Assembly: GCA_963555755.3 (NCBI GenBank)
Contig: OY820905.2
Coordinates: forward strand, 1,280,001 to 1,344,000
DNA: 64,000 bases
Source: Nitrospirales bacterium
GTDB lineage: Bacteria; Nitrospirota; Nitrospiria; Nitrospirales; UBA8639
Direction of reading: 5' to 3'
A program made the position numbers and the translations under genes. The notes under the pieces are model-generated. The model saw only the letters and a program-made list of their open reading frames with translations, ran no database searches and was not told the origin of the DNA. Positions 1-64,000 of the stretch are shown piece by piece (the first letter of the stretch is position 1; each line of letters starts with the position of its first letter).

Positions 1-1
1 A

Positions 2-301
2 ATCGCTCAATCCCTGATCGACGGCACAGGGCTCAAATTTTCCAAGCTTGGGGTCCAACTCAGTGTGGTCAAACGCAACCAACACTGGGGCATCGCCGTA
101 GGAAAAGCCACCGGCCCAGCTCGACAAGCCGGCTTTAAAAAAGGGGACATCTTTCTAGCCATTGACGATCATCCCATTCACACTGCAGCCCAGTTAAAAA
201 ATTATCTCATCGAGCACACGCAACCCGGACAACAGGTCGCCATCACCATTCTTCGAAACCAGAAACCACACACGCTGAAAGTCATTTTAGGAAGTTCGTA
301 A
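2..301 (+). CDS. C-terminal PDZ domain of a protein that starts before the window (possibly a protease)
   Basis: Frame is open from base 2; GPARQAGFKKGDIFLAID...VAITILRN is a PDZ signature. Confidence 0.7.
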   Translation: MAQSLIDGTGLKFSKLGVQLSVVKRNQHWGIAVGKATGPARQAGFKKGDIFLAIDDHPIHTAAQLKNYLIEHTQPGQQVAITILRNQKPHTLKVILGSS

Positions 302-321
302 AACTCACCACGCAAGCTTTA

Positions 322-673
322 GGAGCGTGTCCCAGATTAGACAGATCTACTGCAGGTGCGCTGGATGTGGCCAGATCTTCCGATCCTTTTCGGGGAATGT
401 TGAAAAAGGCCCCCAGCTGCGTTCTCTGTAGACGTAAAGCGTGAAGCGTGAAGCGTGATACGTGAAGCAAAAGAGTCGTTTTGACTTTTACCTTCTTGCT
501 TCCTTACTCATCACGCATTACGCGTCACCCATAACGATTTAGGCCTTGCTGGATGGCCTTTTTGAACATTCCCCGTTTTCGTTAAATAGGCACCACTATT
601 CGCCTCAAACGATCGAAACATCTGACTCAAACCAGCACCCCCTCGCAACGATCCCTAATCTCGGACAGGCTCC
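322..673. mobile_element. Composite MITE with IS1182-type ends, copy 1
   Basis: Ends GGAGCGTGTCCCAGATTAG ... CTAATCTCGGACAGGCTCC resemble the ends of the IS at 55228-56891; second copy at 4950-5359. Confidence 0.75.
392..574. repeat. Family C element (GGGGAATGTTGAAAAAG TIR) nested in the MITE and carrying a heptamer hairpin
   Basis: GGGGAATGTTGAAAAAGGCC ... GGCCTTTTTGAACATTCCCC with internal CGTGAAG/CGTGATA heptamers. Confidence 0.75.
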
Positions 674-706
674 TCGCAAAATAAAAAACTGTCTCATCAC
701 CACTAA

Positions 707-864
707 GGGTTCGGGCAAGAATAACTTCACCTGTTTGGGTGCTGAGACACCTGTCTGGCAAGGCGCGAGGACTGCGCATACTCCTCGGTATGGAAAGGAC
801 GAGCAACGCCGCCAGACGGGATGGATCGACGCCCAAACAGGGGAAGTTATTTTTGCGCGAACCC
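707..864. mobile_element. Family A MITE with TAA target duplication
   Basis: TAA-GGGTTCGGGCAAGAATAACTTC ... GAAGTTATTTTTGCGCGAACCC-TAA; near-identical copy at 23231-23387. Confidence 0.85.
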
Positions 865-1108
865 TAAGGTGACCACGATTTTTTGCATCTCACCATGCAC
901 ACCAATATCTTTCACGGACTGTTGTGAGCCAGCTGCCGTTTCTAGGTTCAATAAAACCCCACCTTCAGATATATGTCATCTTCATTCAGGTTCATCCGCC
1001 CCTCCCTTAAGACTCTGTTCTAACTGTCCGAAAATAAAGAGGAAAACATGAATATCGGCCGTAGCAATCTCTTACGTCTTCAGGTTGTGCACAGTAAACA
1101 CGTGACTC

Positions 1109-2722
1109 ATGAGTATGCCATCAACAACAGTTAGCCACGGACTTCCTCCGCGAATTGAAGAATTGCTCTCCACAACAGGAGAGGACCTCCCAATCCTTCG
1201 TCGATCGTGCCAAAGTATACTTCATTGCACGGACAACGACAGCTCAAGTGCCAATGATGTCAGCGAAGTCATCATGCGCGATCAAGGACTCATGACCAAA
1301 GTCATCAAATTGGCCAACAGCGTTCTCTATACCACCCTGACCCCCACCACAACCGCATTTCAAGCGGTGAGGATCATCGGATTCGACGAGATCCGAGCCA
1401 TTACCATGAGTGCGGAATTGGTTGAACAAGCCGATGAACGAGGGGGGAGTTCCAACGAACTCAAACGGCTCCTCGCCCAAGCCTTAGTCGCCGCGACAGC
1501 CGCGGTGGAACTTGGCGAAGCCTGCCGATTTCAGAAAAATGGCAATCTCTTTACCAACACCATGCTCTACACATTGGGTGATCTGGTGCTCGCCCACTAT
1601 GTCCCTGACATCTACCATCGATTGGACGTTGCCCGCCACACAGATCCGACAACCGTGGCCTCACTGGAAACAGAACTACTTGGTATGCCCTTGAAAGGCC
1701 TGGCCAGCATGATTGCCAAGGAGTGGGGATTACCAGAAAACATTACCAAAGTCATTCAAGCCACGCCGCATCTCGATGGAAAAATATGGGCGCATCAGCA
1801 GGATAAACTGGTCGGGATTGTCTTTGCTGCAAATGAATTGGGACGGTGTGTCTTATCCCCACCCACGGCATTCAATCAATCCACCATGCGGAAACTCATT
1901 GAGAACATTCCCAAAGCCCTTACGATCCCACCCCGCACCATGAAGACGATTCTGCTCCACACGTTTACAAGAGTGGTTCAATTTGCCGACACCGTGAATA
2001 TTGAACGAAAATTCTTTTTGCCCAATCCGCAATGGGCGACCTTGCCAGCACCAAATCCTTATCAGGGATTGATGACAGAAATAGCCAAAGCGGCCACTGC
2101 GTTGAAAAAGGAAGAACCTAAAATACACTTGGCAGCGATGAATCATGAAGACGAGTCGGACCTGCTGTCGTCCCCTCCATCACCCGAAGAACCGGTACCG
2201 AGGGAATCTGATGTATTTTTCTGGTTGCAAGAGTTTAGTCTGCAAGCACTCTCCACATCTGATGCCAATCAAATCCTGAAGCTCGGAGCGGCAGGGTTGC
2301 ACAAAGCAGGACAGTTCGAACGCGTTGTGATGACTCTTCTCTCACCGGAGACCGGCATGCTTGAACCTCGCATAGGGCACGGCCCACAGGTTCAGGACCT
2401 GTTACCGCTCTTCCGGTGCCCCGCAAAAGGGTATCATTTGTTAGCAGTGGCCTGTAATCGGTATGAGCCTATGAAGGTGGACAATTTTCAAACCGAAGTG
2501 CAAATGGGGAGAATTCCACTAGAGTTTCTCAAACAATGGGGAGACACCACCTGCTTATTCGGCCCCATATTTGCTAAAGCCAAACCCGTCGGAGTCATCA
2601 TCGCTGATCGTGGGGTCACCAATACCCCCATCACCGACCACGACTACTCAATCTTCATGATGGTTCTCGCCCAAATCAACATGAACCTCACTCGCCTCGC
2701 CACCGCACATCCCTCTAACTGA
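1109..2722 (+). CDS. HDOD domain signalling protein with C-terminal GAF-like domain
   Basis: DLPILRR...IMRDQGLMTKVIKLANS...AVRIIG and EWGLPENI (HDOD); PIFAKAKPVGVIIADR (GAF-like). Confidence 0.85.
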   Translation: MSMPSTTVSHGLPPRIEELLSTTGEDLPILRRSCQSILHCTDNDSSSANDVSEVIMRDQGLMTKVIKLANSVLYTTLTPTTTAFQAVRIIGFDEIRAITMSAELVEQADERGGSSNELKRLLAQALVAATAAVELGEACRFQKNGNLFTNTMLYTLGDLVLAHYVPDIYHRLDVARHTDPTTVASLETELLGMPLKGLASMIAKEWGLPENITKVIQATPHLDGKIWAHQQDKLVGIVFAANELGRCVLSPPTAFNQSTMRKLIENIPKALTIPPRTMKTILLHTFTRVVQFADTVNIERKFFLPNPQWATLPAPNPYQGLMTEIAKAATALKKEEPKIHLAAMNHEDESDLLSSPPSPEEPVPRESDVFFWLQEFSLQALSTSDANQILKLGAAGLHKAGQFERVVMTLLSPETGMLEPRIGHGPQVQDLLPLFRCPAKGYHLLAVACNRYEPMKVDNFQTEVQMGRIPLEFLKQWGDTTCLFGPIFAKAKPVGVIIADRGVTNTPITDHDYSIFMMVLAQINMNLTRLATAHPSN

Positions 2723-2775
2723 GTAACCATTCCTCAACAGGGAAAAATGACCTCTTTGGCAACCCATGCAACTAA

Positions 2776-2933
2776 GGGCTCGCGTAAAAATAACTTCCAC
2801 TGTTTGGCCATCGATCCATCCCGTCTGGCGGCATCGCTCATCGCTTCCATACTCCCGGTATGCGCACTCTTCGCTCCTTGGCTCGCTCCAAAATCACCTC
2901 GGCCAATGGTGCCGGTTATTTCGTGATGGACCC
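2776..2933. mobile_element. Chimeric MITE: family A left end, family B right end
   Basis: TAA-GGGCTCGCGTAAAAATAACTTC on the left; CCGGTTATTTCGTGATGGACCC-TTA on the right, which matches 33053-33315. Confidence 0.75.
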
Positions 2934-3386
2934 TTACCGCATCTGATTGGTATTCGGGACGTACTCATCTACTCGATCGATAAACCATAGCCCTTCCTCT
3001 CCCTTCACAAGGGAATAGAGTTCATCTTTGACGGCAGATCCCATCCAGGACGACACCGGCACACGAAGAATGACTCGCGCCTCATTTCCTTGAATGTCTT
3101 CGTACAGGATCCGACCTTGCCCATATTTTAAGCGTAGCCCTCGAAGAATGGGGTCCTGGGCATCAATCCAATCTTGCCTCGGGATGCCTTGACGAAAGTT
3201 CAATGTGGTCATATTGGCAGCCCGATCCAAATTATCCGGATACACGGTGATCCATAACTGCACAACGTCTCCAGGCGTTAACGACGGCGACTGAGCTAGA
3301 AGTTGCCAAGGGAAACCGAGGAGGATGAGAAGGCTGACGCACCCACCCCATTTCGTGCAGCAATCAACCATAGACAGGATCTTCAT
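2934..3386 (-). CDS. Exported hypothetical protein (possibly NTF2-like)
   Basis: Signal-like segment ending LLA-Q; C-terminal YSLVKGEEGLWFIDRV typical of NTF2-like folds; start uncertain. Confidence 0.6.
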   Translation of the reverse strand: MKILSMVDCCTKWGGCVSLLILLGFPWQLLAQSPSLTPGDVVQLWITVYPDNLDRAANMTTLNFRQGIPRQDWIDAQDPILRGLRLKYGQGRILYEDIQGNEARVILRVPVSSWMGSAVKDELYSLVKGEEGLWFIDRVDEYVPNTNQMR

Positions 3387-3663
3387 GAGGAATCGCTCCT
3401 TTGCCACATCAATTTCTAGTGATACCCTAACACCGCTTGTCGGTGAAAACAAAAATCGCCTTGGATTGGAATACGGAGCATGTTAGGCTTCCACATCAAA
3501 GAGACACCGTGAGGACACGCCACGCAACTTGAACGGACAGATTCGTCGGGAGAAAGAATCCATGTCCAGTTTCAACTCGACCGACATTCCTTGACCGACT
3601 CCTTTTCTGAACAGTATAGTCGTATAAGTATTGCATAGGATTTTATCTCATTCTGTTCTTCTT

Positions 3664-3993
3664 ATGGCCACTCTCGAAGGAAAAAAGCTCGGGCTACTTC
3701 TCTCCACCCCCCCCACGCATCCCAACGCAGAAACGGTGGCACAATTAAGCAAAGCTGCTCAGCATGCCAAGGTTCAAGTCTATTTGTATTTGATTGATGA
3801 AGGCGTGAAAAATCTGGAAAATCCCACCATTCGAGATCTTACGGATTCAGGTGTCAAATTGAGTGTCTGTGCCTATGGATGCCAACAACACAAGGTTTCA
3901 ACCGATGGGTATGGTCCAGATGTAACATTTTGCGGGTTGGTGGTTCTATCGCAAATCGTGACTGGCTGCGATCAGTTTGTCGCCTTCAATTAG
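3664..3993 (+). CDS. DsrE/DsrF-like sulfur-relay family protein
   Basis: VYLYLIDEGV, VCAYGC, CDQFVAF; upstream TTGACC-N18-TATAGT at 3591-3620. Confidence 0.8.
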   Translation: MATLEGKKLGLLLSTPPTHPNAETVAQLSKAAQHAKVQVYLYLIDEGVKNLENPTIRDLTDSGVKLSVCAYGCQQHKVSTDGYGPDVTFCGLVVLSQIVTGCDQFVAFN

Positions 3994-4228
3994 TCGTTCC
4001 GTTTTTCCACTCAGAGGTCTGAAAGACGTGAAGGATCTGCCCCCGCTTGATTATTCGACGTTTTTCACAGTTTAAGGTTTTCGAATCGGTGCACTTTTTT
4101 TTTCATCACCCCACATTCCTTATTCGGCAAACTCAAAAACTAGCCTAGAAAAAATGTCAGGCGACCTTGCAAGACCTTTTCGGGAACGGCCTCAACAATA
4201 GGAAACATTTGATCTGATCAGACTCGAT

Positions 4229-4921
4229 TTACGCAGGTCTGCTTCGTGGGCGGCCACGGGGGAGTGGAGCAATACGACGATCAATCTTCCGAGCTAGGCG
4301 GGCTTTAAACCGCTCACTTCCTAAGACCCAGGCCTTGTTCGTCGCCTCACGAATCGCGTCCAGGGTTTCCCCACTCAACTTGCGCCGAAACAATTCCCGA
4401 TACGCCTTCTGCCGCTCCGCTGCTGTTCGCCCCAGTCGTTGATATAAGGCATGGGGCGTCAACCATGGCTCAGCTTTGCCCTCCGCCTGGAAGTGATAAC
4501 TCGACCACAGATACTCTCGCGGATGCCTCACCATCTCCGCCCTCACGGGATTGAGTTCAATATACCGGCAACAGGCGAGAAGGTAGGCTTCACTGTCAAT
4601 GAGGGTTGCCCGATACCGGCCTTCCCATAATGTTCCGGTCCGCTGATAGGTCGTATTCACGTACTGAACATACCGCCGGCCCAGCGATTGAAACATCTTT
4701 GGCAGGCTGTAGGGCTGTTCAGGAGTCAGAAGGATATGCACATGGTTGGTCATGAGTACATAGGCGTGCAGGGTACAACCGTGGCGGCGAGCCGCCTCGC
4801 CAAGCCAATCAAGGTAGATGCGATAATCGGCCTTGTTAAAGAACAGGGCATCTCGATTATTTCCACGTTGAATCACGTGCAACGGATATCCGGGCACAAA
4901 AAAACGAGGTAAGCGCGCCAT
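4229..4921 (-). CDS. RAYT-like HUH (Y1) transposase, IS200/IS605 superfamily
   Basis: MARLPR..HVIQRGNNR, YVLMTNHVHILL (HUH), LWEGRY, YIELNPVRA; GGAGG RBS. Confidence 0.9.
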   Translation of the reverse strand: MARLPRFFVPGYPLHVIQRGNNRDALFFNKADYRIYLDWLGEAARRHGCTLHAYVLMTNHVHILLTPEQPYSLPKMFQSLGRRYVQYVNTTYQRTGTLWEGRYRATLIDSEAYLLACCRYIELNPVRAEMVRHPREYLWSSYHFQAEGKAEPWLTPHALYQRLGRTAAERQKAYRELFRRKLSGETLDAIREATNKAWVLGSERFKARLARKIDRRIAPLPRGRPRSRPA

Positions 4922-4949
4922 CACACCCTCCTTTTCTCATAAATTCATA

Positions 4950-5359
4950 GGAGCCTGTCCCAGATTAGACGAATCTACTGCGGATGTGCTGGATGTGGCC
5001 AGATCTTCCGATCCTTTTCGGGGAATGTTGAAAGAGGCTGCCAGCCTTCGCCCAGGCTACGGCAGACAAGCCAGCCGCGTTCCCAGCCTCCGCCGAGCCT
5101 CCTTCGCCGAAGTGGCTACGAAGGCTGAAAGCGGTTTCGCGCAGGCAGGTCGGGCTTTGGGTGTGCTCACGTACTCCGTGTACGCTCCGCGCGCCCAAAG
5201 CCCTGCGGCCTTGCTGGACGACCCCCCGCCTCCGCGAGGGCATGCTTTTTGAACAGTCCCCCTTTTCGTTGCATAGTCCCACTATTCGCCTTAAATGATC
5301 GAAACATCTGACACAAACCAGCACATCCTCGTGACGATCGCTAATCTCGGACAGCCTCC
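4950..5359. mobile_element. Composite MITE with IS1182-type ends, copy 2
   Basis: GGAGCCTGTCCCAGATTAG ... CTAATCTCGGACAGCCTCC; contains a family C element (5020-5261) that itself contains a CCTTCGCCGAAGTGGCTACGAAGG REP. Confidence 0.8.
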
Positions 5360-5482
5360 TCGCGAGAGTCGAAAGATAACACAAAGCCAGATTAAAATCG
5401 AGTCTGACCCCATTATTATAATTGGGAACGCAGCTGGTGGCCCCTTCGGTGATACTGAGGACCTGCTTTTTCAACAGCTCTC

Positions 5483-7177
5483 TTAGGCGGATGGGAGGGA
5501 GGAGAAAATTTCTTGATATTCGCGAACGGCTTGGTCCCAGGAAAACCGGTCTAACATGTGAAAGCCTTGATTTATCATTTGGGCATAGCCTGTTTGATCC
5601 GTTTGGTAGAGTTCGATAGCATGACGTAACGCGCCTTCAGCGGCTTGGACCATTGAACGAAACAAGGGAATCTGCATTCGTTCTTGTAACCGGTCGCCTC
5701 CAGGCCAATAGGCACAATCCAAAATTGCGCTCCATCCTTGTGCTGCCTCTTTCACACCAAGTCCTGACTCGCGAAAGAGGAACCCTGTTGGAGCGTCTGA
5801 TTGCCGATGAAACTGATCGCTCAAAGTACGGACTGCCGCATTCAACGCAACAGAAGGATACGGCACAACCTGCTGAACCAACCCACCGGTCGCTCTTGCC
5901 ACCACAGGCGTGCCAACAGCATAGCCTTCCGTCGCCCCACCAAAGGGTTCATAGAGGGAACACATCACCATGAACGACGCTCCACGTTGAAGTTCCGTGT
6001 ATCCTTGCTCCATCCGAAAAGGGAACACCTTCACCTCACCCGGTCGACGCTTGGCCAGGTTTTGTAAAAATTGCAGCCCTTGAATCCCTTCGTCTCCAGG
6101 AATCGGAGTAAAGACAAACTTCGCCTGCCCAGGTGGGATACGGTCGATAGCTGCTGCCGCAAGGTCATAGCCCTTTTGTCGCGGATCATCCCGACCAAAA
6201 AACAGAAACACCGGCCCTTCAAAATTGTTGAAATCTAACGACCCCCATGCCCTCTCAGGTTGATACGCTTCCAGCTTTTGGATCATCTCCCGGCGACGCG
6301 TGGCTTTTTCTTCCAGGAGACCATGGTAATTTCCAGAAGCAGTTTTGGTTCGGGCTTCCGGTGAAAAATCAAGTTGGCTAAACAGTCCATTGTTAATTCC
6401 TCGAATCGTCCGTTTTTTAAACATCGCCTGAAGATGCGGGGTAAAGATGTCCCGATGCACGGGTTCATGAATCAGCTCATGCGCAAAATGCTGGGAGACC
6501 GTGCAAATGGGACCATCAAAATATGGGCCAGCTTTGGCAAGAACCGTCGGGCCAGGAAGCACACGATTCATCATTCTTTTCATTTCCGCTTGACTCACAA
6601 GCCTATCATAGGAGTTGTGCAAGGTTAATAAGCAGGAGATCCCAGAAAGCCGGGCATCATCCTTGGCAACGATGGCCGCCCCCGCTGCCTCCCAGTCTTG
6701 GAGACACAACACCACATTCTGAGTCAGTCCTAACGCCACCAGGGCATTGGGTACAGCCGATGAGAACATTAAGGAGTCATCGAGTAGTTGCTCCGGGTGC
6801 GCCGGATTCAAATAGGGATTGCATGGAGCTTCCATACCAGGTGGATCTCCGCAATCACAGGGTGCATTAAAAAAATTCTGAGAATCGAACAGGTAGGTTG
6901 TAAACCCGTCGCCACTTTGATGCTGAAAAATCTCAACCTGATGATTCTTCCCATCATAGACAAGAGAAAACGTGATGCCTGTTGATTGAATGGAATCCAT
7001 GAGCTTGGGCTTACACTTGGTGATCTCGCGAAAAAACGGTGTAAAAGTAACACACCGATCATCACTCATGCCTGCCATATGTTTGGGCAACAGACGCATC
7101 ACCGCCGCCAGCCCGCCGAGCGGAGCAAACTCATTTTCGAAGGAGACAAAAACAATCGTTTTGATTTGCTTATTCAT
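5483..7177 (-). CDS. Glycogen/starch synthase-like glycosyltransferase (GT5), atypical
   Basis: xxGGL loop, LQDW, LTLHN, GINNG, GR..RQKG, SLYEPFG, TGGL. Confidence 0.8.
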   Translation of the reverse strand: MNKQIKTIVFVSFENEFAPLGGLAAVMRLLPKHMAGMSDDRCVTFTPFFREITKCKPKLMDSIQSTGITFSLVYDGKNHQVEIFQHQSGDGFTTYLFDSQNFFNAPCDCGDPPGMEAPCNPYLNPAHPEQLLDDSLMFSSAVPNALVALGLTQNVVLCLQDWEAAGAAIVAKDDARLSGISCLLTLHNSYDRLVSQAEMKRMMNRVLPGPTVLAKAGPYFDGPICTVSQHFAHELIHEPVHRDIFTPHLQAMFKKRTIRGINNGLFSQLDFSPEARTKTASGNYHGLLEEKATRRREMIQKLEAYQPERAWGSLDFNNFEGPVFLFFGRDDPRQKGYDLAAAAIDRIPPGQAKFVFTPIPGDEGIQGLQFLQNLAKRRPGEVKVFPFRMEQGYTELQRGASFMVMCSLYEPFGGATEGYAVGTPVVARATGGLVQQVVPYPSVALNAAVRTLSDQFHRQSDAPTGFLFRESGLGVKEAAQGWSAILDCAYWPGGDRLQERMQIPLFRSMVQAAEGALRHAIELYQTDQTGYAQMINQGFHMLDRFSWDQAVREYQEIFSSLPSA

Positions 7178-7313
7178 TTTTAACAAGGGGAAAATCAAGA
7201 AAAAAGGCCCCACACCATTCACCCTTTCAAGGTAAAAAGTATGAAGCCACTTTTCTACGATTTCGCAAGAACTCTTGTCAGAAACGTGTGATGGGAGAAT
7301 CTATCCTCCGCGA

Positions 7314-8372
7314 CTATTGCAGCACCACATGGCCGCGACGATTTTCCTGATAGCACGATTCTTCTGACCCTGTGCAGCTCGGACGCTCTTTACCATAACT
7401 CACAATTTGGATGCGCGAAGAAGACACGCCTAGGTTAACCAGGTAATCTTTCACCGCCTGAGCCCGGCGTTCACCTAATACGAGATTATAGTCCGTGGTT
7501 CCACGTTCATCACAATGGCCTTCGATCAGGACGCTGGAATCTTGGTACGTCGCACTGAGTAATTGCGCATTCTCTTGTAAGGTGGAGACCGCATCGTCTC
7601 GAATAACGTATTGGTCAAAATCAAAATACACATGCCCCAATCCGCCCCCGCCACCAATTCCATTGGTTCCATCTTCTTGAGAGCCATCCAAGTCACCTTG
7701 GCTTAAGGGCTCCATAGAATCAAGATCGGGCAATCGCACGACTTCGTCGCCAGACCCCGAAGTGCCACTCGTTCCCATGCCTGAATCGGTTGATGGGCTA
7801 CCATCACCCAACATAGGTTGCGGAGGATTTTCCGGAACAAAATCTGAAGGTATGAGTGCACGGACAAATTGTTGTCCCTCATACCCACTGGGCCCCATGG
7901 ATTCTCCCGTGGGCACATGTGTATCACTGTCCGTTCCGCCTTCCATTCCATCGGATATTCCTGTATCGGAGGCTCTAGTGTCGGCTATTGTGCTACCACC
8001 TGAAATATCCCCGCCCATGCTCGCACCACTCACATCACGAAGCGTGGGAGACGGAGGGTCTTCCGGATTAATACTTGAGGGGAACCGTGCCGAACTCCCA
8101 GTTCCAGCGACCGTACCTGAGGAATCACTCACCGACAGGGAGCCTTCGCTCATCCCTTGGCCAGCCAGGGGAATCCCTCCTTGGTCGCTGCCTGAACCCG
8201 TGCCTGAGCCCTGCGAGCCGGAGGCCTGAGCTTGGGCCGCCAATTCCTCAGCGGTCATGACTTCAGCATGTTTCGTGGTCTCACACCCAGTGAGGAACAT
8301 GATCATGGCTGCGGTCGCAATAACGAGGGCTGCAGAACCTTTCACATTACGCATACAACCAACTCCTTTCAT
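7314..8372 (-). CDS. OmpA/Pal family lipoprotein with long Gly/Ser-rich linker
   Basis: Lipobox LTGC; VYFDFD, IEGHCDERGT..YNLVLGERRA, SYGKERP, ENRR. Confidence 0.9.
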   Translation of the reverse strand: MKGVGCMRNVKGSAALVIATAAMIMFLTGCETTKHAEVMTAEELAAQAQASGSQGSGTGSGSDQGGIPLAGQGMSEGSLSVSDSSGTVAGTGSSARFPSSINPEDPPSPTLRDVSGASMGGDISGGSTIADTRASDTGISDGMEGGTDSDTHVPTGESMGPSGYEGQQFVRALIPSDFVPENPPQPMLGDGSPSTDSGMGTSGTSGSGDEVVRLPDLDSMEPLSQGDLDGSQEDGTNGIGGGGGLGHVYFDFDQYVIRDDAVSTLQENAQLLSATYQDSSVLIEGHCDERGTTDYNLVLGERRAQAVKDYLVNLGVSSSRIQIVSYGKERPSCTGSEESCYQENRRGHVVLQ

Positions 8373-8722
8373 CTATGACCCTTTCACCAGGCACGAATGG
8401 TAAACCCAATAAATATTACGTCCCTTTGGTTCATTCATCCCATTCAATACTGGAAAAGAGGCCATGCCATGCCCCCATATAAGAAGAAGAGACCACTAGT
8501 GTGTAGACCTATGTAGACATTATTCAGGTATTTATTAATCAATAACACAAAATTGTCAACGAATGATTGCGATTTCCTCCGAATCGCAACCAATACACGC
8601 ATGCCTTGACTGAGGAATTTTCGGGCCAGTATGATCTTAGCCCTTCCCGTGGCCCGCGTGATTTCAAAATTTTATCAACGACAACACGAGCGAGCGCACG
8701 AGATCGCACGATCAGCTTAAGC

Positions 8723-9721
8723 ATGATTTCCGTTCAACACATCACGAAACGCTACGGCAACCACCTCGCCATTGAAGACGTCACCTTCGATGTCAAACGG
8801 GGCGAAATCCTTGGATTTCTGGGTCCAAACGGCGCGGGAAAAACGACCACCATGCGCATTATCACCGGCTTTATGCCAGCCAGCGAGGGCACGGTCCAGG
8901 TGGCCGGATTCGACTGTTTTGAGCACCCCCAAGAAATAAAAAAGCGCATTGGATATTTGCCTGAATCCCCACCATTGTACCAAGAACTCACGGTCACGGA
9001 ATATCTGAGGTTCGTCGGCCAGTTAAAACGTCTACCTCCCTCACGCGTTCCCGGTCGCATGGCCCAAGTCATTGAGCAACTGGGACTCGGATCGGTCCGC
9101 CACCGGGTAATCGGCCATTTGTCCAAAGGGTTTCGCCAACGGGTCGGTTTGGCGCAAGCCCTTATTCATGACCCACCGGTGTTGATTCTTGATGAACCCA
9201 CGATAGGACTCGATCCGATACAAATTATCGAAATTCGAGACGTGATCCGTGGGTTAGCGGGATCCCATACGGTCATTTTAAGCACGCATATTTTGTCGGA
9301 AGCCACCGCCATATGTGATCGTGTCGTCATAATTGACCGCGGCCACATCGTGGCCGAAGATACGCCGGCCCAACTCTCCTCTCGACTGCGACAGTCGGAA
9401 AAAATAAGCCTCACAGTTAAACACCCTCCGGATAATTGGCGTGAACGGCTTTCGACAATTCCCGGTGTCCTCCAGGTCATCCAGGGCCCAACACCTGAAA
9501 CCAGTATCATTGAATATGAACTCGGGCAGGACCTGCGCGAAGACATCGCGCAGTTTGTCGTCAACCAAGGTGTCGGACTCTTGGAACTCAAACCCCTTTC
9601 CCTATCATTGGAAGACGTGTTTCTCCAATTGACGCAACAGGACGAAAACCTAGCCCACGCGCAAGAGGATTCTCCTTCCTCACACCCATCATCACCCGTG
9701 GAGAACCGGACCCAAGCATGA
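8723..9721 (+). CDS. ABC transporter ATP-binding protein (GldA-like)
   Basis: GPNGAGKTT, LSKGFRQRV, ILDEPT. Confidence 0.92.
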   Translation: MISVQHITKRYGNHLAIEDVTFDVKRGEILGFLGPNGAGKTTTMRIITGFMPASEGTVQVAGFDCFEHPQEIKKRIGYLPESPPLYQELTVTEYLRFVGQLKRLPPSRVPGRMAQVIEQLGLGSVRHRVIGHLSKGFRQRVGLAQALIHDPPVLILDEPTIGLDPIQIIEIRDVIRGLAGSHTVILSTHILSEATAICDRVVIIDRGHIVAEDTPAQLSSRLRQSEKISLTVKHPPDNWRERLSTIPGVLQVIQGPTPETSIIEYELGQDLREDIAQFVVNQGVGLLELKPLSLSLEDVFLQLTQQDENLAHAQEDSPSSHPSSPVENRTQA

Positions 9722-10488
9722 CTCCTGTCAACACGCTCATTGCCAAAGAACTTCGCTGCTTTGTGGTGTCACCCGTGTTCTATGTGGTCGGCGCCGTGTT
9801 CTTGTTTATTTCCGGATTCCTGGCGCATCTCATGGTCGTGAATGCCGGACAACAAGCCCTCCGGTTTTTGCAAATGCAAAATACCTATGCACAGCTCAAC
9901 TTGAATGAATTAGTCTTCCGCCCCATCTTTCACAGCTTGGCCATCGTCCTCATTTTCCTGCTGCCGATGCTCACCATGCGGCTCTTTGCCGAAGAACGGA
10001 AATTGCGCACCATGGAATTGCTGCTGACCTCACCCATCGGGATCAATGAAATTATTTCCGCGAAATTTATGAGCGTACTGATTATTTACCTCGGTCTGTT
10101 GGGATTAACCGGACTCACACCGTTCGTACTCTCGTTTTATAGTACGTTTAGTAACGATCCCATTCTGACCGGCTATCTCGGTTTAGCCCTGCAAGGTGCA
10201 TTCTTTTTATCGTGTGGCGTCCTGGCTTCGACCTTGACCGAAAATCAAATCGTCGCGGCATTTCTGAGTTTTGGCATCATCATTGTCTTTTGGCTCATTG
10301 GTGGGCTGGGGTCAATGTTGGGCGATACGACGCTCGGGGTAGTCATTTCCTATCTCTCCTTTGTGGAGCATTTCGATCGTCTCGTCCGAGGGCTGCTGGA
10401 AGCCAAAGATATCGTGTACTACCTGTCCGGCACGGTGTTGATGTTGTTTATCGCTCACCGAGTCGTGGATTCACATCGATGGCAATAA
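9718..10488 (+). CDS. ABC-2 permease (GldF-like)
   Basis: Six hydrophobic helices; TMRLFAEER..GT/ELLLTSP motif; ATGA overlap with the ATPase. Confidence 0.88.
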   Translation: MTPVNTLIAKELRCFVVSPVFYVVGAVFLFISGFLAHLMVVNAGQQALRFLQMQNTYAQLNLNELVFRPIFHSLAIVLIFLLPMLTMRLFAEERKLRTMELLLTSPIGINEIISAKFMSVLIIYLGLLGLTGLTPFVLSFYSTFSNDPILTGYLGLALQGAFFLSCGVLASTLTENQIVAAFLSFGIIIVFWLIGGLGSMLGDTTLGVVISYLSFVEHFDRLVRGLLEAKDIVYYLSGTVLMLFIAHRVVDSHRWQ

Positions 10489-12008
10489 ACCCACTCATGC
10501 CGTTATTAGGAATCTTGGGAGCGGTGCTGGCACTCAGCGGATTGGTGCTGTCAGAAATCGATCCGTCCCGACCAGGAACCGTGGCCACTCTGGAAGGCCT
10601 TGGGTTGTTGTGCTTGTCGATGTACCTCGTCGGCAATTGGCAGCGACTCAAAACGTTTTCCACTCAGCGTTCCACCATACTTGGTTTTCATAGCATCCTG
10701 GCGATCTTGTTGATGATCGGCATCCTCGTCATCGTAAACTTTCTGGTAGTCCGCCACGGAGGACGGTGGGACTTATCCGAAACCCAGCGTTTCTCTCTTG
10801 CGCCTCAAACTTTTCAAATATTGGGCCAACTCAGACAGGATGTCCACATTCGCGTCTTTGCCCATGAGCGTAGCCCGGGGTTTGGCGCCTATCGGGATTG
10901 GCTGGATACCTACAGCCACGTCTCGCCTCATATTCTGGTTACTTTTATTGACCCCGAAAAGGAACCTCAGCTCGCTCGGGAGCTCGATATTACAAAAATC
11001 GATACCGCCGTGTTTCAGAGTGGGGAGCAGACCATCCAGGTGACCAAACCCACCGAAGCCAATCTGACCAGTGCATTGATTCGCGTGACCAAGGATGAGA
11101 AAAAACGGATCGTGTTTCTGGAAGGACATGGGGAACGACGGATACAGGACCACGAAAGCGGAGGACTGTCGTTCCTAAAGGAACGCTTGGAGACTCAAGG
11201 CTATGAGGTTGACCGAGAAATATCGACAAACGATGCCGTAACGCTTCAGGGAACCACCGTGGTCATCGTAGCCGGACCCCGTGAACCGGTCTCCAAAACA
11301 GAGACCGAACGCATCAGGAACTTTGTTGAGACAGGTGGTCGCGTACTGTTATTGATTGATCCCCAAACCACCTCAGGTCTCGACCACATGTTGGCCCAAT
11401 GGGGACTCACGCTGGGGCCAGGGATTATTGTCGATCCCGAGGATCGTGTGTCACAAAGTAGCCCTACGGCTTTACTTGTTCGACGTTTTACGACTCACGC
11501 CATCACCCAAGGTTTTACCGCACCAATTTTACTGCCTGTGTCACAAAACGTGAGTTTTGACCAAACCACAGCCCTTCAATGGACCTTTACATCCCTCACC
11601 CAATCCTCGGAAGCCAGTTGGGCTGAAACGAACTTTACCCAGACCACTCCAGAATTCGAAGAAGGCGAAGACAGAAAAGGACCGTTCACACTCGCGGCAG
11701 CACTTGAGTTCACGGATGGAAAAAATTCTGGAGCTCCACATCCATCCTCCGTCATTATTGGCAACTCGGCCTTTGCCAGTAATGCGTATGCGAAGTTTCC
11801 CGGCAATACCGACTTTCTGTTAAACGCCGTTGCCTGGCTTGCGCAGGAAGAAGCCCTGATTTCTATTTCAGCCAAAGACCCCACATTTGCCCCATTCATT
11901 CCGAACCCGACACAGGAACATATGTTGCTGGCTGTCCAAGTCTTCTCGGTTCCCCTGCTGTTGTTGTTTCTGGGGATCACAATTTGGCGCCGACGGAGTC
12001 AGTTGTAA
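10479..12008 (+). CDS. GldG-like ABC auxiliary component
   Basis: RWDLSETQRFSL, FLEGHGE, GNTDFLLNAVAWL, C-terminal TM followed by RRR. Confidence 0.85.
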   Translation: MAINPLMPLLGILGAVLALSGLVLSEIDPSRPGTVATLEGLGLLCLSMYLVGNWQRLKTFSTQRSTILGFHSILAILLMIGILVIVNFLVVRHGGRWDLSETQRFSLAPQTFQILGQLRQDVHIRVFAHERSPGFGAYRDWLDTYSHVSPHILVTFIDPEKEPQLARELDITKIDTAVFQSGEQTIQVTKPTEANLTSALIRVTKDEKKRIVFLEGHGERRIQDHESGGLSFLKERLETQGYEVDREISTNDAVTLQGTTVVIVAGPREPVSKTETERIRNFVETGGRVLLLIDPQTTSGLDHMLAQWGLTLGPGIIVDPEDRVSQSSPTALLVRRFTTHAITQGFTAPILLPVSQNVSFDQTTALQWTFTSLTQSSEASWAETNFTQTTPEFEEGEDRKGPFTLAAALEFTDGKNSGAPHPSSVIIGNSAFASNAYAKFPGNTDFLLNAVAWLAQEEALISISAKDPTFAPFIPNPTQEHMLLAVQVFSVPLLLLFLGITIWRRRSQL

Positions 12009-12058
12009 CACTGAGAAACGCACAACACCCCAAAGGCCATGCAACGAATCACAACCCC

Positions 12059-13450
12059 ATGATATCCTACCGAACCACTATCTTACTCGCGGTGATTTTC
12101 GCCGGACTCGCCGTGTACCTCTATACCATCGAAGTTCCAACGATGGAACAAGAAGTGGTTCAACAACAGGAAGTCCAACGTCTCCTGCCATTTGACTATC
12201 GCGAAGTCACGGAATTGAAGATCACCACGCGTACGGAAACGATTCAGCTCTCCCGTGATGATCGCCACCGATGGAGCGTCGTGGAACCCCTTCAGGCTAA
12301 AGCCGACTCCCGAGAAATCGGAAAAATTCTCCGCGCGCTCGAGATTGGAAAAATTTCCCGCGTGATCCAAGAAGATGCGAAGGATCTCAGTGACTATGGC
12401 CTTGGGTCCCCACATGTCATTATCCAACTCAAAACTAATGGGCAACTCACGACCAATGGGCAATCCGAAACCCTCAGCCTGGGGGATGTAAGCCCCTTGA
12501 CCTCGACCCTCTATGCTCAACGAGCATCAGACACACAGATTCTCTTGACCACCTTATCGGTCAGGGATTTCCGCCGAAAAAACTTGTTCACCTTCAGACA
12601 TAAAGATGTGCTGTTTTTCGATCGGACTCGTGTTGAGCGCATTCAGCTCCAACACGCCGATCAACAGATGACGTTACAGCGAGTGGCTTCCATGCATGGG
12701 CCAACCAGCAATTGGCGTTTTTCCGATCCCTTCGAAGGCCCGGCGGATAAAACGTCTGTCGGACTGGTGCTCATGGCCCTCGACGACTTATCTGCAACAG
12801 ATTTCATCGACGCGCCATCTGAAAAAGAAGCGTTGTTGAAACGTTTACCGCCACCTATTTTGACAGCCATAGTCCATACGGGACGACGAGGGCACCTGGT
12901 CACATTCTTTCAGCAGTTGGAACAACCCGATGAGATATACGCTATCACCTCGGCGGATGATCCCATTTACAAAATCGCTCCAGCCACGCTTCAAGGACTT
13001 CCGACACGGGCTTTTGACCTGCAGGATAAGCGGTTATTTGGCATGGAAATGGCCGAGATCGGTTTGCTCACCGTCACGACATCTTCCGGATCGTATACAG
13101 TGGTTCAGCAACATGGAGAATGGTATCTGGACGGCGCAACGGATCGGCCTATTGATCAAAAGGAAATGAAACTGTTTGTCAGTCGTGTGGTCGATCTTCC
13201 TGCTGAGCTGTCGATTCGCGTCACCACAGACAACCTAGAGGAGTATGGCCTCGGCTCGCCGGCCATTGACATCATCGGCGTGGATACGAGAGGACGGCCA
13301 CGCGGCCATTTGGCGTTGGGAAAAAGAGAGAAAGGGTTGGTGTATGCCACGGGAGCCGGGTTGCCTGGGGTGTATCAAGCCCGATCCGTGATTTTAACCC
13401 AGATGCCTGCTGACGACTTTCTTCGGAAGGTCAATCCAGAAAAATTTTGA
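12059..13450 (+). CDS. DUF4340 domain protein
   Basis: N-terminal TM; repeated LxxYGLxxP motifs; usual neighbour of GldAFG-like systems. Confidence 0.8.
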   Translation: MISYRTTILLAVIFAGLAVYLYTIEVPTMEQEVVQQQEVQRLLPFDYREVTELKITTRTETIQLSRDDRHRWSVVEPLQAKADSREIGKILRALEIGKISRVIQEDAKDLSDYGLGSPHVIIQLKTNGQLTTNGQSETLSLGDVSPLTSTLYAQRASDTQILLTTLSVRDFRRKNLFTFRHKDVLFFDRTRVERIQLQHADQQMTLQRVASMHGPTSNWRFSDPFEGPADKTSVGLVLMALDDLSATDFIDAPSEKEALLKRLPPPILTAIVHTGRRGHLVTFFQQLEQPDEIYAITSADDPIYKIAPATLQGLPTRAFDLQDKRLFGMEMAEIGLLTVTTSSGSYTVVQQHGEWYLDGATDRPIDQKEMKLFVSRVVDLPAELSIRVTTDNLEEYGLGSPAIDIIGVDTRGRPRGHLALGKREKGLVYATGAGLPGVYQARSVILTQMPADDFLRKVNPEKF

Positions 13451-13565
13451 TCGGAGAAAAATTTTCTCATCAAACACATTCGAAAACGCCAAATGGCAAT
13501 CTCGAGCCCCTTCGACTACCACAGCCGTATCGAAGAGCATGAATGGATCAACAACCATGCAACTG

Positions 13566-13672
13566 CCTTTTGTCATTTCAACCCTTGAGAGAAATCTCCC
13601 CTCTTTTCACATCAGCCAAGCCTAGGCCTCACGGATGAGGAGATTTCTCTCAAGGGTCGAAATGACAAAAGG
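13566..13672. repeat. REPIN-like inverted repeat (family G)
   Basis: CCTTTTGTCATTTCAACCCTTGAGAGAAATCTCC ... GGAGATTTCTCTCAAGGGTCGAAATGACAAAAGG; related copies near 28969 and 51903. Confidence 0.75.
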
Positions 13673-13731
13673 AAAGGACCGGTTCACCTAGCCTTTCCAG
13701 AATTAGACGGACATCCTGTGGGTACACTGGA

Positions 13732-13905
13732 TTATTCCTTTTGTTCCTCTTTTTCCATTTTCTGGAAAAACCTGTCTGAATCCCCCCTCGTATCTTGCGT
13801 GGTACGCGAAGAGGATGGCTCTTCGGGTCCTGAGGAACATCCCACTCCCAAAAACACAACCACGCCTAACACCACGAGTGCCACAATCTGTTTTTTTCGA
13901 TTCAT
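13732..13905 (-). CDS. Small lipoprotein
   Basis: MNRKK, hydrophobic stretch, lipobox GVGC; GGGGAG RBS. Confidence 0.65.
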   Translation of the reverse strand: MNRKKQIVALVVLGVVVFLGVGCSSGPEEPSSSRTTQDTRGDSDRFFQKMEKEEQKE

Positions 13906-14110
13906 CTGTAGTCTCCCCTCGTTCACACATTCACATTTTTGGCACATGGCTCGCAGACCCCATTTCCGGGCACGGTATTGTATGGCCTAGTAACATTATA
14001 CCCAGAGCGGAAGATTCCGCGAAGCCCCAAGTTTGACGGTCTCACAGAATTTTGATAGCGTTTTTTCCACATCTATCACCACCGGATACCCGGCTACCAA
14101 CACGCCACCC

Positions 14111-14863
14111 ATGTCTCCTAAGAATTTTCTTCGTTCCTTTCCTCTTTTCGCACCCCTTTCGGAATCTGATTACGATCTTCTCTTGACTGACATTCAGGAA
14201 ACACCCTATCAGAAAGGTGAATATATTTTCCGCGAAGGAGACCCGACTGAATGGTTCCATATCGTCAAGGAGGGCACGGTCAAGTGTGTGAAGTCCTCGC
14301 CGGATGGACGAGACATGACCTTAAAGATCTTAACACCGGGTGACCTTTTTTGTTGCGAAGCCTCGGTCTTTGAAGGTGCTGTACATCCGGGGTGTGCCAA
14401 GGTACTGGATGGCGCAACCATTCTCAAAATTCCCAAAAAACGATATTTGGAAATCCTTCGTCGAAACCCGGAAATGGCCATGGAAGTTATTCAATACCTG
14501 GGGGAGCGATTACGGGAAGCCCAAGATAACGCCAAATCCTTGGTCTTTCATCCGGCTGAGCAACGCATGGCTTCAATCCTGCTCTCTTTGGCCACAAAAG
14601 CAGGACAGCCCGATCAGGAAGGGATACGGCTCCAAGCACGGCTCACTCGTCGTGATCTTGCCGATATGGCTGGATTAACAGTTGAAACCGCAACACGCAT
14701 CATGGGACGATTCAAAGCAAAGAACATTGTCATTGGTAAGGCTAAAAAACTCATTATCTGCAACATGCAAGCGCTCAAAGCCCTGGCCAACCCGCCGGAA
14801 GAACCCAATGAGGAAGCTGGATGCAACCTCACCCTGCACCAGATCGATTATCAAAAAACATGA
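14111..14863 (+). CDS. Crp/Fnr family transcriptional regulator (DNR/HcpR-like)
   Basis: IFREGD...GTVK cNMP fold; LTRRDLADMAGLTVETATR HTH. Confidence 0.9.
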   Translation: MSPKNFLRSFPLFAPLSESDYDLLLTDIQETPYQKGEYIFREGDPTEWFHIVKEGTVKCVKSSPDGRDMTLKILTPGDLFCCEASVFEGAVHPGCAKVLDGATILKIPKKRYLEILRRNPEMAMEVIQYLGERLREAQDNAKSLVFHPAEQRMASILLSLATKAGQPDQEGIRLQARLTRRDLADMAGLTVETATRIMGRFKAKNIVIGKAKKLIICNMQALKALANPPEEPNEEAGCNLTLHQIDYQKT

Positions 14864-14901
14864 CTTAAGTCATGTTTTTAACTTTTGACTTCCCCTATAC
14901 T
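14854..14901 (+). promoter_or_regulatory. Crp/Fnr-type palindrome with class II promoter upstream of nirK
   Basis: Perfect 26-bp palindrome AAAAACATGACTTAAGTCATGTTTTT (14854-14879) and TATACT at 14896-14901. Confidence 0.65.
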
Positions 14902-14958
14902 CCCCAACATCTCGCCTTAATTTTTTTACACTGTCAGTGCGAAGAGAAGGAGCAGAGT

Positions 14959-15972
14959 ATGCAGTTGTCCTATAGTAAAGTTCGTTCGATTCTCATCATT
15001 GCCTCCCTACTATGTGTATTGCCGTTTTCGGTTTCGGCGAAGCAACAAACGATTCAGGCAACGTTGACCACCGCACCTCAGGTTCCTCCACCCACCTCAC
15101 GATCAACCCCGGCACGGGTCGTGGTCAATTTTGAAGCTCATGAATTCATTGGCGAATTAAGCTATGGAAAGCAATATACCTATTGGGGCTTTAACCACTC
15201 AGTCCCAGGCCCCATGATTCGTGTTCGTCAAAACGACACGGTGGAATTTCACCTGAAGAATCACAAAGACAACCGATTTCCTCATAATATTGATCTCCAC
15301 GCGGTCAATGGGCCGGGAGGCGGAGCCGGAGTCAATCTGGTGATACCAGGGAAAGAATCGGTTTTCTCGTTCAAAGTGTTAAACCCTGGACTGTTTATCT
15401 ACCACTGTGCCTCCCCGGTGCCCAGTATTCCCGCTCACATTGCCAATGGCATGTATGGAATGATTCTGGTGGAACCTGCTAGTGGTCTCCCCAAGGTCGA
15501 CCAAGAATATTACGTTCTACAAAGCGAGTTCTTTACCAAACCATCCAGCAAGGAAGGCCTGCTGGAACTTTCAATGGAAAAAGGCCTAGCCGAACAGCCC
15601 GATTTCGTGGTGTTTAACGGAAAGGATGGGGCATTGACCGGTGATGAAGTCCTGAAGGCTACTGCTGGGGAAACCGTTCGAATTTATTTTGGAAACATTG
15701 GTCCGAATAGCATTTCGTCGTTCCACATCATTGGTGAAATCTTCGATACGGTCTATGTCGAAGGGGCATTGGATGGGTTGGTAAACCGAAATGTCCAAAC
15801 CACGGTGGTCCCGTCGGCTGGTGCGACTATTGTCGAGTTTAAAGTTGATATTCCAGGCGATTATTTACTCGTCGACCACAGCATTTTCCGAGTCGCCAAA
15901 GGGGCGGTAGGCTTTTTATCCGTCACAGGCAAGGGAAACCCTGAGATTTTCCAAAGTATTCAGCGACCGTAA
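14959..15972 (+). CDS. nirK: Copper-containing nitrite reductase
   Basis: Signal peptide; HNIDLH, YHC, HIANGM, SFH, LVDH copper ligands; AAGGAG RBS. Confidence 0.95.
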   Translation: MQLSYSKVRSILIIASLLCVLPFSVSAKQQTIQATLTTAPQVPPPTSRSTPARVVVNFEAHEFIGELSYGKQYTYWGFNHSVPGPMIRVRQNDTVEFHLKNHKDNRFPHNIDLHAVNGPGGGAGVNLVIPGKESVFSFKVLNPGLFIYHCASPVPSIPAHIANGMYGMILVEPASGLPKVDQEYYVLQSEFFTKPSSKEGLLELSMEKGLAEQPDFVVFNGKDGALTGDEVLKATAGETVRIYFGNIGPNSISSFHIIGEIFDTVYVEGALDGLVNRNVQTTVVPSAGATIVEFKVDIPGDYLLVDHSIFRVAKGAVGFLSVTGKGNPEIFQSIQRP

Positions 15973-16045
15973 CCGTTTAGGAATTGGTAAAGGGTAAAGA
16001 ATATGTCGTTATTCTTTTCCCTTCACTCATCACACCCGCCTGTCA

Positions 16046-16166
16046 GGGGCTGTTGAAAAAGGCTGTCCAGCAAGGCCGCAGGGCCTTTGGCGCCCGCAGC
16101 GTACATGAAGTACGTGAGGACGACAAAGGCCCGAGAACGCAGCTGGCGGCCTTTTTCAACAGCCCC
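16046..16166. repeat. Family C element
   Basis: GGGGCTGTTGAAAAAGG ... CCTTTTTCAACAGCCCC; abuts the cupin stop codon. Confidence 0.85.
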
Positions 16167-16483
16167 TAGGGATTCGGAGCCATAAACACGAGCACCCGCA
16201 AACGGGAGCCTGAATGGTTTAGCACGCCGTGCTCCTCACCTGCTGGGGCCATGGTCCCCTGACCTGGTCCCAGAACCTGCTCTTGCCCACCGACCCGAAA
16301 TGTCCCTTGGCCTTCCAGGACAAGATAGACTTTATCTTGATCGGGATGCACATGCCCCTTTTGCTCTTGACCAGGCTCGAAGCAATAGACATCACAAAAA
16401 AAACGAGAGGTTTGAAACAGGTTATGCTTTTTCATTTTCTCTGTGGAAAACGTTTGGAAATCTGCCAGGCTTATCACTGTCAT
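16166..16483 (-). CDS. Cupin domain protein
   Basis: HVHPDQDKVYLVLEGQG ... GEEHGV cupin motifs. Confidence 0.85.
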   Translation of the reverse strand: MTVISLADFQTFSTEKMKKHNLFQTSRFFCDVYCFEPGQEQKGHVHPDQDKVYLVLEGQGTFRVGGQEQVLGPGQGTMAPAGEEHGVLNHSGSRLRVLVFMAPNP

Positions 16484-16723
16484 CAGAGTACCTCCAACTC
16501 AAACTGTCTTAACAGCAGCGCAACTCAATCCCGACTTTAGAAGTCATTATAAATAGCCCCTGAGACTCAAAGGATCCCCATTCTAACAAAGCTTTCGTGT
16601 CAACCCAAGAACTCATGGGGCATGCGTGAGGGGAATCTTTATTGAGATTTGCCTCGTCCGTCTTGTCATGGTAGCGTGTGAGAAACGCCACGTTGATCAC
16701 TCATTGCTATCGAGGAGCGATAC

Positions 16724-17356
16724 ATGAATCTGCGGGATACATTTCGGAACCAGATATTATGGAGTGTAGGTTTCCTCCTCATCCTGACCAGCGCAACATA
16801 CGCGGGGGACAAACTTCCTGGGGAATACCGCCTGATAGAGGAGCCGGAAATTCACACGAATGGCAAAGTCGTACTCTTGGAATTTGCGGATTTTTATTGC
16901 CCGCATTGTCATATGTTTGATAACCAGGTGAGCTCAACACTCAAAAAGGAATTCGGCGATCGTTTGGAAATTCAGATGATTGGCTTTCCCGTCATGCGCG
17001 GAAAATTGCCAACCGCTTTCGAAATGTATGAACAAGCCAAAGTCATGGGCAAAGGGCCGGAAATGAAAGCGGTCCTGTTTCGGTCCATTCATCAAGACAA
17101 GATCCATATTTTTGATCGAAGCCTTCGATCACTCTTGATTCGTGAAGTCGGACTCAACGTGAAAGACTTTGAAGCGGGAATGGCCACCGGCGAACCGTAT
17201 AAAGCGTTAGAGCATGGGAAAAAATGGGGTGAACGCATTGGCGTGACCCATACCCCCACCATCATCCTCAACGGAAATATTCGCGTTGACAATATCGGCA
17301 TTGAGAACCTCAGAACCCTGATTAAAGGGATTCTCAAGCAGGATAAAGCCGGCTAA
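16724..17356 (+). CDS. DsbA family thiol:disulfide oxidoreductase
   Basis: Signal peptide; FYCPHC; GVTHTPT cis-Pro loop. Confidence 0.88.
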   Translation: MNLRDTFRNQILWSVGFLLILTSATYAGDKLPGEYRLIEEPEIHTNGKVVLLEFADFYCPHCHMFDNQVSSTLKKEFGDRLEIQMIGFPVMRGKLPTAFEMYEQAKVMGKGPEMKAVLFRSIHQDKIHIFDRSLRSLLIREVGLNVKDFEAGMATGEPYKALEHGKKWGERIGVTHTPTIILNGNIRVDNIGIENLRTLIKGILKQDKAG

Positions 17357-17435
17357 GGGTTCGCGCAAGAATATCACTTCCTAATATTTGGGTGTCTCAG
17401 CACCCAAACAGGGGAAGTTATTCTCGCGCGAACTT
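17357..17435. mobile_element. Internally deleted family A MITE at the DsbA stop codon
   Basis: TAA-GGGTTCGCGCAAGAATA ... GGGGAAGTTATTCTCGCGCGAAC. Confidence 0.75.
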
Positions 17436-17571
17436 TAGCCCCGCATGTAATGAATTCCTAGCCAAACACGCCTCGACAACCCCCTAGCCAAGCCTGTTAT
17501 AATCCTAGCCAGCCTCATCTCAAGATGAGGTAGAAGCCCATCACCTTTTTTTGCCCCACTGGAGGAATCAT

Positions 17572-17775
17572 ATGGGAAAGAAGAAAGCCCCAAAAGTATC
17601 ATTTCCTGAAATAGACGCCATGCTTGAAGGCATGCAGGAATTACTCACGGATGAAGAAGGGAAGCCGCTTCCTTCGGATCACCCTCAAGTGATAAAACTA
17701 AAGAGCCTGGCGGAAAAAATCGGCACTAGCATGGAAGGCGGAGCGGGCGTTGACTCACTCCAGGGGCATGCGTAA
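17572..17775 (+). CDS. Small hypothetical protein
   Basis: GGAGG RBS before ATG; 67 codons. Confidence 0.55.
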   Translation: MGKKKAPKVSFPEIDAMLEGMQELLTDEEGKPLPSDHPQVIKLKSLAEKIGTSMEGGAGVDSLQGHA

Positions 17776-17901
17776 TACGTATTGAAAAGGAAACGGCCTG
17801 GGTTTCCTGGCAACACAGAACCATCATTCTCATGGCTCATGATTGGGGTGGACTTCTGTAGCACTTATGCCTACAGAGCGAAATTGGGTCAAATGAAAAC
17901 T

Positions 17902-18521
17902 GGATCTTCTCCTAAGTGAGTGGGTAAATTTGGGCGAGTAATTTCCTGAAAGGCTTGCTGGAGAAGAGGTTGGTGGGTTTTTCTACCGTGGGAAAAGTGG
18001 CCAGGCGTTCTTGAAGCTTCACCCTGATCATCCCTCCCCTTTGTAAGAGGACCTGCCGGCGCACCGGAGCGCTTTCAGCCTTCGTAGTCACTTCGGCGAA
18101 GGCGGCTTGGTGAAGGCGTGGGCTAGGTGGGGTAGCGCCCGCGGCAAGGAGCGAGCCGCAGGCATGCTGAAAGCCTGGACCGGATTCGACACCAGGCTGC
18201 TGAGGTTCTAACGAATCTGGGTGGGGTGCGCGAAGAGCGATCTGAGCGGCTGTCGTGACCCTCTACCTCCCCTTCCCTCCTTAGGACCTGATAGAAAATA
18301 ACTTGAACAATTTCGCATCCAATCTTCGGGCCATCTTTGAACGGGCCTCAATCGAAAAACCCTCAACATAGCTGTGCTATGCCTCGGGTTTTTCTCAATC
18401 GTTCCGTCCAAATCCAACCCAAATCTTGGCGCGAAATTGTTCAAGTTATTTTCTCTCAGGTCCTTACAAAGGAGGGGAGTGAAAACCGCCAGAAGTCACC
18501 CACACGATTTGGAGAAGAGCC
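17902..18521. mobile_element. Nested element stack: outer TIR element > REPIN > inserted REP and MITE
   Basis: Outer ends GGATCTTCTCCTAAGTGAGTGGGT / ACCCACACGATTTGGAGAAGAGCC; inner CCCCTTTGTAAG REP pair. Confidence 0.65.
18284..18463. mobile_element. MITE with 33-bp TIR and TTA target duplication, inserted in a REP hairpin
   Basis: TTA-GGACCTGATAGAAAATAACTTGAACAATTTCGC ... GCGAAATTGTTCAAGTTATTTTCTCTCAGGTCC-TTA; removal restores CCCTCCTTACAAAGGAGGG. Confidence 0.85.
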
Positions 18522-18607
18522 CATTTTAAATTACCGAGTTCTTTGTGGTAGATTTTTAATGAGTAAGTCTGTCCTCACGAAAGTATCAAGAGGGGTATCC
18601 ACTCACA

Positions 18608-18975
18608 AAGCCCGAAAACTTAGATTCCCGCGTGGAGACCAATCGGCTTTCTTGCCTAACACAGCGCCGCGGGAATGACACGGCTTTTGTTTTGGCAAGC
18701 TACTGATTTGTTCAGCAGTTCAAATTGGGGCAGCTGCGGAATGAATGTATCAGGGAAATCTTCTTCACCCTAAGACACTGCCCTGCAGTCCTCCGTGTGT
18801 CATCCCCGCAATTTGTTAGCGGGGATCCAGGTTTTAGTTTCTTTTCTACTCGAGGGTGTGAATTTCGAAGCCCGGAACCCTGGATTCCCGTGTTCAAACC
18901 TTTAGGCAACTTATTCTTCCCCCATGCCGCGGGAATGGCACGGCTTTTGTTGATGTGCCACTGACTTGATCGGCA
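18608..18975. repeat. Tandem GATTCCCG/CGGGAAT REP units with different 35-nt loops
   Basis: Two units 260 bp apart with shared flanks; related short-loop REPIN at 49874-49966. Confidence 0.7.
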
Positions 18976-19114
18976 AACAGCTCGTGTGCTACCCGCTAAA
19001 AAGACTTAGAGCTTCAACATCTCAACACATGGTGCAATGGACGAGTCCTCTTCATGAAAAACTGGAGTCACCATCCTAGATTATGGGATACTGCTTTCCA
19101 CGGAGGTGCGGACA

Positions 19115-19762
19115 ATGGAATACAACGAGAAAACTATACAAGCGAAACAAAAAATGGCGATGCATCGACGGGAGTTTTCGTGTCGCGAGGTGGATGAATA
19201 CTCTGATGATCCCCGACTTCCCCCGGGTCAACATATGGTGAACAACTGGCCTGTTCTGGATTTAGGATATAAACCTAAAATCTCGCTTGAGGACTGGCAA
19301 TTGACGGTAGATGGACTCGTCACTAATCCGATCACTTGGAACTGGGAGGAGTATCAAACTCAGCCCCAGCAGCCCTTTACGTCTGATTTCCATTGCGTGA
19401 CGTCTTGGAGTCAGTTTGACATGGAATGGTTGGGCGTGAGCTTTCGGCATGTGCTGAACGTGGTTCAACCCAAGCCAGAAGCCAAATATGTGCTTTTCGA
19501 GTCGTATGATGAGTACACGACCAACCTACCCCTGTCCGTCTGCGATGACGACGATGTGTTTCTGGTGCACACGTGGAATCATCGTCCGCTTTCCCGAGAT
19601 CACGGCGGCCCGGTTCGCATGATCATTCCTAAACGGTATGCCTGGAAAGGTGCCAAGTGGATCAAGAAAATCACCTTCGCGGAAAAAGATCAAAAAGGCT
19701 TTTGGGAAGTGCGTGGCTACTCCAACACCGCCTTGCCGTGGAAGGATGACCGGCATGGGTGA
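19115..19762 (+). CDS. Sulfite oxidase-like molybdopterin oxidoreductase (YuiH/MsrP-like)
   Basis: RLPPGQ, DFHCVT.WS, HGGPVRM, YAWKGAKW, GFWE.RGY. Confidence 0.9.
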   Translation: MEYNEKTIQAKQKMAMHRREFSCREVDEYSDDPRLPPGQHMVNNWPVLDLGYKPKISLEDWQLTVDGLVTNPITWNWEEYQTQPQQPFTSDFHCVTSWSQFDMEWLGVSFRHVLNVVQPKPEAKYVLFESYDEYTTNLPLSVCDDDDVFLVHTWNHRPLSRDHGGPVRMIIPKRYAWKGAKWIKKITFAEKDQKGFWEVRGYSNTALPWKDDRHG

Positions 19763-19813
19763 TTGAGATTCACTCAGCAAGACCGCAGAGTATGCAGAGG
19801 ATACAATAATTTG

Positions 19814-19846
19814 AAAATCCCCCTAACCCCCTTTTCCAAAGGGGGA
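19814..19846. repeat. Family D REP (AAAATCCCCCTAACCCCCTTTTCCAAAGGGGGA)
   Basis: Other copies at 46697 and 48901. Confidence 0.8.
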
Positions 19847-19899
19847 CCTCTATTGGGCAACCCGTAGAAGGCAATGGGGAAGAACACGTTCATTAATTG

Positions 19900-21009
19900 A
19901 TGACTCACCACGACCGTTCGACTATCACCAAGATTCAACTCTGGACTCTGGACATTCCCACCACCGACCCGTTTGTCGTCGCCACGGGCCAGTTGCGCAC
20001 TGCGCAGAATATCTTTGTACACATCACCCTTCAGGATGGATCGGTCGGCTATGGCGAAATCGCGCCGTTTACGGATTTAACCGGGGAGACGGTGGAAGGC
20101 AGTGTCACGACGGCTCAAACACTTGCCACCTCTTTGCTTGGAACCCCTGCTACACATTACCGGCGCTGCGCTCAACAGTTTCAGGAAATGGCCCCGGAAT
20201 TTCCTGCCGTACGATGCGGCATCGAAACCGCCTTGCTCGATGCCTTCTGCCGATCCGCCACTATTCCTCTTTGGGCCTTGTGGGGTGGCGCGGATGTGCG
20301 AGAGCGCGAAACGGATATCACGATTCCGATTACCGATCGCACTCGGACGTTGGCTCTCGCGAAAGAATGGTATGCGAAAGGCTTTCGCCTGTTCAAAATG
20401 AAAGTCGGGCATGACGTGGATGAAGACATTCGTCGCATCGAAATCATTCACCAACATTTTCCTGATGTCACATTTTTGGTTGATCCCAATCAGGGGTTTC
20501 GTCGTGACACCGCCACGACTTTTATTGAAGGCGTGAGAACAGTTGGCGGCACCATTGTTCTTTTGGAACAGCCTTTACCGAAAGATGATCTGGAAGGGTC
20601 CGCATGGTTGCGCCACACTTTTCACATTCCGATTGCGGCGGATGAGTCCGTACGAACGGTGGCTGATGCGCAACGCGTCATTCAGCATCAAGCCGCCGAT
20701 TTCATTAATTTAAAAATCACCAAGAGCGGGGTCATGGAGATCTTGGACATTGTGTCCGTAGCCAAAAGCTCTGACGTAAAGCTGATGATTGGTGGGATGG
20801 TAGAAACACGTGTGGCCATGGGATGTTCATTCGGTCTCGTGCTCGGGTTGGGCGGCATCGAATACGTGGACCTGGACACCCCACTGCTCCTGGCACGAGA
20901 TCCAGTGGAAGGTGGATTTGCCTACAAGGGCGCCTGGTTACAACCTTGGGCGGGATCCGGGTTGGATGTCAGTCTGACTCCCCCTGCACATTTGATTGTC
21001 ATCGAGTAA
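19900..21009 (+). CDS. Dipeptide epimerase (muconate cycloisomerase/enolase superfamily)
   Basis: FKMKVG, VDPNQG, EQP, ADES, NLKITKSG, DLD. Confidence 0.9.
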   Translation: MTHHDRSTITKIQLWTLDIPTTDPFVVATGQLRTAQNIFVHITLQDGSVGYGEIAPFTDLTGETVEGSVTTAQTLATSLLGTPATHYRRCAQQFQEMAPEFPAVRCGIETALLDAFCRSATIPLWALWGGADVRERETDITIPITDRTRTLALAKEWYAKGFRLFKMKVGHDVDEDIRRIEIIHQHFPDVTFLVDPNQGFRRDTATTFIEGVRTVGGTIVLLEQPLPKDDLEGSAWLRHTFHIPIAADESVRTVADAQRVIQHQAADFINLKITKSGVMEILDIVSVAKSSDVKLMIGGMVETRVAMGCSFGLVLGLGGIEYVDLDTPLLLARDPVEGGFAYKGAWLQPWAGSGLDVSLTPPAHLIVIE

Positions 21010-21250
21010 AATGGTTGTGAGAGAAGGGTGCCTGTTTGAACCAAGCTAGGAACTGCTTCGAGATTTGAGCACCTGCCATGTGTGACACGCCTCACAGCCG
21101 ACATGTGAGGATTTGACCTTGACGAAGAGGATACCAGGCTCTATGCTCCATCAGTTGTCACCCGCTGAACAGCCCTTCATGAGGTCAACTTCCACTGCTT
21201 ATGGCACCTCTGTTTCTTTACCTAATCGCCATCGACGATTGGCAACCTCG

Positions 21251-22156
21251 ATGCCACGCATGCACTACCTCAAAATTCTTATTCTGACACTGCTTCTTTT
21301 CTTACCTTGGGTCCCCACGAACCTCCCGTCTGTTCATGCTCAGACCACGCACGTCAACTCAAATGTCGATAACCCGGAAGCCGTGATCAGATTACTGGTT
21401 GAGGCCAATGCCAACAAAGACCTTGCAACCATGAAAAAATACATGGGAGGAGCCACACACGGCGTTGGCTATACCATCGGCGGGCGAAAGTTTGTGGGAT
21501 GGGAGGAATTGGCCAGTGCGATGGAAATGGAATTCCGTACTGTCGAACAATTAATTATTCCCATTACGGCGCTTCAGGTTTGGCAGCGAGAGAACATCGC
21601 ATGGTTTGCCATGGAATTGGATTACACGCGAGTGACCAAGGGCCAAAACGGCCTGACCACCACCGTGATTCCGTTGCGTGAAACCGGGGTCTTGGAACGA
21701 CGAGAGGGATCCTGGCAACTGGTCAATTGGCATGAAAGCCTACAAAAACCCATGGGAATCGCAACCCTCACCACAGAAAGGCCATCAACCGAATCCCTTT
21801 CCAAAGTGGCAACAAAAACACTGGATTTGAGCGGCGTTTGGGAAATTCAAGAAGAAGACAAATCCTATCAAGCCACACTCAACGCAGAAGGAAGCGGTTC
21901 ATACACTCAAGAACAGGGAGTGTTCACTACCACGCAAATCGATGGCCGGTTGTGGTCAGGAACCTGGGAACAAAAAGGCAACGATCGGGAAGGCGGGTTT
22001 GAAGTACTCCTCTCTGAAGACCATGCGACCGCCGAAGGAGTGTGGTGGTACACGCGTGTCGAAGAACACAAAAACATCCCCCCTCGAATTTATGGCGGAA
22101 CGTACTTATTTACACGAATTGGTCCAGCCGAAACTCAAGAGACCCCGCAGGATTAG
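21251..22156 (+). CDS. Exported SnoaL/NTF2-like domain protein with C-terminal beta domain
   Basis: Signal peptide; RETGVLERREGSWQLVNWHES; start uncertain. Confidence 0.7.
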   Translation: MPRMHYLKILILTLLLFLPWVPTNLPSVHAQTTHVNSNVDNPEAVIRLLVEANANKDLATMKKYMGGATHGVGYTIGGRKFVGWEELASAMEMEFRTVEQLIIPITALQVWQRENIAWFAMELDYTRVTKGQNGLTTTVIPLRETGVLERREGSWQLVNWHESLQKPMGIATLTTERPSTESLSKVATKTLDLSGVWEIQEEDKSYQATLNAEGSGSYTQEQGVFTTTQIDGRLWSGTWEQKGNDREGGFEVLLSEDHATAEGVWWYTRVEEHKNIPPRIYGGTYLFTRIGPAETQETPQD

Positions 22157-22231
22157 TTCAACACACTACGTTATGAACACCAACACTGACTTACACAGAC
22201 AACGTACATTCTTTCGAGAAGGAGATCTTCA

Positions 22232-23230
22232 ATGCGTCACCTTATATTTGGGCTAGCATGCCTATTCCTCACAACAACCGTCGCTCTGGCGCATGAAAAG
22301 AGCCATCAACATCAGCAGGTCCCGACATTAGACAAAACCACGACCACGGTAACCATGGAAGAAGACAAAGTCACCATCACCTTTGGACCCATTGACCTCC
22401 CTGCTGGGCACGAAGGAGACCTCGCGGCAAGCATGCCCAGACATTTTTTCAACATGCCGGAACTCCGATATATGACCGGGTATAAAGCTGAAGTCTTTAC
22501 TATGGAAGACGGCCCGATGCCCAAAGAATATCTTCACCACCTCCTCCTCCTTGATATGGATGAACCCAGTATTTCTTGTCCTGGAGAACCCTTATTCATG
22601 GCTGGAGCCGGAATGGAAATGACGGACACGCGATTCCCCAGCGGCAATGGTGTGAGACTTGACCCTTCGCATAAACTCATGACCTTGGTGGCCTTTTATC
22701 ATAAGGTCCCACCAACGAAAAATGTGTATGCACGATTTACAATGTATCTGGCACCCAAAGGGGCCAAAATGGCGCCATTAGAGGTCTACCAAGTGGGAGT
22801 CAATGTCGTCTGCTTTAGTAAATTCGATCAACGACCCTCCAATCAAAGCGATGAAGGTATTAGCATCCAACCAGGCGTCCAAGTCAATACTGCGCCGCTT
22901 CGATTTTTGGTGGATGGTTGCGTGAAGTATGCCTACCCGCATAGCCACAACGGAGCATTGTTGGTTGCCTTGGAAAATCGAACCAGCAATAAAACTTTGC
23001 TTCGAACCGTGCCCAAAGTCACACAAGATGGAACGCTCATTGAATTTCCTCTTGATCAGGTCTATTCCGATGCCCAAGGTTTTTCGGTGAACACCAAAGA
23101 AGATTATGAAATGGTGCTGGTCCATCACCGACCACTTCAGCAAAAGTCCGAGGCCTGGGGCATGGGCAATTACCTGCTCTACATGACTCGCGGGGAATGC
23201 CAAACCCTCGCGAAAAACACCGCACCGTAA
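22232..23230 (+). CDS. Secreted copper type II ascorbate-dependent monooxygenase-like (PHM/DbM-like) protein
   Basis: Signal peptide; LHHLLL, TRFPSGNGVRL, FYH, IQPG, YPHSH, GMGNY occur in PHM ligand order. Confidence 0.65.
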   Translation: MRHLIFGLACLFLTTTVALAHEKSHQHQQVPTLDKTTTTVTMEEDKVTITFGPIDLPAGHEGDLAASMPRHFFNMPELRYMTGYKAEVFTMEDGPMPKEYLHHLLLLDMDEPSISCPGEPLFMAGAGMEMTDTRFPSGNGVRLDPSHKLMTLVAFYHKVPPTKNVYARFTMYLAPKGAKMAPLEVYQVGVNVVCFSKFDQRPSNQSDEGISIQPGVQVNTAPLRFLVDGCVKYAYPHSHNGALLVALENRTSNKTLLRTVPKVTQDGTLIEFPLDQVYSDAQGFSVNTKEDYEMVLVHHRPLQQKSEAWGMGNYLLYMTRGECQTLAKNTAP

Positions 23231-23387
23231 GGGTTCGCGCAAGAATAACTTTCTCTGTTTGGGGGCTGAGACGCCTGTCTGGCAAGGCGCGAGGACTGCG
23301 CATACTCCTCGTATGGAAAGGACGAGCAACGCCGCCAGACGGGATGGATCGACGCCCAAACATGGGAAGTTATTTTTGCGCAAGCCC
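23231..23387. mobile_element. Family A MITE at a stop codon, TAA duplication
   Basis: Near-identical to 707-864; left TAA is the stop of 22232-23230. Confidence 0.85.
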
Positions 23388-23400
23388 TAATGAAGAACAA

Positions 23401-23486
23401 CTTCGTGATGCGTAAAGCGTAATGCGTGAGGAAGAAAGGACAACTATTTTTCTCCTACGTTTTACGCATCACGCATTATGCATCAC
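23401..23486. repeat. Heptamer inverted repeat (CGTGATG/CATCACG)
   Basis: CGTGATGCGTAAAGCGTAATGCGTGA ... TTACGCATCACGCATTATGCATCAC; similar at 432-528 and 57538-57620. Confidence 0.7.
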
Positions 23487-23547
23487 ATCCACCCGCATGT
23501 TTCCCCATTCCCTTGCAACAACCTGAGTCGCTGGTTAGGATAAGACC

Positions 23548-25116
23548 ATGATCCGCGACACAAGACCCACCGAGGTAACATCCATTTCACGTTCCATTTA
23601 CAAGAAAGGGATTATTGAGATTCTGCCTTTCTTATTGTTTCTTTTCGTCTTTCCACCGTTGGCCTTCAGCCAAAATCTGGAATCGTTTGAACAACGCGTC
23701 ACCGAACACACCTTGCAAAACGGGTGGACATTCATTTTGGTTGAACGGCCCGTCGCACCGGTCTTCGCCTTCATGACACGAGTGAATGTCGGGTCTGCGC
23801 AAGAGGGCGCCGGCGTGACCGGACTCGCGCATATGTTCGAACACATGGCCTTCAAAGGCACACCGAGACTCGGTACCAAGGACTACCCCAAGGAAAAAGT
23901 TGCACTAGAAAAACTTGAACAGGCCTATCTCGCCTACCAGGAAGCGCGCCTCGATGCTCAAGCCGACACCCAGCACGTCAAAGAACTCTTTACAACGTTT
24001 AAAGAAAAGCAACGAGCCGCTTCACAATTCGTAAAGAAAAATGAATTTGGTGATATTATCGAACGCGAAGGTGGCGTGGCGCTCAATGCCTTCACCAGCG
24101 CGGACGTGACCGGCTATTTCTATGCTTTGCCGTCGAATAAAATTGAATTGTTTGCCTATCTCGAATCCGAACGATTCTTGCAACCTGTGTTTCGTGAATT
24201 TTACGAAGAACGCGATGTGGTGATGGAAGAACGGCGTATGCGAACAGAAAGCCGTCCCATTGGCCGACTGTTAGAGCAGTTTACCGCCACATCGTTTACG
24301 GCCCATCCGTATCATCATCCCGTCATTGGCTACGCCAGCGACATTCAGTCCTATACGATGACCGACGCACGCGAGTTTTATGAAACCTATTACGTGCCCA
24401 CGAACATGGTCACGGCCATTGTCGGCGACATTCATCCCAAGACGCTGATCCCACTGTTGGAAAAGTATTTTGGACGAATTCCCTCGGCACCGAAATCGCC
24501 TTCACTTCGAACCGTCGAGCCGGCATCCACAGCAGAAAAAATCATTATACTCAAAGATCCGTCACAACCGTTTTACATCGAAGGGTATCACAAGGCTTCA
24601 ATCACCCATGCAGATCAGCCGGTTTTCGATGCGATCGATGATATCCTGACGAACGGCCGCACTTCACGTTTCTACCGTTCGCTCGTACGGGACAAAAAAA
24701 TTGCCATCTCCGCGGGCGCCTATGGTGCCTACCCTGGCGAAAAATATCCGCACCTGTGGGTGCCCTACGCCGTTCCAGCACGAGGCGTGGAAAACCAAAT
24801 GGTTCAGAAAGCGATTCGAGAAGAACTTGAACGACTCAAGACGGAAGACGTCACGGATGAAGAATTAGCCAAATTCCGCACCCGAGCCAAAGCCAGCTTA
24901 ATTTATTCATTAAAGAGCAATCTTGGCCTCGCCATGAGTTTGACCGACTATCAGACCCTGTTTGGTGATTGGCGAGAACTCTTCCGCTACATCGAACGGT
25001 TCGATACAGTCACCAAGGCTGACATTCGCCGAGTGGCCAATCACACGTTTAAGGCATCCAATCGAGTGGTCGCACAAATCGAAACCATCGCACCTCCAAC
25101 ACGTCAACCTGAATGA
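23548..25116 (+). CDS. M16 zinc peptidase, catalytic subunit
   Basis: GLAHMFEHMAFKGT (HxxEH); LNAFTS; EER. Confidence 0.92.
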   Translation: MIRDTRPTEVTSISRSIYKKGIIEILPFLLFLFVFPPLAFSQNLESFEQRVTEHTLQNGWTFILVERPVAPVFAFMTRVNVGSAQEGAGVTGLAHMFEHMAFKGTPRLGTKDYPKEKVALEKLEQAYLAYQEARLDAQADTQHVKELFTTFKEKQRAASQFVKKNEFGDIIEREGGVALNAFTSADVTGYFYALPSNKIELFAYLESERFLQPVFREFYEERDVVMEERRMRTESRPIGRLLEQFTATSFTAHPYHHPVIGYASDIQSYTMTDAREFYETYYVPTNMVTAIVGDIHPKTLIPLLEKYFGRIPSAPKSPSLRTVEPASTAEKIIILKDPSQPFYIEGYHKASITHADQPVFDAIDDILTNGRTSRFYRSLVRDKKIAISAGAYGAYPGEKYPHLWVPYAVPARGVENQMVQKAIREELERLKTEDVTDEELAKFRTRAKASLIYSLKSNLGLAMSLTDYQTLFGDWRELFRYIERFDTVTKADIRRVANHTFKASNRVVAQIETIAPPTRQPE

Positions 25117-25126
25117 ACACATTAAT

Positions 25127-26602
25127 ATGACTTCCCGAACAACGTATTCCAGAGGAACGGCAACGCCCCACACCCACATACTGGCTCACGCGCTTGTGGT
25201 GTTCGCGACCTGCCTTCTAGCCACTCCGGGGTGGACCCAAGTCGAGCGAGTCGAGCAACTCAGCTTTCCGCCACTACCCGAAATCATCATCCCCGAACCC
25301 ACGCGAGTGGTGTTGGATAATGGTCTCCTAGTCCTTCTGTTAGAAGATCATGAATTACCGATCGTGTCGGTTTCAGCCAGAATTCGAACAGGATCTCGCC
25401 TCGAGCCTAAGGATAAAATCGGGCTGACTGGATTGACCGGAACCGTGATGCGCAGTGGTGGCACCACCACGCTGGCCGGCGACAAGTTGGATGATTATTT
25501 AGAAGGCAAAGCCGCGTCCATTGAAACCGGTATTGGCACCACCGTAGGCACCGCCTCAATGAGTAGCCTGATCGAAGACTTCGAAGAAGTGTTCAAGGTC
25601 TTTGTCGATGTTCTCAGGCATCCAAGCTTCGCTCCTGAAAAATTGGCGATTGCGAAAAACCAGGTCATGTCGGGGATCGCCCGACAGAATGATAACCCGA
25701 ATGGCATTGTGTCACGAGAGTTTGCCAAACTCGTGTATGGAACACACTCTCCTTATGCCTCCCAGGAAACGTATGCCACGGTTGGAAACATTACTCGTGA
25801 CGATCTCATCGCCTGGCATAAAAAATATTATCACCCGAATCGAATGATTCTCGGTCTCGTTGGAGATTTCAACACGAAAGAGGCACTGGCCCTCGTCAAA
25901 CGGGTGTTTGGGGAATGGCCGAAAGGTCCGAAATTTTCCGACCCCGAAGTACCCTTTCAACAATCCACAACACGCGGCGTCTACTATGTTGAAAAGAACG
26001 ACATGACGCAGGCCAAAATCATCATTGGCCACATGGGACTCATTCGAAAGCATCCGGACTATCATCCGGTTGTCATCACGAATCAAATTTTATCCGGGTC
26101 TTTTGGGGCACGACTGTTTTCCAGCATCCGATCCAAGAAAGGCTTGGCCTACGATGTCCATGGAGGGGTGGGGTTTGGGTGGGATTATCCGGCCACCGCA
26201 AATTTCTCGATGTCCACCAAAACCGAAACCACGCAGGCGGGAATTGATGCACTCATCGAAGAAGCCCATAAAATTATGAAGACCGAACCGCCGACCGATG
26301 AAGAAGTGCAAAACGCCAAATCCAGCCTCTTAAACTCCTTTGTCTTTTCTGTGGATTCCCCAGGCAAAGTCCTAGGGAAATTCCTCACCTACGAATACTA
26401 TGGCTACCCCTCGGATTGGATGACTCGGTTTCGCAATGGCATTGAACGTGTCACCACGGAGCAAGTCCGACGGGCCGCGCAACTACATATTAAGCCAGAT
26501 CAATTTGTGATCTTGGTGGTCGGCCCTCGCAAAGGAACCGCCCCGGCACTCGCTCGTTACGACCATGTTCATGAGCTCGACATTTCCATTCCAGAGTCGT
26601 AA
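25127..26602 (+). CDS. M16 peptidase, non-catalytic subunit
   Basis: LDNGL..LLEDHELP; no HxxEH; RLF..IRSKKGLAY. Confidence 0.88.
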   Translation: MTSRTTYSRGTATPHTHILAHALVVFATCLLATPGWTQVERVEQLSFPPLPEIIIPEPTRVVLDNGLLVLLLEDHELPIVSVSARIRTGSRLEPKDKIGLTGLTGTVMRSGGTTTLAGDKLDDYLEGKAASIETGIGTTVGTASMSSLIEDFEEVFKVFVDVLRHPSFAPEKLAIAKNQVMSGIARQNDNPNGIVSREFAKLVYGTHSPYASQETYATVGNITRDDLIAWHKKYYHPNRMILGLVGDFNTKEALALVKRVFGEWPKGPKFSDPEVPFQQSTTRGVYYVEKNDMTQAKIIIGHMGLIRKHPDYHPVVITNQILSGSFGARLFSSIRSKKGLAYDVHGGVGFGWDYPATANFSMSTKTETTQAGIDALIEEAHKIMKTEPPTDEEVQNAKSSLLNSFVFSVDSPGKVLGKFLTYEYYGYPSDWMTRFRNGIERVTTEQVRRAAQLHIKPDQFVILVVGPRKGTAPALARYDHVHELDISIPES

Positions 26603-26653
26603 GTTTTTTATTACAACTGCCACCTAATTTTCCTCAAGTGGTTTAACTTAAAA

Positions 26654-27541
26654 ATGCGACGGTACCCTATCTTCTCAATATGTATTCTATCGACTCTCCT
26701 CTTAGGATTCGTCGGATGTACAAGTAACCCATACACCAACCGTTCTCAACTCCTGTTAAGTTCGGAAGGGCAAGAAATGCAAATGGGCGAACAAGCCTAT
26801 GCTGAGATTCTCAAAGATCCCAAAATCGTTATTTCAACAAATCCTGCTGAAGTCGATCCGGTTCAACGGGTCGCAAAACGGATTATTGCTGCAGCCAAGC
26901 AATCTAAATTTGCTAATCTGGCAAAAAAATTCTCTTGGGATGTCCAAGTCATCAAGGATGACAAAATGAAAAATGCCTGGGCCTTACCTGGTGGAAAAAT
27001 GGCTGTCTACACGGGCATATTCCCGGAAGCGAAAAACGAAAATGGATTGGCTGCCATTATGGGACATGAGGTGGTCCATGCTTTAGCTCGACATGGGGCT
27101 GAACGACAAAGTCAAGTTCAACTTGGTCAACTTGCACTCATTGGGGCGGCAATAGGGTTAGAAGTAAAAAAAACCAGTGATAATAAAAAACGGGCCATGA
27201 TGGCCGCCTTAGGTGTAGGGCTTCAAGTAGGACTACTACTACCCTATAGCCGAACTCATGAATCAGAGGCGGATTATATCGGGCTATTGCTCGCTGCCGA
27301 GGCCGGATATGATCCACGAGAATCCGTGCAACTCTGGCAACGCATGGCGCAATCATCCCAAGGTGCACCACCGGAGTTTCTTTCCACTCATCCCGCGAAT
27401 GAAACACGCATTTCTGACCTTCAAAAATGGATGCCCGAAGCCATGGACATCTTCGAACGTTCAAACAAAGCCTCAGTGTCGGCACTTCCAAAAATCACTC
27501 CGCCTCCCCCGAAGAAAAAGCCTGCCCAACAAAAACAATAG
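26654..27541 (+). CDS. M48 metallopeptidase lipoprotein
   Basis: Lipobox VGC; NAWALPGG; GHEVVH; SRTHESEAD; FLSTHP. Confidence 0.92.
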   Translation: MRRYPIFSICILSTLLLGFVGCTSNPYTNRSQLLLSSEGQEMQMGEQAYAEILKDPKIVISTNPAEVDPVQRVAKRIIAAAKQSKFANLAKKFSWDVQVIKDDKMKNAWALPGGKMAVYTGIFPEAKNENGLAAIMGHEVVHALARHGAERQSQVQLGQLALIGAAIGLEVKKTSDNKKRAMMAALGVGLQVGLLLPYSRTHESEADYIGLLLAAEAGYDPRESVQLWQRMAQSSQGAPPEFLSTHPANETRISDLQKWMPEAMDIFERSNKASVSALPKITPPPPKKKPAQQKQ

Positions 27542-27561
27542 TCATTCCAAATACGTTTCAT

Positions 27562-27732
27562 AAACTCGAAATCCGAATATCGAAATACGAAACAAATCTG
27601 AAATACAAAACTCGAATGTTCCAAACAGGTCATTTGGGATTGTTGCGGGTTTCGAGATTCGAGTTTCGAAATTGGTCTTCTTATTTGATCATTCGAATTT
27701 GTTTCGGATTTCGATATTCGAGCTTCGGATTT
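27562..27732. repeat. Heptamer inverted repeat (ATCGAAA/TTTCGAT type)
   Basis: CGAAATCCGAATATCGAAATACGAAACAAAT ... ATTTGTTTCGGATTTCGATATTCGAGCTTCG. Confidence 0.75.
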
Positions 27733-27835
27733 ACTCTATGGTTCCCCCGCCATCAGCTGAGAAACCGGAAGTTTATTGAAATAGCTACAACCAACATTTG
27801 AGTTTGCGATTATTGGCCGCTATGCTCTGGAACCT

Positions 27836-28882
27836 ATGGCCTCCCAGCTTTTGATTCCCAAAGTTCATCTGCTATCCGCCTTTGTTCTGCTCACGCTTAC
27901 CGCGTGCGGTGGAAGCGGAGAAGCGGTGGTCGAGGTCGCACTACATCCTACCAAGCCCAACATCTTATACATCGCAACGAATGACTACATTTTTAAAACG
28001 CGCGACAAAGGCAAAACCTGGAAAAACGTATCCAAGGGCATGACCCATTCCCGTGTGATTTCGCTTGCGGTAGACCCTCTACTTCCAGCCAACGTTTATG
28101 CCGGGACCAAGGGCGATGCCGTCTTCAAAAGTTTTAGTGGCGGACAACAGTGGCGATCAAGAGGGACTGGGCTCGCAAGCATCACCATCACCTCTGTGGT
28201 GCATGAGTTGAAATTTGTTCCAGGATCCAGTCAGCATCTGTTTGCCGCCACATCGATGGGCGTATTCGAAACCGAAAACGGTGGCGATACGTGGATCAAA
28301 CGCATGGAGGGCATGATTGAAGTCCTCATGGTGGTAACGGTGGATGTGGATCCCAACCAACCTCAAACCTTGTATGCGGGAACAACCGGTGGGGTATACA
28401 AATCCATCGATGGCTCCAAGACATGGATAAAGGTCAACAGCGGACTCGTACCGCCAGATATCCTCAAATCTTCTCGGGCACTCAACGTCGTGAAAATCAA
28501 AATCGATCCGCATCACCCCGACACCGTGTACGCCGCTACATTGAAAGGGCTGTACAAAACCACTGATGGCGGAAACTTCTGGCAACGCATTGCCGAATCC
28601 CTCCCCGATCAATTTTTCAGCGACCTCGTCTTGGATTCGGCCCATCCCGATGTGTTGTATGTAGCCAGCCGCAAAGGCATCCACAAAAGCCTCGATGGAG
28701 GAGTAACCTGGCAAGTGATGAATGAAGGATTAACCAATCTGAATATCCGCGCCATGGCAATCAGCACCAAGAACCCACAAACCTTGTATGCCGGCACAAA
28801 CCTCGAAGGCCTCTTTCGCTCCCGAAACGGCGGCCAGTCCTGGGAACCGGTTCCGCTCAAACTATCCACACCACCAGCTTAG
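27836..28882 (+). CDS. BNR/Asp-box beta-propeller lipoprotein (YCF48-like)
   Basis: Lipobox LTAC; seven S/TxDGGxTW-type repeats. Confidence 0.85.
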   Translation: MASQLLIPKVHLLSAFVLLTLTACGGSGEAVVEVALHPTKPNILYIATNDYIFKTRDKGKTWKNVSKGMTHSRVISLAVDPLLPANVYAGTKGDAVFKSFSGGQQWRSRGTGLASITITSVVHELKFVPGSSQHLFAATSMGVFETENGGDTWIKRMEGMIEVLMVVTVDVDPNQPQTLYAGTTGGVYKSIDGSKTWIKVNSGLVPPDILKSSRALNVVKIKIDPHHPDTVYAATLKGLYKTTDGGNFWQRIAESLPDQFFSDLVLDSAHPDVLYVASRKGIHKSLDGGVTWQVMNEGLTNLNIRAMAISTKNPQTLYAGTNLEGLFRSRNGGQSWEPVPLKLSTPPA

Positions 28883-29158
28883 CCACACACAGGGACGCCA
28901 GATGGATGGGTAGCGGACAGTGCCATCTTTTTTTATCCTGATTTGCCCCTCTTTCGCACCTCCAACCTTGTCATTTCGAGTCCTACGAGAAATCTTTCCC
29001 TCAATAGAGGTTACACGCTTTAGATTTCTCACACACTCCCGTCCCTGCTCCATTGCAAAAGCTTCATAGGATCGTTAGTCTGTACATGACATTAACAGCA
29101 ACCACGATTTCTAATTAATCGAAAACATCCACATTGTCATTTTTCAAGGAGAACAACC

Positions 29159-29437
29159 ATGGCAAAAGCACGTGCCCGGCATATCTTGGTTTCGACCGAA
29201 GAAAACTGCAATGCCTTGAAAACCCAAATTGAAGGCGGTGCCGATTTTGCGGAGTTGGCCAAGGAGCATTCCTCCTGTCCTTCGGGGAAACAAGGTGGCG
29301 ACTTGGGCGAATTTGGTCCAGGCCAAATGGTGAAGGAATTTGATGCGGTGGTATTTCACGAGGAGCTGGGGAAAGTCCACGGCCCGGTGAAAACTCAGTT
29401 CGGGTACCATCTGTTGGAAATTACGAGCCGCTCATAG
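29159..29437 (+). CDS. ppiC: Parvulin-type peptidyl-prolyl isomerase
   Basis: ARHILV, SSCPSGKQGGDLGEF, TQFGYH; AAGGAG RBS. Confidence 0.95.
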   Translation: MAKARARHILVSTEENCNALKTQIEGGADFAELAKEHSSCPSGKQGGDLGEFGPGQMVKEFDAVVFHEELGKVHGPVKTQFGYHLLEITSRS

Positions 29438-29503
29438 TTTCGCCTTCTTTTTTGCTCTGCCAACCCTGGTGTAGATTCAGAAGTATAGAAAAATAGTCTC
29501 TGA

Positions 29504-29636
29504 TTCCCCTCCTTTGTAAGGAGGGGGTAAGGGGAGGTAGAAGCGAACATTTGTAACTGGCACCTCCAATTTTGCATTTGGTTACCAAACGTCCGACTTT
29601 ACCCCACCTTTATCCTCCCCTTACAAAGGGGAGGAA
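29504..29636. repeat. REPIN-like pair (family E)
   Basis: TTCCCCTCCTTTGTAAGGAGGGG ... CCTCCCCTTACAAAGGGGAGGAA; same family as 18032-18477. Confidence 0.75.
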
Positions 29637-29759
29637 GGGAAGACGCTCCCCCACCGAAAACATAAGAAAGCGTCGGCTTACCCACACAATTTTCTGAAGA
29701 GGCTAGTTTTTCCTGCTTGACCTTTCGAATCTCCTGGCTCACGCTTAACTCATTTCCTT

Positions 29760-30890
29760 ATGCGTGACCACTTGCAAACAGCAACGAAACTGCTCCTTTC
29801 GGTTGGATGCTTGCTTGGACTTCCCTTTCTTGGGTTCATGATTTCTGGGCAACCGCTCTCTCCCCTTCTTGAATTTCCTCCTTCCACATCAACCGTCACT
29901 CACGCTCCTTTTTCCTGGATAGTCTTTGGGTTATTCGGTGTGATCGAGGTAGGATTGATCGCCAGCCTGCTATTTTTGCTTTTTGGAAGTTCCTCAACAT
30001 CCACCAAACCATTATCAGCTCCTCCACGCACTCAGTTTCCCTGGTGGGGTTGGGTCAGCCTGGGATCACTCTTTCTCTTTTGGTTTTTGGCTTGGACTCG
30101 TTTTGCATGGTTCGCGGATATCCAAGGCCTCACCTTCACACCCCTCTGGATTTCGTTCATCATGTTTCTGAACGCACTGACGTATCAACGCACAGGCCAG
30201 TGTCTTTTTCTAAATCACCCGAGATTTTTCATTTCCTTGTTTTTATGGAGCGCGATGTTTTGGTGGTACTTCGAGTACCTCAATCGATTCGTCCAAAACT
30301 GGCGCTATATTGGGTTAGAGCCGATGACCGCGACATACTATGTCATGCATAGCACACTTGCCTTTTCCACGGTCCTTCCGGCTGTGTTCAGTACCTGCCA
30401 ATTTCTGCAAACATTTTCGTTTCTGTCGAATCGAACCTACCAACGACCATTGGACATTCCTCAGCCAACAAATCTCGTATGGGTCCTATTGTTCTTAAGC
30501 AGCACATGCCTCGTGGGATTAGCCATCTGGCCCAACTATTTTTTCTCGTTCTTGTGGATTGCGCCCTTGCTATTCATGCTGGGTATTCAGATGCGATGGG
30601 GCAAGAGCACGATTATTTCGGCTTTAAGCCAGGGCCGGTGGCAGGTGATCACCACCCCAGCTTGTGCGGCCATATTGTGCGGATTCTTTTGGGAGATGTG
30701 GAATGTCAACAGCGCGGCGAAGTGGGTGTATTCGATTCCCTTTGTGGATCGATTTCACCTTTTCGAAATGCCCCTCCTGGGCTATGCCGGTTACGTGCCG
30801 TTTGGATTGGAATGTGTCGTGGCAATGGATTTCTTTTTCAGAGGACGACAGTGCTTGGATGTCATGGGCTGGTCTAACAACCGTGGGTAA
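29760..30890 (+). CDS. Conserved polytopic membrane protein
   Basis: About 10 TMs; FEYLN..VQNW.Y, WEMWN, FEMPLLGYAGY. Confidence 0.7.
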   Translation: MRDHLQTATKLLLSVGCLLGLPFLGFMISGQPLSPLLEFPPSTSTVTHAPFSWIVFGLFGVIEVGLIASLLFLLFGSSSTSTKPLSAPPRTQFPWWGWVSLGSLFLFWFLAWTRFAWFADIQGLTFTPLWISFIMFLNALTYQRTGQCLFLNHPRFFISLFLWSAMFWWYFEYLNRFVQNWRYIGLEPMTATYYVMHSTLAFSTVLPAVFSTCQFLQTFSFLSNRTYQRPLDIPQPTNLVWVLLFLSSTCLVGLAIWPNYFFSFLWIAPLLFMLGIQMRWGKSTIISALSQGRWQVITTPACAAILCGFFWEMWNVNSAAKWVYSIPFVDRFHLFEMPLLGYAGYVPFGLECVVAMDFFFRGRQCLDVMGWSNNRG

Positions 30891-30969
30891 TTGTTGCTTT
30901 TGATTTTCAAAGTTCGCAGAAGACTCGTCATAATGGCTGGCATGATACCTGGATGCATCGTGACCTCGC

Positions 30970-31904
30970 TTAATGATCTTGTTTCGCCAAGTGGCCCAAT
31001 GGAGATGAAGAACGTTGTTGATGACCAATAAAAAGCAGTAGCCTGTGCAGGATTTGATCTAATGCCTTTGATGCCGGGCAATTCGGCGCTAGATCCACCA
31101 CGGGTTGAAAGATCCGCATGGATTGCTCCACAGATTCATCAGCGGGAATTTCTCCCAACATCACCAAATCCCCTCCGATAAATTTTCCCACCATTTGCTG
31201 AAGATAGGCGATGGGTAACTTGCTATTGGGTGTAACTCGATTCAGGACGAACAGGGGATTGAATTCTTGCAACCTGTGTTCCGCGGCTTCACGGGTACCC
31301 ATTTCATCATCCCCAATGGCTGCGAGCACCTCATCGATGCTCGAAAACTCTTCCTCCAGGAGTGACGCGTTGATTTCACTCTGATTCCGTACCAACACCT
31401 GGGTTAACACTTACCGAATCGCCGCGAGTTTCAAGAATCGGTAGAGTTCGATCACTGAGATTGGATCAGGATTGGCGACGACCACCTGGGCATCACCCTG
31501 CAAAAAGAAATCAAGTGATTGATAACTTGTGCCGGGTGGACAATCCAATAAGACAATATCTGCATCAAGGTTTTTGAGGTGGCGCATCAAGCGTTGCTTC
31601 TTGGCATACGGCAAATTGGCTGTCGCCAGGGTTTGTCTGTACCCGGGATGAGCCGAAGGTCTGATCCCCATTCCACCTCTTGGGCCACCTCATCCAGTGA
31701 TTTAATTTTTCGTGAGATAAAATCCGATACGCTTTGCGACGGCTGGAGTTGACCGAACAGAATGCGTAAGTTCGCGCCTCCAATATCGAGATCCACGAAC
31801 ACCACACGTTTCCCGTGTCGGGCTAGCAACAATCCGAGGTTACTCGCAACAACACTCTTGCCAACTCCTCCCTTTCCCGATGCGATGGATACGATGGTCG
31901 GCAT
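30970..31904 (-). pseudogene. MinD/FlhG-like P-loop ATPase, disrupted
   Basis: SGKGGVGKS, DLDIGGANL, LDCPPG; 1-nt frameshift near 31636 and in-frame TAA at 31411-31413. Confidence 0.8.
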
Positions 31905-32104
31905 ACTGCTATACTGTGTGTTTTGGAGGAACGACGGTGGCCCGCATCTATTGATCCCTCCCACCTGACAAACTGATGGCTGGCGATTCTTTGGTATTCT
32001 CTTCTTCTTCGGCATAGTGGTTCTAGTTATTTAGGGCTGCTCACCGTTGAGACAGAAGCCATCTTCCCGTATCATTTCCCTGAAAGGTGATTGAGGCTTT
32101 CCTT

Positions 32105-32833
32105 ATGAACATTGACGCTGCCCTGCAAGACCTTCGATCGCGCCTAGCCCGGGCCAAATCAGTGACGGTGTTAACTGGAGCCGGGATCTCCGCAGACAGC
32201 GGCGTCCCGACCTTTCGCGGAACAGAGGGATTGTGGAAAGATTTTCGACCAGAAGAGCTGGCTTCCCCGGATGCCTTCGAGCGTGATCCAACCCTGGTCT
32301 GGGAATGGTATAACTGGCGGCGGGAATTACTCGCCACGAAAAGTCCCAATCCAGGCCATCATGCCTTGGTTGAATTAGAACAGCGATGTGAGCGGTTTTG
32401 GCTGATTACTCAAAACGTGGATGGCCTGCATGCGGAAGCAGGTTCTCGAAAACTGTCCGAAATTCATGGCAATATTTGGAAGGTCAGGTGTACTGGATGT
32501 GGCGTGGTCAAAGACAATCGAGACGTCCCCATTGAGATTCTGCCAAAATGTTTAACCTGCCATGGGCTGCTACGCCCACATATTGTTTGGTTTGGTGAAT
32601 CGCTGGACCCTGAAGACCTTCACAATAGCTATGAGGCGTTGCGATCCTGCGAGGTCCTGCTCATCATTGGCACTTCAGGCATGGTCTATCCCGCTGCCTC
32701 CTTTGGGCCGATTGCCAAAGATCAAGGCGCCTTTGTCGCAGAACTGAATTTGGATTCAACACCAAACTCTGATCTTGTGGACGTGGCGGTTCAAGGACGT
32801 GCTAAAGATCTTGTCCCTCAATTACTCTCATAA
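32105..32833 (+). CDS. cobB: NAD-dependent protein deacylase (sirtuin)
   Basis: TGAGISADSGVPTFRG, TQNVDGLH, HG, CxxC..CxxC, RPHIVWFGE. Confidence 0.93.
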   Translation: MNIDAALQDLRSRLARAKSVTVLTGAGISADSGVPTFRGTEGLWKDFRPEELASPDAFERDPTLVWEWYNWRRELLATKSPNPGHHALVELEQRCERFWLITQNVDGLHAEAGSRKLSEIHGNIWKVRCTGCGVVKDNRDVPIEILPKCLTCHGLLRPHIVWFGESLDPEDLHNSYEALRSCEVLLIIGTSGMVYPAASFGPIAKDQGAFVAELNLDSTPNSDLVDVAVQGRAKDLVPQLLS

Positions 32834-32902
32834 GGGTCCTGTTGAATATTGCACTCTAACAGCCAATAAAAGCTCCAAATCAGCCACGCATCGTCAGTGG
32901 GA

Positions 32903-33048
32903 GGGAATGTTCAAAAAAGCATGCCCTGAGTCTTTCCGAAGGGTCTATCCAGCAAGGCCGCAGCCATTTTGACGAGCGGAGCGTACTCACAGTACGTGAG
33001 CACGGCAAAATGGCGAGAACGCCGCTGGCGGCTTTTTTCAACATTCCC
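32903..33048. repeat. Family C element with small inserted REP
   Basis: GGGAATGTTCAAAAAAG ... CTTTTTTCAACATTCCC; internal CCCTGAGTCTTTCCGAAGGG. Confidence 0.8.
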
Positions 33049-33052
33049 ATAA

Positions 33053-33315
33053 GGGTCCGTCACGAAATAACCGGTACAATTGGGAAGCCCAGATTTGTGA
33101 TCGGGGCTAGGCGCGACGAGAGAGCAGAGCGGGGCTCTGTGACCGAGGAGCAACGCTGCCCCGTGCCAAAGATGGGCCTCCCCGGAGGGCCGAACGCTTT
33201 TGGGCTGCGCCGGCGTTGCTCAACGCTTCCATACTCCCGGTATGCGCACTCTTCGCTCCTTGGCTCGCCCTAAAATCATTTCGGCCAATTGTACCGGTTA
33301 TTTCGTGACAGATCC
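33053..33315. mobile_element. Family B MITE with TAA duplication
   Basis: TAA-GGGTCCGTCACGAAATAACCGGTACAATTGG ... CCAATTGTACCGGTTATTTCGTGACAGATCC-TAA. Confidence 0.85.
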
Positions 33316-33409
33316 TAAGCCATTGTAATTCCACATCTTCTTGACTATTTCCCGCCTTGTTTGTTACCGTATTTTGTTTAGGATTAATGCACGATACATG
33401 GAGCGAATC

Positions 33410-33610
33410 ATGCAAGTGACAATTAATGGAAAACCCGAAGATGTCCAAGCCGGCACAGTCCTGGATGTTCTGAAACATAAAGAGGTGGACCCCCATATGG
33501 TGGCAGTGGAACTCAATACTCAGATTGTCGAACGCGACCAACTGGAGACAACCCCGATCAAAGACGGGGATAAACTGGAATTCCTCTTTTTCATGGGTGG
33601 AGGCGAGTGA
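33410..33610 (+). CDS. ThiS-family sulfur carrier protein
   Basis: VAVELN..IV, GDKLEFLFFMGGGE. Confidence 0.9.
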   Translation: MQVTINGKPEDVQAGTVLDVLKHKEVDPHMVAVELNTQIVERDQLETTPIKDGDKLEFLFFMGGGE

Positions 33611-34535
33611 CCTCTCCCTTCTTGCCGCAAATCACGGAGGGCATTGGCAACACTCCCCTTGTCAGACTGAATAGCTTTCCCCGGAAGGCGGAGCCACCAT
33701 TTATGGCAAGGTGGAGTTTTTCAACCCCGGGGGCAGCGTCAAGGATCGTATCTGCCTCAATATGCTGGATGAGGCTGAACAACAGGGGCAGCTCAAGCCA
33801 GGTGGGACGATTGTTGAGCCTACGAGCGGCAACACAGGTATTGGACTCGCGTTAGTCGCGGCGGTTCGTGGGTACAAGCTGATTCTGGTCATGCCGGAAA
33901 GCATGAGTCTGGAACGAGCCAGCCTGCTTTCTTCGTATGGGGCTCAACTCATCTTGACCCCAGCGTGGGAGGGCATGAAGGGAGCCATTAAGGAAGCGGA
34001 AAGCATTGTCTCACAAAACCCTGAGTATTTTATGCCGGATCAATTTTCGAATCCCGCAAACCCGGCCATGCATAAAAAGACCACGGCCCTTGAACTGTGG
34101 GATGCCTTGGATGGGAAAATCGATGCGTTTGTCGCAGCGGTAGGAACAGGCGGCACGATTACGGGATGTGGTGAGGTTTTTAAAGAACGAAACCCTTCAG
34201 TAAAAATCATTGCGGTTGAACCTGCAGGATCCCCGGTTCTTTCCGGTGGTGAACCCGGCCCCCATAAGATTCAAGGCATTGGCGCAGGGTTCGTTCCAAA
34301 AGTTCTCAATCGTTCGATTTTAGATGATATTTTTCGCGTCACCGACGACCAGGCGTACCAGACGACCAAACTGTTGGCGAAAAAAGAAGGGCTCTTGGTG
34401 GGAATATCCTCTGGAGCCAACGTCTTTGCCGCCCAAAACGTGGCCAAGGAATTAGGCCCTGGAAAGAATGTCGTCACCGTGTTGTGTGATACCGGCGAGC
34501 GATATTTAAGTATCGAGAAGTATTTCAATATTTAA
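33607..34535 (+). pseudogene. cysK: Cysteine synthase A with a 1-nt frameshift near 33672 (real or sequencing error)
   Basis: IGNTPLVRL in one frame, then KVEFFNPGGSVKDR, TSGNTG, GTGGT, HKIQGIG in the -1 frame. Confidence 0.85.
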
Positions 34536-34573
34536 TCGGTTCTTGAACAATCCATTTTACCTGAACGTACAGT

Positions 34574-35401
34574 ATGAACTTCACAGACGATCAGATTACC
34601 CGATACAGCCGACACATCCTGCTTCCTGAAGTAGGTGGCAAAGGCCAGAAGAAACTTTCCCAGGCGAAAATTTTTGTCGTTGGCGCTGGTGGCCTTGGCT
34701 CCCCCGTTGCGCTGTATTTGGCCGCAGCAGGTATTGGCACCATTGGCTTGATCGACAGCGATGTCGTGGACCTGTCGAATCTCCAACGTCAGATATTGCA
34801 CCACACTCCAGACGTTGGCCGACCGAAGGTTCTTTCGGCCAAAGAAAAAATTTACGCCTTAAACCCCGAGGTGACGGTCGAGACCTACGAAGATCGCTTC
34901 ACAGCGTCCAATGCGCTCGACCTCATCAAGCCGTACGATATCGTGATCGACGGAGTCGATAATTTTCCAGCGAAGTTTTTGATCAATGATGCTTGCTATT
35001 TCGCAGACAAGCCCCTCGTCCATGGCGGCATTTTACGATTTGATGGACGCGTGTTCTCCATCATTCCCAAAAAATCTGCCTGCTATCGCTGCATTTTTAA
35101 AGAGCCGCCTCCAGCCGGTCTCGTGCCCAGTTGCCAGGAAGCCGGCATTATTGGCGTGGTCGCGGGTGTTATTGGTACGATTCAAGCTACCGAGGCGATC
35201 AAATTGATTTTGGGCATTGGACAACCGCTCACTGATCGCATTTTGGATTTTGACGCACAGAAGACCAGCTTCCGTGAGATCAAAACCAAACGGAATCCCA
35301 AATGTCCCCTCTGCGGAGACAAACCTGAAATCACGAAATTATTCGAGCATGAACAGGAAGCCTGCCAACTTCGCACACCTGGCACGGTAGGCGTCACATA
35401 A
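34574..35401 (+). CDS. MoeB/ThiF family adenylyltransferase (E1-like), copy 1
   Basis: RYSRH, GAGGLG, SNLQRQ, CYRC, CPLC. Confidence 0.93.
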   Translation: MNFTDDQITRYSRHILLPEVGGKGQKKLSQAKIFVVGAGGLGSPVALYLAAAGIGTIGLIDSDVVDLSNLQRQILHHTPDVGRPKVLSAKEKIYALNPEVTVETYEDRFTASNALDLIKPYDIVIDGVDNFPAKFLINDACYFADKPLVHGGILRFDGRVFSIIPKKSACYRCIFKEPPPAGLVPSCQEAGIIGVVAGVIGTIQATEAIKLILGIGQPLTDRILDFDAQKTSFREIKTKRNPKCPLCGDKPEITKLFEHEQEACQLRTPGTVGVT

Positions 35402-35415
35402 ATATAGGTGCTGCC

Positions 35416-36654
35416 ATGGCAAAAATGAAAGCCTTAGTCTGTCGAGAATGTGGGAAGGAGTATCCCACCGAAGCTATTCACGTTTGCGAACTCTGCTTTG
35501 GCCCATTAGAGGTCAAATATAATTACGATGAGATCAAGGCCAAAGTCTCACGGAAATCAATTGAGGCCGGGCCGCGTAGCCTTTGGCGATATCAAGACTT
35601 CCTTCCCATCGAGGGCAAACCGACCATCGGGTTGCATGCAGGTTTCACCCCTCTGGTCCGGGCTCATAACTTAGGCGCCTTTTTAGGCATTGACGAACTG
35701 TATATTAAAAATGACTGCGTCAATCACCCCACCCTTTCATTTAAAGATCGAGTGGTGGCCGTTGCGCTGACCCGAGCGCGAGAACTCGGCTTTGAAACAG
35801 CCGCCTGCGCGTCAACCGGAAACTTAGCCAACTCTGTCGCGGCTCATGCGGCGCTAGCCGGGATGCAATGTTACGTGTTTATTCCTGGCGACCTGGAAGC
35901 CGCGAAGGTGCTGGGCAACCTCATCTATCGTCCCAAGGTCATTGAGATCGAAGGTACCTATGATGACGTGAACCGCCTCTGTAGCGAGATTGCCGGTGAA
36001 CGACAATGGGCATTTGTGAATGTCAACATCCGACCATACTATGCCGAAGGATCGAAAACGCTGGCCTACGAAACCGTGGAACAATTGGGGTGGCGCGCGC
36101 CGGATCAGGTCGTGGTCCCCATGGCATCTGGTTCTTTGTTGACCAAAATTTGGAAGGGACTCAACGAGTTTCACAAGGTGGGATTACTCGATTCATTCGC
36201 CACCAAAGTTAATGGTGCGCAAGCTGAAGGGTGTTCACCCATTTCGACTGCGTATAAAGATGGTCGGGACTTTTTCAAACCCGTCAAACCCAACACGATT
36301 GCCAAGTCTCTCGCGATTGGGAACCCTGCCGATGGATATTATGCCTTGAAGACCGCGGCAGAAAGCGGCGGGGTCTTGGATTCTGTGACTGATGATGAAA
36401 TCGTAGAAGGCATTAAACTCTTAGCACAAACTGAAGGGATCTTTGCCGAAACAGCCGGCGGTGTGACGATTGGGGTGCTTCAAAAACTGGCAAAGCAGGG
36501 CTTGATCAAGCGAGACGATGTGACCGTCGCCTATATCACCGGCAATGGATTAAAGACCCAAGAAGCCGTAGTGGATTCGGTTGGTCGTCCCTTTCGGATC
36601 CCACCAAGTCTCAAAAAATTTGAACAAATGTTTGGACAACAGGGGGTGGCATGA
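35416..36654 (+). CDS. thrC: Threonine synthase-like PLP enzyme with N-terminal Zn ribbon
   Basis: CRECG..CELCFG; PTLSFKDR; STGN; substrate may differ from canonical ThrC. Confidence 0.8.
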   Translation: MAKMKALVCRECGKEYPTEAIHVCELCFGPLEVKYNYDEIKAKVSRKSIEAGPRSLWRYQDFLPIEGKPTIGLHAGFTPLVRAHNLGAFLGIDELYIKNDCVNHPTLSFKDRVVAVALTRARELGFETAACASTGNLANSVAAHAALAGMQCYVFIPGDLEAAKVLGNLIYRPKVIEIEGTYDDVNRLCSEIAGERQWAFVNVNIRPYYAEGSKTLAYETVEQLGWRAPDQVVVPMASGSLLTKIWKGLNEFHKVGLLDSFATKVNGAQAEGCSPISTAYKDGRDFFKPVKPNTIAKSLAIGNPADGYYALKTAAESGGVLDSVTDDEIVEGIKLLAQTEGIFAETAGGVTIGVLQKLAKQGLIKRDDVTVAYITGNGLKTQEAVVDSVGRPFRIPPSLKKFEQMFGQQGVA

Positions 36655-36932
36655 TTACGGTTCGTATTCCCACTCCCCTTCGCCCCATGACTGGCGGCAA
36701 GGGAGAAGTTGAAGGCGCCGGGAGCAGTGTGAGTGAACTCATTGAACACCTGAACGGCGCTCATCCCGGGCTCAAAGATCGCATCTGTGATGAACAGGGA
36801 GAGGTGCGGCGCTTCATTAACATCTATGTCAATGAAGAAGACATTCGATTTCTGACCGGGAAAGAGACTCCACTCAAAGATGGCGATGAAGTCTCGATCG
36901 TTCCTGCGATAGCCGGAGGAACTCATGGCTAA
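36651..36932 (+). CDS. MoaD/CysO family ubiquitin-like sulfur carrier
   Basis: VRIPTPLR, RFINIYVNEEDIR, IVPAIAGG-THG. Confidence 0.9.
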   Translation: MITVRIPTPLRPMTGGKGEVEGAGSSVSELIEHLNGAHPGLKDRICDEQGEVRRFINIYVNEEDIRFLTGKETPLKDGDEVSIVPAIAGGTHG

Positions 36933-37164
36933 ATTGCGATTTCATATTCGCTTTCCCGAAGAAAAAATTCCTGAGCCGATTATTTATCAAATCGGCCATG
37001 AATATAAGGTCGTCACCAGCATTCGCCGGGCCGATGTTCGAGAAACCACGGGTTGGATGGATGTTGAATTCTCCGGAGACACCGAAGAAATCGAACGTGC
37101 CATCGACGGAATGCGAGAAAAAGGGGTCCAGGTCGATCCCATCGAACTTAATGTCGTGGAATAG
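36925..37164 (+). CDS. NIL domain protein
   Basis: EPIIYQIG...IRRADV...GW...GVQVDP; 79 aa. Confidence 0.8.
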   Translation: MAKLRFHIRFPEEKIPEPIIYQIGHEYKVVTSIRRADVRETTGWMDVEFSGDTEEIERAIDGMREKGVQVDPIELNVVE

Positions 37165-37204
37165 TGAATTACACCGTAATAGATGAATAAATAATTGGGG
37201 AGGA

Positions 37205-37322
37205 AGGATGTTCAAAATGTTCGTCTAGCAAGGCTGCAGACCATTTGGCACGCGGAGCGTACGACAGTACGTGAGCATGACAAAGGGTCGAGAACGCAGC
37301 TAGCGGACCTTTTCAACATCCT
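37205..37322. repeat. Family C element inside the sulfur-carrier operon
   Basis: AGGATGTTCAAAA ... TTTTCAACATCCT. Confidence 0.8.
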
Positions 37323-37328
37323 GACGTG

Positions 37329-38132
37329 ATGATGGAATTTACAGAAGAACAAATTCAGCGCTATAGCCGCCAAATCATTCTTCCCGAGGTTGGCGGGAAG
37401 GGGCAGCAAAAGCTTCGATTGGCCAAAGTCCTTCTCATTGGCGCTGGGGGTTTAGGCTCCCCTATTGCGTTGTATCTGGGAGCGGCTGGCATCGGCACGA
37501 TTGGGTTGATTGATGGCGACGTCGTCGATCTGTCGAACCTTCAACGGCAAGTCCTCCATACCACACCTCATGTTGGGGTTCCAAAAGTTGAATCAGGCCG
37601 TCGTCTTTTGTCTGCATTAAATCCGGATGTCACTGTCAACACCTATCAAGAGAATATTACCGCCGACAATATTATGAAGATCGTGCCAGAATACGACATC
37701 GTCCTTGATGGGTCGGATAATTTCGGCACCCGATTTCTCGTGAATGATGCCTGCTTCTTTGCGAAGAGGACCCTCATCTCAGGAAGCATCTTTCGGTTTG
37801 AAGGACAATTGACCACCATCAAACCGCATGAAGGCTATCCCTGCTACCGCTGCCTCTATCCGGAACCACCCCCGGCAGGGTTAATCCCGAATTGCCAAGA
37901 AGCCGGTGTGCTCGGCGTGCTGGCCGGCACTATTGGTATTCTTCAAGCCAACGAAGCCGTGAAGGAAATCTTGGGTCTCGGCGAGACGCTTGCCGACCGC
38001 TTACTGATTTATGATGCGCTGGAAATGAAGTTCCGCAAAGTCGGTCGCCCCAAAGATCCAAAATGCCCCTTGTGCAGCGACCACCCCACTATCACGACAC
38101 TCGAAGAACACCACGTCTCTTGTAGCATTTAA
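37329..38132 (+). CDS. MoeB/ThiF family adenylyltransferase, copy 2
   Basis: RYSRQ, GAGGLG, SNLQRQ, CYRC, CPLC; paralog of 34574-35401. Confidence 0.93.
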   Translation: MMEFTEEQIQRYSRQIILPEVGGKGQQKLRLAKVLLIGAGGLGSPIALYLGAAGIGTIGLIDGDVVDLSNLQRQVLHTTPHVGVPKVESGRRLLSALNPDVTVNTYQENITADNIMKIVPEYDIVLDGSDNFGTRFLVNDACFFAKRTLISGSIFRFEGQLTTIKPHEGYPCYRCLYPEPPPAGLIPNCQEAGVLGVLAGTIGILQANEAVKEILGLGETLADRLLIYDALEMKFRKVGRPKDPKCPLCSDHPTITTLEEHHVSCSI

Positions 38133-38137
38133 ACCCC

Positions 38138-38647
38138 ATGCTCAGAATCCCATCCGACATTTGGGACGGCATGATCGAACATGCTCGGGCCCTCGATCCA
38201 CACGAATGTTGTGGCCTTCTCGCAGGTCAAGATGAGGTGATCTCCAAGCAATACCGGATCACCAACATATTGGCCAACATGACAGAAGAAGAGCTTGCAA
38301 CATTTTTCGAAAAAGGGAAGCTGACAGACCTGAAAAATCTTTCTCCCGAAGAACGCGCGGACATTGCATTTGTCATGGATATGGGGGAATTTTCCCTCGC
38401 CATCAAAGACATCCGCCAAAAGGGATTTACCCTTCCAATTTTTTATCACTCGCATACCTCAAGCCCAGCTCGCCCTTCAGAAACTGACATCAAAAAGGCG
38501 ATGGACTTTGAAGACATGCGAGAAAAGTTAAACTTTCCAGAACCCCTCCACCTCATCATCTCGCTTGAAGATAAATCCCATCCCACCATCCGCGCGTATC
38601 GCATTCAGAACTCGCAATCCACAGAAATCGCCGTTCAACAAGTGTAG
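38138..38647 (+). CDS. JAB/MPN (M67, Mec+-like) metallopeptidase
   Basis: PHECCGLL; YHSHTSSPARPSETD JAMM motif. Confidence 0.88.
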   Translation: MLRIPSDIWDGMIEHARALDPHECCGLLAGQDEVISKQYRITNILANMTEEELATFFEKGKLTDLKNLSPEERADIAFVMDMGEFSLAIKDIRQKGFTLPIFYHSHTSSPARPSETDIKKAMDFEDMREKLNFPEPLHLIISLEDKSHPTIRAYRIQNSQSTEIAVQQV

Positions 38648-38813
38648 CAATTTTTTCGAATATTCCGTCTTCCCCTGAATCTCCCCTAGAAATTACCTGC
38701 TAGACATCTTTTGCCAGGCTTGCAATAATATTTACGACATGGGCCTGTTGAATAATTCAAAATTTCTATAAGACCAATAGCATTTGATTAATTGATTTAA
38801 CCCTAAATAGCCA

Positions 38814-38936
38814 GGGGCTGTTCAAAAAGGCCCGTCCAGCAAGGCCGCAGGCGCTTTGGCGCGCGGAGCGTACTCATAGTACGTGAGCACGACAAAGGGC
38901 CGAGAACGCCGCTGGCGGACTTTTTCAACAGGCCCC
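38814..38936. repeat. Family C element
   Basis: GGGGCTGTTCAAAAAGG ... CTTTTTCAACAGGCCCC. Confidence 0.85.
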
Positions 38937-38975
38937 CCTACATTCATTCTTTATCCTCTCCACAGGAGTGTCCCC

Positions 38976-39350
38976 ATGACAATTCATCCACGGTCTTTAT
39001 TCATTGGCTTCATGGTCATGTTTTCAAGCCTCACCTTCTCTCTCACCGTCACCGCCTTTACCGACGTACCAGGGAAAGAAATGGCTTTCTACAGTCCCAT
39101 CATTCGGGTTGTCCCAGACAAGGGATTTATTATGATTAGTACGAGTAGTGGAATTCTGTGGTTGAAAGCCAGTGAGGCCGCCGCCCCACACCTTGCGAAA
39201 TTACCTGTGGGCGGGAGGATTGATGTGACAGTCGAATTTCAAGGAAAACCCAATCCCCCCATCATCAAATCCTGGAAACTCGCCAGCGGGGATTCCACGT
39301 GTAACATCTTTGATGGAACAACTTGCGTCAAGGACGAAGAGAAAAAGTAA
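38976..39350 (+). CDS. Exported hypothetical protein
   Basis: AGGAG RBS; signal peptide; C-terminal Cys pair. Confidence 0.65.
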   Translation: MTIHPRSLFIGFMVMFSSLTFSLTVTAFTDVPGKEMAFYSPIIRVVPDKGFIMISTSSGILWLKASEAAAPHLAKLPVGGRIDVTVEFQGKPNPPIIKSWKLASGDSTCNIFDGTTCVKDEEKK

Positions 39351-39355
39351 GCTTA

Positions 39356-39575
39356 ATCTATTCCGGGACAAGATAGGTAACGCCACGTCGTCATCAACGG
39401 CAACCTGCATCCAGTCTTCGGGGAAACATATTCGGTGAAAATTTCCCCCTGATGCCAGCATCGAATACTCGGTCATGAAATTAGACCACCTTCCCTCAAT
39501 AATAAAGAAGGCAAGACCGCCTTTGATCTGGTTTCAAAATCCAAACGCAAACAATTCCAAGCTGCTTTTCGATAA
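39356..39575 (+). pseudogene. C-terminal remnant of an ankyrin gene paralog
   Basis: 39489-39575 encodes PSLNNKEGKTAFDLVSKSKRKQFQAAFR*, matching the C-terminus of 39582-40586. Confidence 0.65.
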
Positions 39576-39581
39576 ATACCC

Positions 39582-40586
39582 ATGAATCCCTTTTCCGCTT
39601 TTGGCCCTCGCTTCTTGGTGGGTGTGTTGTTGGGTGTATTCCTATTGGTTTGCCTATTGGGAACCAGCCGCCTACTCCCTACTCCTTTTGGAGCTGTGGC
39701 CGCTGTATCTGGTGAATCGATGGTTGTCGCCCTGAGAAGTCGAACACTGCCCAAGCCAGGCCATGTCGCCCATTTGTATGTCTTCGGTCCAGGCGAGAGG
39801 CAAAAAACAATTGGAACGGTTGACCATATAACCGGCAGCCAGGTCACGGTGAAACTCACAGCTCGCTTTATACGTCCAAAATATAAATTCATGGTGTTGT
39901 TTGAAGATGATCGTTTCGCCATGTCGCTAAAACCATCACTGAAAATCCCCGAACCTATTCGACATCCCTTGAAAGCAACGGTACCAGCGGAACAGGACTT
40001 AATTCGTGCAGCCACTACTGATGATGTGGAGACAACTAATACTGCCCTCGGGGAAATAATCAACATAGACGCGTCGGGGGCTGATGGTGGCTGGCCATTA
40101 GCCATTGCGGCCCGGCACGGACACACTAATGTTGCTGAACTCTTATTGCGCCATGGTGCCGACCCCAATCTGATTGATCAGAAGACGGGTCTCACCCCTC
40201 TCAAACTTGCCGCAAGCTGGGGACGAAAAAAAGCAACGCGGCTACTCATCGAACATGGGGCAGATGCGAATTTTCAGGGTCCCGTGAATAACAATTGGAA
40301 TACAGGCTGGTCGCCACTCCATTACGCGGCTTCCGGAGAGCACATCGAAGTCATCAATGTTCTGCTAGACATGGACGCCGATCCCAATCTTCAAAACGCA
40401 ATAGGTAACACCGCCCTACACACCGCTGCGGAAAAAGGAAGATTAAAAGTTTTTCAAATCCTTCTCCAATCCGGCGGCAATCCCACCCTTAAGAATGATG
40501 AAGGCCAAATTGCTTTGGATATGGTTTCCTCAACAAAACGAAGCCAATTCGAAGCCGCACTTCTCAAATCAAGACCATCCTCCTGA
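39582..40586 (+). CDS. Ankyrin repeat protein with N-terminal TM/signal
   Basis: WPLAIAA, TPLKLAA, SPLHYAA, TALHTAA with GADPN linkers. Confidence 0.88.
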   Translation: MNPFSAFGPRFLVGVLLGVFLLVCLLGTSRLLPTPFGAVAAVSGESMVVALRSRTLPKPGHVAHLYVFGPGERQKTIGTVDHITGSQVTVKLTARFIRPKYKFMVLFEDDRFAMSLKPSLKIPEPIRHPLKATVPAEQDLIRAATTDDVETTNTALGEIINIDASGADGGWPLAIAARHGHTNVAELLLRHGADPNLIDQKTGLTPLKLAASWGRKKATRLLIEHGADANFQGPVNNNWNTGWSPLHYAASGEHIEVINVLLDMDADPNLQNAIGNTALHTAAEKGRLKVFQILLQSGGNPTLKNDEGQIALDMVSSTKRSQFEAALLKSRPSS

Positions 40587-40604
40587 GCTGGAATTTCCCA
40601 GAAA

Positions 40605-41516
40605 ATGATTAACGGAAAAAACTACTACCAAATCCTAGGCGTTCCTGAAGATGCGCTCCTCAAGGAGGTACAGAATGGATGGCGGAATTATGTCAAGGAA
40701 AATCATGAGGATCTCGTACCGCAATGGGAACGGCCAGCCGCAAAGGAAAGAATGTTCACGATCAACGAAGCCTATGCAGAGCTCAGTAACGAAGAAAAGC
40801 GGGCTGATTACGATAATGGGCATATGCTGAACGGCGGCTCAAAAATAGAACTGGTAAGGAGCAGAGTCCGAAAAGCCAAAGAAATCATTCAAAAAAATAT
40901 CTCTCTCGTTACCCAAGAAGATATTAAAATGATCGAGTCCATCATCGATTACCTTGATAGAAAAACCCAGGAATCGTGTTTTAACCGGATGATTGATATT
41001 TTATGCAAACGCCCTGAGGTCGCAAGATATACTGTTTCCCTAGCATTTGACGAGCAGCTGTATAGCGTGAACACCACGTTGTTTAATACGCTCCTAGAAA
41101 AAGCCTCGTACGCCATTACATTTGAAAAGGTCTATCTCTATGGAGAAGAGATAATTGGAGTTGGCGGAAAGGAGAACAAGGAAAGAAATTACAACCAACT
41201 TGCCCGTGTGCTGTGCCACCGGCTGGATTTGGCACAATACTTTGTATACCCGGCATTTCAGGAGCAAGCCTCCGGTTGTGAAAGCGGCTTGCTTCGAACG
41301 TTGCTAGAGGTAGCACCGGAGGTCATGACACAAGATGATTTCGACAACTATGTTAATTCAGTAAACGACATACGCTGGCATATCCACAGCCAGCTAAGAA
41401 GCTACAACGAGCAAGCCATAGTCTGGATTCTTGATGCGAGACCAGATCTCACAAGAAAGCCAGAGAAGAAAAAACAAAAATTGGAACTGCCATTCCCATT
41501 ACGGTCAGGATCCTGA
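40605..41516 (+). CDS. J-domain-like protein
   Basis: NYYQILGV ... INEAYAELSNEEKRADYD; HED instead of HPD. Confidence 0.8.
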   Translation: MINGKNYYQILGVPEDALLKEVQNGWRNYVKENHEDLVPQWERPAAKERMFTINEAYAELSNEEKRADYDNGHMLNGGSKIELVRSRVRKAKEIIQKNISLVTQEDIKMIESIIDYLDRKTQESCFNRMIDILCKRPEVARYTVSLAFDEQLYSVNTTLFNTLLEKASYAITFEKVYLYGEEIIGVGGKENKERNYNQLARVLCHRLDLAQYFVYPAFQEQASGCESGLLRTLLEVAPEVMTQDDFDNYVNSVNDIRWHIHSQLRSYNEQAIVWILDARPDLTRKPEKKKQKLELPFPLRSGS

Positions 41517-41570
41517 AGGCAATATTTTTCAACTTCGCGCACTGACCGGGTCGCCTGATGATCCAGAAGC

Positions 41571-41653
41571 AAATGGGGTCGGATTCGATTAAATGGCGGA
41601 CGGCGACCATCTTTAGCCAGAATTGCTATTTTTAATCGAGTCTGACCCCATTT
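41571..41653. repeat. REPIN made of the RAYT-flanking motif
   Basis: AAATGGGGTCGGATTCGATTAAA ... TTTAATCGAGTCTGACCCCATTT. Confidence 0.75.
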
Positions 41654-41737
41654 TATCCCTTCGTGTTGTCTACGATGCAGGGAGAATAGTCCGAGAGCAA
41701 AGAGAACGCAAACCGTCGATGCAGTGGTTTTACTGAC

Positions 41738-43705
41738 TCACATCGCCTGCTGGGAAATGCGAATGACGCCTTCCCAAACGGGAAGTATCCGTTCATGAGA
41801 AATGAGTCGAACCTTGTAGACATGTGATGCTATCCGTTCCACGTACACCTTCTCCACGCCGACCCCCTGGTCATGATGATCAAGAATGGTACCGTCGGCA
41901 TCGTAGGCTAACCCATAGAGCAGCGGGTCCTGGTAGACATTATGGTTGTAGGTGGTAATCAGTGGCTGGGCACCGATACCCAATAAGAACTGGATGGACT
42001 CCCCCACCTTCAACGTGAAGTTCCCGAGGATGAAGTTCACGCCATCAGCCCTGTCCACATCATTCGTGAGGCGAAGTTCAACATACCCACTGCCCCACTG
42101 ACGGAACTCAAACCCTGTGAGGTTGCGCAGATACTTGTAATTGAAATACCACCGACCCTCTTCTCGTTCTTTCCCGAATGTTCTCTGATCGCTGTGACCA
42201 GCGTACACCCCGTTGAGGTCAAATTCCGACAGGAACACATCATAGCGGTGGACGTCTGCATACGTTCGGAAATGGTGCGGCACGACCTTTCCGTCATTCT
42301 CGCTGTCGGTCCAATACACCATCGGCCGCACGTGGACCGGTGGTTCAAACCCGGTGGGAATGGGAAGAGCCGGGTCGACGCGAACATAGGTAAGCGGATC
42401 CAGGCCGTGATGGTGGCGATACTCGGATTTGTGTCTGATCTCCAATTCGTACTGCCGAAATGGGATACTCCGACGGTGCACGTCTATCTCTCCGGCAATG
42501 AGCGTACTGTTGGCAAGGGCCTCGCTGCCGGTCGCACGAATCGGTGCAAGTCCTTCGATCGAGACCTCTGGCAACGATTTGATCCAATTCCACGGGAGCA
42601 AGCTGTCCCAGTAACGAGGCCAGGCAAGGCCTCGCACGTCGCTGGAGATTTGAAAGCCCGTGCCCTGCTTACCAATGCCAAAACCATGGAAACGGGTGAG
42701 CATATGACTGTAAAGTTCGTAATGAAAATTAAAATTGGCTCGAAAAAGCGGCCGGCTCAACGCATCCCGCACTTCAACTTCGTAATTGCCGGGTTCACGA
42801 CAATTGTTGGTTATGGTGAGACTCACGATCCTTCGCACGGTGGTAAGATTCATGACCGTGTTGGCCAAGCGTTCGAGGACGGCCCTTCTCTGAAGGATGG
42901 CACCCCTGGTGTCTGCATGGGTTCCGTGTGACTCGATGGCAATTTGCAAGTTGCGATACACCGTTTCCAGTCGGGGAGAGTCTGAACGCTGAAGCTCTCG
43001 GAGCGCACGCTTGAGGGGTGGCAGATCATGAGTATCAACAGGATCGTGGTTGTCAATCAATTGGGCGATGCCCTGACGAAGCGCATGGAGGAGCCGCACG
43101 TCATACGCCAAAGATCGTTCTTCTGCACTCCCTGTCCTAGAAGCCGGGTACACAATCTTGGCCTTGCGGGAAAATTCTGAAAAATAGGCTTGAAGGCTGA
43201 CAAGGTCCTGATCGTCCGAAACCGGGGACAGGGATTGGTGAAGAAATTTTCGAATGTCCAGACCGGGGACAAGAATGGCGGGAGAATCCCCGGAGTTGGG
43301 ATCACCATGGAAGTACAGGTCAAAGACGAAAGGTGAGATGTCGGGGTCCTCCTTCCATGCGAGAGTGACCCATTTTATACGGTCCAATCTCTCGTCATGA
43401 ACCTTGTAGGTATACACAAGGGGCTGGTGATGCAAGGGATAGGTCAGGCTTTCCAAGTAGAATGAAGAACTTCCCTCCCGAGATTGGGATGGGATACCTT
43501 CCACGCTAATAATTTGAAAGTCGGCCTTCGCGGAAAAACCCTCACGGATATTTTCCGTGAAGCGCTCTCGTGATGAGGTAGAGCTCGTCTCTTCCGCTAT
43601 GCCGGGGGTGACGAATGTCAAGAAGCACAGAGCAACAATGGCGAGCATCATTCTGAATATGGTGCTTCGCGCACTCGCTGTTCTTGGCTTTGATGGTTTC
43701 GACAT
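41738..43705 (-). CDS. Large exported hypothetical protein (about 650 aa)
   Basis: Long ORF with signal-like segment; no recognisable family; start uncertain. Confidence 0.7.
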   Translation of the reverse strand: MSKPSKPRTASARSTIFRMMLAIVALCFLTFVTPGIAEETSSTSSRERFTENIREGFSAKADFQIISVEGIPSQSREGSSSFYLESLTYPLHHQPLVYTYKVHDERLDRIKWVTLAWKEDPDISPFVFDLYFHGDPNSGDSPAILVPGLDIRKFLHQSLSPVSDDQDLVSLQAYFSEFSRKAKIVYPASRTGSAEERSLAYDVRLLHALRQGIAQLIDNHDPVDTHDLPPLKRALRELQRSDSPRLETVYRNLQIAIESHGTHADTRGAILQRRAVLERLANTVMNLTTVRRIVSLTITNNCREPGNYEVEVRDALSRPLFRANFNFHYELYSHMLTRFHGFGIGKQGTGFQISSDVRGLAWPRYWDSLLPWNWIKSLPEVSIEGLAPIRATGSEALANSTLIAGEIDVHRRSIPFRQYELEIRHKSEYRHHHGLDPLTYVRVDPALPIPTGFEPPVHVRPMVYWTDSENDGKVVPHHFRTYADVHRYDVFLSEFDLNGVYAGHSDQRTFGKEREEGRWYFNYKYLRNLTGFEFRQWGSGYVELRLTNDVDRADGVNFILGNFTLKVGESIQFLLGIGAQPLITTYNHNVYQDPLLYGLAYDADGTILDHHDQGVGVEKVYVERIASHVYKVRLISHERILPVWEGVIRISQQAM

Positions 43706-43897
43706 CTTGAAAACCTTCATTTTGACCAAACAAAAAGGAACCCAAGCGGCAGCGCAGTGTCAATTCGTAATCCAGGCATCGGTCTCGTTTCCATCCTGTG
43801 AGAAGGGCCGTTTCAGCCCTTGGCCAAAGATTGCCACACAGTGGGGGATGTGAGTGGTGTGAAGGCCACGGAGTGTTGTTGTCGCTGCCGCCTTTGT

Positions 43898-44027
43898 GTT
43901 CCACGCCATGTCGACGCCAATAGTGGTACGCTTCATGATGACTCCTCCTTTTGGTTGGAAGCTGGCGGTTTGGTATTCCAGCTTGTCACAGTCGATCCCG
44001 TCCTAAAAGGAGGAGCCCATACCATTA
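43898..44027 (-). mobile_element. IS110/IS1111-like left-end stub
   Basis: TAATGGTATGGGCTCCTCC end, AGGAGG RBS, then MKRTTIGVDMA resembling the start of IS110 transposases; similarity is lost after about 13 codons. Confidence 0.55.
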
Positions 44028-44102
44028 TGCCCGTGAAGAAACGTCACCCCCGTGAGGATAGTAAATATAGACGCCCCCCTTTCTAATAGAGAGAAGGGTT
44101 AC

Positions 44103-45541
44103 GAGGCAAGCCCACAGTTAGTTGAAATTCTCCACGGCTCCGAGGTTCATATTAGGCAACCTTCTTCATCGAGGTCTTCCCAATGTTTAACTCTTGTTGC
44201 AGTGCCTCACGCAAGCGTGGCAAGTGCCGATAGCCCTTGACTCTGCGGAGCCGTGGCTCGATATCCAGCAACGCCGCGGCCAACCACCGCTGCCGCTGAT
44301 TCGAGTTCGTCCAGCGATCCACCTTGGCACACCGCTCTTCCACCAAGGCATTGATGGATTCCAGACAATTCGTCGTTTTGAAGGACAGACCTACCAGAGC
44401 ACCCCCCCCCAGCCGATGCAACGTCAACGTGTCCTCCAGACCTTCCGCCAAACTCCGAGCCGCCGATTGGTTGCGGTCCTCCAGTTTCGTCTGCAGGTGC
44501 GTGAGTGCGGCTCTCGCTTCCGCATAGGTCGGGCGCTGATACGCCCGTTGAAGCCGGCGTCGCCACGTGGCCTGGTCGCCTTTCGGTACATGGCTGACGA
44601 CATTCTCCCGTTTGTGCCACTGGCACCGCTGCCCCAAGGCTGAGTGGCCAAAGACGTGGCGCACGGCCGCTCGCAGGCCTTTGCCCCCATCAATGATGAC
44701 CACCAACCCCTGGGAACTGGTGAGGCCGCGCTCCCCCAACTCCTGAAGAAAGGGCGTGAGGCCTTGCTCATTTTCCGTTCCCGTTTCCACAAACCCCAGG
44801 ACGTGTTTCTCGCCCGTGAGCGTGATCCCGATCGCCACGACCATCGTCATGTCGGCAACGGTCTTGCCATCGAGAAAGATGGCGACGATGTCTCGCTCAC
44901 GGCGGTCGCGTTCCTGCAGTCCCTTGAGTTGCTTGGCGCTGGCATCCGTAAAACTCCGCGACACCGTCGCGCTTGACAAGCCAATCGCCCCAGGGACTGC
45001 GGCCGCCGCCGCCTCATAGTTCCGGCAGGAAATCCCATACAGCACGCGTTTGAGCCGGACCTCATCCAGCTTACCTGTCCCACGGAGGTGGGGCAGGCGC
45101 TGTAAGGCCATTTCGCCACCCCCCACGTACTGAACGCGAGGAATCGGCAACGGATGCCGTTGCCCCGCCAGCCGGACATTCCCGGGATTACTCCCATGCC
45201 GGCGGCCAGGCAGCCGAGCCCCCTTCCGTTCATCCCGGACCCCGGCCACCGCACACACTTCGTCCTCTAAGAGCTCCTGAATCCGCATCAGATCCAAGGG
45301 GATGAGGGCCTGAATACATTCCACCTTGCTGTTCACATCGAAGGCCTCATACTGCTCGGGCCGAATCACCCGCACGGCCCCCAAGCGGCGCGTCTTCTTG
45401 CTTCTCGTTGTCGTTTTCGCAATACTGCGCATGAAGTGGCTCCTTTTTTTCTGTTGCTGAGATGTCGATTCTTCGTCGAACGCCATCTCACCACAGGTGG
45501 GGGAGCCGCTTCAAATTTCAACTAACATTAGCACACACTCC
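44103..45541 (-). mobile_element. IS256 family insertion sequence
   Basis: Sub-terminal inverted GTTAGTTGAAATT at both ends around the transposase; no clear TSD. Confidence 0.75.
44152..45432 (-). CDS. IS256 family (Mutator-like) DDE transposase
   Basis: IFLDG, IIDGGKGL, QRCQWH, TTNCLESIN. Confidence 0.88.
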   Translation of the reverse strand: MRSIAKTTTRSKKTRRLGAVRVIRPEQYEAFDVNSKVECIQALIPLDLMRIQELLEDEVCAVAGVRDERKGARLPGRRHGSNPGNVRLAGQRHPLPIPRVQYVGGGEMALQRLPHLRGTGKLDEVRLKRVLYGISCRNYEAAAAAVPGAIGLSSATVSRSFTDASAKQLKGLQERDRRERDIVAIFLDGKTVADMTMVVAIGITLTGEKHVLGFVETGTENEQGLTPFLQELGERGLTSSQGLVVIIDGGKGLRAAVRHVFGHSALGQRCQWHKRENVVSHVPKGDQATWRRRLQRAYQRPTYAEARAALTHLQTKLEDRNQSAARSLAEGLEDTLTLHRLGGGALVGLSFKTTNCLESINALVEERCAKVDRWTNSNQRQRWLAAALLDIEPRLRRVKGYRHLPRLREALQQELNIGKTSMKKVA

Positions 45542-45910
45542 CTTAGCTTAAAATACTTGGCCTTTTCAAGTTTCTCAGGTTTTGTTTCAGGGTTTCAAGG
45601 GTCGAAAGAATTTTCATGCTAAAGCGTCACTAAAGAGTACCTAAGTAAGAAAATACCCCACCTTTTGCGCAAATTACGATTGATTGATTCCTGCTGATTC
45701 GAGAAACTCAGCTAACAGCATTTCACCAGGATGAAATGGATTTTGGGGTTGTTTCTTTGCCATCCTTCGTTCACCAGTCTATTTGTGATAATGGGGCCTG
45801 TTGAAAAAGTCCGCGATTCGGAATCTTTTCAAAACCAGCATTTGAGAAACAATTGAAGATGCATTTTTTTATTTTTGGCCAGAGACCAAACACAGCAGCA
45901 ATTTACCATG

Positions 45911-45930
45911 TGGTATCATATATAATACCA
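45911..45930. promoter_or_regulatory. Probable TA operator/promoter
   Basis: TGGTAT-N8-ATACCA inverted repeat overlapping TATAAT just before the toxin ATG. Confidence 0.5.
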
Positions 45931-45936
45931 TGAGCG

Positions 45937-46359
45937 ATGCCTCCAGTTGTCTTGGATACCAATATACTCGTCACAGCTCTAAGGTCCAATCTCGGGGCTT
46001 CCTTTCAGGTCTTGTCCGCTGTGGGGACTGGAAAATTCGACATTACCCTTTCTGTGCCTCTTCTTCTAGAGTATGAAGAATTTTTATTGCGGGAAAGCTA
46101 TCATCTCAAACTCTCAAAAAATGACATACAAGACCTTCTGGATTACCTCTGTCGCGTCGCATTTCATCAGGATATCTTTTATCTATGGCGCCCAATATTA
46201 CCAGACCCACAAGACGATCACATTTTAGAACTTGCCATCGCAGCCGGATGCCATACCATTATCACCTATAACCGTCGAGACTTTGTGGGAGTGGAAAAAT
46301 TTGGCCTAAAAATTCTGACTCCCGCAGAGTTCCTCGCAAGCCTGGGAGAACTGAAATGA
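45937..46359 (+). CDS. PIN domain toxin
   Basis: VVLDTNIL, EYEE, DPQDDHILELA, TYNRRDF. Confidence 0.9.
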   Translation: MPPVVLDTNILVTALRSNLGASFQVLSAVGTGKFDITLSVPLLLEYEEFLLRESYHLKLSKNDIQDLLDYLCRVAFHQDIFYLWRPILPDPQDDHILELAIAAGCHTIITYNRRDFVGVEKFGLKILTPAEFLASLGELK

Positions 46360-46634
46360 GCACCTTGAGCTTGAGACTTCCCACCTCCCTCCATAATAAA
46401 TTAAGCGAACTGGCCAAAAAAGAGGGGATCTCCATCAACCAGATTATTAATTCTGCCGTCGCTGAAAAAATGTCAGCCCTCATGACCGCAGAATATTTAC
46501 AAGAACGTGCCAAGCGGGGAAATCGCAAGAAATTCGATGCGGTACTTGCCAAAATCCCGCGTTCGAAGCCAGACGAACTGGACCATCTGACAAAAACCTC
46601 ACCTCGTAAACGGCCCAGACGAATGAGCAGCTAG
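46356..46634 (+). CDS. RHH antitoxin (HicB-like C-terminal type)
   Basis: LSLRLPTSLH..LAKKEGISINQ; ATGA overlap with the toxin. Confidence 0.85.
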   Translation: MSTLSLRLPTSLHNKLSELAKKEGISINQIINSAVAEKMSALMTAEYLQERAKRGNRKKFDAVLAKIPRSKPDELDHLTKTSPRKRPRRMSS

Positions 46635-46696
46635 AATCTTTTAAATAAAGATCCCAGCCACAAGCAACAGGGTATTTTAAGGAAACCCTTTGATTT

Positions 46697-46778
46697 AAAA
46701 ATCCCCCTAACCCCCTTTTCCAAAGGGGGGACTTCAATGGTAACCCCGTCGCAAAGCATCGGGAAATAACGAGATTCA
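46697..46778. repeat. Extended family D repeat, direct copy of 48901-48982
   Basis: About 82 bp shared, ending ATAACGAGATTCA. Confidence 0.8.
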
Positions 46779-46857
46779 CAAGAACGATCTGTTAAAAAAT
46801 GACGATACCCATTTATTCCAGTGGTCCCAATCAAAGACACCGGAATTTTCTCCACCG

Positions 46858-47934
46858 TTAACTCAACGCCACGGCTTTGAAGTGGGCGTGGACTTTCTGG
46901 CCTGGTTGGAGGTCAAGTTGGTGATAGGATTTTCTGGTGATCATGGCTAGGAGGGGGCAGCCCACGTCTAGTTTTACTTCCATGGCGTATTGATCTCTTG
47001 GGGACTCTTCGATTTCGACCACTGTTGCTTCTAAAGAATTTAGCACGCTGCTGGATGCAGCTGGTACGCCGACGACAAGACTGACATCTCGGGCGTGAAT
47101 TTGTATTCGTAACGGTGCTCCCACAGGAAGTTCCTGTTTTGGGATGAAGAGTGATCGCCCTGCAAATTCCACTCGGGTTAGGCCAAACTCTGGCTCATGA
47201 TCGGCAATCCGGGTTTCGAGGATTGCCCCGACTATATTGGGTTCGACCAAACCTGGCAGGTCCAAGCGAGCAAAGACTTCTTGAATCGGTCCGGTGGCCA
47301 CGACTTTCCCTTCTTTGATTAAGACCATGTGATTGGCCAGTTGTAAAATCTCGTTGAGATCGTGGCTGACATAGAGAACCGGGATTTGTAATTCCTGATT
47401 CAGCCGCTGGATAAATGGAAGAATTTCCTTCTTCCGTTCTTGATCAAGTGAAGCCAGCGGTTCATCCATCAAGAGGAGTTGCGGACTGGTTAACAGTGCC
47501 CGCCCAATGGCCACACGCTGCTGTTCCCCGCCTGAGAGATGATGTGATCGGTGCTCGAGGAGCCTTTCCAGACCTAACAACCCAACAACTTGATCGAAGG
47601 CAATACGGCGATCCAATGCTTGGATCCGCTTCATTCCATATTCGAGATTCTGTTTGGCGTTGAGATGCGGAAACAGTCGAGCATCCTGGAACACCACGCC
47701 TACCCGTCTTTGTTGGATGGGCACAAACGTGTGTTCATCTTGCCAAATGTCTTGGCCGAACTTGAGATACCCCGACGACGCGCGCATCAATCCAGCAATG
47801 CAACGTAGCAGCGTGGTCTTTCCACTCCCTGACGCCCCAAAGATGGCAACTGTTCCATCAAGCGGCATGATGCAATCCACATCAAAGTGAAAGCCGGGAT
47901 AATTAATTTTAAATCGTGCGTCGAGTTGGCTCAT
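46858..47934 (-). CDS. modC: Molybdate ABC transporter ATP-binding protein
   Basis: GASGSGKTT, LSGGEQQRVAIGRALL, MDEP, C-terminal TOBE. Confidence 0.95.
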   Translation of the reverse strand: MSQLDARFKINYPGFHFDVDCIMPLDGTVAIFGASGSGKTTLLRCIAGLMRASSGYLKFGQDIWQDEHTFVPIQQRRVGVVFQDARLFPHLNAKQNLEYGMKRIQALDRRIAFDQVVGLLGLERLLEHRSHHLSGGEQQRVAIGRALLTSPQLLLMDEPLASLDQERKKEILPFIQRLNQELQIPVLYVSHDLNEILQLANHMVLIKEGKVVATGPIQEVFARLDLPGLVEPNIVGAILETRIADHEPEFGLTRVEFAGRSLFIPKQELPVGAPLRIQIHARDVSLVVGVPAASSSVLNSLEATVVEIEESPRDQYAMEVKLDVGCPLLAMITRKSYHQLDLQPGQKVHAHFKAVALS

Positions 47935-48614
47935 GAGACATGTATGGGCAACCGTCGATTGACCGTGTACACGATCGTGAGAATGATGAAACTGAAAATC
48001 AAAAGGAATGCCGAAAGAAAGTGCGCTTGGGAATATTCAAGCACTTCGACGTGATCGTAGATTGCAATGGAGAGGACTTTAGTCACGCCCGGGATATTGC
48101 CACCGACCATGAGAACCACACCAAACTCACCGAGCGTATGGGCGAAGCCTAATACAATAGCGCTCAAATATCCTCGAATGGCCATGGGGGAGGCCACACT
48201 GAAAAATGCATCGAGTTTTGAGGCGCCCAGCGCCCAGGCTGCTTCCAGGGGATTTTTCCCAACAGCTTCGAAAGCCCCATGCAGGGGTTGAACGACGAAG
48301 GGAAGCGAATAGAACGCCGAGGCGATAACCAGCCCAGTAAAGGTAAAGGAGAGCGGTGATCCCGTGAGATCCATCCATGGCCCACCAATCCAGCCCAGTG
48401 GCCCAAGTGCAATCAGAAGGTAAAATCCCAAAACGGTCGGGGGAAGAACGATGGGCAACGCCACCACGGCTTCGACCAAGGTTCTCAACCGCGACTTGGT
48501 GAAGGCTAGCCACCATGCCAGGGGTGTGCCGACAACCAACAACACGCCGACTGTCACCGCTGCGAGTTGCATGGTTAACCACAAGGGATTCCAATCCATT
48601 TCGGGCATGCTCAT
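47931..48614 (-). CDS. modB: Molybdate ABC transporter permease
   Basis: LPIVLPPTVLGFYLL, FAHTLGEFG. Confidence 0.95.
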   Translation of the reverse strand: MSMPEMDWNPLWLTMQLAAVTVGVLLVVGTPLAWWLAFTKSRLRTLVEAVVALPIVLPPTVLGFYLLIALGPLGWIGGPWMDLTGSPLSFTFTGLVIASAFYSLPFVVQPLHGAFEAVGKNPLEAAWALGASKLDAFFSVASPMAIRGYLSAIVLGFAHTLGEFGVVLMVGGNIPGVTKVLSIAIYDHVEVLEYSQAHFLSAFLLIFSFIILTIVYTVNRRLPIHVS

Positions 48615-48697
48615 CTTTCCCCTCCTGGCTTTTCCTTATCGAGAATTTCGCAGCAGGAGATTTCTCTCTTTTCTCCGGCGCACGGCTTAAAAGACAA

Positions 48698-48733
48698 CCC
48701 CTCACCCCAGCCCTCTCCCCTCAGGGGCGAGGA
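48698..48733. repeat. REP-like CCCCTCACCCCAGCCCTCTCCCC..GGGGCGAGG
   Basis: GC-rich hairpin between modA and modB; single copy in the window. Confidence 0.5.
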
Positions 48734-48900
48734 AGAATTAAGGGCATAGGGCCAGCCTATACATACTCTAAAGGCCAAATAATGTTGAACAGTTTTCATA
48801 ACAGCCACTCCCGCATCCTCCTACCCACAGGGAATTTCCTCCCCTCGCCCCAATAAAGGTCCCGCATCAAGCAGCGGGAAATTTAAAGGAAAAAATGATT

Positions 48901-48982
48901 AAAAATCCCCCTAACCCCCTTTTCCAAAGGGGGGACCTCAATGGTTACCCCGTCGCAGAGCACCGGGGAATAACGAGATTCA
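48901..48982. repeat. Extended family D repeat overlapping the modA stop
   Basis: Direct repeat of 46697-46778. Confidence 0.8.
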
Positions 48983-49741
48983 TTCCAATCCATATCCGAA
49001 CCGTTCAATAATTTTGCGAGCTTTTGTTCCTGTGACAAAGGCTAAGAAAGCCTTGGCGGCTTGGTTGTGTTGACCTCTGACAAGGAGCACGGCTTGTTGG
49101 CGCACCGGAGCATGCAGATTCACTGGCACATCCCAGCGACTCCCCGCCCCATTGATTTTTGGATCTAACACTTGAGAAAGGGCAACAAACCCCAGTTGGG
49201 CATTTTGGGAAAAAACAAATTGGAAAGTCTGCCCGATATTTTCGCCTCGGACAATTCGACTCTTCATGTGATTCCAAAGTCCTAATGCTTGTAGCGTGGT
49301 TTTGGCAGCGGTACCATACGGCGCAGTCTTGGGATTGGCAATGGCCAGATGGGTAAAGCTGCCATTCGATAGCACGAGTTTTCCCTCCCCTGTAACCAGG
49401 TTGGAATCAGGACTCCACAACGTCAATCGTCCCACCGCGTAGGTAAACCGACTGCCTTCAACCGCGAGCCCTTCCTCTTCCATCAATCTTGGACGCCTGC
49501 CATCGGCAGATAAGAACACATCGAATGGAGCGCCATTCCTAATTTGTGCATACAGTTTTCCGCTGGACCCTGAGCTGACGACAGCGGTGTGCCCTGTGTC
49601 TCGATCAAAATTGACAACAATTTCATGCAGAGTCGCCAAAAAATTGGTTGCGACAGCGACACGTACCTCTTCCGCTGACGCTGAGGCCAGAAAGATATTG
49701 AAAAAGAAAATGAAAGCAAAAGTATGTATTTTCATAATCAT
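48980..49741 (-). CDS. modA: Molybdate ABC transporter substrate-binding protein
   Basis: Signal peptide; GSSGKLYAQI.NGAPFDVFLSA; ANPKTAPYG. Confidence 0.95.
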   Translation of the reverse strand: MIMKIHTFAFIFFFNIFLASASAEEVRVAVATNFLATLHEIVVNFDRDTGHTAVVSSGSSGKLYAQIRNGAPFDVFLSADGRRPRLMEEEGLAVEGSRFTYAVGRLTLWSPDSNLVTGEGKLVLSNGSFTHLAIANPKTAPYGTAAKTTLQALGLWNHMKSRIVRGENIGQTFQFVFSQNAQLGFVALSQVLDPKINGAGSRWDVPVNLHAPVRQQAVLLVRGQHNQAAKAFLAFVTGTKARKIIERFGYGLE

Positions 49742-49873
49742 GACATAGTCCCCTGCTTTTCACCTTTCCCACTCAGTGTTTTCTTCAATCGATAAGAAAT
49801 AACATTTCATCTCTCCACCCATTTCAGGTGAATTGCAATTGAAGTCGGTCACCGTTACAAAAAATCCTTCTTC

Positions 49874-49966
49874 TGTCATCCTCGCAGTTTTTAGCGGGGA
49901 TCCATCTTCTCCACCCCCTAGCAGACAGGGCCAGATGGATTCCCGCTAACTACCGGCGGGAATGAC
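49874..49966. repeat. REPIN (family F, GTCATCC..GGATCCA / TGGATTCCCG..CGGGAATGAC)
   Basis: Inverted pair of short hairpins between the porin and modA. Confidence 0.7.
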
Positions 49967-50000
49967 GCGAGCAACTCTACATACCCTTTTACCCACGGCC

Positions 50001-51497
50001 TTAAATTCTGAACTTTGTGAGGATGTAGAAGTAGTCAGAATCTCTGTTTCCTCCTGGCGGCAGTCCCGCGCTTGCAGGAAGTCGATCAAAATAACTCCCT
50101 TTGAACCAATGGTCATAGCCAACATCGAATTCCAGGTTTTCATTGATTTTCCACAGGGCGCGCAGTTCCACATCATGCCCGATGAAATTTCCCGATCCGC
50201 CGGTGGCGTCACGAAGGCCACTCGTACCGAAAGCGCCACGTGAAGTGGCGAGATACCAAACCCGATGATTGAATTGCACGTTCCAACCCTTGCACGGAAC
50301 CACAACCACCCGCCATCCCGGCGAACTAATATTCGTTCGAAAAAACGGACCGAAATTGCCTATGGGGTTATACTCGCGCCGAACGCCAAAAAGCGTATCA
50401 AAAGCCGAGTCCTGGCTGTCGCTCGCATTCCGGTCTCCGCTGGCATAGTCGTAGTGAATCAGCAGTCGTGGCATCCATAGGAGATCGAATGTATAGCCGA
50501 GATCGATGTACTGAAAATGCGCGAAGTGGTCGGTACTGCCTCTTTTCCCTGTCTGCCAGACACTCTCGATTTCATAGTCTATCTGGCCTTTTTGGGGTTT
50601 TTCATAGACACGCAGGCCAAACGTGGAAAAGGTTCTCTGCAAACTGACAACCGCACTTCGTTGATCATTCAATCCAAAATAATAGGCATTGAGGCGCAAC
50701 CACGGCACATGATTCGTTTCAACATATGTCCCCCAGAACACACTACGCGAGGACTGTTCATCAAGCTGCACATCATCTCGCAACACCGGTTCGACCAGAA
50801 ACACGCGAACGCGCCAGACCTCGTCTTTAGCCAGCTGCCCATGCACTCCATCGAACGCATTCGTACTATTGAGAAAATCATTCCGGGCAATGAACCGGCG
50901 GCTACCGAAATCCAACGTGAGCCGACCGAAATGCAGGTCTGTGCGAAGACCAGTTCCCATCACATTCTTCGCCGTCACGGATACCAATAACTGCAGGATG
51001 TCCATTTCATTTTCGATACCTGTGGTGACAAAGTCACCAGGATCATCGAGATGAACCCGTGAATCCTGCCCTTCAAAGAGAAAATTGAATGTGCCACCAT
51101 GTAACCCAAACCGCACACGTGACCGTTGTTGAATCTGAGGATCCGTTCGTCCTAATGGCTGGCTGGATCGCCACGGATGGTCATACACTTCGAAGCGAGT
51201 TCGATGCTCAAGTCCCAGGTCAATCCATTCCGGAAGGTTCAAGGCATTCTTCAGATAGCGATTCCATTTCCATTCCTTCCTTCGAATTAATACGGCATCG
51301 GCCGTCTCTGAAACGGGAATTATTGATGAGGCTTTTACTCGATCAACAACGCCATGAGTGAATTGGTGGAAACTGGAGGATGCGTTAAATTCCTGGTTAG
51401 CCACACCATCCGTTGGATCAAGTACTATTCCCAAAGTAAATAGCAAAACACTCCCCAGAAATATTCGCCTACAGACTCCCTTCCATTCGCACTTCAT
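50001..51497 (-). CDS. Alginate-export-family outer-membrane beta-barrel (putative oxyanion porin)
   Basis: Signal peptide; GLEHRTRFE, FGSRRFIARNDF, FDG, YDYASGD; upstream of modABC. Confidence 0.8.
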   Translation of the reverse strand: MKCEWKGVCRRIFLGSVLLFTLGIVLDPTDGVANQEFNASSSFHQFTHGVVDRVKASSIIPVSETADAVLIRRKEWKWNRYLKNALNLPEWIDLGLEHRTRFEVYDHPWRSSQPLGRTDPQIQQRSRVRFGLHGGTFNFLFEGQDSRVHLDDPGDFVTTGIENEMDILQLLVSVTAKNVMGTGLRTDLHFGRLTLDFGSRRFIARNDFLNSTNAFDGVHGQLAKDEVWRVRVFLVEPVLRDDVQLDEQSSRSVFWGTYVETNHVPWLRLNAYYFGLNDQRSAVVSLQRTFSTFGLRVYEKPQKGQIDYEIESVWQTGKRGSTDHFAHFQYIDLGYTFDLLWMPRLLIHYDYASGDRNASDSQDSAFDTLFGVRREYNPIGNFGPFFRTNISSPGWRVVVVPCKGWNVQFNHRVWYLATSRGAFGTSGLRDATGGSGNFIGHDVELRALWKINENLEFDVGYDHWFKGSYFDRLPASAGLPPGGNRDSDYFYILTKFRI

Positions 51498-51539
51498 GAT
51501 TATTTATGGCTAAGGGTTTAGCACCAATAGTGAAATACA

Positions 51540-51569
51540 TATTGTAATGTTTAAATGATTTTTTATCAA
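51540..51569 (-). promoter_or_regulatory. Sigma70 promoter of the porin-modABC operon with shared 14-bp motif
   Basis: Minus strand TTGATA-N17-TACAAT; TAAACATTACAATA identical to 53330-53343. Confidence 0.65.
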
Positions 51570-51902
51570 GTATACTTTACGTTATAGTTCCATCTATCCT
51601 CCTATTAGGTTTTGTGGACTCAAATTCAGTGGGCCTCTAACTCAGGCCAGAAGATACCCCTCCCCCCTGTCATTTCTGGAATAAATGCCAAATAGTGTTG
51701 GTTTTTTATCTTGGTTGGAGATACTCATACCATCGAAAATACGCATTAGGAGGCGTCTTCATGAGACTTTGGCGTGAGAGGCACCTGTCATCTTTCTCAT
51801 CACCGCATCCCTTTGTTAAACCCTTTAAACACAAAGATGCGTAACGTGTTGTCACCGAAGAACTTCCTTGTAACTTTCCCAACACTTTTTGGCATTTATT
51901 CC

Positions 51903-51970
51903 CATTTCGACCAAAGGGAGAATCCCGAGCAGGGATACCAAAGAGATTTCTCCCTTTGGTCGAAATGACA
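51903..51970. repeat. Family G REPIN
   Basis: CATTTCGACCAAAGGGAGAATC ... GATTTCTCCCTTTGGTCGAAATGAC. Confidence 0.7.
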
Positions 51971-52139
51971 AAGAACACGGAGAAATTCTGGCCACACAGA
52001 CTCAACTGCAAAACAAGGTTGCAATAAATGGAGTGTATCGGAAGAGGAATAATGGGAAAACGGAATTCTATGAACGAAGGGGTGAGGTGGTTGAACAGAG
52101 AAAATGATGATTTAAGACATTCGAGATTCAGATGCTATT

Positions 52140-53324
52140 CTACTCAATGATTTTCCCAATCTCCTTAGTATCATATCCGCCCAGGGCTTCAATTTCTTGC
52201 CGGAATCCGCGTGTAACCAACGTATCTAAAAACATCTTCATGCCAGGATGCGCATGGAAATACTTGGTGGGAATCACCAAATCATATCGTTCCTCTTGTA
52301 GTGGAATAAAATCAAGATCATAAAAATGCCCAACCGCTTGCGAGCCAATACCCACATCGGCCTTACCTTCCACAATCGCACGCCCCAGTCCAAGTTGAGA
52401 GGAACATAGAGACTCATATCCCCGCACCACCCGACTGGCAATTCCAGATTTGGCTAACAAATGATCGAGCAAGAACCGAGCCCCCGCTCCCTGCTCACGA
52501 TTCATGAGAGAAACATCCGAGCGAGCCAAATCCTCAATCCCCTGTACATTCTTTGGATTTCCACGCCGCAGCAAGAGCCCCTCTTCCCATGCGGCAAATC
52601 GCACGACCGTCACCGCATGACCTTTCAAAATTTTCTTTACAAACGGAATGTTAAAATCCCCGGATCGATGGTCCACTACATGGATACCCGCCACATGCAC
52701 CTCGCCACGCTTTAACGCGTGCAATGCCGCCAAGCTGCCCATGCTCCACCCAAGAACCGAGGCATTCCCACCATGCTGACGGATATGTTCCCCCGCCAAA
52801 AAAATAGCCGGATCGCATCCGGCTACCACAACTTGACGATCAATATCCTGCTGGGGTTTCAAAAGTTGAACATACACTCGGCTCCCGCCACGCGATGCAC
52901 GAGAAGGAGTAGAGACACGACCTAACTGGATCCCATCTGCCGGCACCGTGTAATTCAACACTTCCCCCAAATCGGAGACAGGCTTAGCCAATACCCGACC
53001 GCCCACATTTGCAACTTTCACCCGAGGTGAGTGCTGACCCGAGCTTTCGCTCCCAATCAAATCCGCCTCAATAATGCCCTCTTTGGCCTCAAACGAAAAC
53101 AGCTCCTCAACGGTGCAGCCCAAATTCGACGCAAGACGCAACGCCACTTCGGTCCCTGGCAGATAGTGATTCATCTCGATGGCATACAAGGCTTGACGGG
53201 TAATTCCCACCATGGCGGCAAGATCCCCTTGCGAATTCCCTGATGCCATACGGCGCTCGCGGAGCCGATTCCTTATTCCTGCCCCCCGCGCCACGCCCCG
53301 CTTGTCTTTTGCTTTATTCGGCAT
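52140..53324 (-). CDS. XRE-HTH plus PBP (molybdate-binding-type) transcriptional regulator
   Basis: SQGDLAAMVGITRQALYAIE HTH; GSLAAL..L.RGEVHVAG, NREQGAGAR, EERYDL. Confidence 0.85.
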   Translation of the reverse strand: MPNKAKDKRGVARGAGIRNRLRERRMASGNSQGDLAAMVGITRQALYAIEMNHYLPGTEVALRLASNLGCTVEELFSFEAKEGIIEADLIGSESSGQHSPRVKVANVGGRVLAKPVSDLGEVLNYTVPADGIQLGRVSTPSRASRGGSRVYVQLLKPQQDIDRQVVVAGCDPAIFLAGEHIRQHGGNASVLGWSMGSLAALHALKRGEVHVAGIHVVDHRSGDFNIPFVKKILKGHAVTVVRFAAWEEGLLLRRGNPKNVQGIEDLARSDVSLMNREQGAGARFLLDHLLAKSGIASRVVRGYESLCSSQLGLGRAIVEGKADVGIGSQAVGHFYDLDFIPLQEERYDLVIPTKYFHAHPGMKMFLDTLVTRGFRQEIEALGGYDTKEIGKIIE

Positions 53325-53329
53325 GATAT

Positions 53330-53359
53330 TATTGTAATGTTTACTTGTCATTTATGCAA
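53330..53359 (-). promoter_or_regulatory. Promoter of the regulator, probably leaderless
   Basis: Minus strand TTGCAT-N17-TACAAT ending 6 nt before the ATG at 53324. Confidence 0.6.
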
Positions 53360-55227
53360 TTAAAAAATAATGTTAATCCTGATCAATACCCACCAACACC
53401 CCTCAGGTTGTTCAAGCGTCCGGCCTTGAAAAATATCGTTCCCGAATTCCCCTTGACCTCACATCGTCATTGTCATAAAAGAACACGCTGGACGTCCACC
53501 ATTCACTCACTCACGAGAAGAGGATTCCTGCATGGCAACCAAAACTTCTTCCACTATCGCCCGCCTCCCACAATGGAATTTAAAAAAATTGCTCGCGAAT
53601 CCGGAAAAAGACCTTGAAGGTATTTCTCAAACCCTCAACACAACGATCGCCTCGCTTGAAAAACTTCGCCCCTCGCTTCACAACAAGACTTCGCCAAAAT
53701 CTTTTGCGACCGGCCTTCAACTCACCGAAGACATCGCAGCGTTAAGTTCTCGCGTAGGTGCGTACTCACAACTGTGGTTCGCACAAAACACCACGAATCA
53801 GAAAGCCCGTGCGTTTGAGGCCAAGGTCAAGGATCGACTCGCACACTTTTCTAATCGCGTGGTCTTTTTTGATCTGTGGTGGCAGCAACTCCCTCATCAC
53901 ACATCACAGCAGCTCCTGACCAACACCGGATCCATGCGATACCACCTTGCCTCGTTACGCCGAATGAAGCCTCATACCCTGACAGAACCCGAAGAACGTA
54001 TCATCAATATTAAAAACACCACAGGTCGGTCGGCCATAGATTCCCTCTACGATGTACTGACCAATCGCCTGACCTTCACCTCTCCAGAGAAAGGTGCTCG
54101 CACGCCTTTGTCCCGCGAACAATTATCCGTGTTCTTTCGGCACCCTTCCGCCACCATGCGAAAGCGCGCCTATCAGGAACTGCTTCAGGTCTATTCGGGT
54201 CACGCTGACATCTTAGGCGAAATGTACAAGACGCTCGTGACGGATTGGAAAAATGAGGGCATTGATCTTCGGCACCACCCATCACCCGTGGCGGTGCGCA
54301 ATATTCACAACGACATTCCTAACAAGGCCGTAGAGACCCTTCTCGCCTGTTGCCGAAACAACCGCCACATTTTCCACGAATATTTCAGGCTGAAAGCCAA
54401 AATCTGCAAAATCAACAAACTGAGCCGCTATGACATTTACGCTCCAACCAAAAGCGCCAAGACATCCTATCCGTTTGACCAAGCCAAGAAGCTGGTGTTT
54501 AGCGCGTACGAACAATTCTCGCCCACCTTGGCCAAGTATGCGCAGCAGGTGTTTACTGATCGACATATTGATGCCAGCCCCACGCCAGGAAAAGCCGACG
54601 GGGCCTTTTGTTGCAGCGTACTGCCGAAACTCACACCATATGTGCTGCTGAATTACACCGGCGACGCCCGAGACGTCGCCACTCTCGCCCATGAACTTGG
54701 GCATGCCGTGCATGGCATGATGGCCCAACACCATTCCGTATTCACCTTCCATTCCACGTTGCCACTTGCCGAAACCGCATCCGTGTTTGGCGAACAATTG
54801 TTATCCCATGCACTCTTGCAAGAAGTCTCGAGCCCGCGAATGAAGCAACGGTTACTTCTTGGCCAACTCGATGATCTCTACGCGACCATCCTGCGCCAAG
54901 CCTATTTTGTTGAATTCGAAAATCAAGCCCATGAGCACATTACCCAAGGGGCCACCGTCAATGCCCTGGCCCACACATACCTGGGTCTACTGAAAGAACA
55001 ATTTGGCAGAGCCGTGACAGTCCCCGACGAGTTTCAGTGGGAGTGGATCACCATCCCGCACATCTATCGAAGTCCGTTCTATTGCTACGCCTATAGTTTT
55101 GGAAACCTGCTGGTGTTGGCGCTGTACCAACGGTACCAGGACGAAGGACAGTCGTTCATCCCTAAGTATTTGGATTTATTGAGTGGTGGTGGGTCGAAAA
55201 GCCCTCAGGACCTGCTCAAACCCCTAG

Positions 55228-56891
55228 GAGCCTGTCCGAGATAAGCCCTGCAATTTCTATGACCAGTATATATCACTAGCTATAAGTACTTGACATCGAC
55301 TCCAGGAGTTGGTACACTGCTCGCACCAATTTTCTCCCTTGGAGGTGCCTGAATGTGTGACCGCACGTTTCGTCCCTATGACCCGGAGCAACCCTTCCTG
55401 TTGCCCCCGACCTTGCAAGAGTGGCTGTCCGCGGAGCACTTGGTCTATTTTATCTCGGATCTGGTGGAGTCCCTTGAGCTGACGGCCATTCTGTCGTGGT
55501 ACGACAAGCCCACCCGCGGGACGGTGCCCTACCATCCTCAGATGCTGGTCAAGGTGCTGCTGTACGCCTATTGTATCGGGACCCCCTCCTCCCGGCAGAT
55601 CGCCCGCAAGCTGGAAGAGGACATCGGCTTTCGCGTGCTGGCGGCAAACAACACCCCCGACTTCCGCACGATTGCCGAGTTTCGCAAGCGGCATCTGACG
55701 GCGCTCACCGGGATTTTTGTCCAGGTGCTTCGGCTGTGTCGTCAGGCCGGGTTGGTGAAATTGGGCCATGTGGCGGTGGATGGCACCAAGGTCAAAGCCA
55801 ATGCGTCCAAACATAAGGCGATGAGCTACGAGCGGATGCAGGAGGAAGAGACGCGCTTACAGGCCGAGGTGGAGGCGTTGCTCGCCGGCGCGGAGGCGGC
55901 GGATGCCCGAGAGGATGCGACCTATGGCGCGGAGTGCCGGGGCGACGAACTGCCGCAGGAATTGGCGTTCCGCACCAGTCGCCTGGAGAAAATCCGAGCG
56001 GCCAAAGTGGCGTTGGAACAGGAGGCCCGGGACGCGGCGGTCGCCAAAGCGGAGGAGCGAGAAGGGCCCCCCACGAAGTCGTCCCCTGCAGCCCCTGCCG
56101 CGGGGCCGGGGCCGAAGGCGCAGAAGAATTTTACCGATCCCGAGAGTCGGATCATGCCCTCGTCCAGTGACAAGGGGAGCTTTGTGCAAGGCTACAATTG
56201 TCAGGCGGCGGTCGATGCCACGGCCCAGATTATTGTCGCCGCCGATGTCACCCAACAGACCAACGACAAACGGCAAGCGCAGCCGCTGCTGGAGCAGGTG
56301 ATCGCCAATACCACGCAGGTGCCGAAGACGGTGAGTCTGGATGCCGGGTATTTCAGTGAGGACAACGTGCAGGCCCTCAAAGAGTTGGGGACAGAGACCT
56401 TGATCCCCCCGGATCGCCAGACGCATCGAAGGCAGGCCCAGCCGCCCGCTGCCCGGGGGCGGATCCCGAAGGGCCTGTCCGTGGCCGACCGGATGCGGCG
56501 GACGTTGCGGACGAAACGGGGCCGCGCACGCTACGCGAAACGGAAAGTCATCGTGGAGCCGGTCTTTGGCCAGATCAAACAAGGGCGTGGGTTTCGCCAG
56601 TTTCTCCTGCGGGGCCTGCAGAAGGTCCAAGGTGAATGGGCGTTGATCTGCACGACCCACAACGTCCGAAAACTCTGGGCAGCCCTGGTGAAGTCTGACC
56701 GCAGCCTGGCGGCATTCGGAAAAGCATGGGCCACAGGATAACGCAGAGGGAAATCCACTCTCACAGGGAGCGCGAGGAAGCAAGATTACGGCAAAGGTCG
56801 ACAGAACCAGGCATGAAATGAGGTAACCAGCGAGTCATATGACGAAAAAAGCCTGGAACAGGTCCAGTTGCTCGCAATGCAGGACAGGCTC
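55228..56891 (+). mobile_element. IS1182 family insertion sequence with CTAG duplication
   Basis: CTAG-GAGCCTGTCC ... GGACAGGCTC-CTAG inserted in the palindrome ACCCCTAGGGGT. Confidence 0.92.
55353..56741 (+). CDS. IS1182 family transposase
   Basis: YHPQML, SSRQI, PDFRTI, AVDGTK, TDPESR, LDAGY, VEPVFG. Confidence 0.95.
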   Translation: MCDRTFRPYDPEQPFLLPPTLQEWLSAEHLVYFISDLVESLELTAILSWYDKPTRGTVPYHPQMLVKVLLYAYCIGTPSSRQIARKLEEDIGFRVLAANNTPDFRTIAEFRKRHLTALTGIFVQVLRLCRQAGLVKLGHVAVDGTKVKANASKHKAMSYERMQEEETRLQAEVEALLAGAEAADAREDATYGAECRGDELPQELAFRTSRLEKIRAAKVALEQEARDAAVAKAEEREGPPTKSSPAAPAAGPGPKAQKNFTDPESRIMPSSSDKGSFVQGYNCQAAVDATAQIIVAADVTQQTNDKRQAQPLLEQVIANTTQVPKTVSLDAGYFSEDNVQALKELGTETLIPPDRQTHRRQAQPPAARGRIPKGLSVADRMRRTLRTKRGRARYAKRKVIVEPVFGQIKQGRGFRQFLLRGLQKVQGEWALICTTHNVRKLWAALVKSDRSLAAFGKAWATG

Positions 56892-57033
56892 CTAGGGGTA
56901 GACATGTGTGCCGAGAAGTTTTGGCAGTCCGGGTTCGACCGGATTGAGACCATGGTGGGGGAGCTTGAGAACACCTTATCGTAAGTATGGCCTTAGTATC
57001 TGGCACCAAACTTGAATAGTCAAAACATCCTTG

Positions 57034-57199
57034 AACCTAAAAACGGCAGTTGGATCACAAAAGTCCGCGCAAGTTCTTGACGCGCCTGGCAAAATACAAA
57101 AAGTCTCATCACCACCAAGGTGAACACGACTTTTGGTATTTCACCATGCACGCCAATATCTAACACGTCTTTTTTGCGCCCAACTGCCATTTCTAGGTT
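57034..57199. mobile_element. TIR-bounded small element; empty-site counterpart of 676-948
   Basis: AACCTAAAAACGGCAGTTGG ... CCAACTGCCATTTCTAGGTT. Confidence 0.7.
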
Positions 57200-57290
57200 G
57201 ATTTAGAGGGTCAGTTACGTTAGCCTTGCCCGTTTGCTGCAGCGATTCGGAACAAAACCCAATAGTCATCAGTAACAGGGAGTCAGGTAT

Positions 57291-57530
57291 ATGGAAAGTG
57301 CGTACGTGTTAATCAACGTTCTTCCAGGACAAACCGCGAACGTCAAAAGACTGTTAGAAGAAATCGATGAAATCAAATTGATCGATGCATGCTGGGGCAA
57401 ACCCGACATCTTTGCACGCGTGGAAGTCGCGAGCCAAGAAGACCTCACCCAAATAGTCCTCACTCGCATTCATGCCATCGAAGGCGTATCCCAAACGGAT
57501 ACTCATCTGGTCTACACAATTCAGGAATAA
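57291..57530 (+). CDS. Lrp/AsnC ligand-binding (RAM) domain protein
   Basis: AYVLINV.PG ... WGKPDIFA ... IEGVSQTDT. Confidence 0.85.
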   Translation: MESAYVLINVLPGQTANVKRLLEEIDEIKLIDACWGKPDIFARVEVASQEDLTQIVLTRIHAIEGVSQTDTHLVYTIQE

Positions 57531-57642
57531 CTGGTAAGACGTGATGCATCATACGTGAAACGTGATGCGTACCAAAAACTCGACTTTACTCTTTACCCAT
57601 CACGCTTCACGGATCACGCTTTTCTGTTCATGTCTCTTTCAA

Positions 57643-57671
57643 GGGGCCGTTGAAAAATTTTCAACATTCCC
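57643..57671. repeat. Collapsed family C element (TIRs only)
   Basis: GGGGCCGTTGAAAAATTTTCAACATTCCC. Confidence 0.6.
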
Positions 57672-57710
57672 TCAATCTTAGATCTCATACACTAAAGACC
57701 AAGAGCAACA

Positions 57711-57832
57711 GGGGATGTTCAAAAAGGTGCGCTCAGCAAGGCCGCAGGCCCTTTGACGCGCGGAGCGTACTCATAGTACGTGAGCACGACAAAGGGCCGA
57801 GAACGCCGCTGACGCCCTTTTTCAACATTCCC
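57711..57832. repeat. Family C element at the cytochrome c stop codon
   Basis: GGGGATGTTCAAAAAGG ... CCTTTTTCAACATTCCC. Confidence 0.85.
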
Positions 57833-58287
57833 TAGTGGATTCCCGCCTCCCGTTGTAGCCAGCGAACATACGCAACAATCAACTTCACATCATCCGGCGA
57901 CGCATCAGCAATCTTGGGCATATTGCCAAAATCCCAATGATGAGCCCGAACCCCCTGAGCCGCGGCTCGCAGAAACGCAAAATCCCCATGATGCGACGGC
58001 TCATAAATCTTATGCACCAAAGGTGGCCCCTTCGTCGTCCCTCGCGCATGCATACCATGACAACGGGCACAGAACGCATTAAACCGTTCCTCCCCGGATT
58101 GAAACTCTTGCGGGATGTCTACATCCAATCCCCCGTCGTCGGCAGGCGCGGTGGCATGAGCCGTAGGCACGTCTACCGATGAATGCGACGAATGAGCCTC
58201 CTCCTCCGCTTGAGAACAACCCAGCCCGAACACACACATCAAACCCAAAAGCAACAACCAACCTAATCGCAAACGTAAGTTTTTCAT
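57832..58287 (-). CDS. Monoheme cytochrome c lipoprotein
   Basis: Lipobox LGC; CARCHG; distal GNMPK. Confidence 0.88.
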   Translation of the reverse strand: MKNLRLRLGWLLLLGLMCVFGLGCSQAEEEAHSSHSSVDVPTAHATAPADDGGLDVDIPQEFQSGEERFNAFCARCHGMHARGTTKGPPLVHKIYEPSHHGDFAFLRAAAQGVRAHHWDFGNMPKIADASPDDVKLIVAYVRWLQREAGIH

Positions 58288-58477
58288 GACCCCCTATTCC
58301 AATTCTTTAGGAACGAAAGCGGTAAACCGCAGGCAACCCCTGGCCTCCACGACAGCACCGCTTAGCATTTCAAACCCTTCAACTCTAACTTCACACTGTG
58401 AATATATCGCAAGCCAGTCTGGATTCTACCCTAGATAAGAATATTTCTCCCACCACCACAACACGGCTAAATTTAAT

Positions 58478-61400
58478 GCCGCAATCCTCGCCCACCTCGA
58501 AAGGTGGGGGCTACCACGTTTGATGAGTTGAGCGAGGAAGCCAAACAGTTTCAATCCTCGCCCACCTCGAAAGGTGGGCGCTACGCTTGTAATTGTTTAT
58601 CTAGCGGCGTACCTCCTCGTGTTTCAATCCTCGCCCACCTCGAAAGGTGGGCGCTACCCCAAAAGACGCAAGACTAGACGGAAGACCACCGGTTTCAATC
58701 CTCGCCCACCTCGAAAGGTGGGCGCTACTGGGTGTGGTCGTTTGTTTTGTCCCTTTGAATCCGTTTCAATCCTCGCCCACCTCAAAAGGTGGGCGCTACG
58801 ACCCCAGGCCCAGAGGTTTTCGCCGGCTGAGCAGTTTCAATCCTCGCCCACCTCGAAAGGTGGGCGCTACAGTATATGGCGATCCGATATGAGAGTGTAC
58901 TGTAGTTTCAATCCTCGCCCACCTCGAAAGGTGGGCGCTACACGGCTACATCTCTCCCATACAGAGGGATTATGAGTTTCAATCCTCGCCCACCTCGAAA
59001 GGTGGGCGCTACATCCGTAAATGATTGATTGAGGGTGGGAGTTGCGGTTTCAATCCTCGCCCACCTCGAAAGGTGGGCGCTACATGAATTGGGCGAGTTG
59101 AAGAACTTGGGCGAGCTGTTTCAATCCTCGCCCACCTCGAAAGGTGGGCGCTACCAGTAGCCCAACCCTAAGAGTTGGCGGAGCAGGAGTTTCAATCCTC
59201 GCCCACCTCGAAAGGTGGGCGCTACGACCCCAGGCCCAGAGGTTTTCGCCGGCTGAGCAGTTTCAATCCTCGCCCACCTCGAAAGGTGGGCGCTACAGTA
59301 TATGGCGATCCGATATGAGAGTGTACTGTAGTTTCAATCCTCGCCCACCTCGAAAGGTGGGCGCTACGGTATATCCCCGAGGCCCATCTGGACTCCATCG
59401 TGTTTCAATCCTCGCCCACCTCGAAAGGTGGGCGCTACCACTACTTTAACCAAGGTCAATGTGATGGTGGGGGTTTCAATCCTCGCCCACCTCGAAAGGT
59501 GGGCGCTACACCGTGTTCTTCGCACCGGTACTTGTTGGTTTCAATCCTACCTCGAAAGGTGGGCGTCCAGCACAGTTTGTTCCGCGTTTCAATCCTCGCC
59601 CACCTCGAAAGGTGGGCGCTACCGCTGGAGCTTGAACCAGTGCGGAGAACCTCCGAGTTTCAATCCTCGCCCACCTCGAAAGGTGGGCGCTACTTCCTAT
59701 GCTCATGTGGCCATCCATAATTCAAATGTTTCAATCCTCGCCCACCTCGAAAGGTGGGCGCTACGTCTAGGAAACCTGGTCTTGGTCATGGTGCGGTTGT
59801 TTCAATCCTCGCCCACCTCGAAAGGTGGGCGCTACGCTACCAATAAGAGCCTACAATCAAATTTACAACGTTTCAATCCTCGCCCACCTCGAAAGGTGGG
59901 CGCTACACCAAATTATTAACCAATACAAAAACAAATATGGAGTTTCAATCCTCGCCCACCTCGAAAGGTGGGCGCTACGATGAAGGAACGACAATCAATT
60001 GTGAGACAGGATGTTTCAATCCTCGCCCACCTCGAAAGGTGGGCGCTACAATATAATTTTTATACAAAGGGTCGTGTATTCATGTTTCAATCCTCGCCCA
60101 CCTCGAAAGGTGGGCGCTACTTCAGGCATAGTCCTACTCCTTTGTGTTTGAGATGTTTCAATCCTCGCCCACCTCGAAAGGTGGGCGCTACCGGTACGTG
60201 GGATGCTTCCGCTCGGACTTCACAGGTTTCAATCCTCGCCCACCTCGAAAGGTGGGCGCTACGTAAATACAGAAATCCTCAATCTGCACCTTAGCTGTTT
60301 CAATCCTCGCCCACCTCGAAAGGTGGGCGCTACAGCGATGCGATCCAACAAATATCGCTACTTCTGTGTTTCAATCCTCGCCCACCTCGAAAGGTGGGCG
60401 CTACATCGTCCATACCTGCCGATTGCTCACCGATAAAACGTTTCAATCCTCGCCCACCTCGAAAGGTGGGCGCTACATGACCACGATAAAGGAAGACTGT
60501 TGGAAGTGCGGTTTCAATCCTCGCCCACCTCGAAAGGTGGGCGCTACATTGTAGGTCTTCCATCATCGTCTACTTCTAATTGTTTCAATCCTCGCCCACC
60601 TCGAAAGGTGGGCGCTACGGATGCAAGCGAGGACGACTGGACCAACATCAACGTTTCAATCCTCGCCCACCTCGAAAGGTGGGCGCTACTTGATCCGATA
60701 GATTGTCCGGTGGCAAGAACATTGTTTCAATCCTCGCCCACCTCGAAAGGTGGGCGCTACCGTGTCGGTACTCGGCATATCGATCGCTATAGCCGTTTCA
60801 ATCCTCGCCCACCTCGAAAGGTGGGCGCTACCTGCGGGTCACGCGGCAGACGAGACGGGTCAGCATGTTTCAATCCTCGCCCACCTCGAAAGGTGGGCGC
60901 TACGGGAGCGACAGCACAAACAATCCTATCGGGCAAATGTTTCAATCCTCGCCCACCTCGAAAGGTGGGCGCTACTCCGTAATACCGATGCTCCTACGTC
61001 GGCCGTGCTGTTTCAATCCTCGCCCACCTCGAAAGGTGGGCGCTACCGCGTCGTAGCTCCGATGATGGGCAACCAATAGTGTTTCAATCCTCGCCCACCT
61101 CGAAAGGTGGGCGCTACGACGGGCACAAGCGTTACGTATACCCCACCGACTGTTTCAATCCTCGCCCACCTCGAAAGGTGGGCGCTACGGTCTCGACGGA
61201 CGAAAGAAGACTATTACCAAAAAGTTTCAATCCTCGCCCACCTCGAAAGGTGGGCGCTACGAGACGGGCACATACATCACCAGCATGGAGCAGGTGTTTC
61301 AATCCTCGCCCACCTCGAAAGGTGGGCGCTACTCGGCGGTCACGGCAACTACGCCATATGCATAAGGTTTCAATCCTCGCCCACCTCGAAAGGTGGGCGC

Positions 61401-61832
61401 TACGTCCACTGCGTCGCTGGTCAGAACAGCCGCTTGGTGTTTCAATCCTCGCCCACCTCGAAAGGTGGGCGCTACGTTGATCGATGTATGGATCGGCGGC
61501 AAAGAGGTTGTTTCAATCCTCGCCCACCTCGAAAGGTGGGCGCTACGCGAGGCGCCCTTGCACAGCATGGCAGTGTCGAGGTTTCAATCCTCGCCCACCT
61601 CGAAAGGTGGGCGCTACGTCGGCTCCTTGGCCGGCAGGTCTTTGGCAAAGAGTTTCAATCCTCGCCCACCTCGAAAGGTGGGCGCTACGTCACCGTCACC
61701 GTGCCGTTCTCGCTTGGTCGTTGGGTTTCAATCCTCGCCCACCTCGAAAGGTGGGCGCTACGCCCGCACTTGAAGCTCGTCGTAGTCTTAGGCATGTTTC
61801 AATCCTCGCCCACCTCGAAAGGTGGGCGCTAC
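58478..61832 (-). CRISPR. CRISPR array, 48 repeats and 47 spacers (manual count), type I-C context
   Basis: 37-bp repeat GTAGCGCCCACCTTTCGAGGTGGGCGAGGATTGAAAC (minus strand); spacers mostly 34 nt; degenerate trailer repeat at 58478. Confidence 0.98.
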
Positions 61833-62019
61833 AGTACTACGAAAAACATGATATTTTTCAATGAATTCCACGTCTTTTCCCGCGAACCAGTGCTCCCTAT
61901 TGGAGAAGACATCTAAACCTCCTTTCTTTCCTTTCTACAACCTATTGATATTGTGTTGTTTTTGTCATTTCGCGAACCTCCCAGGGTTTTCCCCACAACT
62001 TGGGGTTGGCGCTTCACGT
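61833..62019 (-). promoter_or_regulatory. CRISPR leader
   Basis: AT-rich non-coding segment between cas2 and the first intact repeat; CGCGAACC occurs twice. Confidence 0.75.
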
Positions 62020-62310
62020 TTACAGGATCAACGGTTCATCAAAATCTATGGCCGTATCGATCCCATAGACTTGTAAAAATTGTTCTTTGGGTTGGGCCAA
62101 CCGATACACACGAAGACTGTCCTCCTGCTCGTTCATAATACCGACGAGACGCCGAGTCAGTTCCTCGAATTGCATGTCATTCACCGAACATTCAAACACC
62201 GACAGTTGCACGCGTTGCCCAAAATCCAAACAGACCTCGGCAATTTTTCGCAAGCGGCGTTTCCCCGCCAGAGTTTCCGTTGAGACATCATAGGTCACAA
62301 GAACATGCAT
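62020..62310 (-). CDS. cas2: CRISPR-associated endonuclease Cas2
   Basis: LVTYDVS..GKRRLRK..C.DFGQRVQLSVFEC, DSLRVY. Confidence 0.96.
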   Translation of the reverse strand: MHVLVTYDVSTETLAGKRRLRKIAEVCLDFGQRVQLSVFECSVNDMQFEELTRRLVGIMNEQEDSLRVYRLAQPKEQFLQVYGIDTAIDFDEPLIL

Positions 62311-62313
62311 GGT

Positions 62314-63345
62314 TTATCGCAGATCAAAGGGCACGTAGGCCTCCATATCCCCGCGCAACACGCGTGCAAGCAAGCGTGCCTGCACGTGCGGGACAAGGCC
62401 AATGGGCATTTTCTGGTCCAACAACGGATGCGTCAACTCTTCTTGCTTTCTCTTTTGATACGCCACGATGACGGTCTTTCTGCCGTCGTCCTGAAGATGC
62501 ACCGCCCCACCCGGTCGCACGAGAAAATCATCTGCGCTGATTTGCCGCCGATTGATGAGCGTCAAGGCTAACCTATCCGCTACCGCACTGCGAAATTCCT
62601 CCATCAAGTCTAAAGCCAGAGCGGCCCGGCCAGGCCGTAGCGCATGGAGAAATCCTATTTGGGGATCCAGCCCAACCCCTTCGACAGCGGCCACGCAATC
62701 ATTCATCAGCAGCGCATACAAAAACGACAGGAGTGCATTGACCGGGTCCAACGGTGGACGACGATTGCGACCATTCATGGCAAACGTGTCGCGATCTTCA
62801 CGCACCAGTCGATCAAACGTGCCAAAGTATCCACGCGCCGCATCGCCCTCGATGCCACGCAACGTGTCGAGATCCTCACAGGAAGGGATTCGCCTAATGG
62901 AACTGGCTAAAGCCTCCGCCGTACCCCGCAGAGCCGATGCATCGGCTTTCCCCACAGCTTCCCGTGCCCCTCGCAACACCACCTGCCGCGCATTTTGGAT
63001 CTTGCCCGCGACCATATTCTTGGCGATGGCTACAGTCTGCTCCGGACTGGCGGCGGCTTCATGTTGGGCCCACCGTAGCAAAACATTTCCAGAGACCGGG
63101 CCTTCCACGCGAGCTTTAAAACGTCCGTTACGGTCCAGCCACACGATAGAGCGGCCTTCAGCCGCACATCGATGAATGACCGCCGCACTCATCATGACAT
63201 CGCCAAAACAGACTACACTGCCAAGATGGTGCATTGGCACGTGAAGTTTCGTTTCTTTCTCCACCATCACCTTCAATGTTTCATGATCCGCGCGGATGTA
63301 GGCCCCTTCGGTCGTGACGTACAACGTGTTGAGCAATTGATGCAT
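62314..63345 (-). CDS. cas1: CRISPR-associated endonuclease Cas1, type I-C
   Basis: LLNTLYVTT, LRGIEG, RRPPLDPVNALLSF, GFLH, LDLMEEFR. Confidence 0.96.
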   Translation of the reverse strand: MHQLLNTLYVTTEGAYIRADHETLKVMVEKETKLHVPMHHLGSVVCFGDVMMSAAVIHRCAAEGRSIVWLDRNGRFKARVEGPVSGNVLLRWAQHEAAASPEQTVAIAKNMVAGKIQNARQVVLRGAREAVGKADASALRGTAEALASSIRRIPSCEDLDTLRGIEGDAARGYFGTFDRLVREDRDTFAMNGRNRRPPLDPVNALLSFLYALLMNDCVAAVEGVGLDPQIGFLHALRPGRAALALDLMEEFRSAVADRLALTLINRRQISADDFLVRPGGAVHLQDDGRKTVIVAYQKRKQEELTHPLLDQKMPIGLVPHVQARLLARVLRGDMEAYVPFDLR

Positions 63346-63349
63346 ACGG

Positions 63350-63982
63350 TTACCCTTCCGAATCGGAGACGTCGAACAACTTAGCCAACAGACGGCTCTC
63401 CATTGCGTGTTGGTCAATAACTCCTGGCATGCACGACTCTTTGAGCGAACACTTGTCGCATCGTTGATCGTTCACCGGAGGTGGAAGGGTCTTGGCATTC
63501 AGCATCGTCCGAATAGAGACCACCACCTGCGCGACATACTCTCGAAGTGACTCGTCAAAGACCACCTCACGCCGTCGTCGAGATTTATGATGATAAATCG
63601 CACCACGCGGGACGGATTGCCCGGTCATCTCCTCTAAACACAACGCCTGGGCACAAAGCTGAACATCATCATGTTCCCACTGACGCCGAGGGCCGGATTT
63701 ATATTCCACGGGGTAGGGGGTTTCCCCATGAAATTCGACGACATCCGCTTTCCCAACCAACCCAAGTCGCTTCGACCAAAGCGGCAACGCCCGTTCAATC
63801 CGCACCCCATGCTGTACTTCAGTTTCGACTTCATCAACAATCTTGTGCATCGCTTGCCCACGCATAGTGTAGAGGTTTTCTTCATACGTCTGATCGACGT
63901 GAATCAACCCACACTGCCGCGGGCAGTAACTCCAATGCTCCAGAGCGGAGATCATGATGAGGTCATCTGGTTCGTTATCCAA
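63350..63982 (-). CDS. cas4: CRISPR-associated exonuclease Cas4
   Basis: YCPRQ, GKADVVE, PVEYK, QLCAQALCLEE, CxxCxxxxxC. Confidence 0.95.
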   Translation of the reverse strand: MDNEPDDLIMISALEHWSYCPRQCGLIHVDQTYEENLYTMRGQAMHKIVDEVETEVQHGVRIERALPLWSKRLGLVGKADVVEFHGETPYPVEYKSGPRRQWEHDDVQLCAQALCLEEMTGQSVPRGAIYHHKSRRRREVVFDESLREYVAQVVVSIRTMLNAKTLPPPVNDQRCDKCSLKESCMPGVIDQHAMESRLLAKLFDVSDSEG

Positions 63983-64000
63983 AGTAGACTAGCTCACCTT

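Follow-up and report, generated by a model that had tools for sequence, protein, structure and literature searches.

The enterobacterial repeat ERIC, also called IRU or RU-1, is described from Enterobacterales and Vibrio as an intergenic unit forming one long hairpin, and the accessible text of these descriptions names no core shared with other elements (PMC2229807, PMC10969869, PMC2267715). In the available part of one of them, transposase mobilisation of ERIC has no experimental support (PMC2229807), and the accessible sections of reviews leave open how ERIC moves and why its centre is conserved. The window analysed here, a 64,000-nucleotide stretch of a Nitrospirales genome, carries gene-less elements that resemble ERIC in being intergenic single hairpins and in sharing both of its motifs, its 77-nt span and its inner hairpin. 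As far as those descriptions go, they differ from ERIC (127 bp, TA termini) in unit length (158-263 bp), in their ends, in their TWA or 5-bp target duplications and, for family C, in an extra outer left end.

All twelve coordinates named by a first-pass annotation of the window proved to be repeat elements (Table 1). Like MITEs, they are short (158-263 bp), non-coding, intergenic and multicopy, with 43-270 copies per family (C about 270, A 173, M 127, long B 43 in the genome). Several of these gene-less families hold, between different ends, a folded centre of 55-77 bases, hereafter the core. The common order proposed by the annotation was recovered in families C and A and in element 33053, as a GCAAGGC-like 5' motif, an inner TA-loop-TA hairpin and the 3' motif AACGC(C/A)GC, but family C reads CAAGGCC or CAAGGCT where CAAGG(C/A)G had been given. 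A strict core pattern matched 369 times in contig C1 and not once in the reversed genome. A core model trained without any enteric sequence and without this genome (R1) placed the named window elements at the top, strongly for C and A and weakly for B and M, and missed 2776. The related hairpin reported for the MITE at 18284 is indeed present, the family M inner hairpin ranking in the top 0.11% when set against 8,034 control hairpins, but the outer motifs are absent and the whole-core match is poor (Table 1). Other assignments had to be revised: 33053 belongs to family B but has two cores, 2776 is a B/A hybrid, and at 392 the hairpin is missing, its place taken by another repeat.

Table 1. Repeat elements and one transposase element in the window.
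Feature	Position	Strand	Core or inner hairpin	E value	Other details
Family C shell	393..573	-			both outer motifs; central hairpin swapped for another repeat; within D element 322-673
Family A element	707..864	+	short core 758-812	3e-5 (model R1)	TAA duplicated both sides
B/A hybrid	2776..2933	-	core ~2828-2881	no match by model R1	left arm and second core of B type, fused at the 3' motif to an A-type right arm
Family C element	5021..5260	-	inner hairpin ~5168-5186	0.036	3' half interrupted by other small repeats; within D element 4950-5359
Family C hairpin	16046..16166	+	core 16070-16143		left arm position 10 = G; outer end and duplication looked for, neither found
Family A derivative without core	17357..17436	+			
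Family M element	18284..18463	-	related inner hairpin ~18365-18383	0.27	without outer motifs
Family A element	23231..23387	+	core 23282-23335	2e-5	TAA duplicated
Full family C unit	32835..33048	+	core 32952-33025		in order: outer left end 32835, 68-nt spacer, internal arm from 32903 (24-nt insert at ~32919-32942), core, right end; 5-bp duplication ATAAG
Family B element	33053..33315	+	two cores head to head, ~33106-33159 (+) and 33210-33263 (-)	0.005 and 0.64	
Family C hairpin	37205..37322	+	core 37228-37300		
Family C unit	38741..38935	+	core 38839-38912	2e-7	outer left end 38741, 73-nt spacer, internal arm 38814; no perfect 5-bp duplication
IS1182-family element	55227..56892	+	no core		ORF 55353-56741; D-type ends; 377 bits vs cut-off 270
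Family C unit	57643..57832	+	core 57736-57809		outer left end 57643, 68-nt spacer, internal arm 57711; no perfect 5-bp duplication

The stems of the core covary. Changes on both sides were found in 10 of 18 pairs, a count whose outer pairs were placed by hand following the anchored analysis; 93% of cells are paired, against 77.8% after shuffling, and the score of 0.38 falls to at most 0.083 when slid. RNAalifold alone, run on a MAFFT alignment, recovered the inner hairpin and nothing further out. Such covariation fits RNA and single-stranded DNA alike. Its mismatches are biased by strand (G.A 236 vs T.C 8; G.T 127 vs A.C 38). Across phyla, the stems turn over and the motifs and length stay constant, the long class measuring 73-79 nt, a range that the search pattern partly imposes.

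This structure is not confined to one genome or one phylum. The core was found in about ten bacterial phyla, the wider scan comprising at least 125 loci, and the held-out model R1 retrieved six repeats of the ERIC type from E. coli K-12. Three variants of the inner hairpin occur among the E. coli copies, all of them also present across phyla and one nearly identical to that of family C (L246). These data support the conclusion that the conserved structured core is homologous to the centre of ERIC and extends far outside enterics, as the annotation had proposed from ERIC's likeness; covariation, alignment across families and matches to ERIC, on any of which it had said its idea could fail, all spoke for it. 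Our literature searches turned up no published account of this link across phyla. The Rfam scan gave no family match for the window elements. Elsewhere, V_AS5 (RF02818) overlaps an enteric copy (L205) at 45 bits, below its gathering score of 96, and sX9 (RF02228) partly overlaps two betaproteobacterial loci, below its gathering score of 44.

The ends tell a different story for each shell type, with target duplications of 3, 4 or 5 bp. The annotation overstated the case in calling the ends of A, B and M unrelated: all three are GG..AAATAAC-like, sit at the base of the hairpin as terminal inverted repeats, and lie in C-TNA-G sites with a 3-bp duplication (TWA). Among un-nested copies with TNA on both sides, the two triplets are the same in 59 of 73 cases for A and in 35 of 39 for M; correcting the flanks for palindromes was tried and set aside, complementary middle bases occurring in just 9 of the 73 A copies. 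In family C, what had been taken for the left terminal repeat at 32903, 38814 and 57711 proved to be an arm inside the element, the true left end usually lying 68-76 nt outside the hairpin. A 5-bp duplication was detected at this outer end in 37 of 60 long units (control 0.3), and at the hairpin base in 1 of 63 and 0 of 9. A relaxed test gave 48 of 177 copies (control 1-3), 47 of them 188-252 nt long, while the other 129 have no perfect 5-bp duplication. The left arm of the hairpin, which is not an insertion boundary, is an internal copy whose sequence follows that of the right end: 4.76 of its 5 unconstrained bases agree with the right end, versus 3.08 for the outer end (51 copies). The spacer is mostly 68 nt although its sequence varies. 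Of 135 outside loci, 22 have the same double-left-end layout (control 2-4), and visual inspection showed it in most of 30 loci of genome G168.

Cores and ends have been exchanged, in agreement with the borrowing of different ends put forward in the first-pass annotation. This genome contains two hybrids whose crossovers lie in the motifs, and near-identical cores occur inside different shells. Loci L117 and L188 have cores 93% alike and different ends; reciprocally, L119 and L225 have the same ends and cores only 50% alike. Identity of the cores correlates weakly with that of the ends (rho 0.24). Since raw end-identity counts (88/227, 41/218) are inflated by indels, we rely on the inspected pairs alone.

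The elements are mobile, as presence and absence at orthologous sites demonstrates: C37205 is present in two of 11 relatives and absent in nine, and the C unit at 38741 is absent in all six relatives spanning the site. In 168 family A copies, motif positions carry 18 private changes per 1000, versus 16 in the rest of the core, and shared changes per 1000 number 0 in motifs, 24 in the terminal inverted repeats and 30 in the arms. Motif mutations arise but none has spread, which suggests that the motifs are required for amplification and tells against the annotation's cargo being passive. In family C, private changes in the motifs are reduced by a factor of 2.3, a pattern compatible with selection acting on individual copies or with ascertainment. 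Orientation to replication is unbiased for C, A and B; M lies on the leading strand in 50 of 127 copies (p=0.02, uncorrected). Among viral contigs, about 11 of 74 pattern matches are convincing by eye and the remainder chance, a stricter pattern leaving one match, and in a plasmid search no record spans 80% of a C copy.

We searched this closed genome (G000) for an autonomous partner bearing the ends of A, B, M or C and found none, nor did a genome-wide repeat scan reveal a multi-copy transposase with the core. End pairs 600-3,500 bp apart yielded 13 candidates, of which the eight inspected were neighbouring copies or transposases inserted inside small elements, the latter belonging, as we take it from the look of their proteins, to IS630, IS1634, IS66 and IS110. 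Autonomous IS5/IS1182-like elements in genomes G168 and G170 have left ends resembling these shells; their right ends were not located. The IS1182-family element of the window encodes the kind of transposase that fits the shells, and is at most a candidate partner for A, B, C or M. In 151 genomes, PF05598 transposases do not track the core (genes vs core matches: 23 vs 1 in G143, 0 vs 45 in G064, 0 vs 54 in G144). No core-partner protein was found, and the likeness to PriA primosome sites of phiX174 and ColE1 came to nothing, the best R1 match (E 0.15) being located elsewhere than those sites.

Taken together, we favor, at a probability of about 0.45, a reading in which these gene-less elements combine different ends with one ERIC-homologous core, the ends likely being processed by DDE transposases in trans and the core likely being needed in cis to multiply, probably as single-stranded DNA. 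The transposases would cut and join the ends, while the core strand would fold back during replication or a copy-out step and rebuild a duplex right end on one strand. So folded, it may present two A-rich bulges around a 3-4-bp helix, together with the TA/TA hairpin, to a putative widely conserved protein, a host factor or a transposase, which would promote copying. We propose that, as such a copying step would be indifferent to end sequence, recombination in the motifs could shift the core between shells. Against this reading stand the missing autonomous partner, the PF05598 transposases that fail to track the core, the largely unbiased orientation to replication, the reduced private changes in family C motifs, the 129 C copies lacking a perfect 5-bp duplication and the capacity of template switching in palindromes to imitate covariation. 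A broader version, which we regard as doubtful, would make ERIC one branch of a pan-bacterial gene-less superfamily defined, independently of its ends, by a single-strand fold that a putative conserved host protein reads for copying; any DDE transposase with attached ends could amplify its members, and the internal arm of family C would serve to rebuild the duplex end on one strand.

Could the core instead be a host RNA, acting on transcript stability or processing as has been reported for Yersinia ERIC, retained by host selection and moved by ordinary transposases? RNA would accommodate the G.U-type and tandem G.A pairs and the A-rich bulges, the family C motifs do show fewer private changes, and ERIC effects on mRNA are, in the accessible text, orientation-dependent and linked to RNase E (PMC2229807). 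We nevertheless consider this unlikely: sense and antisense copies between co-oriented genes are even, with no bias relative to transcription (C 78/100, A 60/47, M 49/44, B 13/13), none of 16 four-base loops is GNRA or UNCG, family A motifs decay after insertion as fast as the rest of the core, close relatives do not retain the sites, and the neighbouring genes are arbitrary. With no Rfam family either, the RNA element of the annotation is not borne out, and the core acts more likely as DNA than as RNA, even though the data do not separate the two decisively. An RNA copy might also be an intermediate, reverse transcribed and inserted by a transposase. The one-strand fold and the many ORFs in the genome that presumably encode group II intron reverse transcriptases are compatible with such a route, but it is very unlikely, as the two C spacers scanned contain no promoter-like site, no reverse transcriptase was found among 140 neighbouring ORFs, and precise paired ends with family-specific duplications make an RNA step unnecessary.

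Two further readings dispense with a functional single strand. As a double-stranded binding or bending site, the core would let an architectural protein draw together the two ends of a very short element. The constant core length, the regular C spacer of varied sequence, the two motifs being imperfect direct repeats of each other, the IHF site that the available text reports in Correia elements (PMC2229807) and ungapped core-to-end distances peaking about one helical turn apart (22-25 nt in 44 of 84, 34-36 nt in 17 of 84) would fit. When the spacing was re-measured with gaps allowed, however, the noise was too great for periodicity to be seen, and compensatory stem changes, one-strand purine mismatches and the tracking by the internal arm would be left unexplained, making this quite unlikely. 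Alternatively, one old MITE lineage may have spread with a functionless core, kept palindromic by template switching while its ends drifted. An A-tract and an IS5/IS1182-like look are common to many shells, and the weak core-end correlation and the missing partner protein agree with this scenario. Template switching should have removed mismatches, yet AA bulges persist, as do tandem GA pairs and, in 116 of 132 C copies, a C.C mismatch; moreover, motifs are more constrained than terminal repeats in spreading lineages, and stems turn over across phyla when motifs and length do not. We therefore judge it highly improbable. Hardly plausible at all is a REP-like unit moved alone into empty shells by an HUH (RAYT) enzyme. 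The hairpin is strand-specific and the genome has 17 Y1-domain genes, one of which, at window positions 4229-4924, adjoins the C/D nest, but only 2 of the 17 are preceded by such an element within 400 nt, against a background of 573 in 4,024 genes, empty shells are rare, and none of the 140 ORFs scanned among the 150 nearest to loci L119-L198 (E 1e-12) is an HUH, integrase, transposase or other mobile-element gene.

If the favored reading is correct, many genome-specific 'palindromic repeat' families would turn out to be a single family, and mobile-DNA biology would gain a new part, an enhancer of mini-transposon copying that does not depend on the transposase. As a target the core is well defined: it measures 75 nt, has invariant positions, and comes with natural compensatory variants, with hybrids and with a layout that keeps pairing physically apart from transposase recognition, so that how ERIC moves and why its centre is conserved could be tested directly, including in E. 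coli's own ERIC copies. One branch of the family has already been listed: the central palindrome of a repeat of Geobacter and Desulfotalea matches, in reverse complement, the inner hairpin found at Geobacteraceae loci L159, L160 and L197. The available part of that listing reports it for those two alone, with no tie to ERIC, MITE ends or other phyla. As described in the accessible sections, REP and REPIN sequences with their RAYTs likewise form strand-asymmetric hairpins in hundreds of intergenic copies (PMC3184786, PMC3733652); unlike them, the elements studied here are not associated with Y1 genes and have target duplications and long terminal repeats. With bacterial MITEs such as Correia/NEMIS, RUP and BOX, as far as the available texts go, they share the lack of genes, terminal repeats, target duplications, mutual nesting and a presumed trans-acting transposase (PMC2229807, PMC3184786, PMC3049150). 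By contrast with MITE families, whose interiors are unrelated in those texts, one structured interior is kept here between end types and between phyla, under tighter constraint than the ends.

Judged by sequence, the core shared by several families of small gene-less elements (a folded centre of 55-77 bases with a 5' motif, an inner TA-loop-TA hairpin and a 3' motif) is genuine, occurs across phyla and shares homology with the centre of ERIC, the classic enterobacterial repeat. To follow it, we used a model, R1, trained on 67 aligned cores without any sequence from the host genome (G000) or from enterics. Its eleven best matches in the window were all named elements, in agreement with the proposal that families with different TIRs share one core: five C elements (E 2e-7 to 4e-6), two A elements (E 2-3e-5), the first and second cores of the B element at 33053 (E 0.005 and 0.64), the C element at 5020 (E 0.036) and the M element (E 0.27), while the hybrid at 2776 was not matched in the window. 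The same model returned six matches in E. coli K-12 (E 1e-7 to 0.047; 19 candidates), all ERIC-type by sequence, so that the expected hit on ERIC was obtained. These six repeats carry no ERIC label in the RefSeq annotation, and we class them as ERIC-type from the motif and from locus L246 (127 nt, TA termini), which fits the definition of ERIC in PMC2229807. The copy numbers published for E. coli are 19-30 (PMC2267715, PMC10969869), so R1 recovers only part of the E. coli ERICs.

A repeat was present at each window coordinate named by the first-pass annotation, some of whose descriptions had to be amended. The 5' motif, given for the three families as CAAGG(C/A)G, reads CAAGGCC in family C; the repeat at 392 exists, with its hairpin lost; the element at 33053 does have a B core, carrying two rather than one; and the repeat at 2776, assigned to B, is a B2/A hybrid. 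The related inner hairpin reported for the M element at 18284 scored above 99.9% of 8,034 control hairpins, and a C variant at C1:2370090 has an inner hairpin nearly identical to that of M; the inner hairpins of A and B are degenerate and did not pass the pairing filter of this test. In the genome (4.62 Mb, 51% GC, two contigs), blastn matches covering more than 60% of the query gave about 270 copies of C, 173 of A, 127 of M, 43 of long B and 113 of D, a family in which the C elements at 392 and 5020 are nested and whose hairpin centre could not be tied to the core. The pattern GCAAGGC-N35-75-AACGC(A/C)GC had 369 matches on contig C1, against 0 on the reversed sequence.

Features of the window and of contig C1
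Position	Feature	Observation
Window 322-673 and 4950-5359	Family D	Empty sites show a 2-bp TA overlap; ends resemble those of IS1182 at 55227; centre a short TA/TA hairpin
Window ~57027-57200 and around 677-948	Further multicopy host element	Ends AACCTAGAAAC; its fixed insertion sites for A, B, M and D yield 600-900 bp composites
Window 13566-13672, 27561-27733, 19811/46695/48899, 436-528, 5086-5133	Other REP-like hairpin families	Some have inserted into the centre of C or taken its place
Window 2776	B2/A hybrid	
Window 4229-4924 (-)	RAYT-like gene	Below NCBIfam cut-off
Window 14033-15972	Crp/Fnr regulator, then copper nitrite reductase	
Window ~32919-32942	24-nt insert in internal arm of C	Many C units have one
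Window 44152-45486	IS256 transposase	
Window 57643-57670	Outer left end of C plus immediate inverted copy	28-bp mini-palindrome
Window 58455-61832	Type I-C CRISPR array	46 repeats matching RF01322
Window 58811-58941, again at 59237-59367	Two duplicated spacers of the array	
Window 62314-63417	cas1	
C1:2157177, 2354440, 2406501, 342894	Gene at the 24-nt-insert position of C, presumably an IS110-like transposase	Units 1,422-1,428 bp; 5-bp duplication kept
C1:3566192 (-)	Lone element with yet another type of end, AGGTTGCTTC	C-like core inside
C1:4556511	B1/A hybrid	

Because the search pattern fixes both terminal motifs, covariation was counted only in columns outside it. Across 78 non-redundant cores, pairing far exceeded that of shuffles in the flanking stem, in the three in-motif pairs and in the inner hairpin, with compensatory swaps such as C-G/G-C/T-A. 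Among 67 aligned cores, a set in which kin cores are non-independent and outer pairs were placed by hand, 93.0% of cells were paired against 77.8% when shuffled, 10 of 18 pairs changed on both sides, and the covariation score was 0.38 against at most 0.083 for a slid alignment, as anticipated for a structured centre. Folded, the core forms one long hairpin whose stems vary and whose tip is TA-loop-TA; two A-rich bulges, one on each strand, flank a 3-4-bp helix. Non-Watson-Crick cells were skewed to one strand (G.A 236 vs T.C 8; G.T 127 vs A.C 38), GA/GA accounted for 88 of the 2x2 loops, and GNRA or UNCG tip loops were found in 0/16 four-base and 1/24 six-base loops.

The suggestion that the core reaches well beyond enterics also held. 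A GTDB scan with a tighter pattern yielded at least 125 loci, and the matches listed cover about ten phyla: Desulfobacterota, Pseudomonadota (including four enteric genera), Bacteroidota, Bacillota, Actinomycetota (Coriobacteriales), Acidobacteriota, NC10/Rokubacteria, Gemmatimonadota, Myxococcota and Nitrospirota, names that we assigned from record titles, mostly of MAGs. By appearance, L138, L213 and L238 are chance matches. The inner TA/TA hairpin, one arm of which is partly required by the search pattern, occurred in 135 of 145 distinct cores (the matches listed from GTDB plus 20 hand-picked phylum loci). Strict pattern matches were present in 93/151 same-phylum genomes, many with just 1-2, which is the control level (0-5); families f1, f2, f3, f5, f8 and f12 contain genomes clearly over it. 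Cores from a same-class genome (L103) and a Nitrospirae record (L227) are 93% alike. Tandem arrays were seen in Pantoea (L220; three ERIC-type copies, 128-nt period) and on a Rokubacteria contig (L147; two cores).

The ends around the core are of many kinds among the outside loci listed. Those of A, B and M, described earlier as unrelated, proved to have in common an end motif, GG..AAATAAC, and the site C-TNA-G. Empty sites within host repeats (32/130 copies of A, 18/45 of B, 13/75 of M) revealed a 3-bp overlap for all three, and among un-nested copies with TNA on each side, the two flanks were the same in 59/73 for A and 35/39 for M. Insertion at TWA is characteristic of one subgroup of IS5. 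By contrast, family C has a different end layout. Its 122-bp hairpin shows no duplication at its base (1/63 and 0/9); sequence in common lies upstream of the hairpin in 87/146 copies vs downstream in 23, and this upstream part starts with a second terminal repeat. From that repeat to the right end, a perfect 5-bp duplication was found in 37/60 (control 0.3), and a relaxed test gave 48/177 (control 1-3), of which 47 were 188-252 nt long. The spacer from this outer left end to the internal arm, the left arm of the hairpin, is mostly 68 nt. In 51 copies the right end is matched by the internal arm at 4.76 of 5 bases vs 3.08 of 5 for the true left end, yet in 116/132 copies position 10 of the internal arm still forms a C.C mismatch. 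The same layout passed the test in 22/135 outside loci among those listed (control 2-4) and was visible in most of 30 loci of another genome, G168. The fold-back is thus retained at a position other than the insertion boundary.

These elements have moved: at orthologous sites, the C element at 37205 is missing in 9/11 relatives and the unit at 38741 in 6/6. Orientation relative to transcription and replication is even, and neighbouring genes are arbitrary. In 168 copies of A, private changes per 1000 were 18.1 at motif positions vs 16.4 in the rest of the core, and shared changes 0 in motifs, 24 in TIRs and 30 in arms; in 256 copies of C, motifs had 8.4 private and 8.4 shared, and the rest of the core 19.7 and 98.8, all split by nearest neighbours rather than a tree and open to ascertainment because copies came from blastn. 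Most simply interpreted, damaged copies survive in place without spreading. Exchange of ends around the core, as first proposed, is evident in the two G000 hybrids, which cross over within the motifs; outside, L117 and L188 have different ends and cores 93% alike, and L119 and L225 like ends and cores 50% alike. Our main reading, to which we give a probability of about 0.45, is that the core, enclosed in shells recognised by transposases, would be a single-strand signal acting in cis for amplification.

No mobiliser for A, B, M or C was found in G000. Comparable ends are seen on an IS5/IS1182-like element of 572 aa in G168 (more than 20 copies, shell-like left end; best match IS1182, below cut-off), on IS5/IS1182-like elements with shell-like left ends in the genome G170 and, in G000, on a 516-aa element (C-like ends) and on the window's IS1182 (D-like ends). 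The core was absent from the flanks read of these IS elements, except that one disrupted copy in G168 is followed by a core, and PF05598 does not follow the core distribution across the phylum. A RAYT as mobiliser and a primosome site as the core's identity were both tested and gained no support. G000 holds 17 Y1 genes, many of them with a short upstream motif of their own, of the AAAGGGGTCA / GATAGGGTCAGG type and often tandem; by appearance, many multicopy ORFs there resemble group II intron reverse transcriptases and IS91-like transposases.

In a search covering few subscription journals, no paper was found linking the centre of ERIC to other MITE families or phyla. One branch of the core family, 24 Geobacter elements, is described in PMC2700814, where no such link is drawn. 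The repeat families tabulated in the supplements to two Geobacter papers may include more members. We conclude that the A, B, C and M elements are MITE-like and not ERICs.
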